45,263 nt of DNA from Candidatus Bathyarchaeota archaeon (GTDB lineage: Archaea > Thermoproteota > Bathyarchaeia > Bathyarchaeales > Bathyarchaeaceae). The translations under genes and the position numbers were made by a program. The notes below the pieces were generated by a model. The model saw only the letters and a program-made list of their open reading frames with translations. It did not search any database and was not told the DNA's origin. The stretch is taken from positions 1 to 45,263 of the forward strand of contig JASFPO010000002.1 of the NCBI GenBank assembly GCA_050115935.1. The letters are read 5' to 3'. Positions 1 to 45,263 of this stretch are shown here, one piece after another; positions within the stretch are counted from its first letter, which is position 1, and every line of letters starts with the position of its first letter.

Positions 1-1
1 A

Positions 2-727
2 CTTGAAAGCGCTGAGAAAGTGCAGATAGCATTTGCCGCTTTCAGATGTACCGCTATTGCCCCGGGACTTCTTTATACGACTTTTTGGGAGTTTGACCCA
101 GAAGTGGAAGAAAGAGTTTACTATGAGGATGGTGAATTCTTGAGGGTTAAGCCTCTAGAGGGAGCGAAAGTTGTTGAATTCCATGAGCATATTGGCAAGC
201 AAGAGGTTGTGTATGTCCCCCACTCGGAGACTCGTACACTACCAAAAACGTTTCCAGAACTAAAGAAGGTAGAAGTGAGAGGATGTTTTCCACCTCGAAC
301 CATGGAATTGATCAAGATGATGGTGAAATACGGCTTTTTCCAGAAACAACCCATTAAAGTGAACAATAAAGAAGTGAACCCAGTAGACTTCATGTTTAGC
401 TTCCTTCTCCAGAACCCAGAAGCCAAGAAAAACCCCATCTGGGCCTACGGCTTAATAGTAGAGGTCGAAGGACAAAGAGATGGAAAGCCAGCGAGAATCA
501 CTCTAAAGAACAGCCATCCACCAATGGACGACTGGGGAGGAAAATCTGCATACGGCAAGAACGTTGGGATACCAGTCTCCATCGGAGTACAAATGATTGC
601 GAAGGGAAAAGTGAAAGGAAAAGGCGTGTTTCCACCAGAGGCAAGCCTAGATCCAACAGAGTTCTTCAACGAATTGTCAAAGAGACACATAACGATACAT
701 GAGAGAATTGAAAGACACATAGGTTGA
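2..727 (+). CDS. Saccharopine dehydrogenase-family oxidoreductase, C-terminal part (5' end outside window)
   Basis: The frame is open from base 2 to TGA 725-727. The sequence parallels the C-terminal half of the complete paralog at 735..1967 (GVFPPEASL vs GVVPPEGLS; FFNELSKR vs FLNELAKE). The GTG at 20 in the ORF track is probably internal. Confidence 0.6.
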   Translation, partial: LESAEKVQIAFAAFRCTAIAPGLLYTTFWEFDPEVEERVYYEDGEFLRVKPLEGAKVVEFHEHIGKQEVVYVPHSETRTLPKTFPELKKVEVRGCFPPRTMELIKMMVKYGFFQKQPIKVNNKEVNPVDFMFSFLLQNPEAKKNPIWAYGLIVEVEGQRDGKPARITLKNSHPPMDDWGGKSAYGKNVGIPVSIGVQMIAKGKVKGKGVFPPEASLDPTEFFNELSKRHITIHERIERHIG

Positions 728-734
728 CAGCAAA

Positions 735-1967
735 ATGAAAGTTCTGATAATTGGATGTGGAGAGCAAGGAACCGGAGTTGCCAAATACCTAGTTGAAAAG
801 CCCGACATTGACATGGTGAGTTTGGCAGACATCGATATCAGAAAGGCTGATAGTCTGGCAGAGGATCTGAAGACGTCAAAAGTCTCCACACATCGAGTTA
901 ATGCAGCGAATGTTGAAGAAATTCTGAGGGTTGCGAAAGGAGTTGACGTGATAGTAAACGCGGTTGTCCCAAGATTCAATCTTCCGATTATGGAAGCAGC
1001 TCTTAGGTTGAAATCGAACTATGTAGACATGGCTTCTGGTCCGCCTTATGTTATCGATGAACAATTGGGGCAAACTGAGGGATGGAATGAAGCTGGTTTA
1101 ACCGCCCTCATTAACACGGGTATTTCCCCTGGAGTCACCAACGTTCTTGTCTCACGTGCAGTTGATCAACTGGATAGCGTGGAGAAAGTATACATAAGAA
1201 GTGCCACCAAAATTCTGCCTGGAACACGAGTATATGAGGGAAAAGAGCTTTTTCTGGAAACTTGGTCACCGGAAACCATGTGGCAAGATTTTATGGAGCC
1301 TCCAGTAGTATTTGAAGATGGGAAATGGAAGACAGTTCCCCTGTTCGGCGGAGAAGAGATCTATACGTTTCCCGAACCGCTAGGCCCTTGCACTGTTGTG
1401 TATCACGTGCATGAAGAAGTTTTCACGTTACCTCGGTTTATCAACGGACTCGAGAAAGTTGACATGAAGGTTGGTTGGGAACCTACAATGTTCATTGCCA
1501 AGGCGTTTATGGATCTTGGCCTATTCGGTGAAAAATCGATTGATGTCGATGGCGTCAAAGTTACGCCACAGAAGGTATTCCTTAAACTCACCAAACCTAT
1601 TCCAACAAAAGAAGAGTTGATTGAGAGAATAGAAGCAGAGAAAGTTCTTGAAATTGTAGGTTCAACCGTAGTGGAAGTTAGAGGAGAAAAGGCAGGTGTA
1701 GCAACGACCTATAGATATTCTCCAGCGGCGCCTTCCATGACAATTTCCAAAGCGTACAGAAAGTACGGGCGGAGCTTCTTGGAGCGGCCCGGTGTAGTTA
1801 GTACGTCATGTGCCATCTTCACACATATGCTTTGCTCCGGACGGATAGAAACTAGGGGAGTTGTTCCACCAGAGGGGCTATCGAAAAGGGAAAGAGAAGA
1901 TTTCCTGAATGAGTTAGCTAAAGAAGGGTTTCTTTATAAGGAAACAATAGAGAGACAACTTTCGTGA
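735..1967 (+). CDS. Saccharopine dehydrogenase-family NAD(P)-dependent oxidoreductase
   Basis: 410 aa with N-terminal Rossmann motif MKVLIIGCGEQGTGVA. Tandem paralog of the preceding gene, separated by a 7-nt gap. Confidence 0.7.
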   Translation: MKVLIIGCGEQGTGVAKYLVEKPDIDMVSLADIDIRKADSLAEDLKTSKVSTHRVNAANVEEILRVAKGVDVIVNAVVPRFNLPIMEAALRLKSNYVDMASGPPYVIDEQLGQTEGWNEAGLTALINTGISPGVTNVLVSRAVDQLDSVEKVYIRSATKILPGTRVYEGKELFLETWSPETMWQDFMEPPVVFEDGKWKTVPLFGGEEIYTFPEPLGPCTVVYHVHEEVFTLPRFINGLEKVDMKVGWEPTMFIAKAFMDLGLFGEKSIDVDGVKVTPQKVFLKLTKPIPTKEELIERIEAEKVLEIVGSTVVEVRGEKAGVATTYRYSPAAPSMTISKAYRKYGRSFLERPGVVSTSCAIFTHMLCSGRIETRGVVPPEGLSKREREDFLNELAKEGFLYKETIERQLS

Positions 1968-2137
1968 CAACAAAATATGCTTGCCAGAGCTACAAGTAGA
2001 ACATGCGGGCGAAAATTCTTCCCAAATTAATCTCTCTCTGGGAAGCGCGTGCACAGGAGTCAGATAAGTTTTTAGACATGTATGTGTGCCTTAGAGACAT
2101 TATATCATGAAAAACAACCAAACTAGGATTTGAGAAT

Positions 2138-2707
2138 ATGATCTACGAAAAGATAACAAGGCGGAGAACCATTAGAAAGTATACTCAGAAGAGTGTGCCA
2201 AGAGAAGTATTGCTAAAATGCATAGATGCCGCGAGGCTTTCACCCTCTGGAGCTAATCGTCAACCATTGAAGTACGTCGCCGTTAACGATCAGAAGCTAA
2301 TAAAAGAAGCATTCAGCACGTTGAGATGGGCTGGATATCTGCCAGGCTATCAACCAAGCGAAGAAGAGATGCCGAGAGCATATGTTGTTATACTCCTGGA
2401 CAAAAACATCCGCAATGACCCGGGTCAAGATGCAGGTATAGCGGCAATGAGCATTTCCATGGTTGGCTACGACGAGGGTCTAGGAACGTGTATTCTTGGC
2501 GCCGTTGACAGAGAAAAACTGAGGATGATTCTGAATATTCCGGACAGCTTGGACATAGTTCTGGTGGTTGCACTTGGATATCCAGCGGAAGACCCTGTGG
2601 TGGATAAGGTGAAGAACGGAGACATAAAATACTGGCTTGACGAAAACGGAGTATTACACGTGCCCAAAAGGGACCTTGAAGACATCGTTCAATGGAATGC
2701 ATACTAG
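2138..2707 (+). CDS. Nitroreductase-family flavoprotein
   Basis: 189 aa. N-terminus RRRTIRKY..., the SPSGANRQP motif and overall length are typical of the NADH-oxidase/nitroreductase fold. Confidence 0.75.
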   Translation: MIYEKITRRRTIRKYTQKSVPREVLLKCIDAARLSPSGANRQPLKYVAVNDQKLIKEAFSTLRWAGYLPGYQPSEEEMPRAYVVILLDKNIRNDPGQDAGIAAMSISMVGYDEGLGTCILGAVDREKLRMILNIPDSLDIVLVVALGYPAEDPVVDKVKNGDIKYWLDENGVLHVPKRDLEDIVQWNAY

Positions 2708-2754
2708 CTTACGGATTTCCGCTTGACCAGCAGGATACACCGTAGGATAAATAT

Positions 2755-3054
2755 TCAATAGTGTGAAATGCGCTTCTGTGCTGAGACTACTTGTTCTTTG
2801 ACTGGAAGAAGGGCCCGGTACAGCATGGCGTTCGCCACCATGAGCCCAGCCCCTGAAAGGAATGGGAGGGAAAGACTGAGAGTTTCGAACACGTATCCAG
2901 CTACAGTCGGCGCGACCGAACGAAGAGTCATCCGTGAGAAGTTGCTTATTCCGATAGCTGTAGCCGTCTCCCTAGGGTCTACTAAGACGGTGGCAAAAGA
3001 TTGCCGGATGGTAACGTGTTGGCTTATGCCAAGGGCTTTAGTCGTCACAAGCAC
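2755..3054 (-). pseudogene. Possible 5'-truncated remnant of an MFS-type transporter (last two or three TM helices only)
   Basis: The 99-aa ORF reads ...VDPRETATAIGISNFSRMTLRSVAPTVAGYVFETLSLSLPFLSGAGLMVANAMLYRALL. This resembles the TM11-TM12 region of major-facilitator transporters. It has no N-terminal part and abuts the stop of the upstream minus-strand gene at 3073. Confidence 0.35.
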
Positions 3055-3072
3055 GATAAAATGTTTCTTTTC

Positions 3073-4923
3073 TTACTTATTCATAATGTCAATCATAGCT
3101 CGGGGCAATTGGTAAAAATCGTCGACATAGGAGTATCGTCCTCTACCGGCCTTTGCGATGTTCATGCAAATCTCAGGGTCTCCTCCACCCACTCCAAGTG
3201 GAACCTGTATCACATGAAGCTTCTGATATTTCTCTGCAATCTTAGCTGGGTCTTTGCCTTTAGTGACCCAACCATCTGTTATGAGGATGCCCGCCCTTTC
3301 ATGGTCATGGACCTTTTCCAACTCTTCTAGGCCTTTCTGCAAGGCCTCTTCTATATTTGTCAATCCTCCCGTTTGGAGGTCCAGCATCTCGTCAATCAAT
3401 CTATTGATGTCTGGATTATCCCTTATTGGCTTCAGCAAGTGCGCATGGTCTTTAAAGGTGATGATAGAGTAGTGATCATCAAGAAAATTGTGTGCGAAAA
3501 CGGCAACTGCTAAAGCTGCAATAACTATTTTCTCCATCTGCATGGAGTTGCTAGTATCCAGAATCAGTGAAAACGCCCTTTTCTTTCGCCGCCTTTCGAT
3601 GCATACTATATCACGATTATCGAAGACTTTCTTGCCAAGATTGTTCTCAAGCGTCTGTTCTAGGTCAAATTCCTCCAAGTTTGGTTTAAACGGCACTTCG
3701 ACGCATTCTGTAGATGGCATCCCTCTTCCAGCAATTTGGGATGCAAATCGCTTGATGACTCTATTCAGAGCTTTTCTCGCGATCTGTTTGCGTTGAGGAT
3801 CTAAGCTTGCTTGAACCAAGAACAGGAGTTGAATTGATGGCCATTTTGGTTCAGTGTGTTCAGTTACTTTCAGCATCGTTTCAAACAGGTTATCTTGCAG
3901 GAGTATTTCAGCGATTGGCTGGGAATTCTGCTGAAGAAGATGAATGGCTTCTGTAAGATTTCCCTTGTTGAATGCTACTCCAATCTTTTCAGATGGTTTT
4001 GATGTAGAACTTCTTTTCTTAATGTTTTCAGTGTTCAAGGGTGTATTTGCCGCTTGTTTACCCTTGTGTTTAGCATGTTCACTGAGAACTGAGGTTACAA
4101 TATTTTTGATGACGCTTTCCATCTTCTGAGTTGTCTGATCTTGAAGTTCTATTTTTGTTGCTAATGCCATAATTGCTACTCTGGTCCAGACATCTACCTT
4201 CAGTTTTAGACCTTTTGTTAAAGGCTGAATCAATTCCGTTATGTCGATTGCACCTCGGATTGAGGCTCCATGTCTTATGTTAGGGTCTTTTCTAGTGCGC
4301 CTCGCAATTTTCACCGCAATGGTTATGAGTTCACTGTTTTTGCATCCTGTCTCTTTCTCAACTATTTTCTGTTCCTCGGCCTCTGTTTGGTAGTTGAGAC
4401 GAATCCACACAAAACGATCTTGAATGGCTTCGCTGATTCTGCTGGTGCCCACAAATTCTTCTGGATTCTGAGTTGATATAATGAGGAAGCCTGGTTTAGC
4501 TTTGATTGTACCAATTTTTGGGATGACTATTTGTCTCTCGTCCATTGCTGGCAGCAACACGTTTTGAGTGCCTTCGGGCATTCTGTTGAGTTCGTTGATG
4601 AAGAGGAAGGAGCCTTCAGTCATGGCTTTGGTCAATGGACCGGGCATGAAAGTTTCCCATGAATATCCTTTTGCTATGACTAGTGCTGGGTTAAACCATC
4701 CTGTAAGTTTGTGTTCCGTATACCGTTCATCTCCGTCAACTCTGTGAAAACTTCGGTTGAAGTGGTTTGCAAGCGCAACGGCAATTACTGTTTTGCCCAC
4801 TCCAACTGTTCCCTCAAAAAGTATGTGTTTGCTGGTGGAGATGGCGGCAAGGGCCTTTTCCAATTCTTCTTCTCGTCCGATTATTTTGTATCGTTTTTGG
4901 ATTGTCTTGATAAGTTGCTGCAT
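3073..4923 (-). CDS. MoxR-like AAA+ ATPase fused to a C-terminal von Willebrand factor A domain (BchD/ChlD-like architecture)
   Basis: 616 aa. Walker A GTVGVGKT and Walker B-like FLFINELNR lie in the N-terminal third. A C-terminal vWA domain carries the MIDAS motif DTSNSM ... ITDG. Confidence 0.8.
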   Translation of the reverse strand: MQQLIKTIQKRYKIIGREEELEKALAAISTSKHILFEGTVGVGKTVIAVALANHFNRSFHRVDGDERYTEHKLTGWFNPALVIAKGYSWETFMPGPLTKAMTEGSFLFINELNRMPEGTQNVLLPAMDERQIVIPKIGTIKAKPGFLIISTQNPEEFVGTSRISEAIQDRFVWIRLNYQTEAEEQKIVEKETGCKNSELITIAVKIARRTRKDPNIRHGASIRGAIDITELIQPLTKGLKLKVDVWTRVAIMALATKIELQDQTTQKMESVIKNIVTSVLSEHAKHKGKQAANTPLNTENIKKRSSTSKPSEKIGVAFNKGNLTEAIHLLQQNSQPIAEILLQDNLFETMLKVTEHTEPKWPSIQLLFLVQASLDPQRKQIARKALNRVIKRFASQIAGRGMPSTECVEVPFKPNLEEFDLEQTLENNLGKKVFDNRDIVCIERRRKKRAFSLILDTSNSMQMEKIVIAALAVAVFAHNFLDDHYSIITFKDHAHLLKPIRDNPDINRLIDEMLDLQTGGLTNIEEALQKGLEELEKVHDHERAGILITDGWVTKGKDPAKIAEKYQKLHVIQVPLGVGGGDPEICMNIAKAGRGRYSYVDDFYQLPRAMIDIMNK

Positions 4924-5188
4924 CGCTGTACGCTCTTAGGTAAGTTTATGAAGATATGTTCATGCTTAAGACCTTTTTGTCCATGCAAACAGCTCCCAGT
5001 GTGAATGTTGCCTTGCCTCGCGTTGGCACATCGCACTGAACTCCTTCATGAGAGCGTCTGAGAGGTGTTAGTTAACAGCTGACAGGGTACATCCTCTAAT
5101 TAGGTCTGGAACTATGATCAGAGCGACAGTAGTGGAGAAAACAGCAGCGGCGGCTAAACCGGTATACAACTCTTGCCTTTAGGAGTGC

Positions 5189-6694
5189 TCATGAGCTAGG
5201 CAGTTCCTTTTCCGCTCTCTTTATTATCTCTGCAATCTCTCTTTGAACATCTTTATCTAATGGTGTTGGCCAGTGTTCCTTCAGTATTTCTTCCGCCTTC
5301 TCCCTAGCTCTCTTGACAAGGCTTTTTCCACCTGCCTTTCTCCAAGCATCGTAGCTACTTCTGTCTGTTAATTCAGGGAAGAAGTGCTCCTTTTTGAAAT
5401 GCTGTAAGGTGTGCATGTCAGCCAAGTAGTGCCCGTCGTACCCTACCTTGTGAATCACGTCGAGAGCCAGCGTCTCATCGTTCACGTCTATTCCCTGAGC
5501 CAGTTTTAGCATGGCTCTGCAAAGTTCATCATCGATTACAAGCTCTTCGAAAGAAGCTGCCAGACCTCCATTTAGACTCCCAGCCCCATAAACAATATCT
5601 GCCCCCGCTAGAACGGGCAAAACAGTGCTTATCGCTTTTTCATAGCTTGCTTGAGCCCCAGGCATTTTGGCGGAAGTGAGAAAGCCATTGACGGTTACAG
5701 GAAGTCCGTAATGTCGAGCTATTTCAACCGCTGCTGTGCAAAGAAGGCTTTCCTCTGGACCTTCTCCCCAGATACCATATTTCATGTCCAAGCTGCCCAT
5801 AAGATAATCTACTCTCATTCCTGTGCCTGGGTGTGCGAGTTGAATAGTGGAGAGACCACCTAAGATCTCAGCATTTGTTACGACAAGAGAACCAGCGAGT
5901 GTCACTGGCGCAGTGGCTCCTCCGAGAGGCATACTACCTACCCAGCATGGAAACCCAAGTTTCGCGAGCTCTAAGGCAATTTCAACGTATCGTCCCTCAA
6001 ATTTAAGTGGTGACTCGGTGCAAAACCCCCCATCGCCTAAAGGTCTTACCCTCAATTTCTTTTCACTTCCAGCAACTGCGGTAGCTATCTCAAGCTGGTA
6101 GTCAGTCAGTTGAGGTGCTAGTTCAGGCGGATAAACTGACCAACCACACGGCTTTTCTGTATTGTTTAACGCAATAGCGAAGTCGTGCAAGCAGCGTGTA
6201 TTGTTTGGCTTATCCAAGCATGTGGTGAGATGGCTACCTGAGGCGAAGGACTCTAAGGCATCTGCAACTCGGGTCAGCTTTTCGAGATCTTCTGTGGTTG
6301 AAGGTCTCCAGTCTCCAGTTTGAAGGTCAACAGTACTCGTTGTCTCGGTATCTGTAGTGAAGTAGATGTGTTTTCCATCCAGTTCATAGTCATATTTTGG
6401 GTTTCTTCCGCAGTTTACAACTGTTTTAGGCGTCTTCTTCAACGCTTCTTCAACGAGATAAGATGGAAACAGAACCACACCTTTGTCGAAATCAACTGTA
6501 CATCCATTTTCTTTCAGCATCTTTAGAACTCTTTCACTGTGGAAAATTCTTATGCCAGTTTTTTCGAGGACTTCAAGTGAAGCCAAATGAATTGACTCAA
6601 GTCCGTCTTCATTCAAAACCCGAAACAATGGCATCATGGCACGTTTTTCGAAACCAATCATATTCATCATCTTCAAAGAGTAGACTTCACACAT
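5189..6694 (-). CDS. MttB-superfamily (trimethylamine methyltransferase-like) methyltransferase, uninterrupted (non-pyrrolysine) form
   Basis: 501-aa continuous ORF. The N-terminal LNEDGLESIHLASLEVLEKTGIRI and overall size match the MttB family. The true start is probably one of the internal Met codons (MMNMIG.. or MMPLF..). Confidence 0.7.
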   Translation of the reverse strand: MCEVYSLKMMNMIGFEKRAMMPLFRVLNEDGLESIHLASLEVLEKTGIRIFHSERVLKMLKENGCTVDFDKGVVLFPSYLVEEALKKTPKTVVNCGRNPKYDYELDGKHIYFTTDTETTSTVDLQTGDWRPSTTEDLEKLTRVADALESFASGSHLTTCLDKPNNTRCLHDFAIALNNTEKPCGWSVYPPELAPQLTDYQLEIATAVAGSEKKLRVRPLGDGGFCTESPLKFEGRYVEIALELAKLGFPCWVGSMPLGGATAPVTLAGSLVVTNAEILGGLSTIQLAHPGTGMRVDYLMGSLDMKYGIWGEGPEESLLCTAAVEIARHYGLPVTVNGFLTSAKMPGAQASYEKAISTVLPVLAGADIVYGAGSLNGGLAASFEELVIDDELCRAMLKLAQGIDVNDETLALDVIHKVGYDGHYLADMHTLQHFKKEHFFPELTDRSSYDAWRKAGGKSLVKRAREKAEEILKEHWPTPLDKDVQREIAEIIKRAEKELPSS

Positions 6695-6697
6695 GTG

Positions 6698-7222
6698 TTA
6701 AATTTTATCTGTTTTGGCTAAATCTCGAATTCTCTCTATACCCTTGATTTCATTGATAAACTGTGACACGCTCTCCGGAACCAGCTCTTCCCAGCTTCTA
6801 TTGCTCAGTATGCGTTCTCGTATCTCTGCTGCAGAATAGATCTTTCGCTTGTGAAAGGGTACAGATCGCACTTTGAAACCTGCTTCAATGAACAATCTAC
6901 GTGTAAGAGGCTCATTGGTGTATACTAAGTCAAATTTCGGCGTGTAGCCGATGACTACTGCAACCCACATCATATGTATGTGCACGTCTGGGACGGGTAT
7001 GATCCAGCAACGCATCATGGAAACATCTTTGCTTTCCAAAGCTTTGCGTATCATTGTTAGACGTTCGCCGGATGTAAATGGATCATCTGCTCGGTGGCTA
7101 TACTGTGCACTACCGATTACAATTACCAGCTCGTCAACTTGTTTCAGAATGTCGCTTATGGCTTTCACATGTCCCTTATGAAGGGGTTGAAACCTACCAA
7201 CGAACAAACCGCGTTTCACCAT
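6698..7222 (-). CDS. nadM: Nicotinamide-mononucleotide adenylyltransferase (archaeal type)
   Basis: 174 aa. The N-terminal GLFVGRFQPLHKGH nucleotidyltransferase (HxGH) motif is typical of archaeal NMNAT. Confidence 0.85.
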   Translation of the reverse strand: MVKRGLFVGRFQPLHKGHVKAISDILKQVDELVIVIGSAQYSHRADDPFTSGERLTMIRKALESKDVSMMRCWIIPVPDVHIHMMWVAVVIGYTPKFDLVYTNEPLTRRLFIEAGFKVRSVPFHKRKIYSAAEIRERILSNRSWEELVPESVSQFINEIKGIERIRDLAKTDKI

Positions 7223-7257
7223 GACAAGCTTTCTCCATTTAGGAACTAAAGCCTTCT

Positions 7258-7878
7258 TCAGCCTTTTCCGAGGAAGTTAATTGGGAAAAGAGATAAGCTT
7301 TTGCCATCCACTCTGATCTGCATGCTCTCTGAATGACCTTTATTTTCTCTCTGAAGCATCACCCATTTCATCCCTACGCCTCCTCCGAAACCTCCCAGAG
7401 TGAAATCCGATCGAACAACACGATGGCACGGAACAAGAGGTGGAAAGGGATTTGTAGCCATCACTCTTCCCACAGCCCTGGGGCTACCGCCTATAGCTTT
7501 TGCCACTGCGCCGTACGTAGTTACGTAGCCGACAGGAACCAACGAGACGCATTTGAGCACCTTTTGAGCATAATCGGACAAATGTTTCATCTCTAACTTG
7601 AACTTGGAAGAGGTGCCGTCTCCATCAAAAATTGACTGCATAGCTGACATTACTTTCTTGGAAAATTGGGTATGGTCCTCTGCCATTTGAAAGGACGCGT
7701 TGTAGGGTACGTCATGTAATATGTACTTTAAGGCGTCTTTCTCATTTCGAGCAGAACTTGTGGCGAGTATTGATTCGTTTTCTATGGCGGCTGCAAACCA
7801 CATCTCATCTGTTTCTTCACAGTATATATGGATCACGCGAATTCCTCGTTTAGCTCTAAATCCATAATATTGGTTCAT
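7258..7878 (-). CDS. ogt: Methylated-DNA--protein-cysteine methyltransferase
   Basis: 206 aa. Active-site motif PCHRVV is preceded by the helix-turn-helix region YGAVAKAIGGSPRAVGRV. Confidence 0.85.
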   Translation of the reverse strand: MNQYYGFRAKRGIRVIHIYCEETDEMWFAAAIENESILATSSARNEKDALKYILHDVPYNASFQMAEDHTQFSKKVMSAMQSIFDGDGTSSKFKLEMKHLSDYAQKVLKCVSLVPVGYVTTYGAVAKAIGGSPRAVGRVMATNPFPPLVPCHRVVRSDFTLGGFGGGVGMKWVMLQRENKGHSESMQIRVDGKSLSLFPINFLGKG

Positions 7879-8134
7879 CTTCTTATTCTTTCGCTATCTG
7901 GTGAGCCAAGGCATTTCAATGGAAGAACATGGTGCGAATAAGCCCAGAAATTTACATTCATAAAATGCGGCGGAGAACACAGAGCGAATCATTTTCTTTT
8001 CATTTTCAGCAATAAGAATCTTGCAAGGCAAACCAGAATCACTGAAAGCCCCCACCAGAAGGCGACATCAATTAAGATGCCATCAAAGTGAAGGTTGCCT
8101 CTTCTTTGTGTGCGCACGAAGTTGTGGAATGTCG

Positions 8135-8365
8135 TCATTTGGTGATTATCATTGTCAGAGTGTCACGGACTTTGTTTATCTTTCGCACTTTCCAAGTGGT
8201 TGCCTCTTTAAGTTCATCCATGCTATCTGCTTCGATTCTGGCTACTATGTCATAGGTTCCATAGACACAGTGAGCTTCTTTCACCGTATCTAGTTTCTTC
8301 AAATCTTCTAGAACTTCGTCTTCCGAGCCCACTTCTGTACTGACCAGAACATAAGCTTCAGGCAT
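8135..8365 (-). CDS. Stand-alone Lrp/AsnC-type ligand-binding (RAM) domain protein
   Basis: 76 aa. The beta-alpha-beta-beta-alpha-beta-like pattern MPEAYVLVSTEVGSEDEVLEDLKKLDTVKEAHCVYGTYDIVARIEA is typical of small AsnC_trans_reg domain proteins. Confidence 0.6.
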   Translation of the reverse strand: MPEAYVLVSTEVGSEDEVLEDLKKLDTVKEAHCVYGTYDIVARIEADSMDELKEATTWKVRKINKVRDTLTMIITK

Positions 8366-8937
8366 CGCTTCTTGTTCCCTCCTTTGAGAGAGACTATTGT
8401 GCAGGAAGTAGTACTATAATTTTTTGTCTTAATTCATGGACAATCTTAGATTTGGCGTTGCTTAGTTGCACGCGCACGATTTTCAGCAAAATCTATCGAC
8501 ACAAAAGCTCGACGATGGGGTAGCTATGTAATACACTATTATTTAGATTGTATTGGGGGCTTTTGCGTTTTGACTGTTCTGCGCAGACAGAAAAGAGACA
8601 AATGACACAATACTCAAGCCCTAAGGGCGGCGCAGCATTGCTAGCAACCACCGAGGCGACGTCTGTGCAACAATCACGTCATCCAGCGTGACTGAAGGCA
8701 CTGGCGAGACAGACACACGTCGCATCTCAACAGATATCGGGGTCATATCTGTGCAGTACACCCTGAATTTCCCAAGACCATGTGGCTGGACGAGCAAGTC
8801 GCGATGAGCAACGAAGATATCCCTCAAGAACTCCCTCCTTTTTATCCGCTCGAAAAGAATCTCTCTGGTTACCCAAGAATTAATATAGATTGTTGGAACA
8901 TGCACATATACGTACGAATTAGGGGAGGTGATACATC

Positions 8938-9696
8938 TTGGCTAATGAAAAACTTGAGGCTAAAGCTGATTCGCCGAAAGCAGTCGCCACGGAAAAAGAG
9001 GCCCCATGGAAGGGTGGCTTTGAGTTGGCGTCCATGGGAATAGCAGTATTCATCATCGTTCTTCTAGCTCTGTCTTTCCTACCCGCCGAAGTCGGCGAGA
9101 ACGCTTCTGATCTCTTAAACTCAAACATCATGATAACGCTGATAGGCGCTGTTGTAGCGCCATGGATCGCCAAAACTGCTAAGGATAAGGTTGGATTGGA
9201 GATCACCAGTAGCGAGGTCCAGGATTTGCTTGACGGGATGAAAAGGGCCGCCGAACTGACGCGAAAGGAATACGACAAGAAGAGAGAAAACGGTGCTTTG
9301 CCCGGAGAAAAACCCAAAGACGCCAAAGAACATGCCATCAAACACATTCGGAATATGCTTGGAGAGGAGAAGTACAACAAGATCATGAAGAAGGTCGGGG
9401 ATCAATTTCTTTCCAAAGCGATAGACGAGTACGTGGCAAGCGAGTGGCATGAGAGGTTCCCAATCGAAAAAGAACACGTCACGGATCTGGTCACAGTAGC
9501 CGTTGATATGATACCGAAAGTGAAGGACTGGAATAGCCTGAGTAATGACGAAAGGAAGAAGATCACAGACGAGGCCTTCAAGAACTTGGAAAAACTGCTG
9601 GACGGAGCGGGCATTTTCGGATGGGGAAGGAACATGCTTGAGGCTTTCGTTATGGCTGAACTAAATAAGAGACCCCAGAACAGCACGATCTCTTGA
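8938..9696 (+). CDS. Hypothetical membrane-associated protein
   Basis: 252 aa. The TTG start is preceded by a strong Shine-Dalgarno GGAGGTGA (8925-8932). Two hydrophobic segments lie near the N-terminus and the rest is a charged helical region. No family recognised. Confidence 0.5.
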   Translation: MANEKLEAKADSPKAVATEKEAPWKGGFELASMGIAVFIIVLLALSFLPAEVGENASDLLNSNIMITLIGAVVAPWIAKTAKDKVGLEITSSEVQDLLDGMKRAAELTRKEYDKKRENGALPGEKPKDAKEHAIKHIRNMLGEEKYNKIMKKVGDQFLSKAIDEYVASEWHERFPIEKEHVTDLVTVAVDMIPKVKDWNSLSNDERKKITDEAFKNLEKLLDGAGIFGWGRNMLEAFVMAELNKRPQNSTIS

Positions 9697-10191
9697 GAGT
9701 AGAGATACACAGCGTCCGCAGTTGGACTGGAGCGTGTGAGGGGAAAGAGCTTGAGCTCATTTATCCCCTTCCCGCAAATACCGTGGAAAACGCAAAACGA
9801 ATAGAGAAAATAAGGAAAGAAGGGATATCATGAATAGAACAATCGAAGAAGGACAGTCTCTGCAGGGCAGACCACAAAAGCAAAGCGTTCATGCAAGTGT
9901 TCGGGATTAAGTAAATGCATGATCAAATCCTCGGCACTAGGAAACTCCAACGGCAAGTCTCTACAACCTCAAAAGCCATCATATCGAGCGCACGTTAATG
10001 GTTTATCCTTGAGTGATAACAGCTTCAATCCAACTATCAAGCCATGGACTTCTCTTTTAAACCTTGACAACGAAAGGAGTAACACAAAGAATGATCCCTT
10101 GTCAATTATTTTTTGAGGGGAAAAGTTTTTAACGCAATATTTAATTTGTTGTTGCAATAAGTCAATAATCTCTATACATATCATACTTTAA

Positions 10192-10821
10192 TTGGAGGAA
10201 TATGATTTGGAGAAAGCACAACAACCTTATATGTTTGTTCCGGGCGCTACAACAGTAGGTTTGGTCTGTTCCGACGGTGTGATTCTGGCTTCTGAGAAGA
10301 GAGTTTCCTATGGTTACATGGTCATGAGCCGTGTTGGCAAGAAGGTCTTCAGGCTTGCAGACCACATTGGAGCTGCCTGTGCAGGTTTAGTCTCAGATAT
10401 GCAGATTCTTGTGCGAGAGGTTGGAGCATACACGAGTTTGTTCCGCATGGATGTCGGTCGCCCGATGCCGGTGAAGTCTGCAGCCAAGGTTATGTCAAAC
10501 ATGCTCTTCGGTCGACGGTTGTTTCCATTGATAACTCAAACCATTGTTGGCGGCATGGACAGCGACGGTCCCGCGCTTTACGTGCTGGATGTCCTAGGTT
10601 CGGTCTTGCCAGATAAATTTGCAGCTGTAGGCTCTGGAGCAGGGATCGCGGTTGGTGTTTTGGAGCAAGAATACAAGGATGGAATAAACATAAGCGAAGC
10701 AAAAAACCTTGTAATAAGGGCTATAAAATCAGCGATAAGCCGAGACGTGATGAGCGGAGACGGCGTAGATCTCCTTGTCATTACAAAAGAAGGAATGAAA
10801 GAGGAATCCATAAAATTCTAA
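10192..10821 (+). CDS. psmB: Proteasome beta subunit
   Basis: A propeptide is followed by the catalytic Thr in ...PGA/TTVGLVCSDGVILASEKR. The real start may be the in-frame TTG at 10207, 8 nt after GGAGG 10194-10198. Confidence 0.9.
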   Translation: MEEYDLEKAQQPYMFVPGATTVGLVCSDGVILASEKRVSYGYMVMSRVGKKVFRLADHIGAACAGLVSDMQILVREVGAYTSLFRMDVGRPMPVKSAAKVMSNMLFGRRLFPLITQTIVGGMDSDGPALYVLDVLGSVLPDKFAAVGSGAGIAVGVLEQEYKDGINISEAKNLVIRAIKSAISRDVMSGDGVDLLVITKEGMKEESIKF

Positions 10822-10918
10822 CCCTCCAACAAAAGCTACTTCTATCTTAGTTTGGATAAGAATAATAAGTCTAAGTCTTAATAACTGCAGTTCAGTCTCG
10901 ACTAGTAGAGGTAGCTCT

Positions 10919-11557
10919 ATGCAGTTTCAGTTGACTCTTGAAGAAGGAACGTTTCTCGTTAAACTCGCACGTGGAGCTGTGGAAAACCATCTGAAGACTG
11001 GAAAGGTCTTAACCATGCCAGCAGAGATTTCTTCGAAGCTGAAGGAACGTTGCGGAGTTTTTGTCACTATCAACAAGGGGAGCCATGAAGAGAAGAAGTT
11101 AAGAGGCTGCATCGGCTATCCTTATCCAACCACAATGCTTGCCCAAGCGGTCATTGAGTCAGCTATAAGTTCGGCAACCCAGGACCCACGGTTTCCACCG
11201 TTATCGCTAGACGAGCTCAACCATGTAGTCTTCGAAGTTAGTGTGCTCACGCCGCCCAAGCAAGTTGAAGCAGAGAACCCAAAGGATTACTGCTCAAAGA
11301 TAAAGGTTGGGCGAGATGGATTAATAGTAGAAAGAAGCTCCTGCAAAGGCTTACTACTTCCACAAGTACCTGTTGAATGGAAATGGGACGAAGAGACCTT
11401 CATTTGTCAATGCTGCATCAAGGCAGGTTTACCCCCAGACTCATGGCTACTTGAAGGAACAAAAATCTACACATTTCAGGCCATAATCTTTGAGGAGAAA
11501 ACCGTAAACGGAAAAGTTGCATTAAAAGAAATCGGTGGGACCCTTTGTGATTCCTAA
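10919..11557 (+). CDS. AMMECR1-domain protein
   Basis: 212 aa with the characteristic LRGCIGYPYP motif and a DPRFPP segment. Confidence 0.85.
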   Translation: MQFQLTLEEGTFLVKLARGAVENHLKTGKVLTMPAEISSKLKERCGVFVTINKGSHEEKKLRGCIGYPYPTTMLAQAVIESAISSATQDPRFPPLSLDELNHVVFEVSVLTPPKQVEAENPKDYCSKIKVGRDGLIVERSSCKGLLLPQVPVEWKWDEETFICQCCIKAGLPPDSWLLEGTKIYTFQAIIFEEKTVNGKVALKEIGGTLCDS

Positions 11558-12416
11558 AAGGGTTTTGGAAGAGAAGTTTCGCAAATTCGTAGAGGAAGAT
11601 GTGGGGCAAGGCGACATAACCACACTACTAACTGTTCCATCTGGAACAATTGTTGAAGCAAAAGCTGTAGCGAAAGAGTCCGGAGTGATTGCTGGAATTG
11701 AGGAAGCTTTGGTTTTTCTGGAAAGCTTTGGGTCTCAGGTCAACCCTCTTGAATCTGACGGTTCCGAAGTGAAGTCAGAAACAGTCATCCTAGAGATTGT
11801 TGGAGACGCCCGAACTTTGCTTTCAATGGAGAGAACCTTACTCAATCTACTCTCGAGAATGAGTGGAATAGCCACTGCAACCTGTAGAATGGTAGAAAAG
11901 CTTCGCGAGGCTGGCTATGAAACTCGTGTAGCATGCACCCGGAAGGTGGCTCCTGGACTCTCTTACTTTGACAAGAAAGCCGTTATGATTGGCGGAGGCG
12001 ACACTCACAGGCTTCATCTGGACGATATGATTCTAGTAAAAGATAACCACCTTGCAGTTATCGGTGACATCGACACAGCAGTGAAAAGAATTAGGCAAAC
12101 TGCTTCCTTCTCAAAAAAGATTGAAATTGAGGTTTCCACTATAGAGGATGCCTTGGAAGCGGCTGAAGCAGGCGTTGACATCGTCATGCTCGATAACTTC
12201 ACTCCCAAACAAGCAAAGAAGGCAATCGAGTTGTTGAAGAAAAGGGGACTGCAAAACAAGATTTTGGTAGAATCAAGCGGTGGAATCATAGAAAGCAATC
12301 TACTCAAGTTTGCAGCTGCTGGAGTTGACATAATAAGTCTCGGAGAAATGACCCATAGCGCAAAGGCTTTAGATATAAGTCTTGAAATCACGAAGGTAAT
12401 AAAACGCAAGAGCTAA
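11535..12416 (+). CDS. nadC: Nicotinate-nucleotide (quinolinate) pyrophosphorylase
   Basis: 293 aa. N-terminal EDVGQGDITT and the C-terminal TIM-barrel part (DIVMLDNF..., ESSGGI) are typical of QPRTase. The start is uncertain (GTG 11535 or GTG 11547) and overlaps the preceding gene. Confidence 0.85.
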   Translation: MGPFVIPKRVLEEKFRKFVEEDVGQGDITTLLTVPSGTIVEAKAVAKESGVIAGIEEALVFLESFGSQVNPLESDGSEVKSETVILEIVGDARTLLSMERTLLNLLSRMSGIATATCRMVEKLREAGYETRVACTRKVAPGLSYFDKKAVMIGGGDTHRLHLDDMILVKDNHLAVIGDIDTAVKRIRQTASFSKKIEIEVSTIEDALEAAEAGVDIVMLDNFTPKQAKKAIELLKKRGLQNKILVESSGGIIESNLLKFAAAGVDIISLGEMTHSAKALDISLEITKVIKRKS

Positions 12417-13141
12417 GATTTCCCTTTTGGGGTCATCTCTAAAACTCGAAAGCCTCGAGCACAAGGATTAGGCATTTCGTTAATTCCTACCTTTTCCAAA
12501 ACTCCTTTCTCATCCTTTGCTGAGCCCATGATGTCATGCTCTGCAGGTATCAAAGACTGTAACGTGACGCCGTTCTCAACAATCTTTGCACTACACTTTG
12601 CCGGCAAGCCGAGCCTTACCACGCTTGCTTGTTGAATCGCTCTTTCCGCTGAATAGAGCACTGCGTTTGCGCCAGAAGTCAATTCCGCAATTCTCACTGG
12701 AACGCTCTCTTTTCCTATAGCTAAAACCTCGATGCCGTATACACGCTTAATGTCAGCGCCTATTTTCCTTAGTTTTGGCAGAATTTTGATAACATGTCCT
12801 CTTGCTTTGCGTGAGATGCGCATTTGAGAAAGGCTAACAACTGAGAGCTCTTCGATGCTTATGCCTCTAAAGGACATGTCCAAATGAACAACGTCAGCTT
12901 TCACCTCTTTCAGAAGATTTCGACACAATTCCAGCTCGTGAACAACAAGCAAGGGTCCGGTTTCCACTTTGGCGAATATAGGCTCAGCCAAGCAGTAACT
13001 AACTCTTGAATAGGGAGGTTCCACTAAAACAGCGCTTGCAGCTACCACCTGCAAAGCCTCAAAGCTATTGTCAAGAATTGCTGCACCAGAATCTGCGGCG
13101 ACAACTTTCAAAATTTCTTCACCGATTTTAATACGACTCAA
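12413..13141 (-). CDS. Conserved-looking hypothetical protein (family not recognised)
   Basis: 242-aa ORF with a TTG start, overlapping the nadC stop by 4 nt in convergent orientation. No motif I can name with confidence. Confidence 0.4.
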   Translation of the reverse strand: MSRIKIGEEILKVVAADSGAAILDNSFEALQVVAASAVLVEPPYSRVSYCLAEPIFAKVETGPLLVVHELELCRNLLKEVKADVVHLDMSFRGISIEELSVVSLSQMRISRKARGHVIKILPKLRKIGADIKRVYGIEVLAIGKESVPVRIAELTSGANAVLYSAERAIQQASVVRLGLPAKCSAKIVENGVTLQSLIPAEHDIMGSAKDEKGVLEKVGINEMPNPCARGFRVLEMTPKGKS

Positions 13142-13372
13142 GAAGATTTATCTTTCACTGTTGGAAGAGTTATTTTTGGCCGAATGACGACTAAAACTCT
13201 CATGAGATGGTGATTGAATCAGAGTTACACTGACGGCCTAGACCATGAGAATGGTCGCTTGGCTCTGTGTTTCGTGTCAGAACACAGAAGATATATGAAA
13301 TCTCTTGAGTGAGAGAATGGGCTATAGTTAATTTTAAAACGTGTCATTGTATTAATATGCTATCTCAAAGAG

Positions 13373-13798
13373 GTGAAATGTTTGGTTAAAGTAGATGACT
13401 ATGAAATTGTTGAAGGACTCCACTACACAAAAGAATTCTTCTGGGTTCGCATAGAAGGCGGAAAAGCAAAAATGGGCATAACCGATTATGCGCAGAAACA
13501 ACTCCGCGAAATCGTGTTCGCTGAACTCCCAAGCGCGGGTGGCACAATCACGCAAAATGAGCCCTTCGGAAGCGTTGAATCCGTGAAAGCAGTTTCAGAT
13601 CTCATAGCGCCTTTAAGCGGCACTATAGATCAGGTAAACGAAGAAGTAACCAACAAACCAGAACTCCTAAACGAAGATCCCTACGGCGAGGGGTGGGTCC
13701 TAATAGTGACACCCAGCAACCTCGACGCCGAATTGAAAGCACTCATGGACTTCAACGCGTCTGTTGAATGGCACAAAAGTCTCCTGAAAGAAAGCTAG
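13373..13798 (+). CDS. gcvH: GcvH-like lipoyl-carrier protein (copy 1)
   Basis: 141 aa. It has GITDYAQKQL and the lipoyl-lysine motif VESVKAVSDLIAPLSG (Lys codon 13586-13588). The start may be TTG 13382, downstream of GAGGTGA. Confidence 0.8.
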   Translation: MKCLVKVDDYEIVEGLHYTKEFFWVRIEGGKAKMGITDYAQKQLREIVFAELPSAGGTITQNEPFGSVESVKAVSDLIAPLSGTIDQVNEEVTNKPELLNEDPYGEGWVLIVTPSNLDAELKALMDFNASVEWHKSLLKES

Positions 13799-14047
13799 TC
13801 ACTGCCCCTGGAAATAGTTGAAATATACGTTCGCCAGACTTCAACGACTTCAGAGTCTTCCTTCAAGCTTGTTCAAATGATTAAGAAAACCTAAGAACAG
13901 AAACAACAACAAAACAAGTAACACCTAAGCTCTAACGACCCGCTAATATCCTAGGTCACATTCTTCCATAGCCCTTTAGCTACCTTCCAGATTCTGTTTC
14001 TCCTTTCTCTAGATGACGACAAGGCTTTCCAAAATCGATTCGAGTAA

Positions 14048-14887
14048 TCAGTATTCTTTCGGCATCGCCATAAGCTCCTTGTGAGTGAAGACTGGGCCGT
14101 CTTTGCACACGAACTTGTTTCCGATGTTGCACCTTCCGCATTTTCCGATGCCGCACTTCATCCGCATCTCGAGAGACAATATGACATCCTCGGGGGCGAA
14201 GCCTAGCTCAGTAATAACTGGCATGGTGAATTTTATCATTATAGGAGGCCCGCACACAATCAAGACAGCGTGTTCAGAACTTGGGGCAACCTCTTTGAGA
14301 ACGGCTGGGACGAAACCAACTAACCCAGTCCAACCGGGAACAGCCTGATCTATAGTCACGTTAAGGTTGATGTCATCCCTCTTCCCCCAGGCTTCAAGAT
14401 CATACTTGTAGATGAGTTCGCCTGGGTCGCGGGCTCCATAGATAACCGTTAAGTCTTTGAATCTGTCTCTGTTGGCTTCGTGAAGAATGAAATTGGTTAG
14501 AGACCTAAGTGTTGTAAAGGCGAAGCCTCCCCCGACAATTACAACATTTCGACCTTCCATTCTCTCTAGAGGAAAACCGTTGCCGAATGGCCCCCTGACC
14601 CCTATGACAGTTCCTTCTTCGCTGTTGTGCAGGGTTGCGGTAACCACTCCGACCTTTTTCACGGTGAATTGAATGTAGCCCTCGTCCATGGGGGATGAGG
14701 CTATGCCTATGGGGCACTCTCCGGCGCCGAAGACAGAGATTTCCGCGAACTGGCCACATCTATACTTGAAGTTCTTCATCTCGTCCGAGTCTTGGAAAAC
14801 TAGTTCGAACGTCTTAATGTCGTTTACTTCGTTTTCTGTAATGATTTTTCTGATGGTCGCGAGGTTTGGGATATACGGATTGCTCAT
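14048..14887 (-). CDS. FAD/NAD(P)-binding electron-transfer subunit with C-terminal 2Fe-2S site (FlxA / sulfhydrogenase-gamma / AsrB-like)
   Basis: 279 aa. A ferredoxin-reductase-type fold is followed by the Cys cluster CGIGKCGRCNIG..C. It is the last gene of the minus-strand Hdr operon. Confidence 0.7.
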   Translation of the reverse strand: MSNPYIPNLATIRKIITENEVNDIKTFELVFQDSDEMKNFKYRCGQFAEISVFGAGECPIGIASSPMDEGYIQFTVKKVGVVTATLHNSEEGTVIGVRGPFGNGFPLERMEGRNVVIVGGGFAFTTLRSLTNFILHEANRDRFKDLTVIYGARDPGELIYKYDLEAWGKRDDINLNVTIDQAVPGWTGLVGFVPAVLKEVAPSSEHAVLIVCGPPIMIKFTMPVITELGFAPEDVILSLEMRMKCGIGKCGRCNIGNKFVCKDGPVFTHKELMAMPKEY

Positions 14888-14890
14888 TTT

Positions 14891-15919
14891 CTACTCCACC
14901 TGTCTAGTCGATATTTCTTCAACTATTCTTCTGATGTCGAAGTTGACAGGACACTCCCTGACGCATCTTCCACAGCCCACGCAGAGGCTTTCGCCGAAGT
15001 TCTTGACGAAATAGTTGAATTTGTGCATGATCCGTTGCCTCACTCTCTCCTTTCCCGAGGGTCGAGGGTTATGCCCTGAACCCTGCAGTGTGAAACAGTG
15101 AAACTGACACGAATCCCAAATCCTGACTCTTTTTCCCTCTTCCAGTCTCTCGTCAAGAACGTCGAAACAGCAGCACGTGGGACAAAGATAGGTGCAGACT
15201 CCGCAACCTACGCACTTCTGGTGTATCTCGTCCCATATTGGGTCATCGAACATTCTGTCAAGCTTCTCGCTTACACCTTCAACAGGTACCTTAGATCTAA
15301 TGGATTTCTCAACGTCCTCAGATAGCTTTCTCGCTTTTTCTATATCGGTTTTTTCTGCATCCCTCAACCACGGAAATTTCCCGATGAGCCTCTCACCCTT
15401 TTCAGTGACAGTTTCTATCAGATATTTGTCTTTTACATCTTGGAGAAGCAAATCCACGCCCTCTTTTCCGAAAGGGCTTCCTCCTACTGACGTACAGAAA
15501 CATGTGCTCAAGGGATAACTACATGCCAAGCCGATTACAGTTGTGTGTCCTCTTTTTTCTAAGTAGTACAAGTCTTTGTGTTCCCCAGAAGAGAGGAACT
15601 TGTCGATCAAAACGAAGCCTCTAGCATCGCAGGGGCGAACGCCCAGCAACACCATCCTTCTCTTCAGATCTGGGGCTTCCTCAATCTCTACACCTTTCTT
15701 GCCGACTCTGTAGGCGAACAAGATTTCGTTTTGCGGGAAGAAAACCTCTTTAGGAGGCTTCTTTGTGTTCTGGAGATCTAGGCAAGCTTCATTTTCAGGG
15801 GAAAACTTGTCAAAGAAGACAAGATCTTTCTCTTTGACTGGCGCAAAAACCTCGTGTTCTTTGGCCAACTCTTCGATGAGGAAGGGAATTTTGCTCTTTT
15901 CAATAACCTTCCACTTCAT
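14891..15919 (-). CDS. 4Fe-4S dicluster subunit (FlxB / sulfhydrogenase-beta / AsrA-like)
   Basis: 342 aa with motifs CVGCGVCTYLCPTC and CVGCGRCVRECP. A 3-nt gap separates it from the downstream gene. Confidence 0.65.
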   Translation of the reverse strand: MKWKVIEKSKIPFLIEELAKEHEVFAPVKEKDLVFFDKFSPENEACLDLQNTKKPPKEVFFPQNEILFAYRVGKKGVEIEEAPDLKRRMVLLGVRPCDARGFVLIDKFLSSGEHKDLYYLEKRGHTTVIGLACSYPLSTCFCTSVGGSPFGKEGVDLLLQDVKDKYLIETVTEKGERLIGKFPWLRDAEKTDIEKARKLSEDVEKSIRSKVPVEGVSEKLDRMFDDPIWDEIHQKCVGCGVCTYLCPTCCCFDVLDERLEEGKRVRIWDSCQFHCFTLQGSGHNPRPSGKERVRQRIMHKFNYFVKNFGESLCVGCGRCVRECPVNFDIRRIVEEISTRQVE

Positions 15920-15935
15920 CTAAGACACCATCCTG

Positions 15936-16886
15936 TCACCTTATAAACTCCTGAGAGTCATCCATTTTGAACTCTCCCAACGGGGGAATCTCCTCGAGGC
16001 TGACTCCTGCCTCGTAGTTGTACCGTTCTTTCATGATCTTTGCAGTTTTCTTCACGAGCTTCCTCAAGTCTATGTCCATCGGGCAGGCTCGACTACATGC
16101 TCCACAGTCAACACATCTTCCGGCCACGTGGAAAGCGCGAACAATGTGGTAGATCATAGTGTCTGAGATGTCGTTTGTTTTGCCGAACCAAGCAGGCATA
16201 GTTTGGTCGACGAAGCACATCTTACAGTAGCAGAGGGGACAAACGTTTCTACAAGCGTAGCACCTGATGCACTTGCTCAATTCTTCCTTAAAGTACGCCC
16301 ACCTTTCCTCCACTGACTTCGACTCAAGATCAGAAACCTCGTGGAACTCGTCGACCTGCGATGTTCCAAGTACTTTTTCGCCCACAAACACATCGTAAAT
16401 GGGGGGGGTTCTGTGCTTGCAGGTTAAGCATGAGTCGCAAATGAAACCACTTTTCGGTAAGGCAATCTCGAACCCTTCTCCCTTAACCAAGATCTTTTCG
16501 TCCTCAACACTAGCTTCTAAGACTTCTCTATTGTTGATTTTTGCCTCTACTTTTTTTCTGTCAATAAGCCCCAGACAGGGGACACCTATGATAACCACGT
16601 TTTCCCTCGGAATCTGCTTCTCAACGGCACAAACTGCTATTGAACGTGCGTCACAACCCTTTGCAACGACGCCTACCTTCTCTTTTCTACCCACCAAGTA
16701 CTTTGAAAGATTGGCGTCGCAACTTTCGTTCCAAACAAGCTTTTGAACGTCTTCCACCTTGTCCACAAAGCAGGGAGCAGCACGAAGTGGTAGGGTTCCT
16801 TGTTCGAATCCAATTATCAGGTCTACTTTCTTCTCACTGAGAAGTTTTCTAGCGGTCTCTCTTATCGAATTCTCAAGGCTTTCCAT
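15936..16886 (-). CDS. Cys-rich 4Fe-4S subunit (FlxC-like)
   Basis: 316 aa with motifs CIRCYACRNVCPLCYC and CVDCGACSRACP. It lies between the MvhD-like and FlxB-like genes. Confidence 0.6.
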   Translation of the reverse strand: MESLENSIRETARKLLSEKKVDLIIGFEQGTLPLRAAPCFVDKVEDVQKLVWNESCDANLSKYLVGRKEKVGVVAKGCDARSIAVCAVEKQIPRENVVIIGVPCLGLIDRKKVEAKINNREVLEASVEDEKILVKGEGFEIALPKSGFICDSCLTCKHRTPPIYDVFVGEKVLGTSQVDEFHEVSDLESKSVEERWAYFKEELSKCIRCYACRNVCPLCYCKMCFVDQTMPAWFGKTNDISDTMIYHIVRAFHVAGRCVDCGACSRACPMDIDLRKLVKKTAKIMKERYNYEAGVSLEEIPPLGEFKMDDSQEFIR

Positions 16887-16892
16887 ACGACA

Positions 16893-17321
16893 CTACTTCT
16901 TCACCAATCTTTCAGCAGGTCCTAGGACCCTCACCTTTTCTACCACATCCTTCACAACACTGGCAAATTTTTCACCTTCAGCTGCAGATACCCATGAGAA
17001 GTTTACTCTTTCAGGCTCAATCCCAAGGAATTCAAGTAGATCCTTCAGAACAGCAAATCTTCTTCTGGCCACGAGATTTCCACTGATGTAGTGACAGTCA
17101 CCAGGGTGACATCCAGAGACTAAGACCCCATCCCATCCACGTTGCAGAGCTTTTATGATAAAGTACGGGTTGACCCTTCCAGAGCAGGGAACCCGAACCA
17201 CCCGTATGTTAGGAGGATACTGCATCCTGCCTATTCCAGCAAGATCTGCTCCAGCATAGCTACACCAGTTGCACAGAAAGGCAAGTATTTTTGGGTTCCA
17301 TTCTTTTTCAGCGGATTTCAC
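16893..17321 (-). CDS. mvhD: MvhD/FlxD-like 2Fe-2S adaptor subunit (short form, 142 aa)
   Basis: FLCNWCSYAGADLAG ... VPCSGRV ... GCHPGDCHY is the hallmark of methyl-viologen-reducing hydrogenase delta subunit. Confidence 0.85.
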   Translation of the reverse strand: MKSAEKEWNPKILAFLCNWCSYAGADLAGIGRMQYPPNIRVVRVPCSGRVNPYFIIKALQRGWDGVLVSGCHPGDCHYISGNLVARRRFAVLKDLLEFLGIEPERVNFSWVSAAEGEKFASVVKDVVEKVRVLGPAERLVKK

Positions 17322-17325
17322 TTTG

Positions 17326-20300
17326 TCACCTCAAAGCGTTTATAATCAAGCTCATTTGCATGTCGGTGAAGCCTTTGATGTCTATTGCCGAGCACCTGCA
17401 AGTAGCGGCGCAGGCTCCACATCCCTTACAGAGGGCACTGTTCACTTTTGCCACCTTTCCCCTCCTGGTTTCTTCGATCTCTATGGCGTTGTAGGCGCAT
17501 ACCAGCATGCAAAGTTCGCACGCTGTGCATCTATTTGGGTTAACGGTGGCGATAATTCCCTCAGCCTCAATGGTGTCTCTTGTCAATAGCGTACACGCTC
17601 TGGAAACTGCGGCCTTCGCTTGAGAGATGCTCTCTTCTATGGATTTTGGCGAGTGAGCCATCCCGCACACGAAGATACCTTCTGTGGCGAAGTCAACCGG
17701 TCGAAGCTTAGCGTGCGCCTCTAAGAAAAAGCCATCTTCGTTTACAGGAACCTTCAGCATCTTGGCTAGAATCTCGTTTTCTTTAGGTGGAACGACGGCT
17801 GCACTTAGAACAAGGAGATCGGTATCTATGATGATGTCTTCTTGGATGGTTGGTTCAAGAACCGATACATGCAGGGCCTCTTTTCCCTGTGAAATTGTCT
17901 TGGTAACCTTCGGCTTATTTTCCTCTTCATAACGGATGAAGACCACTCCAGCCTCTCTAGCCCTTCTGTATTGTTCTTCCATTAGGCCGTAGGTTCTTAT
18001 ATCTCGGTACAGAACGTAAACGTTGGCCTGTGGGTCTTTCTCCCTTATTTTCAGAGCGTTCTTGACTGCTTCTCCGCAACACATTCTGCTGCAGTATGGG
18101 TGTTCGTCATTTCTAGACCCTACGCATTGAACCATCACCACGTTGCCGAAATTTCCATGGCTATCAGTTGCGATTCGGTTCTCCAATTCTAGCTGAGTCA
18201 ACACGCGGGAATCTTTTCCATAGAGGTACTCCTTCGGGCGGTATTCTTCACCTCCTGTAGCCACGATGATTGCTCCGTGCTCCAGCTCCCTTTTCACTTC
18301 GTTGCCAGAGTTTAGGGTTACCGTGGTTTTGAAGTTTCCTACGTATCCGGAGACGTTATCCACCTTTGCGTTGAGAAAGACTTTGATCAGCTCGTTTGAG
18401 TATACCTTTTCAATCATAGATCTCAGGTATTGTTGGGTATCGTCGTTGTCCAGCGTGTGGTGTATCTTGCGGAGGAAACCTCCAAGCTCTTTGTTCTTCT
18501 CAACCAGGTCCACTTCAAAGCCTTGCTCGGATAGAGCCAGAGCCGCGGTCATTCCCGCCAACCCTCCACCGATGACGAGTCCTCGGCTGGTGACATTCAA
18601 CGAAAGCCTTTCTAAGGGCTCTATCACTCGAGCCTTCGCCACCGCCATTCTCACCAAGTCTTTGGCCTTTTCTGTCGCGGCCTCGTGATCGTGCATGTGC
18701 ACCCAGGAACATTGGTCGCGGATATTTGTCATTTCGAAGAGATACCTGTTCAGACCAGCTTCCTTTATCGTTTCTTGGAATAGCGGTTCATGGGTTCGGG
18801 GCGAACATGAGGCCACTATGACTCTGTTTAGTCCATATTCTTTGATTCGATTCTTGATTATCTCCTGAGTGTCTGAGGAGCAGGTGTAAAGATTGTCACA
18901 AGCGTGGACGACATTTGGAAGGGTCCGAGCGTACTCCACAACGCTTGGAACGCTAACGACCCCTCCAATGTTGATGCCGCAGTGGCACACAAAGACCCCT
19001 ATTCTGGGTGGCTGACCCCTAACATCCAGCTCTTTTGGATACTCCTTCTTCTTGACCAAGGTTCCTCGAACAGAAGACAGCAACTCACCCACAGTAGCAG
19101 AAGCCGCACTGGCCTGAGTAACAGTCTCAGGAATATCCTTGGGCGAGGAGGCTGCACCGCAGACAAGTATTCCAGGTTTCGACGTTCTTGTAGGTGTGAA
19201 GGATTGGGTTTTGAAGAAATCATATTCGTCGAGTCTGACCCCGAGTTTCTCAGCCAATTCTTTGTTGCCCCCGGCTGGTTTGATACCCAAAGTGAGAACA
19301 ACTAGGTCAAACTCTTCTTGTACGAGCTTTCCATCCTCAGATTCATATTTTATTCTCAGGTTTCGAGTTTCGGGCACTTCTTCCACGGAGGAAACTCTAC
19401 ACCGTACAAACCTCACACCATATTCATCCTTCGCTCTCTCTATGTACTTATCAAAGTCCTTCCCATAAGCCCTGACATCCATGGCGAATATTGTGGGCTC
19501 AATTTGACTCATGTGCTCCTTTGCTATCACAGCTTCTTTAGTAGCATACATACAACAGACTGATGAACAATAACCGCTTCCACAAGTGACATCTCTGGAA
19601 CCCACGCATTGTATGAAGGCAATCCTTCGAGGGATATCGCCATCAGATGGGCGAAGAACCATACCAGCATGCGGACCGCTGGCACTGAGAAGACGCTCAA
19701 ACTCTATGCTTGAGACAACGTTCAGGTATCGGCCATAACCATACTCTGTCTTGAGGCTTGGATCGAATTCGTCAAACCCTGTGGCAAGAACTATCACTCC
19801 AACATCAAGTTGGAGTTCTCCGTCTTCTTGATCATACCTAATCGCTCCAGCCTTGCAAACTTCTTCACATATGCCACAGCCCAAGCACTTTTCCTTGTTG
19901 ATTATGAAAACTAATGGTACAGCTTGGGGATATTTGACGTAGATGGCTCCTCCTTTAGATAGACCTTCATTGAATACATCCAACGCTTCAACTGGACATT
20001 TCTGTGCACAAACGCCACAGCCAGTGCACTTATCCTCGTCGACACGCCTTGATTTTCTAGTTAACGTAACCTTAAAGCGTCCTGCTTCTCCCTCAACTCG
20101 CCTTATAACCGTGTTTGTCATTAAGTTGATGTTCTGGTGTCGACCAGCGGCAACAAGCTTGGGTGCTAGAATGCACATGGCGCAGTCGTTAGTCGGGAAC
20201 GTCTTGTCGAGTTGAGCCATTGTTCCGCCTATGCTAGGTGACGAGTCAACGAGGTAAACCTTGAAGTCTGAATCTGCTAGGTCAAGTGATGCTTGGACCC

Positions 20301-20355
20301 CAGCAATCCCACCACCGATTACCATCACAGCCCCGACTTTGTCCACCATGATCAT
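17326..20355 (-). CDS. hdrA: Double (tandem-fused) HdrA-like flavoprotein, copy 1 (1009 aa)
   Basis: The N-half has VIGGGIAGVQASLDLA, DKTFPTNDCAMCILAPK, an inserted ferredoxin (CTGCGVCAQKCP, CLGCGICEEVC) and CVGSRD..CSSVCCMY. The C-half has the N-domain CHCGINIGG..SCSPRTHEP, VIGGGLAGMTAALALS, CVGSRN..CSRMCCGE and a C-terminal 2x[4Fe-4S] (CTACELCMLVC, CKGCGACAATC). Confidence 0.9.
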   Translation of the reverse strand: MIMVDKVGAVMVIGGGIAGVQASLDLADSDFKVYLVDSSPSIGGTMAQLDKTFPTNDCAMCILAPKLVAAGRHQNINLMTNTVIRRVEGEAGRFKVTLTRKSRRVDEDKCTGCGVCAQKCPVEALDVFNEGLSKGGAIYVKYPQAVPLVFIINKEKCLGCGICEEVCKAGAIRYDQEDGELQLDVGVIVLATGFDEFDPSLKTEYGYGRYLNVVSSIEFERLLSASGPHAGMVLRPSDGDIPRRIAFIQCVGSRDVTCGSGYCSSVCCMYATKEAVIAKEHMSQIEPTIFAMDVRAYGKDFDKYIERAKDEYGVRFVRCRVSSVEEVPETRNLRIKYESEDGKLVQEEFDLVVLTLGIKPAGGNKELAEKLGVRLDEYDFFKTQSFTPTRTSKPGILVCGAASSPKDIPETVTQASAASATVGELLSSVRGTLVKKKEYPKELDVRGQPPRIGVFVCHCGINIGGVVSVPSVVEYARTLPNVVHACDNLYTCSSDTQEIIKNRIKEYGLNRVIVASCSPRTHEPLFQETIKEAGLNRYLFEMTNIRDQCSWVHMHDHEAATEKAKDLVRMAVAKARVIEPLERLSLNVTSRGLVIGGGLAGMTAALALSEQGFEVDLVEKNKELGGFLRKIHHTLDNDDTQQYLRSMIEKVYSNELIKVFLNAKVDNVSGYVGNFKTTVTLNSGNEVKRELEHGAIIVATGGEEYRPKEYLYGKDSRVLTQLELENRIATDSHGNFGNVVMVQCVGSRNDEHPYCSRMCCGEAVKNALKIREKDPQANVYVLYRDIRTYGLMEEQYRRAREAGVVFIRYEEENKPKVTKTISQGKEALHVSVLEPTIQEDIIIDTDLLVLSAAVVPPKENEILAKMLKVPVNEDGFFLEAHAKLRPVDFATEGIFVCGMAHSPKSIEESISQAKAAVSRACTLLTRDTIEAEGIIATVNPNRCTACELCMLVCAYNAIEIEETRRGKVAKVNSALCKGCGACAATCRCSAIDIKGFTDMQMSLIINALR

Positions 20356-21119
20356 CTCTCCAAGGCAGTATAGAATGGGGTCATGCCCTCTACTCTGTCG
20401 AGGCTAATTAGGCCTCTGCGTCTCAGAATCACCACGTGGCCCAGTACCTGCTTGTTGTCTATCCCTAAGCGTTTGGACAAATGCTTGATTGACATTGGCT
20501 TGTTCTCTAGTAAGAGATAAATTCGGTTACGTATGTACTCGGACGAGAGAGCCTCATCCATCTTCTCATCGAATTCTTCCTGCGATATCTCCTCGCCATA
20601 GACGTTTCCTTCCTCGATCATTTTCCTCTCTCTGGCCACGAGTGCTCGTAGCCGAAAATCTTCCACTGCCTTCTTTGCTGCTTGTATACCTTCCAGTTTC
20701 TCTGAATCCATTTTTTCTTTCCGCAGCGGAGAGGGGCCAAGAACCTTGATGTGGTTTGTAAAATCTCGGATGATCTCTGCAAATCGAGCTCCCTCCGATG
20801 CAGAGACCCATTCAAGGCGTAGGCGCTCTGTCAAGCCTAATGGAGCTATTATTTTTTTGAGCATCTTGAACTTCCGTTCAGCTTCATAGTTCCCGGTCAT
20901 GTAGTGGCAGTCACCAGGATGGCAGCCCATGACAATAACGCCGTCCAGACCACTGCTCAGTGCCTCCAGTATCATGACGGGGTCAATTCTTCCAGTACAC
21001 ATTACTCTGATAACCCTCAGGTTAGAGGGATATTGAATTCGGCTAACGCCGGCTAGGTCAGCGCCAGCATAGGAGCACCAGTTGCAGAGGAAACCTAATA
21101 TTTTTGGCTCGAACTTCAT
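20352..21119 (-). CDS. mvhD: MvhD-like subunit with ~115-aa C-terminal extension ending in a winged-helix-like domain (255 aa)
   Basis: The N-terminal 140 aa are MvhD (FLCNWCSYAGADLAG, GCHPGDCHY). The C-terminus MSIKHLSKRLGIDNKQVLGHVVILRRRGLISLDRVEGMTPFY looks like helix-turn-helix plus wing. ATGA overlaps occur on both sides. Confidence 0.8.
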   Translation of the reverse strand: MKFEPKILGFLCNWCSYAGADLAGVSRIQYPSNLRVIRVMCTGRIDPVMILEALSSGLDGVIVMGCHPGDCHYMTGNYEAERKFKMLKKIIAPLGLTERLRLEWVSASEGARFAEIIRDFTNHIKVLGPSPLRKEKMDSEKLEGIQAAKKAVEDFRLRALVARERKMIEEGNVYGEEISQEEFDEKMDEALSSEYIRNRIYLLLENKPMSIKHLSKRLGIDNKQVLGHVVILRRRGLISLDRVEGMTPFYTALER

Positions 21120-24100
21120 GCGGTTGCCCTCTCCAGCAAGGCTCTTGCCTGGGAAGTGATCTGTTCATCGGTGAAGTGAGGTATGGTGACAGCCCTTTCA
21201 GGGCAACTTGCTGCGCAGAGACCACAACCTTTGCAGAGCACCACTGTTACCTCAGCCACACCCACTTCGTTCTTTCCTATTGCACCGTAGGGACAAAGTT
21301 TCACGCAAGTCCCACATCCCGTGCATGTCTTTTCATCGATTGAAGCAACGATTCCTTCGGCCTCAATCTTTCTCTTTGAAAGGATTGTACACGCCCTCGA
21401 AACAGCTGCATACGCTTGGGAAATGCTTTCTTCAATGGATTTCGGCGCGTGAGCCATTCCGCAGACGAAAACTCCATCAGTGGTGAAATCGACGGGACGC
21501 AGTTTCGCGTGCGCTTCCAAGAAGAAGCCATTCTCGTTTAAGGGAACCTTTAGCATCTTGGCTAAGACGCTGTTTTCCTCGGGCGGGACGACAGCGGCAC
21601 TCAACACCACCAGATCAGCGTCGATTGAAACCTGTTCGCCAATTGTGGGTTCATAGACTGAGACGCTTAGGATGTCTCTTCCATCTTGTGATTTGCTCCT
21701 AATGACCTCAGGTTTCTTGTCATCATCGTAACGAATGAAGACTACTCCGAGTTCTCTCGCTTTTCCATAGTAGGTTTCAATCAATCCATAAGTTCTCATG
21801 TCTCGATATAGTACGAATACCTCCGCGTTAGGATTTTTCTCCTTAATCTTCAAGGCATTTTTAACCGCCTCACCACAACACACACGACTGCAATATGGAC
21901 GGACGTTATCCCTGGAACCAACACACTGAATCATTACTACAGAATCTAGTTCATTGGCACCACCACCCGTCGAGAGACGATCCTCCAACTCTGACTGAGT
22001 GATTATCTTGGGATCCACCCCGTACTGATACTCGTTTGGTTTGTGCTCTTCACTTCCTGTAGCCACGACTACGATTCCATGATCTAAATCCTTCATTTCA
22101 GAGCCCTGAGTTATGACGGTTCTGAAGTTCCCCACATAACCAGAGATTTCCTCAACTTTGGCTCCTAAGAAAGTGTGAATCAGATGGTTTCCTTGAACCT
22201 TACCAATCAATCTTTTCAAGTACTCTTGTGGGTCTTCTCCTTCTAGCGTATAGTGAATGTTACGAAGAAACCCGCCTAACTCTTGTTCTTTCTCAGTCAA
22301 GTAAACCTCAAAACCTTGCTCAGCCAAAGCCAGAGCCGCAGTCATCCCGGACAAGCCTCCGCCAATCACAAGTCCCTTAGGAACAACATCCAGAAGTATT
22401 CTATCCAACGGCTCAAGTCTTCCAGCTTTAGCCACTGCCATCCTAACTAAGTCCTTAGCCTTCTCCGTTGCGGCTTCATGTTCGAGCATATGTACCCAGG
22501 AACATTGGTCACGGATGTTGGCCATTTCAAAAAGATACACGTTTAACCCAACTTCCCTTAGTGTTTCTTGGAACAGTGGTTCATGGGTCCGAGGAGTGCA
22601 TGAGGCCACAACAACTCTGTTGAGGTTATGCTCTTTGATTCGATTCTTGATTATCTCCTGAGTGTCTGAAGAACAGGTATAGAGATTGTCGCAGGCGTGG
22701 ACGACATTTGGAAGGGTTCGAGCGTACTCCACAACGCTCGGGACATCGACAACTCCTCCGATGTTAATACCACAGTGACAAACGAAAACCCCAATTCTCG
22801 GCGGCTGACCTCCAACATCCAGCTCTTCTGCATAAACCTTCTTCCCTACCAAGGTTCCTCGAACAGAAGACAGCAACTCACCCACACTAGCAGAAGCCGC
22901 GCTAGCCTGAGTAACAGTCTCAGGAATATCCTTGGGCGAGGAGAACATACCGCAAACAAAGACCCCGGGCCTAGAGGTTCTCATAGGGTGAAAGGTTTGG
23001 GTTTTGCAGAACCCATGCTCGTTCAGCTCAACCCCGAGGCTTTTAGCCAATTTCTTTGTGTTCTCAGATGGAGCAAAACCGACCGAAAGGACGACTAGGT
23101 CAAACTCTTCCTCATGCAGCCTTCCTTCTTCGGTCTCATATCTTATCTTTAGGTTTTTTGTCTCAGGAATCTCCTCTAATCTGGATACCCTGCACCTGAC
23201 AAATCTGACTCCATACTCATTCTTAGCCCTCTCAATGTACTTGTCAAAATCCTTCCCATAAGCACGCAAGTCTATATAAAAGATCGCGGGTTCAATCTGA
23301 CTCATATGTTCTCGGGCTATAACCGCTTCCTTTGTGGCATACATACAGCAAACCGAAGAGCAGTAACCGTTTCCACATGTGACATCTCTGGAACCAACGC
23401 ACTGTATGAAAGCAATTTTTGTGGGGATATCTCCGTCTGAGGGTCTCTGCACACGCCCGAAGAAAGGCCCAGAAGCGCTCAAGATGCGCTCAAACTCGAT
23501 GCTCGTAACCACATTAGGATATCGTCCCCAACCGTACGCGCTCTTCAGCTTCGCGTTGAACTCCTTAATACCAGGGGCAAGAACGACAGCGCCAACGTTC
23601 AGCTTAACCTTCTTCTCTTGATCGGAATAGTTTATGGCATCGGCAAGACAAACGTTCTTGCAGAGTCCACAGCCTACACACTTTTCTCTGTCGATTAGGT
23701 ACACCAAGGGGACGGCTTGCGGGTAGTTAATGTGAATCGCTGTTCTCTCACTCAAGCTTTTGTTGAAGGCATCTACGGCGTCAACTGGACAGAATTTGGC
23801 GCAAAGCCCGCACCCTGTACACTTCTCGAGGTCAACGTATCTTGGTCGTTTCCTCACCGAGACATTGAAGTTGCCAGCCTCTCCAGAAATCTCGGTGACT
23901 TCAGAGCACGTCAAGACTTCAACGTTCATGTGTCTTCCGCACTCTACGAGCTTTGGGGACAGAATGCACATGGAGCAGTCGTTGGTTGGAAAGGTTTTGT
24001 CCAGCTGCGCCATGATCCCTCCTATAGCGGAGGAGTTATCCACCACGTAAACTTTGAACCCAGACTCAGCTAGGTCGAGCGCAGCCTGTATCCCTCCAAT

Positions 24101-24175
24101 TCCTCCACCTACAACCATCACCGAACCCACTTTGCTTACTTCAGAAACCGGGTTTCCTGAGTTCATGTTTGACAT
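21116..24175 (-). CDS. hdrA: Double (tandem-fused) HdrA-like flavoprotein, copy 2 (1019 aa)
   Basis: Same two-module architecture and motif set as copy 1 (DKTFPTNDCSMCILSPK; CHCGINIGG; C-terminal CTGCGTCVKLC / CKGCGLCAASC). Confidence 0.9.
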   Translation of the reverse strand: MSNMNSGNPVSEVSKVGSVMVVGGGIGGIQAALDLAESGFKVYVVDNSSAIGGIMAQLDKTFPTNDCSMCILSPKLVECGRHMNVEVLTCSEVTEISGEAGNFNVSVRKRPRYVDLEKCTGCGLCAKFCPVDAVDAFNKSLSERTAIHINYPQAVPLVYLIDREKCVGCGLCKNVCLADAINYSDQEKKVKLNVGAVVLAPGIKEFNAKLKSAYGWGRYPNVVTSIEFERILSASGPFFGRVQRPSDGDIPTKIAFIQCVGSRDVTCGNGYCSSVCCMYATKEAVIAREHMSQIEPAIFYIDLRAYGKDFDKYIERAKNEYGVRFVRCRVSRLEEIPETKNLKIRYETEEGRLHEEEFDLVVLSVGFAPSENTKKLAKSLGVELNEHGFCKTQTFHPMRTSRPGVFVCGMFSSPKDIPETVTQASAASASVGELLSSVRGTLVGKKVYAEELDVGGQPPRIGVFVCHCGINIGGVVDVPSVVEYARTLPNVVHACDNLYTCSSDTQEIIKNRIKEHNLNRVVVASCTPRTHEPLFQETLREVGLNVYLFEMANIRDQCSWVHMLEHEAATEKAKDLVRMAVAKAGRLEPLDRILLDVVPKGLVIGGGLSGMTAALALAEQGFEVYLTEKEQELGGFLRNIHYTLEGEDPQEYLKRLIGKVQGNHLIHTFLGAKVEEISGYVGNFRTVITQGSEMKDLDHGIVVVATGSEEHKPNEYQYGVDPKIITQSELEDRLSTGGGANELDSVVMIQCVGSRDNVRPYCSRVCCGEAVKNALKIKEKNPNAEVFVLYRDMRTYGLIETYYGKARELGVVFIRYDDDKKPEVIRSKSQDGRDILSVSVYEPTIGEQVSIDADLVVLSAAVVPPEENSVLAKMLKVPLNENGFFLEAHAKLRPVDFTTDGVFVCGMAHAPKSIEESISQAYAAVSRACTILSKRKIEAEGIVASIDEKTCTGCGTCVKLCPYGAIGKNEVGVAEVTVVLCKGCGLCAASCPERAVTIPHFTDEQITSQARALLERATA

Positions 24176-24199
24176 CCTCCATGCGGTTTACTTTGCCTC

Positions 24200-24982
24200 T
24201 CACTCTCCAACTCTTCGATACTTAGGGCTGTTTCCTTCAATTCCGACGACGGAGATTAATCCATCGCGCTCGAGAGAGACTATGCTTTTCAGCACTTCCC
24301 TTGGTGAAGTTTCCACTCGCTGGGCTATCTCTTTGACAGAGAGAGAGTCTTCTTTCAAGGAGAGAAGAACTCTTCTTCTTGCAAACTCCTTTTCGACGGT
24401 TTGTAGCGTCAGTTGGTCGAATTCTTCTTGTGACACTTTCTCTCCGAAGACATTTTTGTCCTCTATGAGTTCCCTTTCTCTGCCCACCAGCCATCTAATC
24501 CTCTGCTGGGCTAGAGCCTCCTTGGCTGCGACCAAACGCGCTCTCAACTGTTGTTGCGCCAAGTTTGTTTCTTTACCAAGTGGCCCCAGCTTTCTTATCT
24601 TTACGGTGAAATCTTTGACCAAGGTTGCAAAGCGTTCACCCTCAGCCGCGGACACCCAATCGACCAATAATCGCTTGGGAGATAACCCTATGTTTTTCAG
24701 GACGTTTTTCGTCGTCTTCATCCTTCTTTCCGTGTAATAGTTTCCAGTTATATAGTGACAGTCGCCGAGGTGGCAACCCAGAACCATGACACCATCTAGT
24801 CCTTGGATGAAGGCTTCGAGAACGATGGTTGGATCAACCCTTGCTGAACACATCACCCTGATGGTTCTGATGTTTGGCGGATATTGAAAGCGGCTGACTC
24901 CAGCTAGGTCTGCGCCAGCGTAGGAACACCAGTTGCAGAGGAATCCAAGGATGTCTGGTCCAAAACTCTCTTCTAAGGTCAA
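24200..24982 (-). CDS. mvhD: MvhD-like subunit with C-terminal winged-helix-like extension (260 aa)
   Basis: The MvhD core (FLCNWCSYAGADLAG, GCHLGDCHY) is followed by an extension ending LSVKEIAQRVETSPREVLKSIVSLERDGLISVVGIEGNSPKY. It is a paralog of 20352..21119. Confidence 0.8.
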   Translation of the reverse strand: MTLEESFGPDILGFLCNWCSYAGADLAGVSRFQYPPNIRTIRVMCSARVDPTIVLEAFIQGLDGVMVLGCHLGDCHYITGNYYTERRMKTTKNVLKNIGLSPKRLLVDWVSAAEGERFATLVKDFTVKIRKLGPLGKETNLAQQQLRARLVAAKEALAQQRIRWLVGRERELIEDKNVFGEKVSQEEFDQLTLQTVEKEFARRRVLLSLKEDSLSVKEIAQRVETSPREVLKSIVSLERDGLISVVGIEGNSPKYRRVGE

Positions 24983-26691
24983 GATTTCACCTCAGCTAGG
25001 GCAGTCACTTGGGCGAGGAGCTGCTCGTCAGTGAAGTGCTGCATAGTGATCGCCATCTGGGGACACCCTGCTCCACACGCTCCGCACCCCTTGCAGGAGG
25101 CGGCTATCACTTTGGCCTTCATTCCCTTGTCGGTTTCTTCGAGTCGTATTGCCTTGTAGGGACAGATTAGCTCGCATAGACTGCAGCCCGAGCATTTGCC
25201 CTTGTCAACCATGGCAGTTAATGCTTCAGTGTGTAGTTTCTTAGCAGACATTGGGATAGATGCTCTAGAAGCCGCACCATAAGCTTGTGAAATGCTCTCT
25301 CCAACATCAGCGGGCCAGTGGGCACAGCCGCATACATAGACGCCATCTGTGGCGAAGTCAACGGGTCTCAGCTTCACATGGGCTTCAAGGAAGAATCCAA
25401 TTGGTCCGAGTGGCACCTTGAGCTTCCGCGATAGTTCCTTCGCGTCCTCATGTTGAATCAGAGGCGTTGACAACACAACCAGATCGGCCTCGATTCTGAC
25501 TTGCTCACCAATAAGCGAATGATAGACACTGACATCTAGTTTTCCATTTCTTCCTTGAGAAATTTCTGGGGGTTTTTCCGGAAGATGTCTAATGAATTTC
25601 ACGTCTTTCTTTTGAACTTCTCTGTGATATTTTTCATATTCCTTTCCATAGGTTTGGAGGTCTCGATAGAGGACATATATATCGGCATCTGGATGAAGGT
25701 CTTTAAGAAGTCTTGCATTTTTTAGCGCAGTCATGCAACATATTCTTGAGCAGTCACTTCTGCCCTCTTTCCTAGATCCCACGCATTGGATCATGACAAC
25801 TTTCCCTAGATTCTGTAATCGTCTATTCTTGAGAAGTTGCTCAAGCTGAAGCTGAGTTATTACGTTGTCATATTTCTTGTACCCATACATGCCAACAGGC
25901 TCAAAATTGACAGCTCCTGTGGCAACAATGATCGTTCCTATTCCGAGGTCTATGGTCTTCCCGCTTCTTCTCTGGATTGTAGCTTCAAAGTTTCCGATGA
26001 AGCCATCGACTTTCTTTACAACAGATGATGTTAAAATTTCTATATTTTCATTTGACCCGACCGCACTGACAAGTTGATTTACAACTTCGGATGCATCTCG
26101 CATGGTTGGATACAACTTGTTTAGGCTTCTGAGCATTCCACCCATCTCAGGTTCCTTTTCGACAATGTAGACGTTAAAACCCTGATTGGCAAGGCAGAGG
26201 GCAGCCGTCATGCCAGCGACTCCACCTCCGATAACTAAGGCAGAAGGAGTTACGTCTATTTCCGTCTCTTCTTGTGGTTGAAGTAGACTAGCCTTCGCCA
26301 CTGCCATTCTCACTAGATCCTTCGCCTTCTCTGTGGCGGTTTCTGGGTCTTGTATGTGTACCCAAGAACACTGGTCACGGATGTTGGCCATTTCAAAAAG
26401 ATACTTATTCAGACCGGCTTCTGTGCATGTAGCTCTAAAAAGCGGCTCGTGGGTTCGAGGTGTGCATGAAGCTACAACGACTCTATTTAGATTATATTTC
26501 TGTATTCCCTCCTTGATCTTGCTCAGTCCTTCTGAAGAGCACGTATAGAGATTTTCCTCTGCGTAGACTACGTTTGGCAGTTCTTTGGCGTATTCGACGA
26601 CTTCTGGCACTTCAATCACGCCGCCTATGTTGATGCCACATTGGCAAATGAAAACACCAATTTTCGGCGTCTCGTCATTGCTGTGCTCCAT
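24979..26691 (-). CDS. hdrA: HdrA-like C-module as a separate ORF (570 aa; equivalent to the C-half of the double HdrA)
   Basis: It starts MEHSNDETPKIGVFICQCGINIGG and has VIGGGVAGMTAALCLA, CVGSRKEGRSDCSRICCM and a C-terminal CSGCSLCELIC / CKGCGACGAGC. Its ATG 26689-26691 directly abuts the TAG of the upstream ORF in the same frame. Confidence 0.85.
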   Translation of the reverse strand: MEHSNDETPKIGVFICQCGINIGGVIEVPEVVEYAKELPNVVYAEENLYTCSSEGLSKIKEGIQKYNLNRVVVASCTPRTHEPLFRATCTEAGLNKYLFEMANIRDQCSWVHIQDPETATEKAKDLVRMAVAKASLLQPQEETEIDVTPSALVIGGGVAGMTAALCLANQGFNVYIVEKEPEMGGMLRSLNKLYPTMRDASEVVNQLVSAVGSNENIEILTSSVVKKVDGFIGNFEATIQRRSGKTIDLGIGTIIVATGAVNFEPVGMYGYKKYDNVITQLQLEQLLKNRRLQNLGKVVMIQCVGSRKEGRSDCSRICCMTALKNARLLKDLHPDADIYVLYRDLQTYGKEYEKYHREVQKKDVKFIRHLPEKPPEISQGRNGKLDVSVYHSLIGEQVRIEADLVVLSTPLIQHEDAKELSRKLKVPLGPIGFFLEAHVKLRPVDFATDGVYVCGCAHWPADVGESISQAYGAASRASIPMSAKKLHTEALTAMVDKGKCSGCSLCELICPYKAIRLEETDKGMKAKVIAASCKGCGACGAGCPQMAITMQHFTDEQLLAQVTALAEVKS

Positions 26692-28023
26692 CTATCGAAC
26701 CTCCTCGTGTGCTACCAGCGCTACTACTTCTGCAGCTCTCGCGGCTGCTCCACTGGCTTGTGCAACAGATTCTGGAATATCTTTAGGACCATGGCAACAT
26801 CCGCAGACGAAAACTCCTTGGATATTCGTGTCGACAGGCATCATCACGGAGTCTTTGGCTTCGAAGAAGCCGTATTCATCAAGTTTTACTCCGAGCTTTT
26901 CGCTTAGCTCCTTGTTAGACTCCTTGGGGACAAAAGCCGGGCAAAGGACCACCATATCCACTTTTAGCTCTCTCACTTCTCTGGTTATGGTATGTTCGCA
27001 AGAGATTACAAGATCCTTTGTTCTCGGATCCTCTGAAATCTCGCTAGGACGTCCTCTAATATATTGTATGCCCCAATTCTCTCTTGCTCTGTCGATGAAG
27101 CTTTGGAAACCCTTCCCAGAGGCTCTAAGGTCTATGTAGAATATGAAAACCTCAGAATCGGATTCATGTTCCTTTATTAATATCGCTTCTTTCGTGGCGT
27201 ACATGCAACATGCGCTAGAGCAGTACGAAACACCTCTTCCCAAGCCCCTTGAACCCACACACTGTATGAAAGCAACCTTGTTAGGGACTTTTCCGTCAGA
27301 TGGCCTTGTTACGTGACCTCCGGTTGGACCGGATGCGTTGGCTAGACGCTCAAGCTCCAGAGAAGTTATAACATTTTTATATCGCTTGTAGCCATATTCA
27401 TTAATTGCAGATGGATTAAGTAGATTGAAGCCCGTAGCGACGATGATAGCGGATACTTCTAGTGTGATCTCTTCAGGCTCTTGTTCAAAGTCCACAGCCT
27501 CGGCTTGACACAACTTTTCACATATTCTGCATACTCCACGTGTGAAGTATAGACAGTTTTCCTTATCGATTGTCGCAATGCGAGGCACGGCTTGCAGGAA
27601 CGGCATATAGATGGCCTGCCTCATTCCAAGGAGCATATCAAATTCGTTAGGCAATCTAACTGGACATTTCTCTGTACACGTGCCACAACCTGTGCATTTA
27701 GCCTCATCAACGAATCGAGGCTTTCTCATGACCTTTACGTTGAAAAGTCCCGCCGATCCGCTGACTTCCTCTATTTTGGAATAAGCCAGCAATGTGATAT
27801 TTGGATGGCGAAAGCACTCAATCATCTTTGGGGCAAGTATGCAAATTGAGCAGTCCAGTGTTGGAAATGTTTTGTCTAGTTGCGCCATTCTTCCGCCTAT
27901 GCTTGGGGTCTCCTCCACGAGGTATACCTTAAATCCACGGTTAGCTAGATCCAAGGATGCTTGTATCCCGGCAACACCACCACCAATCACCAAGATTGAA
28001 GAGCTTTCCTTCAAGAGAATCAC
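26692..28023 (-). CDS. hdrA: HdrA-like N-module as a separate ORF (443 aa; equivalent to the N-half of the double HdrA)
   Basis: It has VIGGGVAGIQASLDLA, DKTFPTLDCSICILAPK, an inserted ferredoxin CTGCGTCTEKCP and CVGSRGLGRGVSYCSSACCMY. It ends ...AHEEVR at TAG 26692-26694. Confidence 0.85.
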   Translation of the reverse strand: MILLKESSSILVIGGGVAGIQASLDLANRGFKVYLVEETPSIGGRMAQLDKTFPTLDCSICILAPKMIECFRHPNITLLAYSKIEEVSGSAGLFNVKVMRKPRFVDEAKCTGCGTCTEKCPVRLPNEFDMLLGMRQAIYMPFLQAVPRIATIDKENCLYFTRGVCRICEKLCQAEAVDFEQEPEEITLEVSAIIVATGFNLLNPSAINEYGYKRYKNVITSLELERLANASGPTGGHVTRPSDGKVPNKVAFIQCVGSRGLGRGVSYCSSACCMYATKEAILIKEHESDSEVFIFYIDLRASGKGFQSFIDRARENWGIQYIRGRPSEISEDPRTKDLVISCEHTITREVRELKVDMVVLCPAFVPKESNKELSEKLGVKLDEYGFFEAKDSVMMPVDTNIQGVFVCGCCHGPKDIPESVAQASGAAARAAEVVALVAHEEVR

Positions 28024-29507
28024 ACTTCACCTCTTCTTAAGTAACGATGGATAGATGCCGCGGCTCTCTTACCAGCAGCAATTGCCTCAATCACGCTTGC
28101 CGGCCCTGACACCACATCCCCACCAGCAAACACTCCGGGCATGCTTGTTTCCAGAGTGAGAGGATCTACGGCGATGGTATTCCATTCAGTGACTTCGACC
28201 ATCTCAGGGAGAAAGAAGATGTCTGGTAATTCACCGATGGCCAAGAGTATTGTGTCCAATTCCATGGTGAACTTCGAGCCCTTGATCGGTATTGGTCGTC
28301 TTCTACCACTCTCGTCAGGAGATCCTAATCTCATCCGAATACACTCTACAGCAGTAACTTGTTTATCCTTTTCTAAGATTTTCCTAGGCATCAACAGAAA
28401 ATGAATCTTTACGCCATTCCTTTCTGCTTCTTCTACCTCCAAAGGACTTGCAGGCATCTCTTCTCTAGATCTTCTATAGAGAATGTTAACCTCTTTGGCC
28501 CCGAGCTGGAGGGCGGTTCTAGCTACATCCATGGCAGTGTTGCCACCACCAACAACTCCGACTCTTTCTCCAAGTCTAGGTTGTCTCTGCAGGTTGACTT
28601 GACGCAGCAAATCAATGGCGTGTAGTATACCTCCCAAATCTTCACCTTCAACACGAAGCTTTCTGCTTTTGTGAGCTCCGGTTGCGACGAAAATCGCTTT
28701 ATATTCTTCCTTTTTTAGAAGGTCTCTGAACGACAGATCCTTACCAATGGCTGTGTTGGTTCTAATCTCTACTCCAAGATTTTCTATATACTTTATTTCC
28801 GCATCTACGACATCCTTGGGCAGCCGATATGTGGGTATTCCCACTCTTAACATCCCTCCAGGCTCAGACAGCGCCTCAAAAACTGTAACTGGAAATCCCA
28901 TCCTGATCAATTCCCAAGCTGTCGTAAGTCCAGCTGGGCCAGAACCGACTATAGCTATTCTTTCCTTACGCGTCTTAGGCAGAGGGGTTACTTCTCTTTT
29001 TCCATAGTCCGCAAGAGAGCGTTCAAGAAAATTTGAAATGTAGTTGTCAAGCTTACTGCGTTTGGGTTTTTCCTCACAGGGTCGTAGGGAAAGCCAACTG
29101 TAGACTAGAGGGAATGGAAATTGCTCTCCAAGAATTGCAAGAATTTCTTCAAGCTTGCTCAACACGTCTGGCAAATAGCCTCGTTCAACAGTCATCTCTC
29201 TTAATAGCAAGAAGATTTCCGGTAGTTTCAGCCCGTGGGGACATCTTTTGTAGCATCGATAGCACATTGCGCATATCCAGAGTCCTGTTTCGGACAGAAC
29301 GTTCTCCAAGCCAAGAGAGAGCTTGTTGAAAAAGACTCTTGGATTATAGAGCCCTGGAAAAACTCTTGCAACTGGGCAGGCTGCGGTGCAGGTTCCGCAT
29401 TCATAGCAATGTGCCAACATCTCAGCGTCGGGTGATCTTTTCGAAAGCTCCCGTGAGATTGCAGCTTGAGAGCTTCCCGAGGTGAACTGCTCTATCCTGT
29501 TGCTCAT
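28020..29507 (-). CDS. HdrC-like 2x[4Fe-4S] domain fused to a GltD/NfnB-type NAD(P)H-dependent flavin oxidoreductase
   Basis: 495 aa. The N-terminus CYECGTCTAACPV...CAMCYRCYKRCP parallels HdrC at 33686..34216 (CYQCGTCNVGCPV...CSACYTCRERCP). Dinucleotide motifs IAIVGSGPAGL and VGVVGGGNTAMD follow, as in glutamate synthase small-subunit-like proteins. Confidence 0.75.
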   Translation of the reverse strand: MSNRIEQFTSGSSQAAISRELSKRSPDAEMLAHCYECGTCTAACPVARVFPGLYNPRVFFNKLSLGLENVLSETGLWICAMCYRCYKRCPHGLKLPEIFLLLREMTVERGYLPDVLSKLEEILAILGEQFPFPLVYSWLSLRPCEEKPKRSKLDNYISNFLERSLADYGKREVTPLPKTRKERIAIVGSGPAGLTTAWELIRMGFPVTVFEALSEPGGMLRVGIPTYRLPKDVVDAEIKYIENLGVEIRTNTAIGKDLSFRDLLKKEEYKAIFVATGAHKSRKLRVEGEDLGGILHAIDLLRQVNLQRQPRLGERVGVVGGGNTAMDVARTALQLGAKEVNILYRRSREEMPASPLEVEEAERNGVKIHFLLMPRKILEKDKQVTAVECIRMRLGSPDESGRRRPIPIKGSKFTMELDTILLAIGELPDIFFLPEMVEVTEWNTIAVDPLTLETSMPGVFAGGDVVSGPASVIEAIAAGKRAAASIHRYLRRGEV

Positions 29508-29602
29508 CGATCTGGCGATCCTCCATGATGCAGCTTTGTTCCACTGTCTCCAAGGTCAAGAGCGATTCGAATGCCTGTTACTACACCGATACCCAGAATC
29601 AT
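29504..29602 (-). pseudogene. 32-codon mini-ORF resembling the N-terminal FAD-binding segment of HdrA (relic or micro-ORF)
   Basis: MILGIGVVTGIRIALDLGDSGTKLHHGGSPDR compares with [26 protein letters not shown] in the HdrA copies. Its ATG lies 1 nt after the FrhB-like stop, and its TGA overlaps the ATG of the HdrC::GltD gene. Confidence 0.45.
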
Positions 29603-29603
29603 C

Positions 29604-30785
29604 TTAGGATTTTCCCTTGAAGCTCTCCTCTCCAGCCAATTCCGAAAGCCTCTTCTCAGCCCTCGTTCTCTTCCTTCTGGCGAAGGAAACGATCTTGGCC
29701 AACATCCTAGTCTTCTCCAGTTCACTCTCCTTCGCATCTTCGAAGGTTCTCTCCTGAATGTAACCCTTACGAAGACTCTCATCGTAAATTGTCCTGCCTA
29801 CTTTTGTCCTTATAAGAGTTGAAGTATATCCGTCAGGTGAACCAAGTCCTCCGACCGAAATGTCGGCGTACTCGTTGCTGAAGTCTTGGCATGCAAAGCA
29901 TGCTGGGCGAGCGACTTCGTGTATCTCTTCCAATGGGACATGAATAGTCACACCTTTAGTGAGTGTGATTGTGAAGTCATCTTTGATGTTCAATTTGACG
30001 ATATCCTCTAGATTGATGTCGAGTTTCTTCTCCAGTCTTTCTCTTGCTACGTCATCAAACGAGAAATTTTCTATGCAAAATAGCCCTATCGTGTATTTTA
30101 TGAGGTGAGCTGGGAGAATTCCGAGGCATTGCATCTTTCGAATCGCATTGATCTGGCAGGGAGTTCCAACCACGGCTATATTCTGCTTATATCGTCTCTC
30201 TAGGTTCTTTACTGTGGATAGAATAGGAGTGTAAGTGGTATATTTTCCTCCTAACTCCTCTAGATGTTGGGATCCTGAGAATGTAGAGCCTGATGCTTCT
30301 ATGAGCTCCTCATGGGTTGAGGCTATCATGGGCTTTCTCGCGAATCGCCCTGTCTTTTTTGACACTAGAGCACCATTTATCAGGTTGCTATCCAGTAAGT
30401 ATAGGAGGAGAGAGGTAACTACGCCTCCGTCTGTGCAAATTTTCTTCACCTCTTTATTTGTCGTCTGAGCGGAGGTTATCCTATGATAGTCGCCTATAGG
30501 AGGCTTCCAGCCAAACTTCTCTTGGAGCTCCAAGTTTAGCTTATCTGTTTGAGGGCATATGAGGTAGCATATTCCGCATTTCAGGCAATTTTCCTCGTTG
30601 ATGTATTCCGGCACCTCATTCTTACCCATCTTGAGGGCGTTGAGTTCTCCCGCTGAGCAGAAGGAGACGCAGCCACCACACTTGCCACATATTCCCTTCT
30701 CGACTACTTCCATGGCTAAATCTTTGAATGTCTTAGTCTCCTCCATAGTAACCAAACCTAGAACGTTAGTATAATTTTGAACCAT
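29604..30785 (-). CDS. FrhB/FdhB-family (coenzyme F420 hydrogenase/dehydrogenase beta-like) flavo-iron-sulfur protein
   Basis: 393 aa. An N-terminal ferredoxin (CGKCGGCVSFC, CLKCGICYLICP) is followed by FrhB-like segments DGGVVTSLLLYLLD and VGTPCQINAIRKM. It is the first gene of the long minus-strand operon. Confidence 0.7.
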   Translation of the reverse strand: MVQNYTNVLGLVTMEETKTFKDLAMEVVEKGICGKCGGCVSFCSAGELNALKMGKNEVPEYINEENCLKCGICYLICPQTDKLNLELQEKFGWKPPIGDYHRITSAQTTNKEVKKICTDGGVVTSLLLYLLDSNLINGALVSKKTGRFARKPMIASTHEELIEASGSTFSGSQHLEELGGKYTTYTPILSTVKNLERRYKQNIAVVGTPCQINAIRKMQCLGILPAHLIKYTIGLFCIENFSFDDVARERLEKKLDINLEDIVKLNIKDDFTITLTKGVTIHVPLEEIHEVARPACFACQDFSNEYADISVGGLGSPDGYTSTLIRTKVGRTIYDESLRKGYIQERTFEDAKESELEKTRMLAKIVSFARRKRTRAEKRLSELAGEESFKGKS

Positions 30786-30889
30786 TATTTAGGAATTTCT
30801 CATGGGCAAATTACAGAACAACAGATATAAAGAAGCGATCTAATGGTATAGTTTCTCGTGAAAAAAGCAAGTCTAGGAGAGATTTCAGC

Positions 30890-32242
30890 TTGCCAAAGAA
30901 AATAGTAATTATCGGCGCAAACGCAGCTGGTGTTCACGCCGCAAACGCAGCTCGCAAAACCGATTCCAAGGTTGAAATTACTTTAATAGACAAAGAGAAA
31001 ATCCCAGCCTACTCGCGTTGCGGTATACCCTATGTCCTAGCTGGTGAGATACCAAGCTTTGAAGATCTCATGGCCTTTCCTCCAGCCCATTATAGAATGA
31101 TGAAGTTTGATCTACGCCTTGAAACCACGGCTAGGTCCATCAATCCAGAAGATAAAATTGTTCTAGTTGAAGACAAGAAAGGAAATTTCGAAGCACTAAA
31201 ATACGACTCGTTGATCCTCGCAACTGGTGCTGATCCGTTTATTATACCACTCAAGGGTCGCAACCTTCCAGGAGTGTTTGCGATGAGGTCGGTGGATGAC
31301 GGAAAAAGAATTCAAGAAGCGCTAAAGATGGCCAAGAGTGCTGCTGTTATCGGGGCTGGATTTATTGGTCTAGAAACGGCACATGCTATCGCGATGAATA
31401 AAATCAAAACTACGATCATTGAAGTTGTGCCCTACATTCTTCCTGCATTATTCGACGAAGATATGGCCGATTATACACAGAAGAAAATAGAAGGACATGG
31501 CGTAAACGTGGTAGTAGGCAAACGGGTAGATGCAATCCTAGGCAAAGAAAAGGTTGAAGGCGTAAGCGTAGCCGGAGAGAAAATAGAAGCAGATATTGTT
31601 GTCATGGCTGCAGGCATCAGACCAAGAACAGACTTGATAAGGGGACTCGGAGTAGAATTAGGTGTAACCCGAGCCATCAGAGTGAACCCAAGAATGGAGA
31701 CCACCATTTCCAGCATATTCGCGGCCGGAGACTGTGTAGAATCTCAAAGCTCGATCACAGGGTTGCCATGTCTTTATCAACTTGGAACCAACGCGGTTAG
31801 GCAGGGAACAACCGCTGGAGTAAATGCGGCAGGAGGATACGCTGCCAATCCTCGCGTGATTTGCAGTGCAGTTTCGAAAATCTTTGATTTTGAACTTGGT
31901 GCTGTAGGTCTCTCAGAGTATCAAGCTGCCAAGGTTGGCTTCCAAACACTTAGTGCAAGCATCACGGGAAAAACTCGGGCACCATATTTCCCGGGAGGAA
32001 AAGAAGTCAAAGTAAAAGTCATTGCTGAACCTGTTTTGGGAAGAATTATGGGAGCCCAGATAGTTGGCGGGGAAGACGTAGCGCAGAGGATTAACATGCT
32101 CTCTGTTGCGATACAAAAAGAAATGACGGCGTTAGAGCTTTCTGCGGCTGACACTAGTTATGCTCCTCCCGTAGCTGAGACTGTAGAGCCCGTAGCGACA
32201 GCCGCGGAGATCGTTGCCAAAAAAATACGTAGGCGTAGGTAG
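30890..32242 (+). CDS. Single-cysteine pyridine-nucleotide-disulfide oxidoreductase of the CoA-disulfide reductase / NAD(P)H sulfur oxidoreductase / NADH oxidase group
   Basis: 450 aa. It has KIVIIGANAAG, a redox Cys in AYSRCGIPYVLAGE (compare the CGIPYV motif of Pyrococcus-type CoADR/NSR), a second Rossmann AAVIGAGFIGLE and AAGDC. The TTG start follows AGGAGAG. Confidence 0.7.
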   Translation: MPKKIVIIGANAAGVHAANAARKTDSKVEITLIDKEKIPAYSRCGIPYVLAGEIPSFEDLMAFPPAHYRMMKFDLRLETTARSINPEDKIVLVEDKKGNFEALKYDSLILATGADPFIIPLKGRNLPGVFAMRSVDDGKRIQEALKMAKSAAVIGAGFIGLETAHAIAMNKIKTTIIEVVPYILPALFDEDMADYTQKKIEGHGVNVVVGKRVDAILGKEKVEGVSVAGEKIEADIVVMAAGIRPRTDLIRGLGVELGVTRAIRVNPRMETTISSIFAAGDCVESQSSITGLPCLYQLGTNAVRQGTTAGVNAAGGYAANPRVICSAVSKIFDFELGAVGLSEYQAAKVGFQTLSASITGKTRAPYFPGGKEVKVKVIAEPVLGRIMGAQIVGGEDVAQRINMLSVAIQKEMTALELSAADTSYAPPVAETVEPVATAAEIVAKKIRRRR

Positions 32243-32326
32243 GAACCTTCATTAGGACGCTGAACTCCAAGATTCAAGGCTAATCAAACCTAATGAAAGG
32301 CTGACAATCCCTAGAAGGATAAATGG

Positions 32327-32797
32327 ATGAAGGTTGGCATATACGACATTCCTGAGAATTACTATTACATTAAAGAACACGAGTGGATCTTAATAGAAAA
32401 CACTGACACAGCAAGAATTGGAATCACAGACTATGCTCAGAAAGCGTTGAGGGAGATTACTTACTTCTACACAGGAGAAAAGAATACTGAAGTCAAACGG
32501 ATGGAGACAATCTGCAAGATAGAGTCAGTAAAATGCGTTGCTGAGATATTAAGTCCCTTCTCAGGCATTGTTCTCAGATTTAATAACGGACTATTCGACA
32601 CTCCAAGTATCATAAACAGTGATCCTTATGGCAAAGGTTGGATAGCAATCATCCGCCCTTCAAACCTTGAAAAAGAGCAGGAAAAACTATTAAAACCAGA
32701 AATTTACGCAGAGCACATAAAAGCACTTACCAGAGTAGATGAAACTCTATTAATTCACAGATGGAAAAAGGGAATAGAGGAAAAAACGGGCGAATAA
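32327..32797 (+). CDS. GcvH-like lipoyl-carrier protein (copy 2, divergent)
   Basis: 156 aa. It has GITDYAQKAL and the lipoyl-lysine motif IESVKCVAEILSPFSG (Lys codon 32531-32533), plus a C-terminal extension relative to copy 1. Confidence 0.7.
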   Translation: MKVGIYDIPENYYYIKEHEWILIENTDTARIGITDYAQKALREITYFYTGEKNTEVKRMETICKIESVKCVAEILSPFSGIVLRFNNGLFDTPSIINSDPYGKGWIAIIRPSNLEKEQEKLLKPEIYAEHIKALTRVDETLLIHRWKKGIEEKTGE

Positions 32798-32808
32798 AGG
32801 GCTCTAAT

Positions 32809-33684
32809 CTAGACACCAAGCTTACTCAACAAGTCAGACGTCTTCACACGGTTCATGTCCAACCCCAACTCCTTTGGCGGCATTCCTAGAGCAAGCCCAA
32901 GGACTTGTGGGTAAAATAGTACTGGCAGATTATAAGCCGCATTAAATCTTCTCTCTATCACCCTCTGATTTCTGTCGTACATAGAACCACACAAGGGGCA
33001 CATCAGAACCATCGCGTCGGCGCCCATAGCATGGATGTGATCAAGTTTTCTCTGAGCCATTGTCAACGCGATCTTATCGTCAACGTCCAGAATCACTCCG
33101 CCACAACACTGCGTCTTATCCTCATATTCTACAGTTTCTGCGCCCAGTGCAGAGATAAGTTCATCTAGAGTTCTAGGAAACTCCGGGTTCTCGAATCTGT
33201 CAAAAACATCTGATGGCTTAAAGTAATGGCATCCATAGTGGGAGGCTACCTTGAGCCCTTCCAAGCTGTTTTTAACTTGGCTCTTAATCTTTTCAGGGCC
33301 AATATCTTCGTATAGAACACGCACAAAATGTCTAACTTTGAGCTTTCCTTTGTAAGCCCGACCTATTTTTCGCAGCTTCTCGTTGACCTTATGCCTTAGT
33401 TCATCATCATGCGTCAGCTCTTTGGAGGCTTCCGCTAGCGTGGAGGCGCAACCTGTGCAGATAGTGCATATATCTAAGCCCGTCTCTTCAGCAACACCTA
33501 GATCCCTAGCAGCTAGAAGCAAAGCTGTCTCATGGTCTACGGATCTTATGGGGAAGCCACAACAGGCAAAATCCTCAATGTCTATGAGTTCCATTCCGAG
33601 TTTTTTTGCGACATTCCTCGCTGAAAGCTCGAACTGCTTAGACATTACAGGTGAAAGGCACCCTGGGAAAAAGGCGTACTTCAC
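32809..33684 (-). CDS. hdrB: Heterodisulfide reductase subunit B (two CCG domains)
   Basis: 291 aa. It starts MKYAFFPGC... and has the CCG motifs FACCGFP and TQCCGG. Confidence 0.85.
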   Translation of the reverse strand: MKYAFFPGCLSPVMSKQFELSARNVAKKLGMELIDIEDFACCGFPIRSVDHETALLLAARDLGVAEETGLDICTICTGCASTLAEASKELTHDDELRHKVNEKLRKIGRAYKGKLKVRHFVRVLYEDIGPEKIKSQVKNSLEGLKVASHYGCHYFKPSDVFDRFENPEFPRTLDELISALGAETVEYEDKTQCCGGVILDVDDKIALTMAQRKLDHIHAMGADAMVLMCPLCGSMYDRNQRVIERRFNAAYNLPVLFYPQVLGLALGMPPKELGLDMNRVKTSDLLSKLGV

Positions 33685-33685
33685 T

Positions 33686-34216
33686 TTACTCTCCTCTTCC
33701 AGCGCTTGAGAGCTTGTTTAAGCCCGTTAGCTTAAAGATTTCCTGAACTTCCTCGTTTCTGGGTTGAATTCGCGGTAACCCAAGTTCTTTCCTTTTAGTG
33801 TTATCAAACTGGCTCACGGGGAACAGCTTGCCTTGGGTTCCTACGATCTCCACTCGCTTGGCAAAAGAGCTGTGAACATAACCTTCTTTTACTGCCAGAT
33901 TTTTCAGAGCATTCATCACATCAGCTATTCTAACATCCTGAGGACAACGTTCCCGACAAGTGTAACATGCAGAACACAGCCATATGAATTCATTTGAAAG
34001 GACCCTTTCTCTCATACCCAGCACGGTCATTCGTATGATCTTTCTGGGATTGTATTTCTCCTCTATCTCTCTAACCGGGCATCCGACGTTACATGTTCCA
34101 CATTGATAGCATCTCTTTATGTTCTGTCCTCCGGGAACCTTTGAAACTTCGTCTTTGAACTTAGGGTCGAGTTTAGTGACCACCAAAATAGGTCTCTCCA
34201 CATCTAATTTGACCAA
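33686..34216 (-). CDS. hdrC: Heterodisulfide reductase subunit C (2x[4Fe-4S])
   Basis: 176 aa with CYQCGTCNVGCP and CSACYTCRERCP. A 1-nt gap separates it from hdrB. Confidence 0.85.
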   Translation of the reverse strand: MVKLDVERPILVVTKLDPKFKDEVSKVPGGQNIKRCYQCGTCNVGCPVREIEEKYNPRKIIRMTVLGMRERVLSNEFIWLCSACYTCRERCPQDVRIADVMNALKNLAVKEGYVHSSFAKRVEIVGTQGKLFPVSQFDNTKRKELGLPRIQPRNEEVQEIFKLTGLNKLSSAGRGE

Positions 34217-34465
34217 CCAACTTCAGTAGTTGAATAGTCAGTTCGAGTCCCTCATTCTGAGAATAATATAAGACAGTCTGACTTGAATTTAAGTATTTTT
34301 TAGCGCGCGACAACATGGAAATCTCATTTATAGCCACAAGAATGACCCAGATGAAACTTCGACAAACGTGATTCCCTCTTTTCCCCTAAACCGGGCGTTC
34401 AGTCGGAAAATTAATATGGACAGTGTTGTTAAAGTATGCAAAACTGAGAAAAATGGTGATTTGGA

Positions 34466-35494
34466 ATGGTAACAAAAGTAGCTATAAACGGATTTGGCAG
34501 AATAGGAAGACTCCTGTACAGAGCAGCATTGGAAACTGGAACTGAAATCGATTTCGCAGTAGTCAACGATCTAACCGATGCAAGAACTCTTGCACACCTC
34601 TTGCAAAACGACACAGTCCATGGTAGACTGCCTTTCGACGTTGAAGCCAAGGAAAACACGCTCATCATTAAGAAAGATGGCGCTGTCAAACAGGAACTGA
34701 AAGTTTTGGCACAGCCCGACCCAGCGAAGCTACCTTGGGAAGAGATGGGAGTGTATTTGGCAGTGGAATCCACTGGAAGATTCAGAAAGAAAGAAGCTGC
34801 AGCAAAGCATCTGCAAGCTGGAGCAAAAAAAGTGTTGGTTTCAGCGCCGATGAGCCCAGCCACCAGCGCAGACCTAACCGTGGTTTATGGTGTAAACGAC
34901 AATAAGTACGACCCGCAAAAGCATCACATAATTTCCCTGGCCTCCTGCACAACAAATTGTGTGTCCCCTGTTGCCAAAGTGCTAAACGACAAATTCGGCA
35001 TCAAGGCAGGACTCATGACCACAGTCCACTCAGTCACCAACGATCAAAGACTCCTAGATATGCAACACAAAGACATGCGTCGAGCCAGATCAGCAGCTTT
35101 CAACATGATACCGACAACCACTGGTGCAGCGGTTGCAGCCACCTTGACGCTACCAGAACTCGCGGGAAGAATGAATGGAATGGCCATGCGTGTTCCGATT
35201 CCTGACGTCTCCATAGTTGATTTTGTGGTCACGCTTAACAGAGAAGTTACAAAGGAAGAAGTCAATGCAGCTTTCAAAGAAGCCGCAGGAAAGGAGTTGA
35301 AGGGAATTTTGGATTACAGTGAAGCACCTTTGGTGTCATCAGACTTGATTCACAATCCTTACTCGGCCATCGTCGACGGTCTTTCAACAATGGTCATCGG
35401 AAACCTAGTCAAAGTGTTAGCATGGTACGACAACGAGTGGGGTTACTCAGTTAAAATGGTGCGGATGATAGAGAAAATCTGCAGAATGGCTTAA
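34466..35494 (+). CDS. gap: Glyceraldehyde-3-phosphate dehydrogenase, class I (bacterial/eukaryotic type)
   Basis: 342 aa with INGFGRIGR at the N-terminus, the catalytic ASCTTNC motif and WYDNEWGYS near the C-terminus. Confidence 0.9.
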   Translation: MVTKVAINGFGRIGRLLYRAALETGTEIDFAVVNDLTDARTLAHLLQNDTVHGRLPFDVEAKENTLIIKKDGAVKQELKVLAQPDPAKLPWEEMGVYLAVESTGRFRKKEAAAKHLQAGAKKVLVSAPMSPATSADLTVVYGVNDNKYDPQKHHIISLASCTTNCVSPVAKVLNDKFGIKAGLMTTVHSVTNDQRLLDMQHKDMRRARSAAFNMIPTTTGAAVAATLTLPELAGRMNGMAMRVPIPDVSIVDFVVTLNREVTKEEVNAAFKEAAGKELKGILDYSEAPLVSSDLIHNPYSAIVDGLSTMVIGNLVKVLAWYDNEWGYSVKMVRMIEKICRMA

Positions 35495-35568
35495 CCCCAA
35501 CACATCAAAAGCTTCAACTAATCTGCGAACCCGTACGTGTATTTCCTTTGCGATAAGGAGGTTGGAGA

Positions 35569-36795
35569 ATGTCAGAAATACTGACCATGGAAAAATTCGA
35601 ATTAAAAGACAAGACAGTTCTGGTTAGGGTAGATTTTAACTCTCCAGTTGATCCACAAACAAAAAGGGTTTTGGACGACACAAGAATCCGAGCCCACGCA
35701 GAAACAACAATTAGAGAGTTGATGGAAAAAGGCGCGAAAGTCGTAATTCTGGCTCATCAAGGCAGACAGGGTGAACCTGACTTCATTCCATTGCAACAAC
35801 ATGCGGAAATTCTAGGCAAAATTCTCGGCAAACCCGTGAAATATGTGAATGATGTGTTCGGTGAAAAAGCGCAACAAGCCATACAAGAACTCAACGAAGG
35901 TGAAATCTTAGTTTTGGACAATGTTCGCAGCTACGTTAACGAGCGAAAAAAGGGAACTCCTGAAGACCATGTCAAAACAGAGTTTGTTCAGAAGCTTGCT
36001 CCTCTGGCTGACATCTTCGTCAATGATGCCTTCGCTGCAGCTCATCGGGCGCATGTTTCAATCGTTGGCTTCACGGCCGTTTTACCGAGCGCTGCAGGTC
36101 GCATAATGGAGAGAGAACTCAAAGCTTTAGGAAAAGTCTTGCATGCACCCGAAAAGCCATGTGTCTATATTTTGGGTGGAGCCAAGGCAGATGATGCACT
36201 GAGAATCTCAGAATACGTTTTAAAGAACAACATAGCAGACCACATATTAACTGGAGGCATCGCAGGCCACCTTTTCTTAGTTGCAAAGGGTATTGACCTA
36301 GGAAAGCCTAACATGGGGCTATTAGAAAAGAAGGAACTGATGGGCTTGGTGCCAGGCATACAAGAGTTGATGAAAGAATTCCCAGGTAAGATTGAGCCTC
36401 CAACTGATCTCGCAGTGGAGGCTGATGGAAAGCGGAAGGAGATTGCAGCTGAGAAACTTCCAACAGATCATCCCATCTATGACATAGGAACCCAGACAAT
36501 ACAAGAGTATGCCAGAATAATAGGAAACGCCAGATCCATTGTGATCAGCGGACCTGTAGGTGTATATGAAAACAAAGAATTCCTTGCAGGCACAAAGGGA
36601 GTTCTAGAAGCAATTGCTGCTTCTAAGGCGTTCTCCTTGATTGGCGGAGGCCACACAGTAGCGGCTGTTGAAGGATTAGGACTGGCAAACAGAATGGGCT
36701 ACATCAGCACGGCTGGAGGCGCCCTAATAGAGTTTCTAATGGGCGAAGAACTACCTGGTGTCGCCGCATTGAAAAAAGCAGCAGCTAGAACCTGA
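35569..36795 (+). CDS. pgk: Phosphoglycerate kinase (archaeal-type sequence)
   Basis: 408 aa with VLVRVDFNSPV, DDTRIRA and a C-terminal GGGHTV...STAGGA. An SD AGGAGG lies upstream. Confidence 0.9.
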   Translation: MSEILTMEKFELKDKTVLVRVDFNSPVDPQTKRVLDDTRIRAHAETTIRELMEKGAKVVILAHQGRQGEPDFIPLQQHAEILGKILGKPVKYVNDVFGEKAQQAIQELNEGEILVLDNVRSYVNERKKGTPEDHVKTEFVQKLAPLADIFVNDAFAAAHRAHVSIVGFTAVLPSAAGRIMERELKALGKVLHAPEKPCVYILGGAKADDALRISEYVLKNNIADHILTGGIAGHLFLVAKGIDLGKPNMGLLEKKELMGLVPGIQELMKEFPGKIEPPTDLAVEADGKRKEIAAEKLPTDHPIYDIGTQTIQEYARIIGNARSIVISGPVGVYENKEFLAGTKGVLEAIAASKAFSLIGGGHTVAAVEGLGLANRMGYISTAGGALIEFLMGEELPGVAALKKAAART

Positions 36796-37089
36796 GAATT
36801 CCCATTTTCAACATTTTTAAGATTATATCCTCCGTTCTCTTGAACATGTAGAATGAGACCATATGATTGCTTTCAACGCGGTGAAGCTGACTTTCCAGCA
36901 ACTTGCCCAACGACAATCCAACAAATGAATCTTTATTAGGAGCCGCAGTAACACTTATATCGGCAAACTATGCCTTGAATTAAAATTGGCGATAAATATG
37001 ACGCCATAAAACGCTCCATCTGAAATGCAATCCTTGACGTCAAAGTCAAAGGATGAAGGGTGGAGTGAGCCTTTCTCGCTCGCAATGAA

Positions 37090-37142
37090 CACCATGCAGA
37101 GTCCAACCGCATTAACAGACATTAGACTGACTCCTCAACGTC
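37090..37142 (+). other. 5' strand of the pre-23S rRNA processing stem
   Basis: 37090-37104 (caccatgcagagtcc) is complementary to 40289-40303 (ggactccgcatggtg) at 14 of 15 positions. 37131-37142 (ctcctcaacgtc) pairs with 40253-40256 plus 40261-40268 (gacg..ttgaggag). The two pairings are in nested order. Confidence 0.6.
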
Positions 37143-37167
37143 AAACAGATGTCAGTCTAAGTAAGTA

Positions 37168-40233
<3,066 letters not shown>

Positions 40234-40252
40234 TGAATTGGGCTGATGTCTG

Positions 40253-40303
40253 GACGATATTTGAGGAGCAGTTAAGGCGAAGCGAAAAGGACTCCGCATG
40301 GTG
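40253..40303 (+). other. 3' strand of the pre-23S rRNA processing stem
   Basis: See the complementary segments listed for 37090-37142. Confidence 0.6.
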
Positions 40304-40433
40304 AGCATAAAATCCCAAATACCACAAGTACCTATCATTTCTATATGTGATTACCGTAGGAAAAATCAGCCCAAAACGAAGCAGCATGCAAACTCCAAAA
40401 CGTTAATTGGGAACTTCATTGCTCCTTTTTCTT

Positions 40434-40748
40434 GGCTGGCGAGCTGGCGGACGGCTTTCGAACGCGTTTGCGTTTGAGGAAACTCCGCCCACCGAGCAGA
40501 TATCGCAACATCCGCAAGGGTGTAAGGTGAGAGCCTTGGCTCCAGTGCAGAAACGGAACGTCGTGTCCAGCGTATGTACGATGATGCGTGTTAAGTCGTT
40601 GAGGAGTTGGATGCGAAGCGGTGAAACGGCTGTCCTGCGAGGTGAAAGGGCAAATAGACGCCTGTGAAGGGTCTGCTTGAGGCGTGGGTAGCTCGTTTAG
40701 CTGAATGCCGTCTAGAACAGAAGGCGGGTTACAACCAGCACGCCAGCC
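40434..40748 (+). ncRNA. rnpB: RNase P RNA
   Basis: P1 pairs ggctggcg (40434-40441) with cgccagcc (40741-40748). The CR-I-like gaggaaactccgccc is at 40476-40490. Other conserved elements are agtgcagaaac, ggtgaaagggcaaatag (40641-40657), ctgcttgag (40673-40681), tagctgaatg (40698-40707) and the CR-V-like acagaaggcgggttac (40717-40732). P4 forms as 8 bp with the universal bulged U (40481-40489 with 40723-40730). Confidence 0.85.
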
Positions 40749-40820
40749 ACCCCAACTGTATGCCGACCAAACGGAAAGATACTGAACGTCTTATGGGAAC
40801 TGAAGAAAAAGGGAAAAGCA

Positions 40821-40952
40821 GATTCAACCATTTTGGGAGATCGTTGAGATTCTCAAGAACTATCCAAAGCAGTACAAGTCATCTAGAAAGCAAATCGAAC
40901 AAATGCTTCAGAACCTTAACCGACTAAAAGAGAGCATTTGAGATACGCGCGC
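40821..40952 (+). repeat. Repeat family A, copy 1 (degenerate copy of the 45-codon small ORF; no start codon) ending in TGAGATACGCGCGC
   Basis: It aligns base-for-base with 42718-42849 at about 82% identity over the part I counted, and its 3' half aligns with 44794-44854. Confidence 0.85.
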
Positions 40953-40955
40953 TTT

Positions 40956-41426
40956 CTACTTCGGAATTGTTATGATATGAAAACAGCGTTCTTTGCCCCA
41001 GATTCTGGACTCTGGAACTTCCATTTTGATGTTTGGATTGACACTTGCTGCAAGTCCCTCAAACCATCGCCACGAGTAGTTCTTGCATACGATTTGCCAA
41101 GGGCCATTCAAGATTCTTACTGCTTCCATCATGGGACAGAAGCCAGTGTTTTCACCTACCACTTTATTATCTTCAACGCGTGTTCCTCTAACTCCGCCGA
41201 TTTGTTCAAGAGCCACATTCATCACGATAGCTACTGCGCTAGCATCTGTTTTTGTAATGCCCATTTCTTGTTTGATTTTCTGTCCAGTGGACTTGCCAAG
41301 TTCGTAGAAGTATTTCTGGGCTACTTTAAGTGCGTCATCCCCGAACTCTTCATAGTTGGCCAACATATATCCAATAATGGTTGTTTGGAGTGACACAAGT
41401 CTCCTCTGCTCTTCGGATAAAGGCAT
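40956..41426 (-). CDS. Small Cys-containing protein, possibly ATC-hydrolase-like (PF14196-type) family
   Basis: The likely start is Met39 of the listed ORF (MPLSEEQRR...), giving 156 aa. The pattern ...GITKTDASAVAIVMN...GENTGFCPMMEA...CKNYSWRWFEGLAASVNPNIKMEVPESRIWGKERCFHII resembles that family. This is recalled from memory and not verified. Confidence 0.4.
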   Translation of the reverse strand: MPLSEEQRRLVSLQTTIIGYMLANYEEFGDDALKVAQKYFYELGKSTGQKIKQEMGITKTDASAVAIVMNVALEQIGGVRGTRVEDNKVVGENTGFCPMMEAVRILNGPWQIVCKNYSWRWFEGLAASVNPNIKMEVPESRIWGKERCFHIITIPK

Positions 41427-41568
41427 GCTCTGCAAAACCCCCTTAATGTAGTATTCAATATTTGAATAAAAGACTATGTACATGTATCGTTTAGCGCACG
41501 CAATCTCCTCTTTTTTTCTAAAGAACTGCACACTCGTCATGCGTGTGAGAAGTGATCTAGACAGCAGT

Positions 41569-42528
41569 TTATACCTTCATGACGAGCGCTTGGAATAGAA
41601 TATAAAGCAGTATAAGAACTGCTCCACCAGTTTTAGAGATTCCATCTCTCATAATGAAGCGCCAGAATATGACGGTTGATATTAGCAAGAATGGGAGGAT
41701 CTCGATGAAGATAGTCATGTCTACCTTGAAAGGAGAGGTCAAGAGTACCAGCCCGAGTACAAGGGTTAGGTTGGTGAGGTTAGACCCAATGATGTCTCCT
41801 AATGCAAGTTGTACGCGACCACGTTTGACTGCTGTAAGATCGAGTGTAAGTTCTGGCAGTGAGGTGCCTATGGCGACTATTTTCGCGCCTATCAGGATGG
41901 GTGGAACTCCTAAGGCTACTGCTATGTTTGAGGCGGAGTAAACTGTTAAGCGAGCGGATACTACTACGATCGTGAAGCTTAGCAAGAGCGTTGCGACCAC
42001 AACGCTTTTTTTTCCCATGCTCATTGCTTTGCCGTCATTCAACTTGACAGGTGGCGTTCTTTTTCGCGCCATAAAATATGTGTTTATCAGGAAGGTGCCA
42101 AGAAGGATTATGCCGATAAAGGGACTTGGAATATCGAAAATGTGGTATTGATTTATGACAAGAAGTAAGGGGATGAGGGCTGTTATAAAAAGCATGTCCG
42201 TGAGTTCCACGAGCAAGTCAGTGGAACAGGTTTTGAGGTATCCAATGATGCCCAAGATGCCGATAACCAACCCTATGTTGAACAGGTTGGAGCCTAGGAT
42301 GTCACCGATACTGATTGCAGGAGTTCCTTCGATAATTGAGAAAAGAGCGACGACTATTTCAGGGGTGGAGGTTAGCACTGCAAGGATTATGAACCCTGCC
42401 GATGCGTCGCTCAATCGGGTCATTTCAATGAGTTTTTCGATTGATCTTATGGCAAAATGGCTAGCCGACGCTAAACCGACTACTGAGGCAATCAGAATCA
42501 GTAATTGAACTAACGTGTCTTCTAGCAT
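41569..42528 (-). CDS. Na+/Ca2+ exchanger (CaCA/YrbG-type) membrane protein
   Basis: There are two alpha-repeat motifs: LTSTPEIVVAL..GDILGSNLFNIGLVIG and GTSLPELTLDL..GDIIGSNLTNLTLVLG. About 10 TM segments. The start is placed at ATG 42528 (MLEDTLVQ...) because the upstream part of the listed ORF runs through the promoter/GC-palindrome region. Confidence 0.8.
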   Translation of the reverse strand: MLEDTLVQLLILIASVVGLASASHFAIRSIEKLIEMTRLSDASAGFIILAVLTSTPEIVVALFSIIEGTPAISIGDILGSNLFNIGLVIGILGIIGYLKTCSTDLLVELTDMLFITALIPLLLVINQYHIFDIPSPFIGIILLGTFLINTYFMARKRTPPVKLNDGKAMSMGKKSVVVATLLLSFTIVVVSARLTVYSASNIAVALGVPPILIGAKIVAIGTSLPELTLDLTAVKRGRVQLALGDIIGSNLTNLTLVLGLVLLTSPFKVDMTIFIEILPFLLISTVIFWRFIMRDGISKTGGAVLILLYILFQALVMKV

Positions 42529-42547
42529 ATTATTCAGACTTTCATAT

Positions 42548-42587
42548 GCGCGCGTTAAATATACTTTGCGTAGCGCGTACGCGCGCG
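42548..42587. promoter_or_regulatory. TATA-like box (ttaaatata, 42555-42563) sandwiched between (CG)n palindromes
   Basis: The sequence reads gcgcgcg-ttaaatata-ctttgcgtagcgcgtacgcgcgcg. The TATA centre lies about 31 nt upstream of the CaCA ATG (42528) on the minus strand. gcgta-gcgcg-tacgc is an inverted repeat. Confidence 0.45.
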
Positions 42588-42700
42588 AAAGTGTCACGAA
42601 CTCCAGCTCCCCTTCTGCATTTACGCACACTATAGACCATGAAATTATCCCATGATTCAAAAAGGTCGCTTAAGATCCTGCAACTATCTTATTAGTTCAA

Positions 42701-42838
42701 ATGCAGACAAAGACATCTGTTCAAGAATTTCGGAAAACCGTTGAGACTCTCAAGAAATATCCAAAACAGCACAATTCATTCAAGAAACAAATTGAACAAA
42801 TGTTTGAGAATCTTAGCAGGCTAAAAGAAAGCATTTGA
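42701..42838 (+). CDS. 45-aa small ORF (intact member of repeat family A)
   Basis: MQTKTSVQEFRKTVETLKKYPKQHNSFKKQIEQMFENLSRLKESI, running from ATG to TGA. It is below the ORF-track size cut-off. Differences from copy 1 include several synonymous changes, among them agg vs cga for Arg. Confidence 0.5.
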   Translation: MQTKTSVQEFRKTVETLKKYPKQHNSFKKQIEQMFENLSRLKESI

Positions 42839-42849
42839 GACGCGCGCGC
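42718..42849 (+). repeat. Repeat family A, copy 2, ending in TGAGACGCGCGCGC
   Basis: Direct repeat of 40821-40952 and, over its 3' half, of 44794-44854. Confidence 0.85.
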
Positions 42850-42943
42850 AATGAAGATTCCCAAAGTCAATAGAGCTTTTCGTCTTAAATCTTTAATGCA
42901 ACCTGTAGTTTAGATAATGTGTGAAATGGAATGAGAAAAGAGA

Positions 42944-43462
42944 GTGAGTGAAGCGTTGAAGATTCATTTCTTCATCTTGATATCTATTGCATGCATTCTA
43001 TTTGCTGGCTTGAACGCGGCGCCTCTAGTGAATGCTCAGCCCACACCCACATCACTTGCCATCGCTGTTCCTTCTCCACCACAAGGGATACCATTCTCGA
43101 CTAAATGCACAATAGAGGCGACCCTAAGAGACGAGAATGATAATCCACTACAAAACCTTACTATAGACTTTCTGTATGCATGCGATGACCATACACATCT
43201 GTTGTGGAGAGCAAAGACTGATTCAAACGGTGTAGCTTCTCTAAGATATACATTTCCAAGAAATGAAACATGGAGAATTAGTGCAATGTTTAAGGGAACC
43301 ACAAACTATGCTCAGTCAAGCAGCGAAGAAGTACTTATTATAATCATGGACTACACTCCGTATGTTGTTGGAGGACTACTCGCAGCAACAGTAATTGCTA
43401 GTGTTATAGCATACATCGTCCTTCGCAGAAGAGAGAAAACAATGCCCCCTCTTTTTCTATAG
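42944..43462 (+). CDS. Secreted/surface-anchored protein with Ig-like (carboxypeptidase-regulatory-like) domain and C-terminal TM anchor
   Basis: 172 aa. It has an N-terminal signal-like segment (FFILISIACILFAGLNAAPLVNA), a beta-rich middle with TDSNGVASL, and a C-terminal hydrophobic helix followed by RRREK. GTG start. Confidence 0.5.
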   Translation: MSEALKIHFFILISIACILFAGLNAAPLVNAQPTPTSLAIAVPSPPQGIPFSTKCTIEATLRDENDNPLQNLTIDFLYACDDHTHLLWRAKTDSNGVASLRYTFPRNETWRISAMFKGTTNYAQSSSEEVLIIIMDYTPYVVGGLLAATVIASVIAYIVLRRREKTMPPLFL

Positions 43463-43547
43463 TTTCTCCCACAAGTCATAAAAACTGAAACTGAAGACAC
43501 TTGATAGGAGGTTAGAGGTTTGGAATCTAAGAAGAATGCCTCTCGAA

Positions 43548-43626
43548 GCGCGCGCAAAGATAGTTATGAAGAAAATCTATTCTCTCACCGCTTCGCTCTC
43601 GGCTTCCCAGCCTCGTTCGCGCGCGC
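43548..43626 (+). repeat. Repeat family B, copy 1 (GCGCGCGC - 50-nt core - variable - CGCGCGCGC)
   Basis: The core 43548-43605 matches 44222-44278 with one 1-nt indel and one substitution. The indel breaks any common reading frame. Confidence 0.85.
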
Positions 43627-43703
43627 ACTGCTTGGATGAGGTGCCACAAGAATCATTCAGAACTGGAAAGAGCTTTAAGTCAAGACTATGCGTGTGTAAG
43701 ACT

Positions 43704-44207
43704 ATGAGATACTTGAGAGATTTGGATTTTTGGACTGCCTGCATCACAATTCTTGTGACTGTCTTCCTCATGGTTGCCACCTATCTTCGCTGGTTTCAAC
43801 TGAACTTCTTTGTTGGTTCATTCCGCTTCACTCATTGGCTTGTTTGGATAGGTACCATTTATGTTGCATTTGCTACACCAGCATATTATGTTCTGAAACG
43901 CCGTTACCTGAAAAAGCTTGCAACGTTTATCAGAATTCATATGTTGGGCAACTTGTTTGCCTTTTTGCTCGTATCAATTCACTTTGCCCAGCAGATTGGC
44001 AGACCGCCCCAATTCTATCCAGATCTAGGAACGGGATTGGCACTATACATTGTCATGTTCATATTGGTGGGATCGGGTTTTCTTCATAGATTCCGAATAA
44101 TAAGGAGTGTTCGACCTCACCTTAACAGATTCCTGCATGTAAGTATAACTATGTCATTCTATCTTATCATCATAGTTCACACATTACAGGGCTTGGGGCT
44201 TCTATAG
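43704..44207 (+). CDS. Polytopic membrane protein with conserved-looking His residues in TM helices (possible b-type haem or metal binding)
   Basis: 167 aa from ATG 43704 (MRYLRDLDFW...) with about 5 TM segments. His residues occur in FTHWLVW, RIHMLGN, SIHFAQQ, FLHRF and IVHTL. The listed upstream extension (43536-43703) runs through repeat B1 and was discarded. Confidence 0.5.
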   Translation: MRYLRDLDFWTACITILVTVFLMVATYLRWFQLNFFVGSFRFTHWLVWIGTIYVAFATPAYYVLKRRYLKKLATFIRIHMLGNLFAFLLVSIHFAQQIGRPPQFYPDLGTGLALYIVMFILVGSGFLHRFRIIRSVRPHLNRFLHVSITMSFYLIIIVHTLQGLGLL

Positions 44208-44221
44208 CATCGAAGCCACTT

Positions 44222-44293
44222 GCGCGCGCAAAGATAGTTATGAAAAAATTTATTCTCTCACCGCTTCGCTCTCGGCTTGAGATACGCGCACGC
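44222..44293 (+). repeat. Repeat family B, copy 2 (tail TTGAGATACGCGCACGC resembles the family A terminus)
   Basis: Direct repeat of 43548-43626, located between two convergent genes. Confidence 0.85.
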
Positions 44294-44317
44294 ACTCTTC
44301 ATTCAAAATGTAGGCGA

Positions 44318-44746
44318 TCACGCGCTGCTTATCTCTTTAAGGTCATTAGCAAATGCCTTCGCATTTTCCAAGTCCTCCTCATTTGGATTGCTCCAATTGA
44401 AAAAGAGGAACCGTCCGCGGCACTTGAAGCTGGAAACGACAATGTATCCTTTTGCTTCCAGAGCTCCTTTAAGGACGTAGATAACTTTGGGGTCAGGCCC
44501 CCCGGCAGTGGCGAAAACGGCTGCTTTATTCTTGCTGCTTGGCTGCAGTCCATCTAGAAAGCTTTGAAGTGTTTTGTGAAGCTTGCCGACGTATTGACCG
44601 CTACCGACTATGAGTAGCTCCACTCCTGAAACATCAGGAGTCTCTCTTTCTACATCAACCGCCTCGCATCCAAGTTGCTGGGCGATTGCCTCGGCCACCT
44701 TTCTCGTCTTTCCGCCTCTTGAGTAGTAAACGACCAAGGATTTCAT
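44318..44746 (-). CDS. Flavodoxin-like protein
   Basis: 142 aa. The N-terminal MKSLVVYYSRGGKTRKVAEAIA FMN-phosphate-binding-type loop and the alpha/beta length are typical of short flavodoxin-family proteins. Confidence 0.7.
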   Translation of the reverse strand: MKSLVVYYSRGGKTRKVAEAIAQQLGCEAVDVERETPDVSGVELLIVGSGQYVGKLHKTLQSFLDGLQPSSKNKAAVFATAGGPDPKVIYVLKGALEAKGYIVVSSFKCRGRFLFFNWSNPNEEDLENAKAFANDLKEISSA

Positions 44747-44785
44747 GATTTGAATCCAACAGACTCGAAAGTATTAAATGTTTAG

Positions 44786-44854
44786 GGCGCGCGCAAATTG
44801 AACAAATGTCTAAGAACCTCAGCCGACTAAAAGAAAGCATTTGAGATGCGCGCG
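44786..44854 (+). repeat. Repeat family A, copy 3 (3' half only) bounded on both sides by (GC)n: GCGCGCGC-...-TGAGATGCGCGCG
   Basis: 44794-44844 would encode QIEQMSKNLSRLKESI plus stop. The copy is truncated exactly at a GCGCGCGC tract. Confidence 0.85.
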
Positions 44855-44951
44855 AGAGATATTCGTTTTTCTCGATCGTGCATTTGTAAATATTTTTTAA
44901 CTAACTACCCAACCTGTGAATATACAATTAAAACCTAGAGGAGTTCAAGAA

Positions 44952-45263
44952 ATGTGCACAATAGTTACTATGGCAAAAAATGGTATTGTATTAGCGGGAA
45001 ATAATGAAGACTACACTGAACCTAGAACCAAGATCTGGTTTATCCCAGCATCGAAAGAAGGTTACGGTCGAGTCTATGTTGGGTTCGACTCTGCATCTCT
45101 GCCTGACAGCTTTCAAGGCGGAATGAACGAACATGGATTGTTCATGGACATGAACGCCGTCAATCCCACAGGATGGCAGAGAGACTCAGGTAAACCCACT
45201 TTCAATGGAGACCTTGTGGAAAAGATCCTAACAGATTTCGCAACGGTGCAAGAGGCTGTAGAA
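44952..45263 (+). CDS. N-terminal-nucleophile (Cys) hydrolase, choloylglycine-hydrolase/linear-amide hydrolase-like (3' end outside window)
   Basis: The frame is open from ATG 44952 to the window end. MCTIVTMAKNGIVLAGNNEDY... has Cys2 as the putative Ntn nucleophile and an N-x-D motif as in the family. AGGAG lies 10 nt upstream. It is not in the ORF track because no stop is reached. Confidence 0.5.
   Translation, partial: MCTIVTMAKNGIVLAGNNEDYTEPRTKIWFIPASKEGYGRVYVGFDSASLPDSFQGGMNEHGLFMDMNAVNPTGWQRDSGKPTFNGDLVEKILTDFATVQEAVE

What the first reader, a model, noticed from the sequence alone, without database searches (positions are those of the whole stretch)
14048..34216. 20-kb Hdr/Flx-type supercluster with three tandem [double-HdrA + MvhD] units, three different input modules and only one HdrBC
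Seen: twelve co-directional minus-strand ORFs run from 30785 to 14048. ATGA start/stop overlaps occur at 28020-28023, 24979-24982, 21116-21119 and 20352-20355. All other gaps are 24 nt or less, except 96 nt at 29508-29603. The order is FrhB-like, HdrC::GltD-like, [HdrA-N | HdrA-C] + MvhD, double-HdrA + MvhD, double-HdrA + MvhD, then FlxC-, FlxB- and FlxA-like. hdrC-hdrB form a separate minus-strand pair 2 kb upstream. No hydrogenase (MvhA/G) or formate dehydrogenase catalytic subunit is present in the window. Established: HdrA carries the bifurcating FAD, MvhD/FlxD is the 2Fe-2S adaptor, HdrBC reduces the disulfide, and FlxABCD-HdrABC (NADH-linked) is described in Desulfovibrio. Inference: this locus encodes three paralogous bifurcation cores. 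It pairs them with three alternative donor/acceptor modules: two NAD(P)H-type and one F420/flavin-type. That suggests a combinatorial or very large multi-core complex that matches neither canonical Mvh-Hdr, Fdh-Hdr nor Flx-Hdr.
Basis: partly seen in the sequence, partly recalled or inferred. Interest (0 to 1): 0.8.

Follow-up and report, generated by a model that had tools for sequence, protein, structure and literature searches.

The report
Three-unit double-HdrA electron-bifurcation operon
A Bathyarchaeia archaeon carries a real, conserved 12-gene operon that strings together three "double HdrA" flavoprotein units with NAD(P)H-, F420- and disulfide-linked modules. It is an uncharacterised multi-unit variant of the known Flx/Hdr electron-bifurcating enzymes, not a new kind of system.

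Summary
Twelve co-directional genes (30785→14048, minus strand) encode FrhB-like, HdrC::GltD, split HdrA + MvhD, double HdrA + MvhD, double HdrA + MvhD, and FlxC/B/A-like proteins, with hdrCB 2 kb upstream. The window is archaeal, and the closest relatives are Bathyarchaeia.

The same 16-gene order occurs in an independent 1.84-Mb Bathyarchaeota chromosome (CP070649.1). The three units are only 50–68% identical, so assembly duplication is excluded.

Each unit is an asymmetric pseudo-dimer of HdrA. Its N-half has Cys197 and the inserted ferredoxin domain. Its C-half has the N-terminal and C-terminal domains. This fused HdrA type is already described in the literature.

Tandem arrays of 2–5 such units are widespread in Asgard archaea, Bathyarchaeia, Methanomassiliicoccales and bacteria, and none has been purified or characterised as a multi-unit assembly.

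I found three things not in the papers I read:
- Internal MvhDs carry an ArsR-type winged-helix extension and are followed by an HdrA gene in 76 of 77 cases.
- A natural fusion protein links HdrA-C, MvhD-extension and HdrA-N in one chain.
- The 96-nt "gap" is a relic of a replaced HdrA gene.

Two lipoyl-lysine GcvH genes and a CoADR-like gene flank the cluster.

Verdict: a new variant of a known kind, of moderate interest.

The parts
29604..30785 (-). FrhB-like F420-reactive flavo-FeS module (393 aa; N-terminal 2x[4Fe-4S] domain plus FrhB_N and FrhB_C)
   Evidence: Pfam PF04422/PF04432. NCBIfam frhB/FpoF-like, below the curated cut-off. Best PDB sequence hits are 8RJA_E (E 8e-55) and 8RIU_B, the entries reported in PMC11493965 ('Ethane-oxidising archaea couple CO2 generation to F420 reduction'). 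A TATA-like TTTATAT lies about 43 nt upstream of the ATG.
29508..29603 (-). Relic of the N-terminus of a replaced HdrA-N gene (the '96-nt gap')
   Evidence: One frame reads MILGIGVVTGIRIALDLGDSGTKLHH. It matches the FrhB-adjacent HdrA-N of L083, L001 and L062 (score 67; 0 of 5000 shuffles reach it) better than the window's own HdrA-N (score 46). The same relic is present in L081.
28020..29507 (-). HdrC::GltD fusion (495 aa): HdrC-like 2x[4Fe-4S] N-terminus plus NfnB/GltD-like FAD/NAD(P)H domain
   Evidence: Pfam Fer4_8 and Pyr_redox_2. NCBIfam PRK12771 and CoB_CoM_SS_C. PDB: residues 109-491 match NfnA/NfnB/NfnL (9n5u, 4ylf_B, 5jca_L) and residues 30-113 match HdrC (5odc_C). The second Rossmann motif is GGGNTA.
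26692..28023 (-). Unit 1 N-half, HdrA-N (443 aa): thioredoxin-reductase (TrxR) domain with Cys194/Cys197, inserted ferredoxin domain, TrxR cluster, E356 and K409
   Evidence: It ends in TAG followed at once by the ATG of HdrA-C. It is a separate gene also in L081-L083.
24979..26691 (-). Unit 1 C-half, HdrA-C (570 aa): N-terminal FeS domain, TrxR domain (no Cys197, no inserted ferredoxin domain), C-terminal ferredoxin domain
   Evidence: A GGAGGT Shine-Dalgarno sequence lies 7 nt upstream of the ATG.
24200..24982 (-). MvhD1 with C-terminal helical and winged-helix extension (260 aa)
   Evidence: Pfam FlpD with HTH_20 and PF0610-like_N. Aligns with MvhD2 over its full length (51% identity; alignment A1).
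21116..24175 (-). Unit 2, fused double HdrA (1019 aa)
   Evidence: AF2 model pTM 0.82. Foldseek best matches are HdrA chains 5ODC_A and 8RVU_A.
20352..21119 (-). MvhD2 with C-terminal ArsR/SmtB-type winged-helix extension (255 aa)
   Evidence: AF2 pLDDT 79. Foldseek: the N-part matches MvhD 5ODC_D, and the extension matches HlyU, NolR, CzrA, SqrR and Phr. ATGA overlaps on both sides.
17326..20355 (-). Unit 3, fused double HdrA (1009 aa)
   Evidence: It is 68% identical to unit 2.
16893..17321 (-). MvhD3, short canonical MvhD/FlxD (142 aa)
   Evidence: Pfam FlpD E 2e-56. Short MvhDs precede FlxC or HdrC in related loci.
15936..16886 (-). FlxC-like FeS protein (316 aa)
   Evidence: Pfam 2x[4Fe-4S] and a weak FrhB_FdhB_C hit. 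PDB: matches the C-terminal region of FdhB/ElpB of Hdr complexes (7bkb_E, 8rvu_E, 9t1s_M).
14891..15919 (-). FlxB-like, HydB/ShyB/AsrA-type FeS protein (342 aa)
   Evidence: Pfam Fer4_22. NCBIfam sulfhydrogenase beta-like. PDB 9nez_B, sulfhydrogenase I beta, E 8.5e-46.
14048..14887 (-). FlxA-like, HydG/AsrB-type FAD/NAD(P)H/[2Fe-2S] protein (279 aa)
   Evidence: Pfam FAD_binding_6, NAD_binding_1 and DHODB_Fe-S_bind. PDB 9nez_C, sulfhydrogenase I gamma, E 2e-55.
33686..34216 (-). HdrC (176 aa as listed, TTG start)
   Evidence: Pfam Fer4_8 and Fer4_17. In Asgard loci hdrC-hdrB lie directly upstream of frhB in the same orientation.
32809..33684 (-). HdrB (291 aa) with two CCG domains
   Evidence: Pfam CCG, two stretches. 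The CCG motifs ACCGFP and QCCGG are visible in the translation.
32327..32797 (+). GcvH-like protein 1 (156 aa), lipoyl-lysine motif ESVKC retained
   Evidence: Pfam GCV_H. PDB GcvH hits. Lysine column check. It holds the same position in L001 and L081-L083.
30890..32242 (+). CoA-disulfide reductase / NADH oxidase-family flavoprotein (450 aa), divergent from frhB
   Evidence: Pfam Pyr_redox_2 and Pyr_redox_dim. PDB 6pfz (NoxA-3), 6ruz, and 4fx9/3kd9 (CoADR). The position is conserved in L001, L062 and L081-L083.
13373..13798 (+). GcvH-like protein 2 (141 aa), lipoyl-lysine motif ESVKA retained, convergent with flxA
   Evidence: Pfam GCV_H. PDB. Lysine check. It holds the same position in L001 and L082.

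Best explanation
This is a conserved operon of a Bathyarchaeia archaeon. It encodes a soluble, modular Flx/Hdr-type flavin-based electron-bifurcating or confurcating machine built from three asymmetric HdrA units.

**The unit.** Each unit, one split into two genes and two fused, is the equivalent of one HdrA homodimer that has lost its symmetry. The C-half supplies the N-terminal and C-terminal domains, which in solved Hdr complexes form the mobile donor arm together with MvhD. The N-half supplies Cys197, the inserted ferredoxin domain (the ferredoxin exit) and its own FAD. So each unit most likely offers one complete bifurcation path (inferred).

**The modules.**
- NAD(P)H connects through a sulfhydrogenase-type FlxA/FlxB pair and an FdhB-like FlxC, which docks on the short MvhD3 (the Flx arm).
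- NAD(P)H also connects through an NfnB-like flavoprotein fused to an HdrC-like domain. That domain can plug into the HdrC site of an HdrA.
- F420 connects through the FrhB-like module.
- A still unknown disulfide is handled by the single HdrBC. The candidates encoded next door are lipoyl-GcvH and a CoA-type disulfide.

**How the units join.** The two long MvhDs, with their winged-helix tails, act as connectors between one unit's C-terminal ferredoxin domain and the next unit. All three units would then work as one linked assembly whose length can change in evolution.

**Shown and inferred.** Shown: gene content, cofactor motifs, conservation, the positional rule and the fusion protein. Inferred: the electron path, the direction of the reaction, the substrates and the physical assembly.
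For: - **Domain and cofactor motifs.** All six halves keep the TrxR-cluster Cys386/399/403/404 and the E356/K409 signature. Only the N-halves have Cys194/197 and the 8-Cys inserted ferredoxin domain. Only the C-halves have the N-terminal-domain cysteines and the 8-Cys C-terminal ferredoxin domain (PDB alignment).
- **Fold.** The AF2 model of the 1019-aa chain has pTM 0.82 and matches HdrA structures.
- **Arm mechanism.** PMC12350162 shows that the donor arm is made of the donor subunits, MvhD and the HdrA N- and C-terminal domains. It serves the FAD' and HA5' cluster of the partner protomer.
- **Module identities.**
- **Conservation.** The same 16-gene order is present in CP070649.1, and partial copies are in L081, L083, L001, L002 and L062.
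- **Connector rule.** Of 77 long MvhDs, 76 precede an HdrA gene. Short MvhDs precede HdrC or FlxC.
- **Extension distribution.** Where a full protein is visible, the extension is attached to an MvhD domain; many hits are short fragments.
- **Natural fusions.** P0243 is HdrA-C::MvhD::extension::HdrA-N. HdrAA::MvhD fusions also occur.
- **Translational coupling.** 4-nt overlaps link HdrAA2, MvhD2 and HdrAA3.
- **Unit number evolves.** Arrays of 3-5 units arose independently in Bathyarchaeia, Asgard archaea and Methanomassiliicoccales.
- **HdrBC belongs to the cluster.** In Asgard loci hdrCB is in the same orientation directly upstream of frhB.
Against: - There are no expression, protein or activity data for this locus or for any multi-unit array.
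- I could run no multimer prediction, so the connector role of the winged-helix tail rests on gene order and one fusion protein.
- The C-halves also keep FAD motifs and the E/K signature, so two active flavins per unit cannot be excluded. This has been proposed for BamE (PMC9430772).
- Lipoamide has a low redox potential (own knowledge). With it as acceptor, NAD(P)H-driven ferredoxin reduction looks thermodynamically unfavourable, so either the direction or the disulfide is uncertain.
- hdrCB is a separate transcription unit here, separated from the operon by two genes on the opposite strand.
Confidence: 0.55

Rival explanations
1. Three independent, alternative Hdr complexes are merely co-transcribed. 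Unit 1 works with FrhB and HdrC::GltD, unit 3 works with FlxABC-MvhD3, and unit 2 pairs with a partner encoded elsewhere. All of them compete for the single HdrBC.
For: - Gene adjacency pairs FrhB and HdrC::GltD with unit 1, and FlxCBA with unit 3.
- Solved Hdr complexes have one donor module per arm (PMC12350162).
- In M. maripaludis, different donors can bind one Hdr dimer (cited in PMC9012536).
- Clusters with a single HdrAA exist: 37 of 84 loci.
Against: - Unit 2 has no donor of its own, yet it is conserved in L081-L083.
- The rule that long MvhDs occur only before another HdrA gene (76 of 77) is unexplained by this reading.
- The fusion protein P0243 is also unexplained.
- HdrAA2, MvhD2 and HdrAA3 are translationally coupled.
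Confidence: 0.27
2. The long MvhD proteins are redox-sensing transcription factors, with a [2Fe-2S] sensor domain and an ArsR-type winged-helix DNA-binding domain. They regulate the operon and are not enzyme subunits.
For: - Foldseek matches the extension to ArsR/SmtB-family repressors, including the redox- and sulfide-sensing SqrR, BigR and HlyU, and to the archaeal Phr.
- Pfam hits to HTH_20 and PF0610-like_N, and an NCBIfam hit to the Phr regulator.
Against: - The copy number follows the number of HdrA units (n-1 per array, up to four in L071). A regulator would be expected once per operon.
- These genes are translationally coupled inside the enzyme genes.
- The extension is fused in-chain between HdrA halves in P0243 and after HdrA in P0150.
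- The most conserved residues lie in the helical linker (R156, R158, N172, Y174, G175), not in the recognition helix.
Confidence: 0.08
3. The triplication is an assembly artefact or a set of decaying pseudogenes.
For: - The units repeat with a 3.8-kb period.
- One unit is split by a stop codon.
- A gene relic sits in the 96-nt gap.
Against: - The units are only 50-68% identical in protein and at most 79% identical in DNA.
- The same order is present in an independent 1.84-Mb chromosome and in further contigs.
- All ORFs are intact, with every cofactor ligand conserved.
- The split unit forms an old, separate clade whose two genes each have a start codon and a Shine-Dalgarno sequence.
Confidence: 0.02

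Closest known systems
FlxABCD-HdrABC of Desulfovibrio vulgaris (Ramos et al. 2015, as cited in PMC4759654 and PMC7015854)
   Same: It has an NAD(P)H-binding FlxA-type flavoprotein, FeS proteins FlxB and FlxC, an MvhD-type FlxD, HdrA and HdrBC. It has no hydrogenase and no formate dehydrogenase. It is proposed to bifurcate from NADH to ferredoxin plus a protein disulfide.
   Different: Here there are three asymmetric double or split HdrA units instead of one HdrA. There are two extra long MvhDs with winged-helix tails, an FrhB-like F420 module and an HdrC::GltD module. The gene order is reversed (hdrA…mvhD-flxC-flxB-flxA). hdrCB is in a separate transcription unit. No DsrC is in view.
Fused or tandem heterodimeric HdrA: HdrA3/4 and HdrA5/6 of ANME archaea (PMC9012536), and type II HdrA (PMC12054007)
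   Same: Two thioredoxin-reductase domains sit in one chain, or in two adjacent genes. Cys197 and the N-terminal domain are present in a complementary way. Both papers propose an asymmetric 'own heterodimer', and serial bifurcation has been suggested.
   Different: In ANME HdrA3/4 the N-terminal half carries the N-terminal domain. Here the order is the opposite: the Cys197 plus inserted-ferredoxin half comes first. The partners are Flx, FrhB and GltD modules, not FdhAB-like or molybdopterin proteins. The organism has no visible methane metabolism in this window. Arrays of 3-5 units with MvhD connectors are not described in those papers.
Elp-Hdr, Fdh-Hdr-Fmd and Mvh-Hdr complexes of methanogens (PDB 8RVU, 7BKB, 5ODC; PMC12350162)
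   Same: HdrA, MvhD, HdrB and HdrC are clear homologues (39-55% identity). An FdhB/FrhB-family F420 module with MvhD as donor arm is an established design.
   Different: There is no ElpA/FdhA or MvhAG. HdrA is not a symmetric homodimer. The disulfide cannot be assumed to be CoM-S-S-CoB.
HdrA of MetFV-HdrABC-MvhD (Moorella, Sporomusa) and BamE of the Geobacter Bam complex (PMC9430772)
   Same: These are large HdrA proteins with two TrxR domains. The C-terminal part consists of an MvhD-like domain, a TrxR domain and a C-terminal ferredoxin domain, with no inserted ferredoxin domain. A GltD/NAD(P)H domain is associated with the N-terminal part in Moorella. Two tandem bifurcations are proposed for Bam.
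   Different: No MetFV or BamB partners are present. GltD is a separate HdrC fusion here, not an insertion. The units are multiplied.
sHdr-LbpA sulfur-oxidising system (PMC6067878)
   Same: Lipoate-binding GcvH-like proteins are genetically linked to HdrB and HdrC.
   Different: sHdrA is a small (~350 aa) single-domain HdrA-like protein (6TJR). No hdrC1B1A-hyp-hdrC2B2 set and no sulfur-transferase genes are seen here.

Membership tests
FlxABCD-HdrABC | FlxA: FAD/NAD(P)H-binding protein with a [2Fe-2S] domain | tested here: met
   Pfam FAD_binding_6, NAD_binding_1 and DHODB_Fe-S_bind. PDB sulfhydrogenase I gamma, E 2e-55.
FlxABCD-HdrABC | FlxB and FlxC FeS proteins plus an MvhD-type FlxD next to hdrA | tested here: met
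   FlxB is HydB-like. FlxC is a 2x[4Fe-4S] protein that is FdhB-C-terminus-like. MvhD3 is at 16893-17321. Orthology to the Desulfovibrio proteins was not tested directly.
FlxABCD-HdrABC | One canonical four-domain HdrA (~650 aa) with HdrB and HdrC in the same operon | tested here: not met
   There are three asymmetric double or split HdrA units. hdrCB lies 2 kb away behind two genes on the opposite strand.
FlxABCD-HdrABC | NADH oxidation coupled to ferredoxin and DsrC reduction | not testable with these tools
   This needs enzyme assays. No DsrC gene is in the window.
Type II / fused heterodimeric HdrA | Two TrxR/FAD domains in one polypeptide | tested here: met
   Units 2 and 3 each have two GxGxxG FAD folds and two Cys386/399/403/404 sets. 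Unit 1 has the same content as two genes.
Type II / fused heterodimeric HdrA | Complementary presence of Cys197 and the N-terminal FeS domain in the two halves | tested here: met
   Cys194/197 occur only in the N-halves, and the N-terminal-domain cysteines occur only in the C-halves. The order of the halves is opposite to that described for ANME HdrA3/4 (PMC9012536).
Mvh-Hdr (HdrABC-MvhAGD) | [NiFe]-hydrogenase subunits MvhA and MvhG | tested here: not met
   None of the ORFs of 100 aa or more that I scanned with Pfam contains a hydrogenase domain.
Fdh-Hdr / Elp-Hdr | An FdhB/ElpB F420 module together with FdhA/ElpA | tested here: not met
   A FrhB-family protein is present, but no FdhA/ElpA-like ORF is in the window.
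MetFV-HdrABC-MvhD | metF and metV adjacent to hdr | tested here: not met
   No MetF or MetV domains were found in the window ORFs that I scanned.
sHdr-LbpA | Small sHdrA, two HdrBC pairs, and lipoate-binding LbpA | tested here: not met
   HdrA is the large type and there is a single hdrCB pair. Only the GcvH-like proteins with a lipoyl-lysine resemble this system. Whether they are LbpA-type was not tested.
Pyrrolysine read-through of the TAG between HdrA-N and HdrA-C | An in-frame TAG decoded as Pyl, giving one fused protein | tested here: not met
   The MttB ORF at 5189-6694 is uninterrupted despite the PYLIS hit. In relatives the split is made by an overlap or a 3-nt gap. HdrA-C has its own Shine-Dalgarno sequence and ATG.

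The most novel reading that the evidence does not exclude
The long MvhD subunits with an ArsR-type winged-helix tail are dedicated inter-unit connectors. They wire successive asymmetric HdrA units into a serial, length-variable (2 to 5 units) chain of bifurcating flavins. Low-potential electrons from one unit are passed on and bifurcated again in the next, linking NAD(P)H, F420, ferredoxin and a lipoyl-protein or CoA-type disulfide in one megacomplex. This assembly principle is not described for any flavin-based electron-bifurcating enzyme. It would also be a non-DNA-binding use of an ArsR fold.
Probability: 0.22. Interest if true: 0.8.

Novelty: new variant of a known kind. Interest (0 to 1): 0.5.

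Why it matters
Hdr-type complexes are among the most highly transcribed energy genes of Asgard archaea (PMC11291895), and they are common in Bathyarchaeia. Yet their substrates and architecture outside methanogens are unknown.

This locus and its relatives show that these lineages do not use a simple HdrABC. They use arrays of asymmetric double HdrA units joined by a special MvhD. Input modules have been swapped in evolution, and here that swap left a relic.

If the units act in series, this would be a way to generate very low-potential electrons, or to balance NAD(P)H, F420 and ferredoxin pools, in energy-limited subsurface archaea.

The flanking lipoyl-GcvH and CoADR genes give concrete, testable candidates for the long-sought 'unknown heterodisulfide' of non-methanogenic Hdr.

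Tried and rejected
1. **Selenocysteine or pyrrolysine read-through joining HdrA-N and HdrA-C.** The stop codon is TAG, not TGA. The PYLIS_3 hit lies inside an uninterrupted MttB-family ORF. In relatives the two genes are separated by an overlap or a gap. Rejected.
2. **Assembly duplication.** Rejected.
3. **Natural MvhD-ext::HdrAA fusions in L063, L070 and L049.** These turned out to be ORF-calling artefacts in GC-rich contigs, where wrong-frame extensions have no stops. A real fusion was later found in P0243.
4. **My first tblastn reading of the common Bathyarchaeia cluster as 'HdrC::GltD + 2 units + HdrCB'.** This was wrong. It is GcvH-like | GltD fused to a C-terminal ferredoxin domain (~570 aa) | long MvhD | one HdrAA | short MvhD | HdrC | HdrB.
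5. **A general link between Hdr and lipoyl-GcvH.** The 196-234-aa GcvH-like proteins of those clusters have W or M in place of the lipoyl-lysine. The lipoate idea therefore applies only to the window's lineage and a few others.
6. **A solved double HdrA structure.** A sequence search and a Foldseek search of the PDB found only ~650-aa HdrA chains.
7. **The word-indexed search with the extension alone.** It gave only 15 hits, mostly fragments. The exhaustive search was needed.

Full report

Yes. The ORF listing returns the twelve minus-strand ORFs at the stated coordinates.

The four 4-nt start/stop overlaps exist. Two read ATGA (21116-21119 and 20352-20355), one reads GTGA (28020-28023) and one reads TTGA (24979-24982). 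The remaining spacers are 0-24 nt, apart from the 96 nt at 29508-29603.

Pfam, NCBIfam and PDB sequence searches confirm every assignment:
- an FrhB-like protein;
- an HdrC-like domain fused to a GltD/NfnB-like flavoprotein;
- an HdrA split into a 443-aa and a 570-aa gene;
- two ~1010-aa double HdrAs;
- three MvhD proteins;
- an FlxC-like FeS protein, whose closest solved relatives are the C-terminal part of FdhB/ElpB from Hdr complexes;
- FlxB and FlxA, which are clear homologues of sulfhydrogenase I beta and gamma (E 8.5e-46 and 2e-55).

hdrC-hdrB lie at 32809-34216. No hydrogenase or FdhA domain occurs in the window ORFs that I scanned with Pfam.

**2. Whose genome is it, and could it be an artefact?**

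The window carries an archaeal 23S rRNA and an archaeal RNase P RNA. The best protein relatives are named Candidatus Bathyarchaeota/Bathyarchaeia.

The three HdrA units are 50% (unit 1 against units 2 and 3) and 68% (unit 2 against unit 3) identical. The MvhDs are 51-57% identical. At the DNA level the best repeat is 79% identical over 300 nt.

The complete gene order is found again in CP070649.1, a 1.84-Mb Bathyarchaeota chromosome at about 82% protein identity (L082). That order is hdrC, hdrB, gcvH(-), CoADR(-), frhB, hdrC::gltD, hdrA-N, hdrA-C, mvhD(259), hdrAA, mvhD(255), hdrAA, mvhD(142), flxC, flxB, flxA, gcvH(-). Partial copies occur in L081 and L083. Assembly duplication and pseudogenisation are therefore excluded.

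The TAG between HdrA-N and HdrA-C is a true stop. Relatives separate the two genes by an overlap or by 3 nt. HdrA-C has its own GGAGGT-ATG. The PYLIS hit at 5581-5687 lies in an uninterrupted MttB-family ORF.

**3. What is a 'double HdrA'?**

I aligned all six halves to the HdrA of PDB entry 5ODC, rebuilt from the alignment. This gives a clean pattern.
- Every N-half has Cys194/Cys197, the eight cysteines of the inserted ferredoxin domain, the TrxR-domain cluster (Cys386/399/403/404), E356 and K409. [quoted passage not shown]
- Every C-half has the N-terminal-domain cysteines, the TrxR cluster, E356/K409 and the eight cysteines of the C-terminal ferredoxin domain. It lacks Cys194/197 and the inserted ferredoxin domain.

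This is the 'heterodimer in one chain' logic described for ANME HdrA3/4 and for tandem HdrA5/6 (PMC9012536). It is classified as type II HdrA (PMC12054007). Fused HdrA domains are reported for TACK and Asgard archaea (PMC11237513). Related large HdrAs are known from Moorella, Sporomusa and the Geobacter Bam complex (PMC9430772). Here the order of the halves is opposite to that reported for ANME HdrA3/4.

[quoted passage not shown] That arm serves the FAD' and HA5' cluster of the partner protomer.

Transferred to the double HdrA, the C-half's arm serves the N-half's flavin and ferredoxin exit. This is inference. Each unit then has one complete bifurcation path, not two. A second active flavin cannot be excluded, because the C-halves keep the E/K signature.

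The AF2 model of unit 2 has pTM 0.82 and matches only ~650-aa HdrA chains. No double HdrA has been solved.

**4. How common is the architecture?**

A scan of one genome per GTDB species returned 80 loci. With L081-L083 and the window this makes 84 loci. Of these, 45 have two or more tandem units and 8 have three or more: L007, L012, L041, L042, L043, L071, L082 and the window.

The commonest multi-unit form is hdrC-hdrB-frhB-[hdrA-N, hdrA-C]-mvhD(long)-hdrAA-mvhD(short)-flxC-flxB-flxA. It occurs in Promethearchaeia/Lokiarchaeia-type genomes and in some Bathyarchaeia. The Asgard literature calls this simply FlxABCD-HdrABC (PMC7015854).

Many Bathyarchaeia instead have GcvH-like | GltD-ferredoxin | long MvhD | one HdrAA | short MvhD | HdrC | HdrB. 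A Methanomassiliicoccales chromosome has at least four consecutive units (L071).

Multi-HdrA, Flx-like loci are expressed at the protein level in Desulfotomaculum reducens (PMC4759654).

**5. Features I did not find in the papers I read.**

(a) *A positional rule for MvhD.* MvhDs of 230 aa or more are followed by an HdrA gene in 76 of 77 cases. Short MvhDs are followed by HdrC or FlxC, and only two or three are followed by HdrA.

The extra 120 residues form a helical linker plus an ArsR/SmtB-type winged helix (AF2 pLDDT 79; Foldseek hits HlyU, NolR, CzrA, SqrR and Phr). An exhaustive search finds 195 cluster representatives. Where a full protein is visible, the extension is attached to an MvhD domain.

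One 1737-aa protein, P0243, is a natural fusion of HdrA C-half :: MvhD :: extension :: HdrA N-half carrying a GltD insertion. It mirrors the window's gene order hdrA-C, mvhD1, hdrAA2. HdrAA::short-MvhD fusions also occur.

Together these results argue that long MvhDs physically bridge one unit's C-terminal ferredoxin domain and the next unit. A regulator role is unlikely, because copy number scales with the number of units.

(b) *History of the triplication.* In a neighbour-joining tree of 128 units, split units form their own deep clade. The window's middle unit is sister to the Bathyarchaeia Flx-adjacent units, which indicates a duplication inside Bathyarchaeia. The three-unit arrays of Asgard archaea and the 4-5-unit array of L071 arose independently.

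(c) *Cassette replacement.* The window's split unit, which follows hdrC::gltD, groups with split units of HdrCB-type Bathyarchaeia clusters. It does not group with the FrhB-adjacent split units of the sister loci L001, L002, L062 and L083. It is only 57-59% identical to the split unit of L001, while the flanking genes are 82-90% identical.

The 96-nt 'gap' reads MILGIGVVTGIRIALDLGDSGTKLHH. This is a decayed HdrA N-terminus that matches the FrhB-adjacent HdrA-N of the sister loci (0 of 5000 shuffles reach the score). An [hdrC::gltD + foreign split HdrA] cassette therefore replaced the original first unit.

**6. Surroundings.**

Between hdrB and frhB, on the opposite strand, lie a CoA-disulfide-reductase/NADH-oxidase-family flavoprotein and a GcvH-like gene. 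A second GcvH-like gene is convergent with flxA. Both GcvH-like proteins keep the lipoyl-lysine, and their positions are conserved in relatives.

A role for GcvH as carrier of the unknown Hdr disulfide has been suggested for Culexarchaeia (PMC9723716). Lipoate-binding proteins are essential in the sHdr system (PMC6067878). From my own knowledge, the low potential of lipoamide makes NAD(P)H-driven bifurcation onto it unfavourable. The reaction may therefore run as a confurcation, or it may use another disulfide.

**7. Verdict.**

The interpretation needs three corrections:
- three asymmetric units, not six cores;
- a widespread, previously seen but uncharacterised family;
- probably one linked assembly rather than three alternative ones.

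It is a new variant of the Flx/Hdr kind. It combines an FrhB module, an HdrC::GltD module, a Flx arm, three units and winged-helix MvhD connectors. All mechanistic statements beyond domain content and conservation are inference.

Noticed in passing
window 29508-29603 (-): The only sizeable intergenic gap of the operon is a decayed remnant of the first ~26 codons of an HdrA-N gene. It most resembles the FrhB-adjacent HdrA-N of sister genomes, and the same relic is present in L081. It marks the left junction of a cassette replacement.
   Followed up: yes
window 5189-6694 (-), PYLIS_3 hit at 5581-5687: Rfam reports a pyrrolysine insertion element (48 bits), but the MttB-family ORF (501 aa) is uninterrupted. 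This is therefore a non-Pyl MttB homologue, and the hit reflects sequence homology. It gives no evidence that TAG is decoded as Pyl.
   Followed up: partly
window 37167-40235 (+) and 40439-40743 (+): An archaeal 23S rRNA gene has no 16S or 5S gene next to it. A PGK gene lies upstream and RNase P RNA lies 200 nt downstream. No tRNA gene is found in the whole window. The rRNA genes therefore appear unlinked.
   Followed up: no
L018 8129-9853 and similar loci (L011, L017, L022, L024, L045 and others): Many Bathyarchaeia have a ~570-aa protein that fuses a GltD/NfnB-like flavoprotein to an HdrA-type C-terminal ferredoxin domain. It is followed by a long MvhD and a single double HdrA. It is preceded by a 196-234-aa GcvH-fold protein in which the lipoyl-lysine is replaced by W or M.
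   Followed up: partly
L071 (CP070739.1, Methanomassiliicoccales chromosome, 3108878-3131844): At least four consecutive [double HdrA + long MvhD] units plus a fifth partial one. The units cluster together in the tree, which indicates lineage-specific amplification.
   Followed up: partly
P0243 (1737 aa, metagenomic): A single chain with the order HdrA C-half, MvhD, winged-helix extension, then HdrA N-half with an inserted GltD domain. Relative to the window's double HdrA it is a circularly permuted 'unit' with the connector in the middle.
   Followed up: partly
L010, L013, L060, L077 (Deltaproteobacteria and Thermodesulfobacteriota): Double HdrAs of ~1500 aa with a GltD insertion are followed by a long MvhD and a second double HdrA, with hdrCB upstream. 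This is the bacterial counterpart of the two-unit array.
   Followed up: no
window 30890-32797 (+): The CoADR/NADH-oxidase-family gene and the lipoyl-lysine GcvH gene sit on the same strand 84 nt apart, so they may form a two-gene operon. They are inserted between hdrB and frhB, which are directly adjacent in Asgard loci. This suggests a dedicated NAD(P)H:(lipoyl or persulfide) carrier pair.
   Followed up: partly

Follow-up and report, generated by a model that had tools for sequence, protein, structure and literature searches.

The analysed stretch of DNA (hereafter the window; 45,263 nucleotides) comes from a Bathyarchaeia archaeon of wetland/sediment and contains an Hdr gene block of about 20 kb, which includes genes of its own for a lipoic-acid carrier and for the NAD(P)H flavoenzyme that partners it. 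These two proteins are encoded by the plus-strand ORFs that an earlier note on this DNA had marked at 30890..32242 and 32327..32797, and both ORFs are present there. The first encodes flavoprotein-A (450 aa, TTG start), a group-3 flavoprotein disulfide reductase of the CoADR/NOX/Npsr family with a single redox Cys, and the second encodes GcvH2 (156 aa, Pfam GCV_H), a lipoyl-carrier paralog of the H-protein family. On the minus strand, an HdrB-like subunit (32809..33684, 291 aa, two Pfam CCG domains) and an HdrC-like ferredoxin subunit (33686..34216, 176 aa, Pfam Fer4_8/Fer4_17) adjoin the pair; gcvH2 and hdrB are convergent, with 11 bp between their stop codons. On the other side lies a minus-strand FrhB/FpoF-like iron-sulfur flavoprotein gene, frhB (29604..30785, 393 aa, Pfam FrhB_FdhB_N/C and Fer4), the first gene of its operon, which adjoins flavoprotein-A in every cassette locus. 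By coordinates and sequence, the 104-bp divergent intergenic region between the two genes (30786..30889) is a candidate common regulatory region of frhB and flavoprotein-A, a function that we infer. Gene positions and strands agree with the earlier note in that the plus-strand pair splits the minus-strand hdrB and hdrC from the minus-strand frhB/hdrA/mvhD/flx operon (14048-30785).

Downstream of frhB, this operon encodes a fusion of an HdrC-like N-terminus with a GltD/NfnB-like NAD(P)H flavoprotein (28020..29507, minus strand, 495 aa; Pfam and NCBIfam), the counterpart of which is missing from the related loci L001, L004, and L168. It is followed by a split double HdrA (24979..28023, minus strand; N-half 26692-28023, C-half 24979-26691; Pfam), 51% identical over its full length to the fused HdrA-HdrA proteins encoded next. 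The latter (1009 and 1019 aa) form two tandem minus-strand units (17326..24982, Pfam), each HdrA-HdrA being followed upstream by an MvhD with a C-terminal winged HTH (255 and 260 aa, Pfam), and the two HdrA-HdrA/MvhD copies are 68% identical to each other. The operon ends in a minus-strand FlxABCD-like module (14048..17321, Pfam), comprising MvhD/FlxD (16893-17321), FlxC (15936-16886), FlxB (14891-15919), and the NAD-binding FlxA (14048-14887). The last gene, flxA, is convergent with a second carrier gene on the plus strand, which encodes GcvH1 (13373..13798, Pfam GCV_H), the resident canonical-type H-protein. As delimited by blastn/tblastn collinearity, the whole cassette spans 20.7 kb (13784..34465).

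The domain content of the minus-strand operon (FlxA/B/C, MvhD, HdrA, two-CCG HdrB, HdrC) matches that of FlxABCD-HdrABC from Desulfovibrio and MvhADG-HdrABC from methanogens; at the domain level, flxA (NAD-binding plus FeS), flxB, flxC, and flxD (MvhD) adjoin hdrA. By Pfam, HdrB has the two CCG domains and HdrC the 2x[4Fe-4S] expected of methanogen-type HdrBC; both score below the methanogen equivalog cut-offs of NCBIfam, at 298 bits for HdrB (TIGR03288, cut-off 345) and 125.5 bits for HdrC (TIGR03290, cut-off 160). Wetland metatranscriptomes contain transcripts of frhB, flavoprotein-A, hdrB, hdrC, and hdrA; one RNA contig covers 32697-33216 (hdrB), and further RNA contigs lie on hdrC.

Flavoprotein-A matches Pfam Pyr_redox_2 (203 bits), Pyr_redox (65.6 bits), and Pyr_redox_dim (57.7 bits). 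It shares the fold, the length, the xCG(I/L)PY redox Cys, the FAD and NAD(P)H binding motifs, and the dimerisation domain of the CoADR/NOX/persulfide reductase family (PDB 4fx9, 6ruz, 6pfz, 8a56). The protein carries AYSRCGIPYVLAGE; the Cys44 of its FAD domain (N-terminal, within SRCGIPYV) occupies the alignment position of the catalytic Cys in solved NOX, CoADR, and persulfide reductases, as the earlier note's assignment of a redox Cys would have it, and is 100% conserved in 47 homologs. Among PDB entries, the best match is A. fulgidus NoxA-3 (6pfz, 275.6 bits), described as a persulfide reductase; a CoA-persulfide reductase (8a56) also matches, and the NADH oxidases 6ruz (266.7 bits), 2bc0, and 2cdu are among the closest solved homologs. 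Flavoprotein-A falls below all NCBIfam equivalog cut-offs, including those of the CoADR models TIGR03385 (342.1 bits, cut-off 578.8) and NF007123 (308.9 bits, cut-off 458), and that of NF046103 (247.5 bits, cut-off 600), a Streptococcus-type NOX equivalog that does not represent the family generally. Since its only Cys residues are 44, 282, 294, and 325, it has no CxxxxC pair. The dihydrolipoyl dehydrogenase model TIGR01350 reaches 137.5 bits (cut-off 408.8), the match being confined to residues 88-439. We thus rejected membership in the E3/L-protein family, although flavoprotein-A may work like an E3 from outside it. Judged by Cys conservation, Cys294 and Cys325 are class-specific, and the protein gained two conserved Cys in parallel with the specialisation of GcvH2. 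What sets flavoprotein-A apart from the CoADR/NOX family is its strict pairing with a GcvH gene, which to our knowledge has not been described for CoADR, NOX, or persulfide reductase enzymes.

Both GcvH2 and GcvH1 have the GCV_H fold and domain with a conserved lipoyl-lysine. GcvH2 (PF01597, 120 bits) contains IESVKCVAEILSPFSG with the motif ESVKC, in which the lipoyl-Lys site, Lys69, lies between Cys63 (K-6) and Cys70 (K+1); the lipoyl-Lys motif with its neighbouring Cys is thus as the earlier note had described it. Lys69, Glu66, and Gly80 are invariant, the Lys in all 120 clusters. These clusters carry Cys at K-6 without exception (120/120) and at K+1 nearly so (113/120), whereas the other classes have Gly and Ala, and GcvH2 has no other conserved Cys. 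The residue preceding the lipoyl-Lys varies (V/R/M/L/T/I/A/Q), which is unusual in an ESVK lipoylation motif. GcvH2 also has a C-terminal tail (about residues 135-156) missing in other GcvH proteins. In the AF2 model, it adopts the GcvH fold with Lys69 in a hairpin turn and a low-confidence tail. Phylogenetically, GcvH2 forms a separate long-branch clade with about 41-42% identity to every other class, in a tree built without LbpA sequences. GcvH1 (GCV_H, 123 bits) contains VESVKAVSDLIAPLSG, is 62-94% identical to class-B GcvH, and is the ortholog of GcvH in a widespread Bathyarchaeia gcvH-flavoprotein pair. The earlier note was right that this is the more canonical GcvH-like gene and is convergent with the last operon gene; its GTG start at 13373 is probably to be replaced by TTG at 13382, because the orthologs are 136-138 aa long.

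We compared the window with the closed relative genome CP070786.1, which is collinear with it at the DNA level on both flanks (flank proteins 74-91% identical). At the cassette site, CP070786.1 holds only a resident class-B flavoprotein gene of 1.35 kb, whose product is 53% identical to flavoprotein-A. The extra 20.7 kb of the window comprise flxABCD-hdrA-mvhD-frhB, the flavoprotein-A-gcvH2 pair, and hdrBC, which makes the pair a component of the Hdr cassette, contrary to the earlier note, in which it had been inserted in the Hdr cluster. The comparison indicates that an older locus, gcvH1-flavoprotein-gap-pgk, had its resident flavoprotein gene replaced by the cassette, pair included. The cassette edges showed neither flanking repeats nor any other hint of targeted integration.

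The earlier note had left open whether the linkage is conserved. The layout frhB / flavoprotein-A-gcvH2 / hdrB-hdrC is kept in eight of the nine distinct loci of relatives (GcvH2 identity 73-100%), and because it recurs in this way, the arrangement is more than chance; in locus L007, flavoprotein-A and gcvH2 stand without hdrBC beside them. Flavoprotein-A identities are 81-89% inside the cassette lineage and 48-59% to the resident class-B flavoprotein, and flavoprotein-A and GcvH2 form a distinct, co-diverged pair found with the cassette only.

Beyond the cassette, a tightly coupled gcvH-flavoprotein pair occurs in about 44 other Bathyarchaeia loci, usually upstream of gap-pgk. This ancestral pair recurs beside three other Hdr architectures, which extends the linkage past the cassette: a same-strand, operon-like gcvH-flavoprotein-mvhG-mvhA-hdrA/mvhD-hdrC-hdrB order (loci L089, L093, and L095), a same-strand hdrC-hdrB-gcvH-flavoprotein order adjoined by a hydrogenase-HdrB' block similar to those of Culexarchaeia and Methanomethylicia (L100), and a same-strand gcvH-flavoprotein-hdrA order (L103). 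Hdr genes lie within 8 kb of 10/48 flavoprotein-linked GcvH loci vs 3/84 other GcvH loci (Fisher p=0.002), a test that overstates significance, as the Hdr-linked architectures may share one ancestral arrangement and so may not be independent. Unrelated insertions occur between the pair and gap-pgk in L166, L024, and L065. If the region upstream of gap-pgk were simply a rearrangement hotspot, the synteny would be incidental and neither the flavoprotein nor GcvH would interact with Hdr. Such insertions, several in number, and cassette edges free of flanking repeats or other integration signs speak for this explanation. It conflicts with the co-divergence of a cassette-only pair, the hdrBC linkage in 8/9 loci, the operon-like order beside different Hdr types, and the embedding of GcvH in Hdr clusters of two other archaeal classes, and we consider it highly improbable.

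In our scans, about 37/42 class-B pairs had no Hdr gene within 8-10 kb. Since most ancestral pairs thus lack nearby Hdr genes, the pair is more than an accessory of Hdr and, as L007 also illustrates, can function without neighbouring Hdr. In our view, the cassette pair is a specialised form of an older gcvH-flavoprotein module found throughout Bathyarchaeia, which probably acts generally as an NAD(P)H:lipoyl-protein couple and counts Hdr among its clients. The prevalence of Hdr-free pairs beside gap-pgk, together with L007 and the NADH oxidases among the closest solved homologs, would also suit a role in thiol-based protection. Modelled on Mycobacterium Lpd-DlaT-AhpD-AhpC, the flavoprotein would then be an NAD(P)H oxidase/disulfide reductase and the lipoyl protein a dithiol relay to peroxiredoxin-type or repair enzymes, co-located for co-regulation with the oxygen-sensitive Hdr iron-sulfur enzymes and GAPDH rather than as a substrate of Hdr. 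We judge this unlikely: no peroxiredoxin, AhpD, thioredoxin, or rubrerythrin gene adjoins the pair in the annotated loci, and protection leaves unexplained why GcvH2 and flavoprotein-A lie inside an Hdr cassette, why hdrC-hdrB-gcvH-flavoprotein runs in one direction, and why lplA can stand in an hdrCB unit.

GcvH proteins with an adjacent flavoprotein disulfide reductase are also what an H/L pair of the glycine cleavage system is expected to look like. In an ordinary glycine cleavage or reductive glycine pathway, GcvH1 or GcvH2 would be the H-protein and the flavoprotein a non-canonical L-protein, gcvT and gcvP would lie elsewhere, and the Hdr neighbourhood would be incidental. The pair has in common with glycine cleavage H-/L-proteins and Lpd relays the GcvH fold, the lipoyl-Lys with Glu at -3 and Gly at +11, and the adjacent pyridine-nucleotide disulfide oxidoreductase. 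GcvH1 passes TIGR00527 (126.9 bits, cut-off 115.85), and GcvH2 passes PRK01202 (130.7 bits, cut-off 117) and almost reaches the TIGR00527 cut-off (114.5 vs 115.85, just below). A glycine cleavage system does exist in some Bathyarchaeia orders (PMC10321748; gcvT and gcvP loci). However, tblastn with Bathyarchaeia GcvT, GcvPA, and GcvPB detected no gcvT, gcvPA, or gcvPB in the window, which bears out the earlier note, and neither gcvT nor gcvP occurs within 10 kb of the flavoprotein-linked loci (0/48). Other types of Bathyarchaeia GcvH genes directly adjoin gcvT or gcvPAB. Furthermore, glycine cleavage genes are reported in only two Bathyarchaeia orders (PMC10321748), yet the pair is widespread; the flavoprotein lacks the Lpd CxxxxC disulfide; and GcvH2 is non-canonical at two otherwise invariant positions and moved with the Hdr cassette. 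A glycine cleavage function for the pair is therefore very unlikely.

The machinery for lipoylation, which the earlier note had proposed to look for, exists in the lineage. LplA, LipS1, and LipS2 are present in Bathyarchaeia genomes, and in L170, lplA is the first gene of an lplA-hdrC-hdrB unit beside gcvH2. In L086 and L088, LplA is encoded 5-9 kb from the pair; tblastn with Bathyarchaeia LplA detected none in the window.

A precedent for a tie between Hdr and a lipoyl protein is the sHdr system, which requires the lipoate-binding protein LbpA and which in archaea also encodes a dihydrolipoamide dehydrogenase in its clusters (Cao et al. 2018, PMC6067878). In sHdr-LbpA (Hyphomicrobium, Thioalkalivibrio, Sulfolobales), as here, the genes of an Hdr-like complex are linked to that of a lipoate-binding protein of the GcvH family, and a flavoprotein lies in the cluster (in archaea). 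The dedicated lipoate ligase encoded in or near sHdr clusters has a counterpart in relative L170, though none in the window; gcvH2 is only the 11-bp gap away from hdrB. LbpA, known here by description, has two conserved Cys, one near each of the N- and C-terminus (PMC6067878), and GcvH2 does not have them. The cassette, composed of Flx, MvhD, double HdrA, FrhB, and a single hdrBC, contains no TusA, DsrE, or rhodanese domains. Its HdrA genes are double fusions associated with MvhD, Flx, and FrhB, unlike sHdr with its gene order hdrC1B1A-hyp-hdrC2B2. The flavoprotein is of the single-Cys CoADR/NOX type rather than a CxxxxC dihydrolipoamide dehydrogenase, and the host is an anaerobic Bathyarchaeia archaeon rather than a sulfur oxidiser. 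The likeness to sHdr-LbpA is a functional analogy only, and the pair is not a member of that system.

The same precedent could be taken further, with sulfane sulfur carried on the lipoyl or Cys thiols of GcvH2, as proposed for LbpA in sHdr. Flavoprotein-A would then be an NSR/Npsr-type persulfide/polysulfide or CoA-persulfide reductase, and the cassette would serve S0/polysulfide reduction or sulfane oxidation. The best PDB matches (6pfz, 8a56) and the extra Cys flanking the lipoyl-Lys are in line with this. Nevertheless, flavoprotein-A carries no fused rhodanese domain (it has 450 aa, Npsr and CoADR-RHD 551-588 aa), genes for TusA, DsrE, or rhodanese are absent from the cassette and the relatives' loci alike, and neither the Cys pattern of GcvH2 nor the MvhD-associated HdrA arrangement is that of sHdr; a sulfur or persulfide metabolism thus seems quite unlikely.

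For Culexarchaeia, Kohtz et al. (2022, PMC9723716) proposed that GcvH may carry the disulfide on which HdrB acts, and in a Methanomethylicia locus (L084), GcvH lies between HdrACB and HdrB'. These Ehe/Ehd membrane [NiFe]-hydrogenase-HdrB clusters likewise have GcvH among Hdr genes. They differ in that the adjacent flavoprotein is SdhA/TfrA-like rather than CoADR-like, in the absence of a Flx/FrhB/multi-HdrA cassette, and in their GcvH, an ordinary-type protein 45% identical to GcvH1 that lacks the Cys pair. As to Flx- and Mvh-Hdr, the matching content in relatives is MvhG/MvhA-HdrA/MvhD-HdrC-HdrB, and these gene sets are the chassis expected for flavin-based bifurcation. The thiol partners of Flx- and Mvh-Hdr are DsrC (proposed) or CoM-S-S-CoB, while here the cassette encodes a lipoyl protein and an NAD(P)H flavoprotein.

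With the gene identities, the cassette structure, its conservation, and the recurrent Hdr linkage as observed, we propose that the pair is part of the Flx/FrhB/HdrA/MvhD/HdrBC cassette, moved together with it, and acts as a dedicated protein-thiol redox couple, shuttling between NAD(P)H and HdrB by its lipoyl dithiol/disulfide. We assign this reading a probability of roughly 0.55. GcvH2 would be lipoylated on Lys69, and its lipoyl dithiol/disulfide, possibly together with Cys63 and Cys70, would be the thiol substrate at the HdrB CCG iron-sulfur site, filling the role that CoM-S-S-CoB plays in methanogens. Flavoprotein-A would act in an E3-like manner through a CoADR-type single-Cys mechanism, in which a mixed disulfide between Cys44 and a lipoyl sulfur is resolved via FAD and NAD(P)H, and would thereby equilibrate lipoyl-GcvH2 with NAD(P)(H). 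The pair would thus link the NAD(P)H pool to the bifurcating or confurcating flavin-based HdrA modules, which would also have ferredoxin, Flx (NADH), and FrhB (F420 or similar) as partners. From genomic evidence, we thus predict the lipoylation, which protein acts on which substrate, and the way electrons flow.

The earlier note had offered a protein-bound lipoyl disulfide or a CoA-type disulfide/persulfide as the HdrB substrate. Comparative genomics gives good support to a functional tie of the pair to Hdr because of the conserved linkage, the recurrent Hdr architectures, the lplA gene in an hdrCB unit, and the absence of gcvT/gcvP. The CoA-disulfide/persulfide alternative has no specific support, because flavoprotein-A scores far below the CoADR equivalog cut-offs. 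An Hdr block with its own lipoyl carrier and flavoenzyme makes a protein-bound lipoyl disulfide a concrete candidate Hdr substrate in non-methanogenic archaea.

Against the proposal, the E0' of lipoamide, about -290 mV as quoted in PMC6067878, is too low for a high-potential acceptor in NADH- or F420H2-driven bifurcation, and this potential would be compatible only with H2-driven (Mvh) bifurcation or with confurcation. The window's cassette contains no hydrogenase. A broader reading, which we offer tentatively and hold somewhat short of an even chance, is that the bifurcating HdrABC-type complexes of Bathyarchaeia, and by extension of other non-methanogenic archaea, have as their physiological "heterodisulfide" a lipoylated H-protein paralog, its lipoyl dithiol aided by the two flanking cysteines, recycled against NAD(P)+ by a single-Cys CoADR-like flavoprotein, the whole unit being transferable as a cassette. 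Mvh-Hdr and Flx/FrhB-Hdr would then be H2-, NADH- or F420-linked ferredoxin:NAD(P) oxidoreductases, in which a protein-bound cofactor replaces CoM-S-S-CoB.

HdrABC, Mvh-Hdr, and Flx-Hdr gene sets are widespread in archaea that make no methane, Bathyarchaeia and Asgard archaea among them, and the disulfide used by Hdr has been stated as unknown for Bathy-6 (PMC7886697), Asgard archaea (PMC11291895), and Culexarchaeia (PMC9723716). This locus and its relatives offer a specific, clonable candidate in three small soluble proteins, GcvH2, flavoprotein-A, and LplA, which by comparative evidence appear to travel with Hdr. If the proposal is true, the use of lipoate in Hdr systems would widen from aerobic sulfur oxidisers to anaerobic energy conservation, lipoyl-protein would become a new substrate class for the CoADR/NOX flavoprotein family, and metabolic models would change for one of the most abundant groups of sediment archaea.

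Both plus-strand genes that the earlier note had placed within the Hdr cluster were confirmed by open reading frame and Pfam analyses. The first (30890-32242, +) encodes flavoprotein-A, a pyridine-nucleotide disulfide oxidoreductase of 450 aa (Pyr_redox_2, 203 bits, plus the dimerisation domain), and the second (32327-32797, +) encodes GcvH2, a GcvH-family protein of 156 aa (GCV_H, 120 bits) with the motif IESVKC. A canonical GcvH, GcvH1, is encoded at 13373-13798 (+). The minus-strand genes hdrB and hdrC follow gcvH2, and HdrB carries two CCG domains. On the other side of the pair, a minus-strand operon encodes FrhB-like, HdrC::GltD-like, split and fused double HdrA, three MvhD, and FlxC/B/A-like proteins. 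The window is archaeal. It contains a complete 23S rRNA gene (37167-40235) and an RNase P RNA (40439-40743) located 200 bp downstream, and its proteins have homologs named Bathyarchaeota or Bathyarchaeia. Searches by tblastn with Bathyarchaeia GcvT, GcvPA/PB, and LplA returned no match anywhere in the 45-kb window, in agreement with the earlier note, which had seen no aminomethyltransferase or glycine decarboxylase genes there.

Several other features of the window were recorded. The 23S rRNA gene has no adjoining 16S gene, implying unlinked rRNA genes, and the gap-pgk-23S order is shared with the closed genome CP070786.1. Two MvhD (FlpD) proteins (20352-21119 and 24200-24982) carry, at the C-terminus, a domain resembling DNA-binding winged helices (PF0610-like_N / HTH_20), a fusion that is unusual for an electron-transfer subunit. 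Relative to the related loci L001, L004, and L168, the region 17326-24982 holds one additional HdrA-HdrA plus MvhD-HTH unit, the copies being 68% identical, and the gene at 28020-29507, which joins an HdrC N-terminus to a GltD/NfnB-like NAD(P)H flavoprotein, is absent from the same three loci. An MttB-superfamily methyltransferase ORF (5189-6694, -) is uninterrupted, with no in-frame TAG; inside it lies an Rfam match to the pyrrolysine insertion element PYLIS_3 (5581-5687, 48 bits), which begins at about codon 336, the Pyl position in true MttB. This ORF may be a non-Pyl descendant with a retained RNA-like sequence, or the match may reflect coding conservation only. Across 8000-10190 there are no ORFs other than putative ones that overlap on the two strands, and none of these matches Pfam.

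GcvH2 is a distinct, conserved family. Across its best 120 database clusters, identity was never below 73% and length was about 156 aa; Lys69, Glu66 (K-3), and Gly80 (K+11) were invariant, and the residue preceding the lipoyl-Lys was variable. The invariant Glu (-3) and Gly (+11) occupy positions that matter for lipoylation in the bovine H-protein. The unusual Cys beside the lipoyl-Lys remarked on previously proved to be a family trait, found at K+1 in 113 of the 120 clusters, and a further Cys occupies K-6 in all 120; every other GcvH class sampled has Gly at K-6 and Ala at K+1. A C-terminal tail (…ETLLIHRWKKG) is likewise conserved in GcvH2 and absent from GcvH1. In the AlphaFold model, a normal H-protein fold places Lys69 in a hairpin turn, and the tail forms a low-confidence helix. 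In a neighbour-joining tree, GcvH2 stood alone on a long branch, with 41-42% identity to every other class, and its nearest neighbours were standalone or gcvP-linked Bathyarchaeia GcvH. Given this equal distance and these neighbours, we rejected a recent duplication of GcvH1 as its origin.

In flavoprotein-A, Cys44, which lies within AYSRCGIPYVLAGE, aligned with the Cys that is catalytic in the solved structures of NADH oxidases, CoA-disulfide reductases, and persulfide reductases, and the closest PDB structures were 6pfz, 6ruz, 4fx9, and 8a56. Its scores fell far below every curated equivalog cut-off, those for CoADR, NOX, and lipoamide dehydrogenase being 342, 247, and 137 against 579, 600, and 409, and the protein formed a separate clade. 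Cys44 is universal, and Cys294 and Cys325 are conserved and class-specific; the C-terminal Cys common in class B, the flavoproteins paired with GcvH1-type proteins, is missing.

The heterodisulfide of Bathyarchaeia Hdr has been described as unclear by Loh et al. (PMC7886697). From the sequences and their arrangement, lipoyl-GcvH2 would most likely shuttle between flavoprotein-A and HdrB. Lys69 would be lipoylated, and flavoprotein-A, by way of a mixed disulfide between Cys44 and the lipoyl group, would use NAD(P)(H) to reduce or oxidise the lipoyl disulfide, a step chemically equal to the CoADR reaction with CoA disulfide; the role of the enzyme would be that of an E3, a family to which it does not belong. 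The CCG clusters of HdrB would use the same lipoyl dithiol/disulfide, possibly while it is joined to Cys63 or Cys70 of GcvH2 as a mixed disulfide.

We surveyed gcvH contexts in Bathyarchaeia by scanning species-representative genomes and metagenome contigs, using tblastn/blastp and Pfam. In the first context, gcvH follows gcvT or adjoins gcvPA/PB, and these are true glycine-cleavage H-proteins. In the second (about 44 loci, nearly all labelled Bathyarchaeia or Bathyarchaeota), a GcvH1-type gene is directly followed by a gene for a CoADR-like flavoprotein 48-59% identical to that of the window, usually with gap-pgk next. The third is the window type, frhB(−) | flavoprotein-A→gcvH2 | hdrB-hdrC(−). 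The flanks of all 48 flavoprotein-linked loci were free of gcvT and gcvP. For these loci, an ordinary glycine-cleavage H/L pair is very improbable: the gene contexts speak against it, as do published surveys that confine the glycine cleavage system to two Bathyarchaeia orders (PMC10321748). Among the Bathyarchaeia GcvT matches listed (at least 64% identity), none lay on a closed pair-carrying genome, a result to be read alongside the divergence of up to 50% among Bathyarchaeia GcvTs. Genes for bacterial-type GAPDH (Gp_dh_N/C) and PGK (window 34466-36795) follow the gcvH-flavoprotein pair in about 30 related loci, a neighbourhood that persists across many Bathyarchaeia lineages.

The window is collinear at the DNA level with CP070786.1 on two flanks, 11174-13783 (AMMECR1, QPRT, DUF4152, gcvH1) and 34466-39056 (gap, pgk, 23S rRNA), whose proteins are 74-91% identical. 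Between these flanks, CP070786.1 has only a class-B flavoprotein gene, whose product at 53% identity was rejected as an ortholog of flavoprotein-A, whereas the window has 20.7 kb (13784-34465) comprising the whole flx-hdrA-mvhD-frhB operon, flavoprotein-A, gcvH2, and hdrBC. This difference indicates that flavoprotein-A and GcvH2 are not the resident pair. They arrived with the Hdr genes, displacing the resident flavoprotein and leaving gcvH1 at the border. Of the closed genomes considered, CP070683.1, CP070636.1, and CP070826.1 represent the cassette lineage, and CP070786.1 and CP070828.1 carry just the resident pair. No direct or inverted repeats of at least 10 bp were found at the two cassette borders. 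The linkage of the pair to Hdr genes recurs in relatives, with the layout around the pair retained in 8 of 9 distinct cassette loci. The exception, L007 (7424-12638 of CP070826.1, a 1.18-Mb closed genome), retains a short frhB (333 aa), flavoprotein-A, and gcvH2, with the unrelated genes EMG1 and creatininase at the expected hdrBC site and no hdrA upstream; this cassette is decayed or partial. At L165 (10630-18018 of CP070636.1), gcvH1 adjoins flxA/B/C and an 85-aa MvhD stub, beyond which lie unrelated genes, including one for a 391-aa Fer4+CCG (HdrD-like) protein. This locus resembles the cassette border after rearrangement.

Other Hdr sets, too, share a strand and an operon-like order with the ancestral class-B pair. 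Three loci (L089, L093, L095) read gcvH→flavoprotein→mvhG→mvhA→hdrA::mvhD→hdrC→hdrB→gap→pgk, and an mvh-hdr block of this type lies downstream of the cassette hdrBC in L005, L006, L168, and L169. L103 reads gcvH→flavoprotein→hdrA, and L100 reads hdrC→hdrB→gcvH→flavoprotein, adjoining a block of group-4 hydrogenase genes that includes another HdrB. Hdr genes were present within 8 kb of 10/48 flavoprotein-linked GcvH loci versus 3/84 others (p=0.002), in cases that are not phylogenetically independent. At L170 (GCA_975967205.1), which diverges most among the cassette loci, the gene for a lipoate-protein ligase (BPL_LplA_LipB; 5679-6464, -) heads an lplA-hdrC-hdrB unit adjoining gcvH2. In L086 and L088, LplA homologs were also seen at a distance of 5-9 kb from the class-B pair, and a gene-level list in the supplement of PMC10332631 includes LplA, LipS1, and LipS2 for Bathyarchaeia genomes. 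Pure coincidence of synteny is unlikely in view of the cassette membership, the conserved layout, and these other Hdr links. A role in thiol-based protection, in which the flavoprotein would act as NOX or as disulfide reductase and the lipoyl protein as relay, could account for L007 and for the numerous pairs that lack Hdr; it seems unlikely, since it misfits the cassette, the operonic orders, and the lplA-hdrCB unit.

Wetland metatranscriptomes contained near-identical fragments of frhB, flavoprotein-A, hdrB, hdrC, hdrA, gap, and pgk. An hdrB fragment extends into the 3' end of gcvH2, and the gcvH2 body was uncovered, at a coverage too thin to judge co-transcription with the flavoprotein gene.

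The proposed shuttle would work like sHdr-LbpA-DLD, from which the window system differs in three defining features: cluster type, Cys pattern, and sulfur-transferase genes. Of the phylogenetic comparisons raised earlier, the tree placed GcvH2 apart from the GcvH classes, and LbpA was set apart by the published description of its Cys positions only (PMC6067878). We found no LbpA in the PDB and no matching NCBIfam model, and Aquificaceae loci were rejected as LbpA because their GcvH is gcvPA-linked. A sulfur or persulfide role, as in sHdr-LbpA or Npsr, would suit the best PDB matches of flavoprotein-A and the extra Cys of GcvH2; the absence of rhodanese, TusA, and DsrE genes from the cassette and the related loci and a Cys pattern unlike that described for LbpA make it distinctly unlikely. 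The system also resembles GcvH-containing Ehe/Ehd-Hdr clusters. In a Methanomethylicia MAG (L084, 3885-16844), HdrA::MvhD-HdrC-HdrB, SdhB-like, an SdhA-like flavoprotein, GcvH, ferredoxin, and HdrB' are followed by group-4 [NiFe] hydrogenase/antiporter subunits. Another archaeal class thus has GcvH within an Hdr cluster, accompanied by a different flavoprotein, in an order matching the Ehd/Ehe clusters of Kohtz et al., who proposed that their GcvH may hold the disulfide (PMC9723716). Our literature search found no paper on the gcvH-CoADR-like pair, its Bathyarchaeia Hdr linkage, or the cassette.

For the lipoyl-GcvH2 shuttle, the energetics differ with the electron donor. By established standard potentials, lipoamide is workable as the 'high-potential' acceptor where H2 drives bifurcation to ferredoxin, and likewise workable for confurcation of ferredoxin and dithiol towards NAD(P)+ or H2, but unworkable for NADH- or F420H2-driven bifurcation. 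The window cassette has no hydrogenase, so any mechanism proposed for it is tentative. The lipoamide potential is quoted as ~-290 mV (PMC6067878), and the extra Cys of GcvH2 may tune the lipoyl potential.

Follow-up and report, generated by a model that had tools for sequence, protein, structure and literature searches.

Direct Repeats beside an Archaeal RNase P RNA Gene Are 3′ Ends of a Recombinase-Linked Winged-Helix Gene and Point to a Patchwork of Decayed Mobile DNA

Results

The window analyzed here is a 45,263-nt stretch of a metagenomic contig from a Candidatus Bathyarchaeota archaeon. In the 4.5 kb that follow its RNase P RNA gene (rnpB), small genes are interspersed with direct repeats and alternating CG tracts. 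One repeat, A, is the 3′ end of a winged-helix (wHTH) gene that, in intact elements of related contigs, lies beside a tyrosine recombinase gene. We somewhat favor the view that this patch is mobile DNA in decay, a patchwork left by integrase-linked elements that integrated repeatedly and degenerated, over the view that it is a novel type of gene platform. A sequence-only reading of the same DNA had proposed a cassette platform or accretion hotspot, formed by site-specific insertion at a GC-palindromic core next to stable RNA genes; that interpretation is partly supported. The gene identities that it assigned were confirmed by Pfam, in part through weak matches. The patch and its neighbors comprise:

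40439-40743, + strand: RNase P RNA gene (rnpB), left neighbor of the patch (Rfam RF00373, 204.8 bits)
40956-41540, - strand: ATC-hydrolase-like gene (Pfam PF14196, E 0.0049, under the curated cutoff)
41569-42528, - strand: CaCA (Na_Ca_ex) antiporter gene (Pfam E 1.8e-49)
42944-43462, + strand: surface protein gene, the product having an Ig-like domain and, at its C-terminus, a TM segment (Pfam Big_3_5, 8e-8, and Big_1, 2e-7, both slightly under the curated cutoffs)
43461-43522, + strand: orphan leader without a gene body, ending about 25 nt before the tract at 43548
43704-44207, + strand: membrane protein gene (167 aa) that matches neither Pfam nor any other family; a TATA-like box precedes it at about 43672-80
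44318-44746, - strand: flavodoxin gene (Pfam Flavodoxin_5, 5.6e-12)
44952-45263, + strand: AAT/C45-like gene, cut by the window end, right neighbor of the patch (weak Pfam match, PF03417, E 0.004, under the curated cutoff)

The true start of the ATC-hydrolase-like gene is probably 41483 or 41426, because 41499-41569 is the conserved 3′ flank of CaCA. No recombinase was found among the window ORFs tested, in agreement with the earlier reading, and the window has no recombinase relic either. A check of composition marked the region as an outlier (GC 43.4% versus 46.1%; tetranucleotide distance 0.20 versus 0.13-0.16), which lends further support to the favored interpretation.

Repeat A Is the 3′ End of a Winged-Helix Gene

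The two longer copies of repeat A, first described as 132 nt, align over 130 nt with 80% identity (40823-40952 and 42720-42849), and a 62-nt 3′ part recurs as a third copy at 44793-44854 (82-87% identity). The starts of successive copies are 1897 and 2006 nt apart. In a profile search, A1 and A2 lengthen to some 185-190 nt each (40768-40952 and 42660-42849). A2, A1, and A3 are the last 54, about 42, and 18 codons, respectively, of the gene for a ~200-aa wHTH protein, and repeat A is ruled out as a site or a small gene of its own. Profiling with the A peptides finds 16 proteins, of which the two full-length ones (201 and 193 aa) match at their C-terminus.

40768-40941, + strand: A1, decayed wHTH 3′ relic (nhmmer extent, tblastn, frame analysis)
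40946-40952: CG tract closing A1, 4 nt past the A1 stop
42674-42838, + strand: A2, 54-codon wHTH 3′ relic, preceded by a stop TAA (42671-73)
42841-42849: CG tract closing A2, 2 nt past the A2 stop codon
44787-44854, + strand: A3, last 18 wHTH codons and stop (44788-44844)

In tblastn comparisons with protein P0241, A1 matches residues 160-201 (52% identity, E 1.6e-7, window 40813-40938), A2 matches residues 148-201 (56% identity, E 1.8e-14, window 42674-42835; HMMER profile match 8.3e-11), and A3 matches residues 184-201 (window 44788-44841; nhmmer E 9.6e-21). A1 ends in TGA (40939-41) and has no in-frame start codon, the ATG at 40793 being in a different frame; the stop of the ATC-hydrolase-like gene, which is convergent with it, lies 3 nt short of the same closing tract. 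Within A2, a 45-codon ORF (42701-42838) begins at an internal Met of the wHTH family. The 5′ side of A3 is cut exactly at the tract 44787-94, and its closing tract is 44848-54. Similarity among the A copies stops within or just past their closing CG tracts. The sequence TTGAGAYRCGCGC occurs four times, always on the + strand, versus 0 expected; its fourth copy closes repeat B2, which terminates in a 13-nt stub with the A-type end TTGAGATACGCGC (44277-89). Four wHTH 3′ ends (A1, A2, A3, and the B2 stub) survive in the patch; they share one orientation, and a (CG)n tract adjoins every one of them. The recombinase gene is absent, as is the 5′ part of each wHTH gene.

The differences between A1 and A2 give a pN/pS of 0.33 in the reading frame versus 0.8-1.3 in the other frames (Fisher p 0.003); they thus diverged as genes that were still functional, in separate elements. 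All three A copies diverged under coding constraint, and this fits an origin from separate elements better than it fits a fragment that was already dead and was duplicated in place. An A 20-mer searched against GTDB representatives, JGI metagenomes, and IMG/VR gave chance matches only.

Repeat B is equally real. Its copies share a 58-nt core with 96.5% identity, CG tracts bound each of them, and the membrane protein gene alone sits between them.

43548-43626, + strand: B1, 79 nt, bounded by GCGCGCGC and CGCGCGCGC
44222-44293, + strand: B2, the B core followed by the A-type end TTGAGATACGCGC and then the interrupted tract 44285-93

B1 has no Rfam match, and its folding z-scores are -1.9 and -2.1. 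We identified no origin for B.

Intact Elements and Recombinase Relics in Related Contigs

In three metagenomic contigs (L018, L019, and L020), a full-length wHTH gene is arranged head-to-head with the gene for a 417-aa tyrosine recombinase (Phage_integrase match, E 2.9e-12), which is XerA-like and has an IS1-type Zn ribbon. The intact recombinase-wHTH element is ~3 kb. A mobile-DNA origin involving a site-specific recombinase, as originally suspected, is upheld by this arrangement, since repeat A is the end of the gene beside the recombinase. Between L019 and L020, int, wHTH, and a 285-aa gene show 99.9% identity; the two sequences part within a (CG)n tract 5 nt past the last stop codon, where the right edge of the intact element lies. 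Tract length differs at this break (GCGCGCGCGC in L019 versus GCGCGC in L020). The left edge of the L019 element (about 8683) has no CG tract and no direct repeat flanks the element, so (CG)n is not demonstrated as an att core. In L019 and L022, no CG tract follows the wHTH stop codon.

Relics occur as well. In L014, 141-nt direct repeats with 79% identity flank an acetyltransferase gene beside CaCA; the better-preserved repeat is a C-terminal relic of the 417-aa recombinase family (E 1.5e-10), and the other copy matches weakly (E 0.13). L022 carries 18 CG runs in 12 kb, together with a recombinase relic (E 1.7e-32) and a wHTH relic.

CG Tracts and Junctions

Tracts were defined as maximal alternating C/G runs of at least 6 nt, and every run found is at least 7 nt long. 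The window holds 11 such runs, 9 of them within 40946-44854. The list in the sequence-only reading was correct except that 44786-93 becomes 44787-94.

34303-09 and 37906-12 (within 23S rRNA): tracts outside the patch
40946-52, 42548-54, 42580-87, 42841-49: tracts in the left part of the patch
43548-55, 43618-26, 44222-29, 44787-94, 44848-54: tracts in the right part of the patch
44285-93: interrupted tract, CGCGCACGC
42548-42554: tract between the CaCA TATA box and start codon (alignment with L011, L013, and L014)
42580-42587: tract at the CaCA homology limit, left bound of the 270-nt A2-carrying segment

GCGCGCG has 19 matches on both strands versus 1.8 expected from dinucleotide shuffles (0/100 shuffles reach 19), and GCGCGCGC has 5 versus 0.26. 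The claim that tracts lie at gene boundaries stands: all nine uninterrupted patch tracts are intergenic, in a region where intergenic DNA makes up 28%. Across six loci, 26 of 35 tracts of at least 7 nt are fully intergenic (24% expected, p 7e-10); of these 26, nine have a stop codon no more than 15 nt away, and none has a start codon that close. Variable regions of related contigs are likewise rich in CG tracts, which there are intergenic and often 4-15 nt past stop codons. The conserved part of the window has one intergenic CG tract in 37 kb, and ~50 kb of distinct PGK-linked sequence from relatives contains no tract of at least 8 nt.

The idea of a GC core as joining point agrees with many junctions but not with all. 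Except for the A1 and A2 5′ ends, every boundary of A and B either coincides with a CG tract or is separated from one by no more than about 6 nt, and both B and A3 start at one. Several inter-genome junctions also coincide with tracts; one edge of the conserved CaCA block does so, homology to L011 and L014 ending at 42580-87. A tract also lies near the break between the strains L014 and L015, which are 99.5% identical: both carry a GCGCGCGC, 25-32 nt past the point of divergence. Junctions without a tract are found at window 41499 (the CaCA block 3′ edge), at window 40749, and between L014 and L017. No conserved recombinase-arm motif flanks the tracts, enrichment being limited to A/T at the adjoining base.

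The CaCA block (41499-42580) has 87-88% nucleotide identity to relatives, in which it occurs in wholly different surroundings. CaCA is a conserved gene of the lineage (orthologues of 319 aa, up to 95% identical), so at least some of what lies between the repeats may be resident rather than cargo. When presence and absence in relatives were checked, close relatives had neither A, B, nor the flanking genes at rnpB, and alignment to the closest relative (L005) places the end of homology at window 40749. The rnpB of the closest relative lies among other genes without such elements, which argues against rnpB or the 23S gene as the target, and the CG-rich mosaic regions of other relatives hold no stable RNA gene. 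The link between rnpB and the patch looks incidental.

Discussion

We propose that the 4.5 kb past rnpB may be a flexible genomic patch in which small integrative elements repeatedly integrated and then decayed. These elements would have carried two divergently transcribed genes, one for a Zn-ribbon tyrosine recombinase and one for a wHTH protein of ~200 aa. The CG tract would be the point at which DNA was joined, either as a recombinase crossover core or as Z-DNA-prone palindromic microhomology used in illegitimate recombination. Since the tract reads the same on both strands, DNA could be joined in both orientations by either route, and this would be in keeping with genes that face both ways. 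Deletions with an end at a CG tract may then have stripped the element interiors to leave units of the form genes-CG-wHTH 3′ stub-CG, and the B copies around the membrane protein gene could be the outcome of a Campbell-type insertion or an unequal exchange.

Archaeal integrated elements with tyrosine recombinases are documented to integrate in tandem, to lose their integrase genes after integration, and to leave SSV-type integrase fragments (PMC8371274). The patch resembles them in that its repeats are linked to a tyrosine recombinase family whose gene is lost from decayed copies, in that direct repeats of gene fragments flank unrelated genes, and in that the C-terminal recombinase relics of relatives are arranged in the same way. 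It differs in having no tRNA or other stable RNA gene as target, in repeating a fragment of the recombinase's neighbor gene rather than of the target gene or integrase, and in its joints at 7-10-nt alternating CG tracts. A literature search for reports of an alternating CG joint site found none.

The CG-bounded pieces (the 270-nt A2 segment, B1 of 79 nt, B2 of 72 nt, and A3 of 68 nt) could instead be MITE-like derivatives of the recombinase element, inserted in intergenic CG tracts between pre-existing genes, the brackets around gene sets being merely neighboring same-orientation insertions. We consider this unlikely. The pieces do recall MITEs and short intergenic palindromic repeats, being short and non-coding with palindromic ends; CG tracts lie on both sides of each, and B2 looks as if a B-type start had been joined to an A-type end. 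Comparable segments between CG tracts occur in L011 (1483-1622), L013 (5956-6139), L019 (11733-11836, with extended inverted ends, GCGCGCGCGCTCTT versus AAAGACGCGCGCGC), and L022 (8421-8550), wHTH C-terminus fragments of 41-80 aa are common in databases, and CaCA is a resident gene. However, the only terminal inverted repeat is the CG tract, and the pieces differ in length and have unrelated interiors, with 11-14 nt in common at their ends. A1 has no left tract, flanking tracts vary from 7 to 10 nt with no clear target-site duplication beyond them, and the varied 5′ truncation points resemble decay rather than a defined element. No multi-copy family is demonstrated; about 200 kb of related loci and three public collections yielded no further copy.

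It is distinctly unlikely, in our view, that the CG tracts are gene-end or promoter-proximal signals of the lineage (e.g., protein-binding or 3′-end signals), with A and B as unrelated debris and tracts found at junctions only because junctions fall in intergenic DNA. The intergenic bias of the tracts and their proximity to stop codons agree with such a role, and several tracts abut TATA-like boxes (34303, 42548, 44787, and L011 1483). The tract at 42548-54 is a 2-nt expansion of CGCGC in L011, the same position reading AGCGC in L014 and GTCGC in L013; it grew from a short CGCGC/AGCGC promoter motif present in two of three relatives. Tracts also bound unrelated genes in relatives, which bears out in part the caveat, raised at the outset, that they may be ordinary genome-wide elements. 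A general signal would be expected to be less patchy, whereas the tracts are nearly missing from conserved regions. Furthermore, no U-tract lies downstream of them, and the repeat boundaries, like the L019/L020 break, are located precisely within tracts and not just nearby. Z-DNA-forming (CG)n tracts are hotspots of deletion and rearrangement. Like these, alternating CG of at least 8 nt is found here at breakpoints and varies in length between near-identical sequences; unlike them, the tracts here have not been purged but are over-represented, and they cluster in variable regions, which speaks for a process that generates or retains them.

A dedicated cassette platform is not supported by the data, and an integron-like array, with single-gene cassettes, CG-bounded pieces as attC, and the tyrosine recombinase encoded elsewhere, is very improbable. 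As in integrons and CALINs, which are reported in archaeal MAGs (PMC9668308), unrelated single genes are split by short sites after their stop codons, a tyrosine recombinase family is in the background, and one gene lies between the B copies. Unlike in those systems, there is no attI and no attC sequence or structure: the region has no R''/R' core pairs, and the pieces fold not notably better than shuffles (z +0.3 to -2.3). The recombinase is not of the IntI type (35.6 bits against the integron-integrase model, cutoff 265), each gene has a promoter-like sequence upstream, orientations are mixed, and the CaCA unit has no 3′ site. Chimeric assembly is scarcely credible: repeats can mislead assemblers of metagenomic contigs such as this one, but the 7-10-nt tracts are much shorter than assembly k-mers, the repeats are diverged (80-88%) and not collapsed copies, and an independent assembly, from JGI sample 3300042731, has the order AAT-like gene, flavodoxin, 223-aa ORF, 172-aa gene as well.

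In L014, a 154-aa gene has a 5′ UTR, ribosome-binding site, and TTG start to which the orphan leader at 43461-43522 is homologous (blastn, 90% over 40 nt); the alignment runs through GGAGGT and TTG. We regard it as a further relic and count it in support of decay.

Repeats A and B

The genes between rnpB, the RNase P RNA gene, and the end of the window (40750-45263; hereafter, the region) are those that the sequence-only reading had guessed: ATC-hydrolase-like, CaCA exchanger, Big surface protein, membrane protein, flavodoxin and AAT/C45-like. The clustering of CG tracts (alternating runs of C and G) and the two repeats that it described were confirmed, with small coordinate corrections only. 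The features concerned are as follows.

37167-40235, 23S rRNA gene
40439-40743, RNase P RNA gene (rnpB), directly after the 23S gene with a gap of about 200 nt
ending at 40952, repeat A, copy A1
ending at 42849, repeat A, copy A2
44787-44854, repeat A, copy A3
43548-43626, repeat B, copy B1
44222-44293, repeat B, copy B2

Repeat A consists of two long copies (80% identity) and one 62-nt 3′ copy; the two copies of repeat B share a 58-nt core at 96.5% identity. A2 contains an open frame of 45 codons whose stop lies 2 nt before its CG tract. Comparison of A1 with A2 gave a pN/pS of 0.33 in the A2 frame and of 0.8 and 1.3 in the other two (Fisher p 0.003), indicating that repeat A evolved as coding DNA. 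A profile built from the A peptides of all three copies matched 16 proteins in an exhaustive HMMER search (profile E 8.3e-11). Two of these are full-length (201 and 193 aa) and are matched at their extreme C-terminus; the rest are C-terminal pieces of 41-80 aa. The family (hereafter, wHTH) has an N-terminal winged-helix pattern with weak HTH_24, TrmB and MarR matches, and the secondary structure in a low-confidence AlphaFold model (pLDDT 60) agrees with that pattern.

When the family protein P0241 was compared with the window by tblastn, residues 148-201 fell on A2 (42674-42835, 56% identity, E 1.8e-14), residues 160-201 on A1 (40813-40938, E 1.6e-7) and residues 184-201 on A3 (44788-44841, E 0.97). 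The window thus keeps the last 54, about 42 and 18 codons, respectively, and residues 1-147, the N-terminal winged-helix part, have no match in it. The nucleotide profile of A matches the 3′ end of the wHTH gene (~1e-12) in four contigs that carry recombinase or wHTH genes or their relics (L018-L021). A stop codon (42671-73) directly precedes the A2 match, A1 has no in-frame start and A3 is cut at codon 184. Because the matches lie at the C-terminus of the family and the copies are broken in this manner, the A copies are, on this sequence evidence, 3′ relics of one wHTH gene family.

Two other readings of A were rejected: a recombination site in its own right, since the copies are gene relics, and a free-standing small gene, since the profile search shows the C-terminus of a longer family. 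The 45-aa A peptide had no word-sharing match among 5.8 billion proteins in a word-indexed search. In scans of GTDB representative genomes, contigs from JGI metagenomes and IMG/VR, a conserved A 20-mer gave chance matches only; the B core, scanned in IMG/VR, found nothing there. An RNA identity for A or B was also rejected (no Rfam match at gathering or E-value threshold, unexceptional folding), as was an origin of B as a relic of the recombinase, the wHTH gene or the 285-aa gene described below, to which it has no similarity. A weak B-like start occurs in L022 (E 0.007), another of the relic-bearing contigs.

Alternating CG Tracts and Junctions

All 11 alternating C/G runs of at least 6 nt in the window measure at least 7 nt, and nine of them fall in 40946-44854. 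With both strands counted, GCGCGCG has 19 matches where dinucleotide shuffles predict 1.8, and GCGCGCGC has five against 0.26. All nine tracts in the region are intergenic, although its intergenic share is only 28%. When composition was compared with the rest of the window, the region proved a mild outlier. Tracts of 7-10 nt are also common in the variable loci of relatives; with six loci pooled, 26 of 35 are fully intergenic against 24% expected (p 7e-10). Of those 26, nine lie at most 15 nt from a stop codon and none as close to a start codon. A conserved recombinase-arm motif around the tracts was not found, A/T at the adjoining base being the sole conserved flank feature. They are almost missing from conserved regions: the first 37 kb of the window contain a single intergenic tract, and about 50 kb of distinct PGK-linked sequence of relatives contain none of at least 8 nt. 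The sole intergenic tract outside the region adjoins a TATA-like box (34288-34309, TTTAAGTATTTTTTA-GCGCGCG); it stands where the promoters of an HdrC-like gene and a GAPDH gene diverge. We found no paper describing such alternating CG tracts in archaea.

Except for the 5′ ends of A1 and A2, every boundary of the two repeats coincides with a tract or is no more than about 6 nt away from one. Likeness among the A copies stops within or just past their tracts, the 5′ start of A3 coincides with one, and B has a tract at its start and reaches about 6 nt past another at its end. The sequence TTGAGAYRCGCGC occurs four times, always on the + strand, where none is expected; the fourth copy closes B2 and so gives it a minimal end of the A type.

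CaCA is a conserved gene of the lineage, with orthologues of 319 aa and identity of up to 95%, and the database homologues of CaCA and PGK are named Bathyarchaeia or Bathyarchaeota; the window appears to be a complete Bathyarchaeia contig. Three related loci (L011, L013 and L014) share with the window only a block of about 1.1 kb around this gene (window 41499-42580), and the flanks are wholly different. On the promoter side, the shared sequence stops exactly at the tract at 42580-87. The tract at 42548-54 is only a 2-nt expansion of a short CGCGC promoter motif of L011 (AGCGC in L014). Some junctions have no tract: the CaCA block at its 3′ edge, the boundary with rnpB at 40749, the L019 element described below on its left side, and the break between L014 and L017. 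Tandem hairpin repeats (TTACCCCTC...GAGGGGTAA) occur in L014 (16040-16140) and L015 (14642-14770) just before these 99.5%-identical strains diverge, and GCGCGCGC lies 25-32 nt beyond the divergence point in each strain.

The Recombinase and Winged-Helix Gene Pair in Relatives

In L018, L019 and L020, a full-length wHTH gene stands head-to-head with a gene for a 417-aa protein. This protein begins with an IS1-type zinc ribbon and has matches to Phage_integrase (E 2.9e-12) and, below the family cutoff, to archaeal XerA (E 4.5e-17). On L019, an 18-kb contig, the pair and a 285-aa gene (10870-11727) follow a coenzyme-A biosynthesis operon. L020, from another sample, is 99.9% identical to L019 from the recombinase side through the 285-aa gene; the two break inside a (CG)n tract 5 nt past the stop codon of that gene, GCGCGCGCGC in L019 versus GCGCGC in L020. 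No att-type direct repeats were found around the L019 element. An integrated element of this kind is expected to have an identical att core at both ends; the small window pieces are bounded by CG tracts, and the intact L019 element has one at its right edge only.

Relics of the pair occur in other loci. In L014-L017, the CaCA orthologue is immediately preceded by an acetyltransferase gene that two 141-nt direct repeats with 79% identity surround.

L014 3969-4121, direct repeat, also in L015-L017
L014 4859-5116, direct repeat, also in L015-L017

One copy is better preserved and encodes the C-terminus of the recombinase (E 1.5e-10); the other matches it only weakly (E 0.13). Judging from these matches, this is an architecture like that of A1 and A2, made from the other gene of the pair. 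Within 12 kb, L022 combines 18 CG runs with relics of the recombinase (E 1.7e-32) and of wHTH. In the window itself, neither the Phage_integrase family nor, by tblastn, the L019 recombinase has a match, in agreement with the earlier statement that no recombinase gene is visible in it. Neither the recombinase nor wHTH had a tblastn match in 50,697 phage and virus records, and the recombinase has no relative in IMG/VR.

The 285-aa gene may encode defence or toxin cargo, because its R-x4-H motif (RSRIVH) resembles those of HEPN nucleases. It has no family match; defence, NCBIfam and PHROG annotation gave nothing useful for it, for wHTH or for the genes of the region.

The rnpB Neighborhood

The sequence-only reading took the region as an insertion hotspot or cassette platform next to stable RNA genes. 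That interpretation is supported in part: an origin from mobile elements, with joints at CG tracts, stands up, but an rnpB hotspot and a dedicated platform find no support, and we see nothing to suggest that the RNA genes are the target. In the closest relative, L005 (23S 94% identical), 23S and rnpB are set apart by four genes, other genes follow rnpB, and A, B and the proteins of the region are absent. No stable RNA gene is present in the CG-rich mosaic loci L011, L013, L014, L019 and L022. Unlike integrated elements that target tRNA or other stable RNA genes, the region is accompanied by no tRNA gene in the window and no duplicated RNA gene fragment, the 3′ end of rnpB having no second copy there. 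The four genes between the RNA genes of L005 (12824-19736) are Ogg-like, a 295-aa gene, acetyltransferase and nitroreductase, and the 23S-rnpB pair of the window (37167-40743) has no 16S or 5S gene nearby. Within the region, 43461-43522 is an orphan leader (AGTTTCTYCCACAAGTCATAAAAACTGAA...GGAGGT...TTG) homologous to the leader, RBS and start codon in L014 14307-14383; it precedes a 154-aa gene in L014 and no gene in the window.

Origin of the Region

On balance, we lean toward an origin of the region as a flexible patch formed by repeated integration and decay of elements carrying a recombinase and a winged-helix gene. Such elements would have integrated repeatedly, with DNA joining preferentially at CG tracts, and deletions ending at tracts would later have cost them the recombinase and the 5′ portions of their wHTH genes. 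At the tracts, either a core used by the recombinase or a palindromic microhomology prone to Z-DNA-type instability could account for the joining. Divergence among the A copies is of the coding type, which favours separate copies of the element over duplication on the spot of an already dead fragment. Archaeal elements are known to integrate in tandem and to lose the integrase gene afterwards (PMC8371274).

An improbable alternative is that miniature elements, themselves non-autonomous, were inserted between genes already resident. MITEs have terminal inverted repeats, a target-site duplication and many uniform copies in a genome. The window pieces end in palindromic CG tracts only, range from 68 to 270 nt and have unrelated interiors.

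We give a smaller chance to W(CG)4-5W tracts just after stop codons being the recombination sites of a gene-exchange system of the lineage's own, run by the recombinase and its wHTH partner. Single accessory genes with their promoters would be moved or swapped, in either orientation because the tract core is palindromic, and the system would be an archaeal counterpart of integrons with a quite different site. Just as doubtful is the proposal that the tracts are gene-end or promoter signals, which would make their coincidences with junctions incidental.

An integron-like array is very improbable, as it failed the attC-core, folding and recombinase-model tests, for which integron features were taken from PMC9668308. 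Core pairs of R″ (RYYYAAC) and R′ (GTTRRRY) with a hairpin between number zero in 40750-45263 versus four in the other 36.9 kb of the window, and folding z-scores of the pieces run from +0.3 to -2.3. Integron cassettes are co-oriented and mostly promoterless and lie beside intI and attI, whereas the genes of the region are oriented -, -, +, +, -, + with a TATA-like box upstream of each; the window has no intI, and the linked recombinase scores 35.6 bits against TIGR02249 (cutoff 265). Least probable of all is an assembly artefact, since the same gene order was assembled independently from the same strain in JGI 3300042731.

Bathyarchaeia are abundant sediment archaea. To our knowledge, they have almost no cultured members and their non-viral mobile elements have hardly been described. 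The recombinase and winged-helix gene pair offers a marker for a family of small integrative elements, and "orphan ORFs" of 41-80 aa in metagenomes become recognisable as its relics. Alternating CG tracts of 7-10 nt are a simple flag for those parts of these genomes that vary and have been rearranged. Should they prove to be actual crossover sites, they would be a previously undescribed recombination target and a practical means of mapping the flux of genomes in uncultured archaea; otherwise, the region is still a tidy case of decayed elements mimicking a cassette array.

Other Features of the Window

Three tandem paralogous units of about 3.8 kb (17000-28050, 69-82% nucleotide identity) encode HdrA-like flavoprotein/ferredoxin fusions of 1009, 1019 and 570+443 aa and additional small proteins; the one unit tested also encodes a subunit that is FlpD/MvhD-like. 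The span 13.8-30.9 kb is absent between the GCV_H and Pyr_redox genes in L005 and in L008, another related locus. An MttB-family gene (5189-6694, - strand) contains a PYLIS_3 match above the Rfam gathering score at 5581-5687. Its 501-codon frame is unbroken and lacks the in-frame amber codon that would mark the usual position. The gene thus resembles MttB homologues of the non-pyrrolysine kind, and similarity of coding sequence is the probable source of the RNA match.
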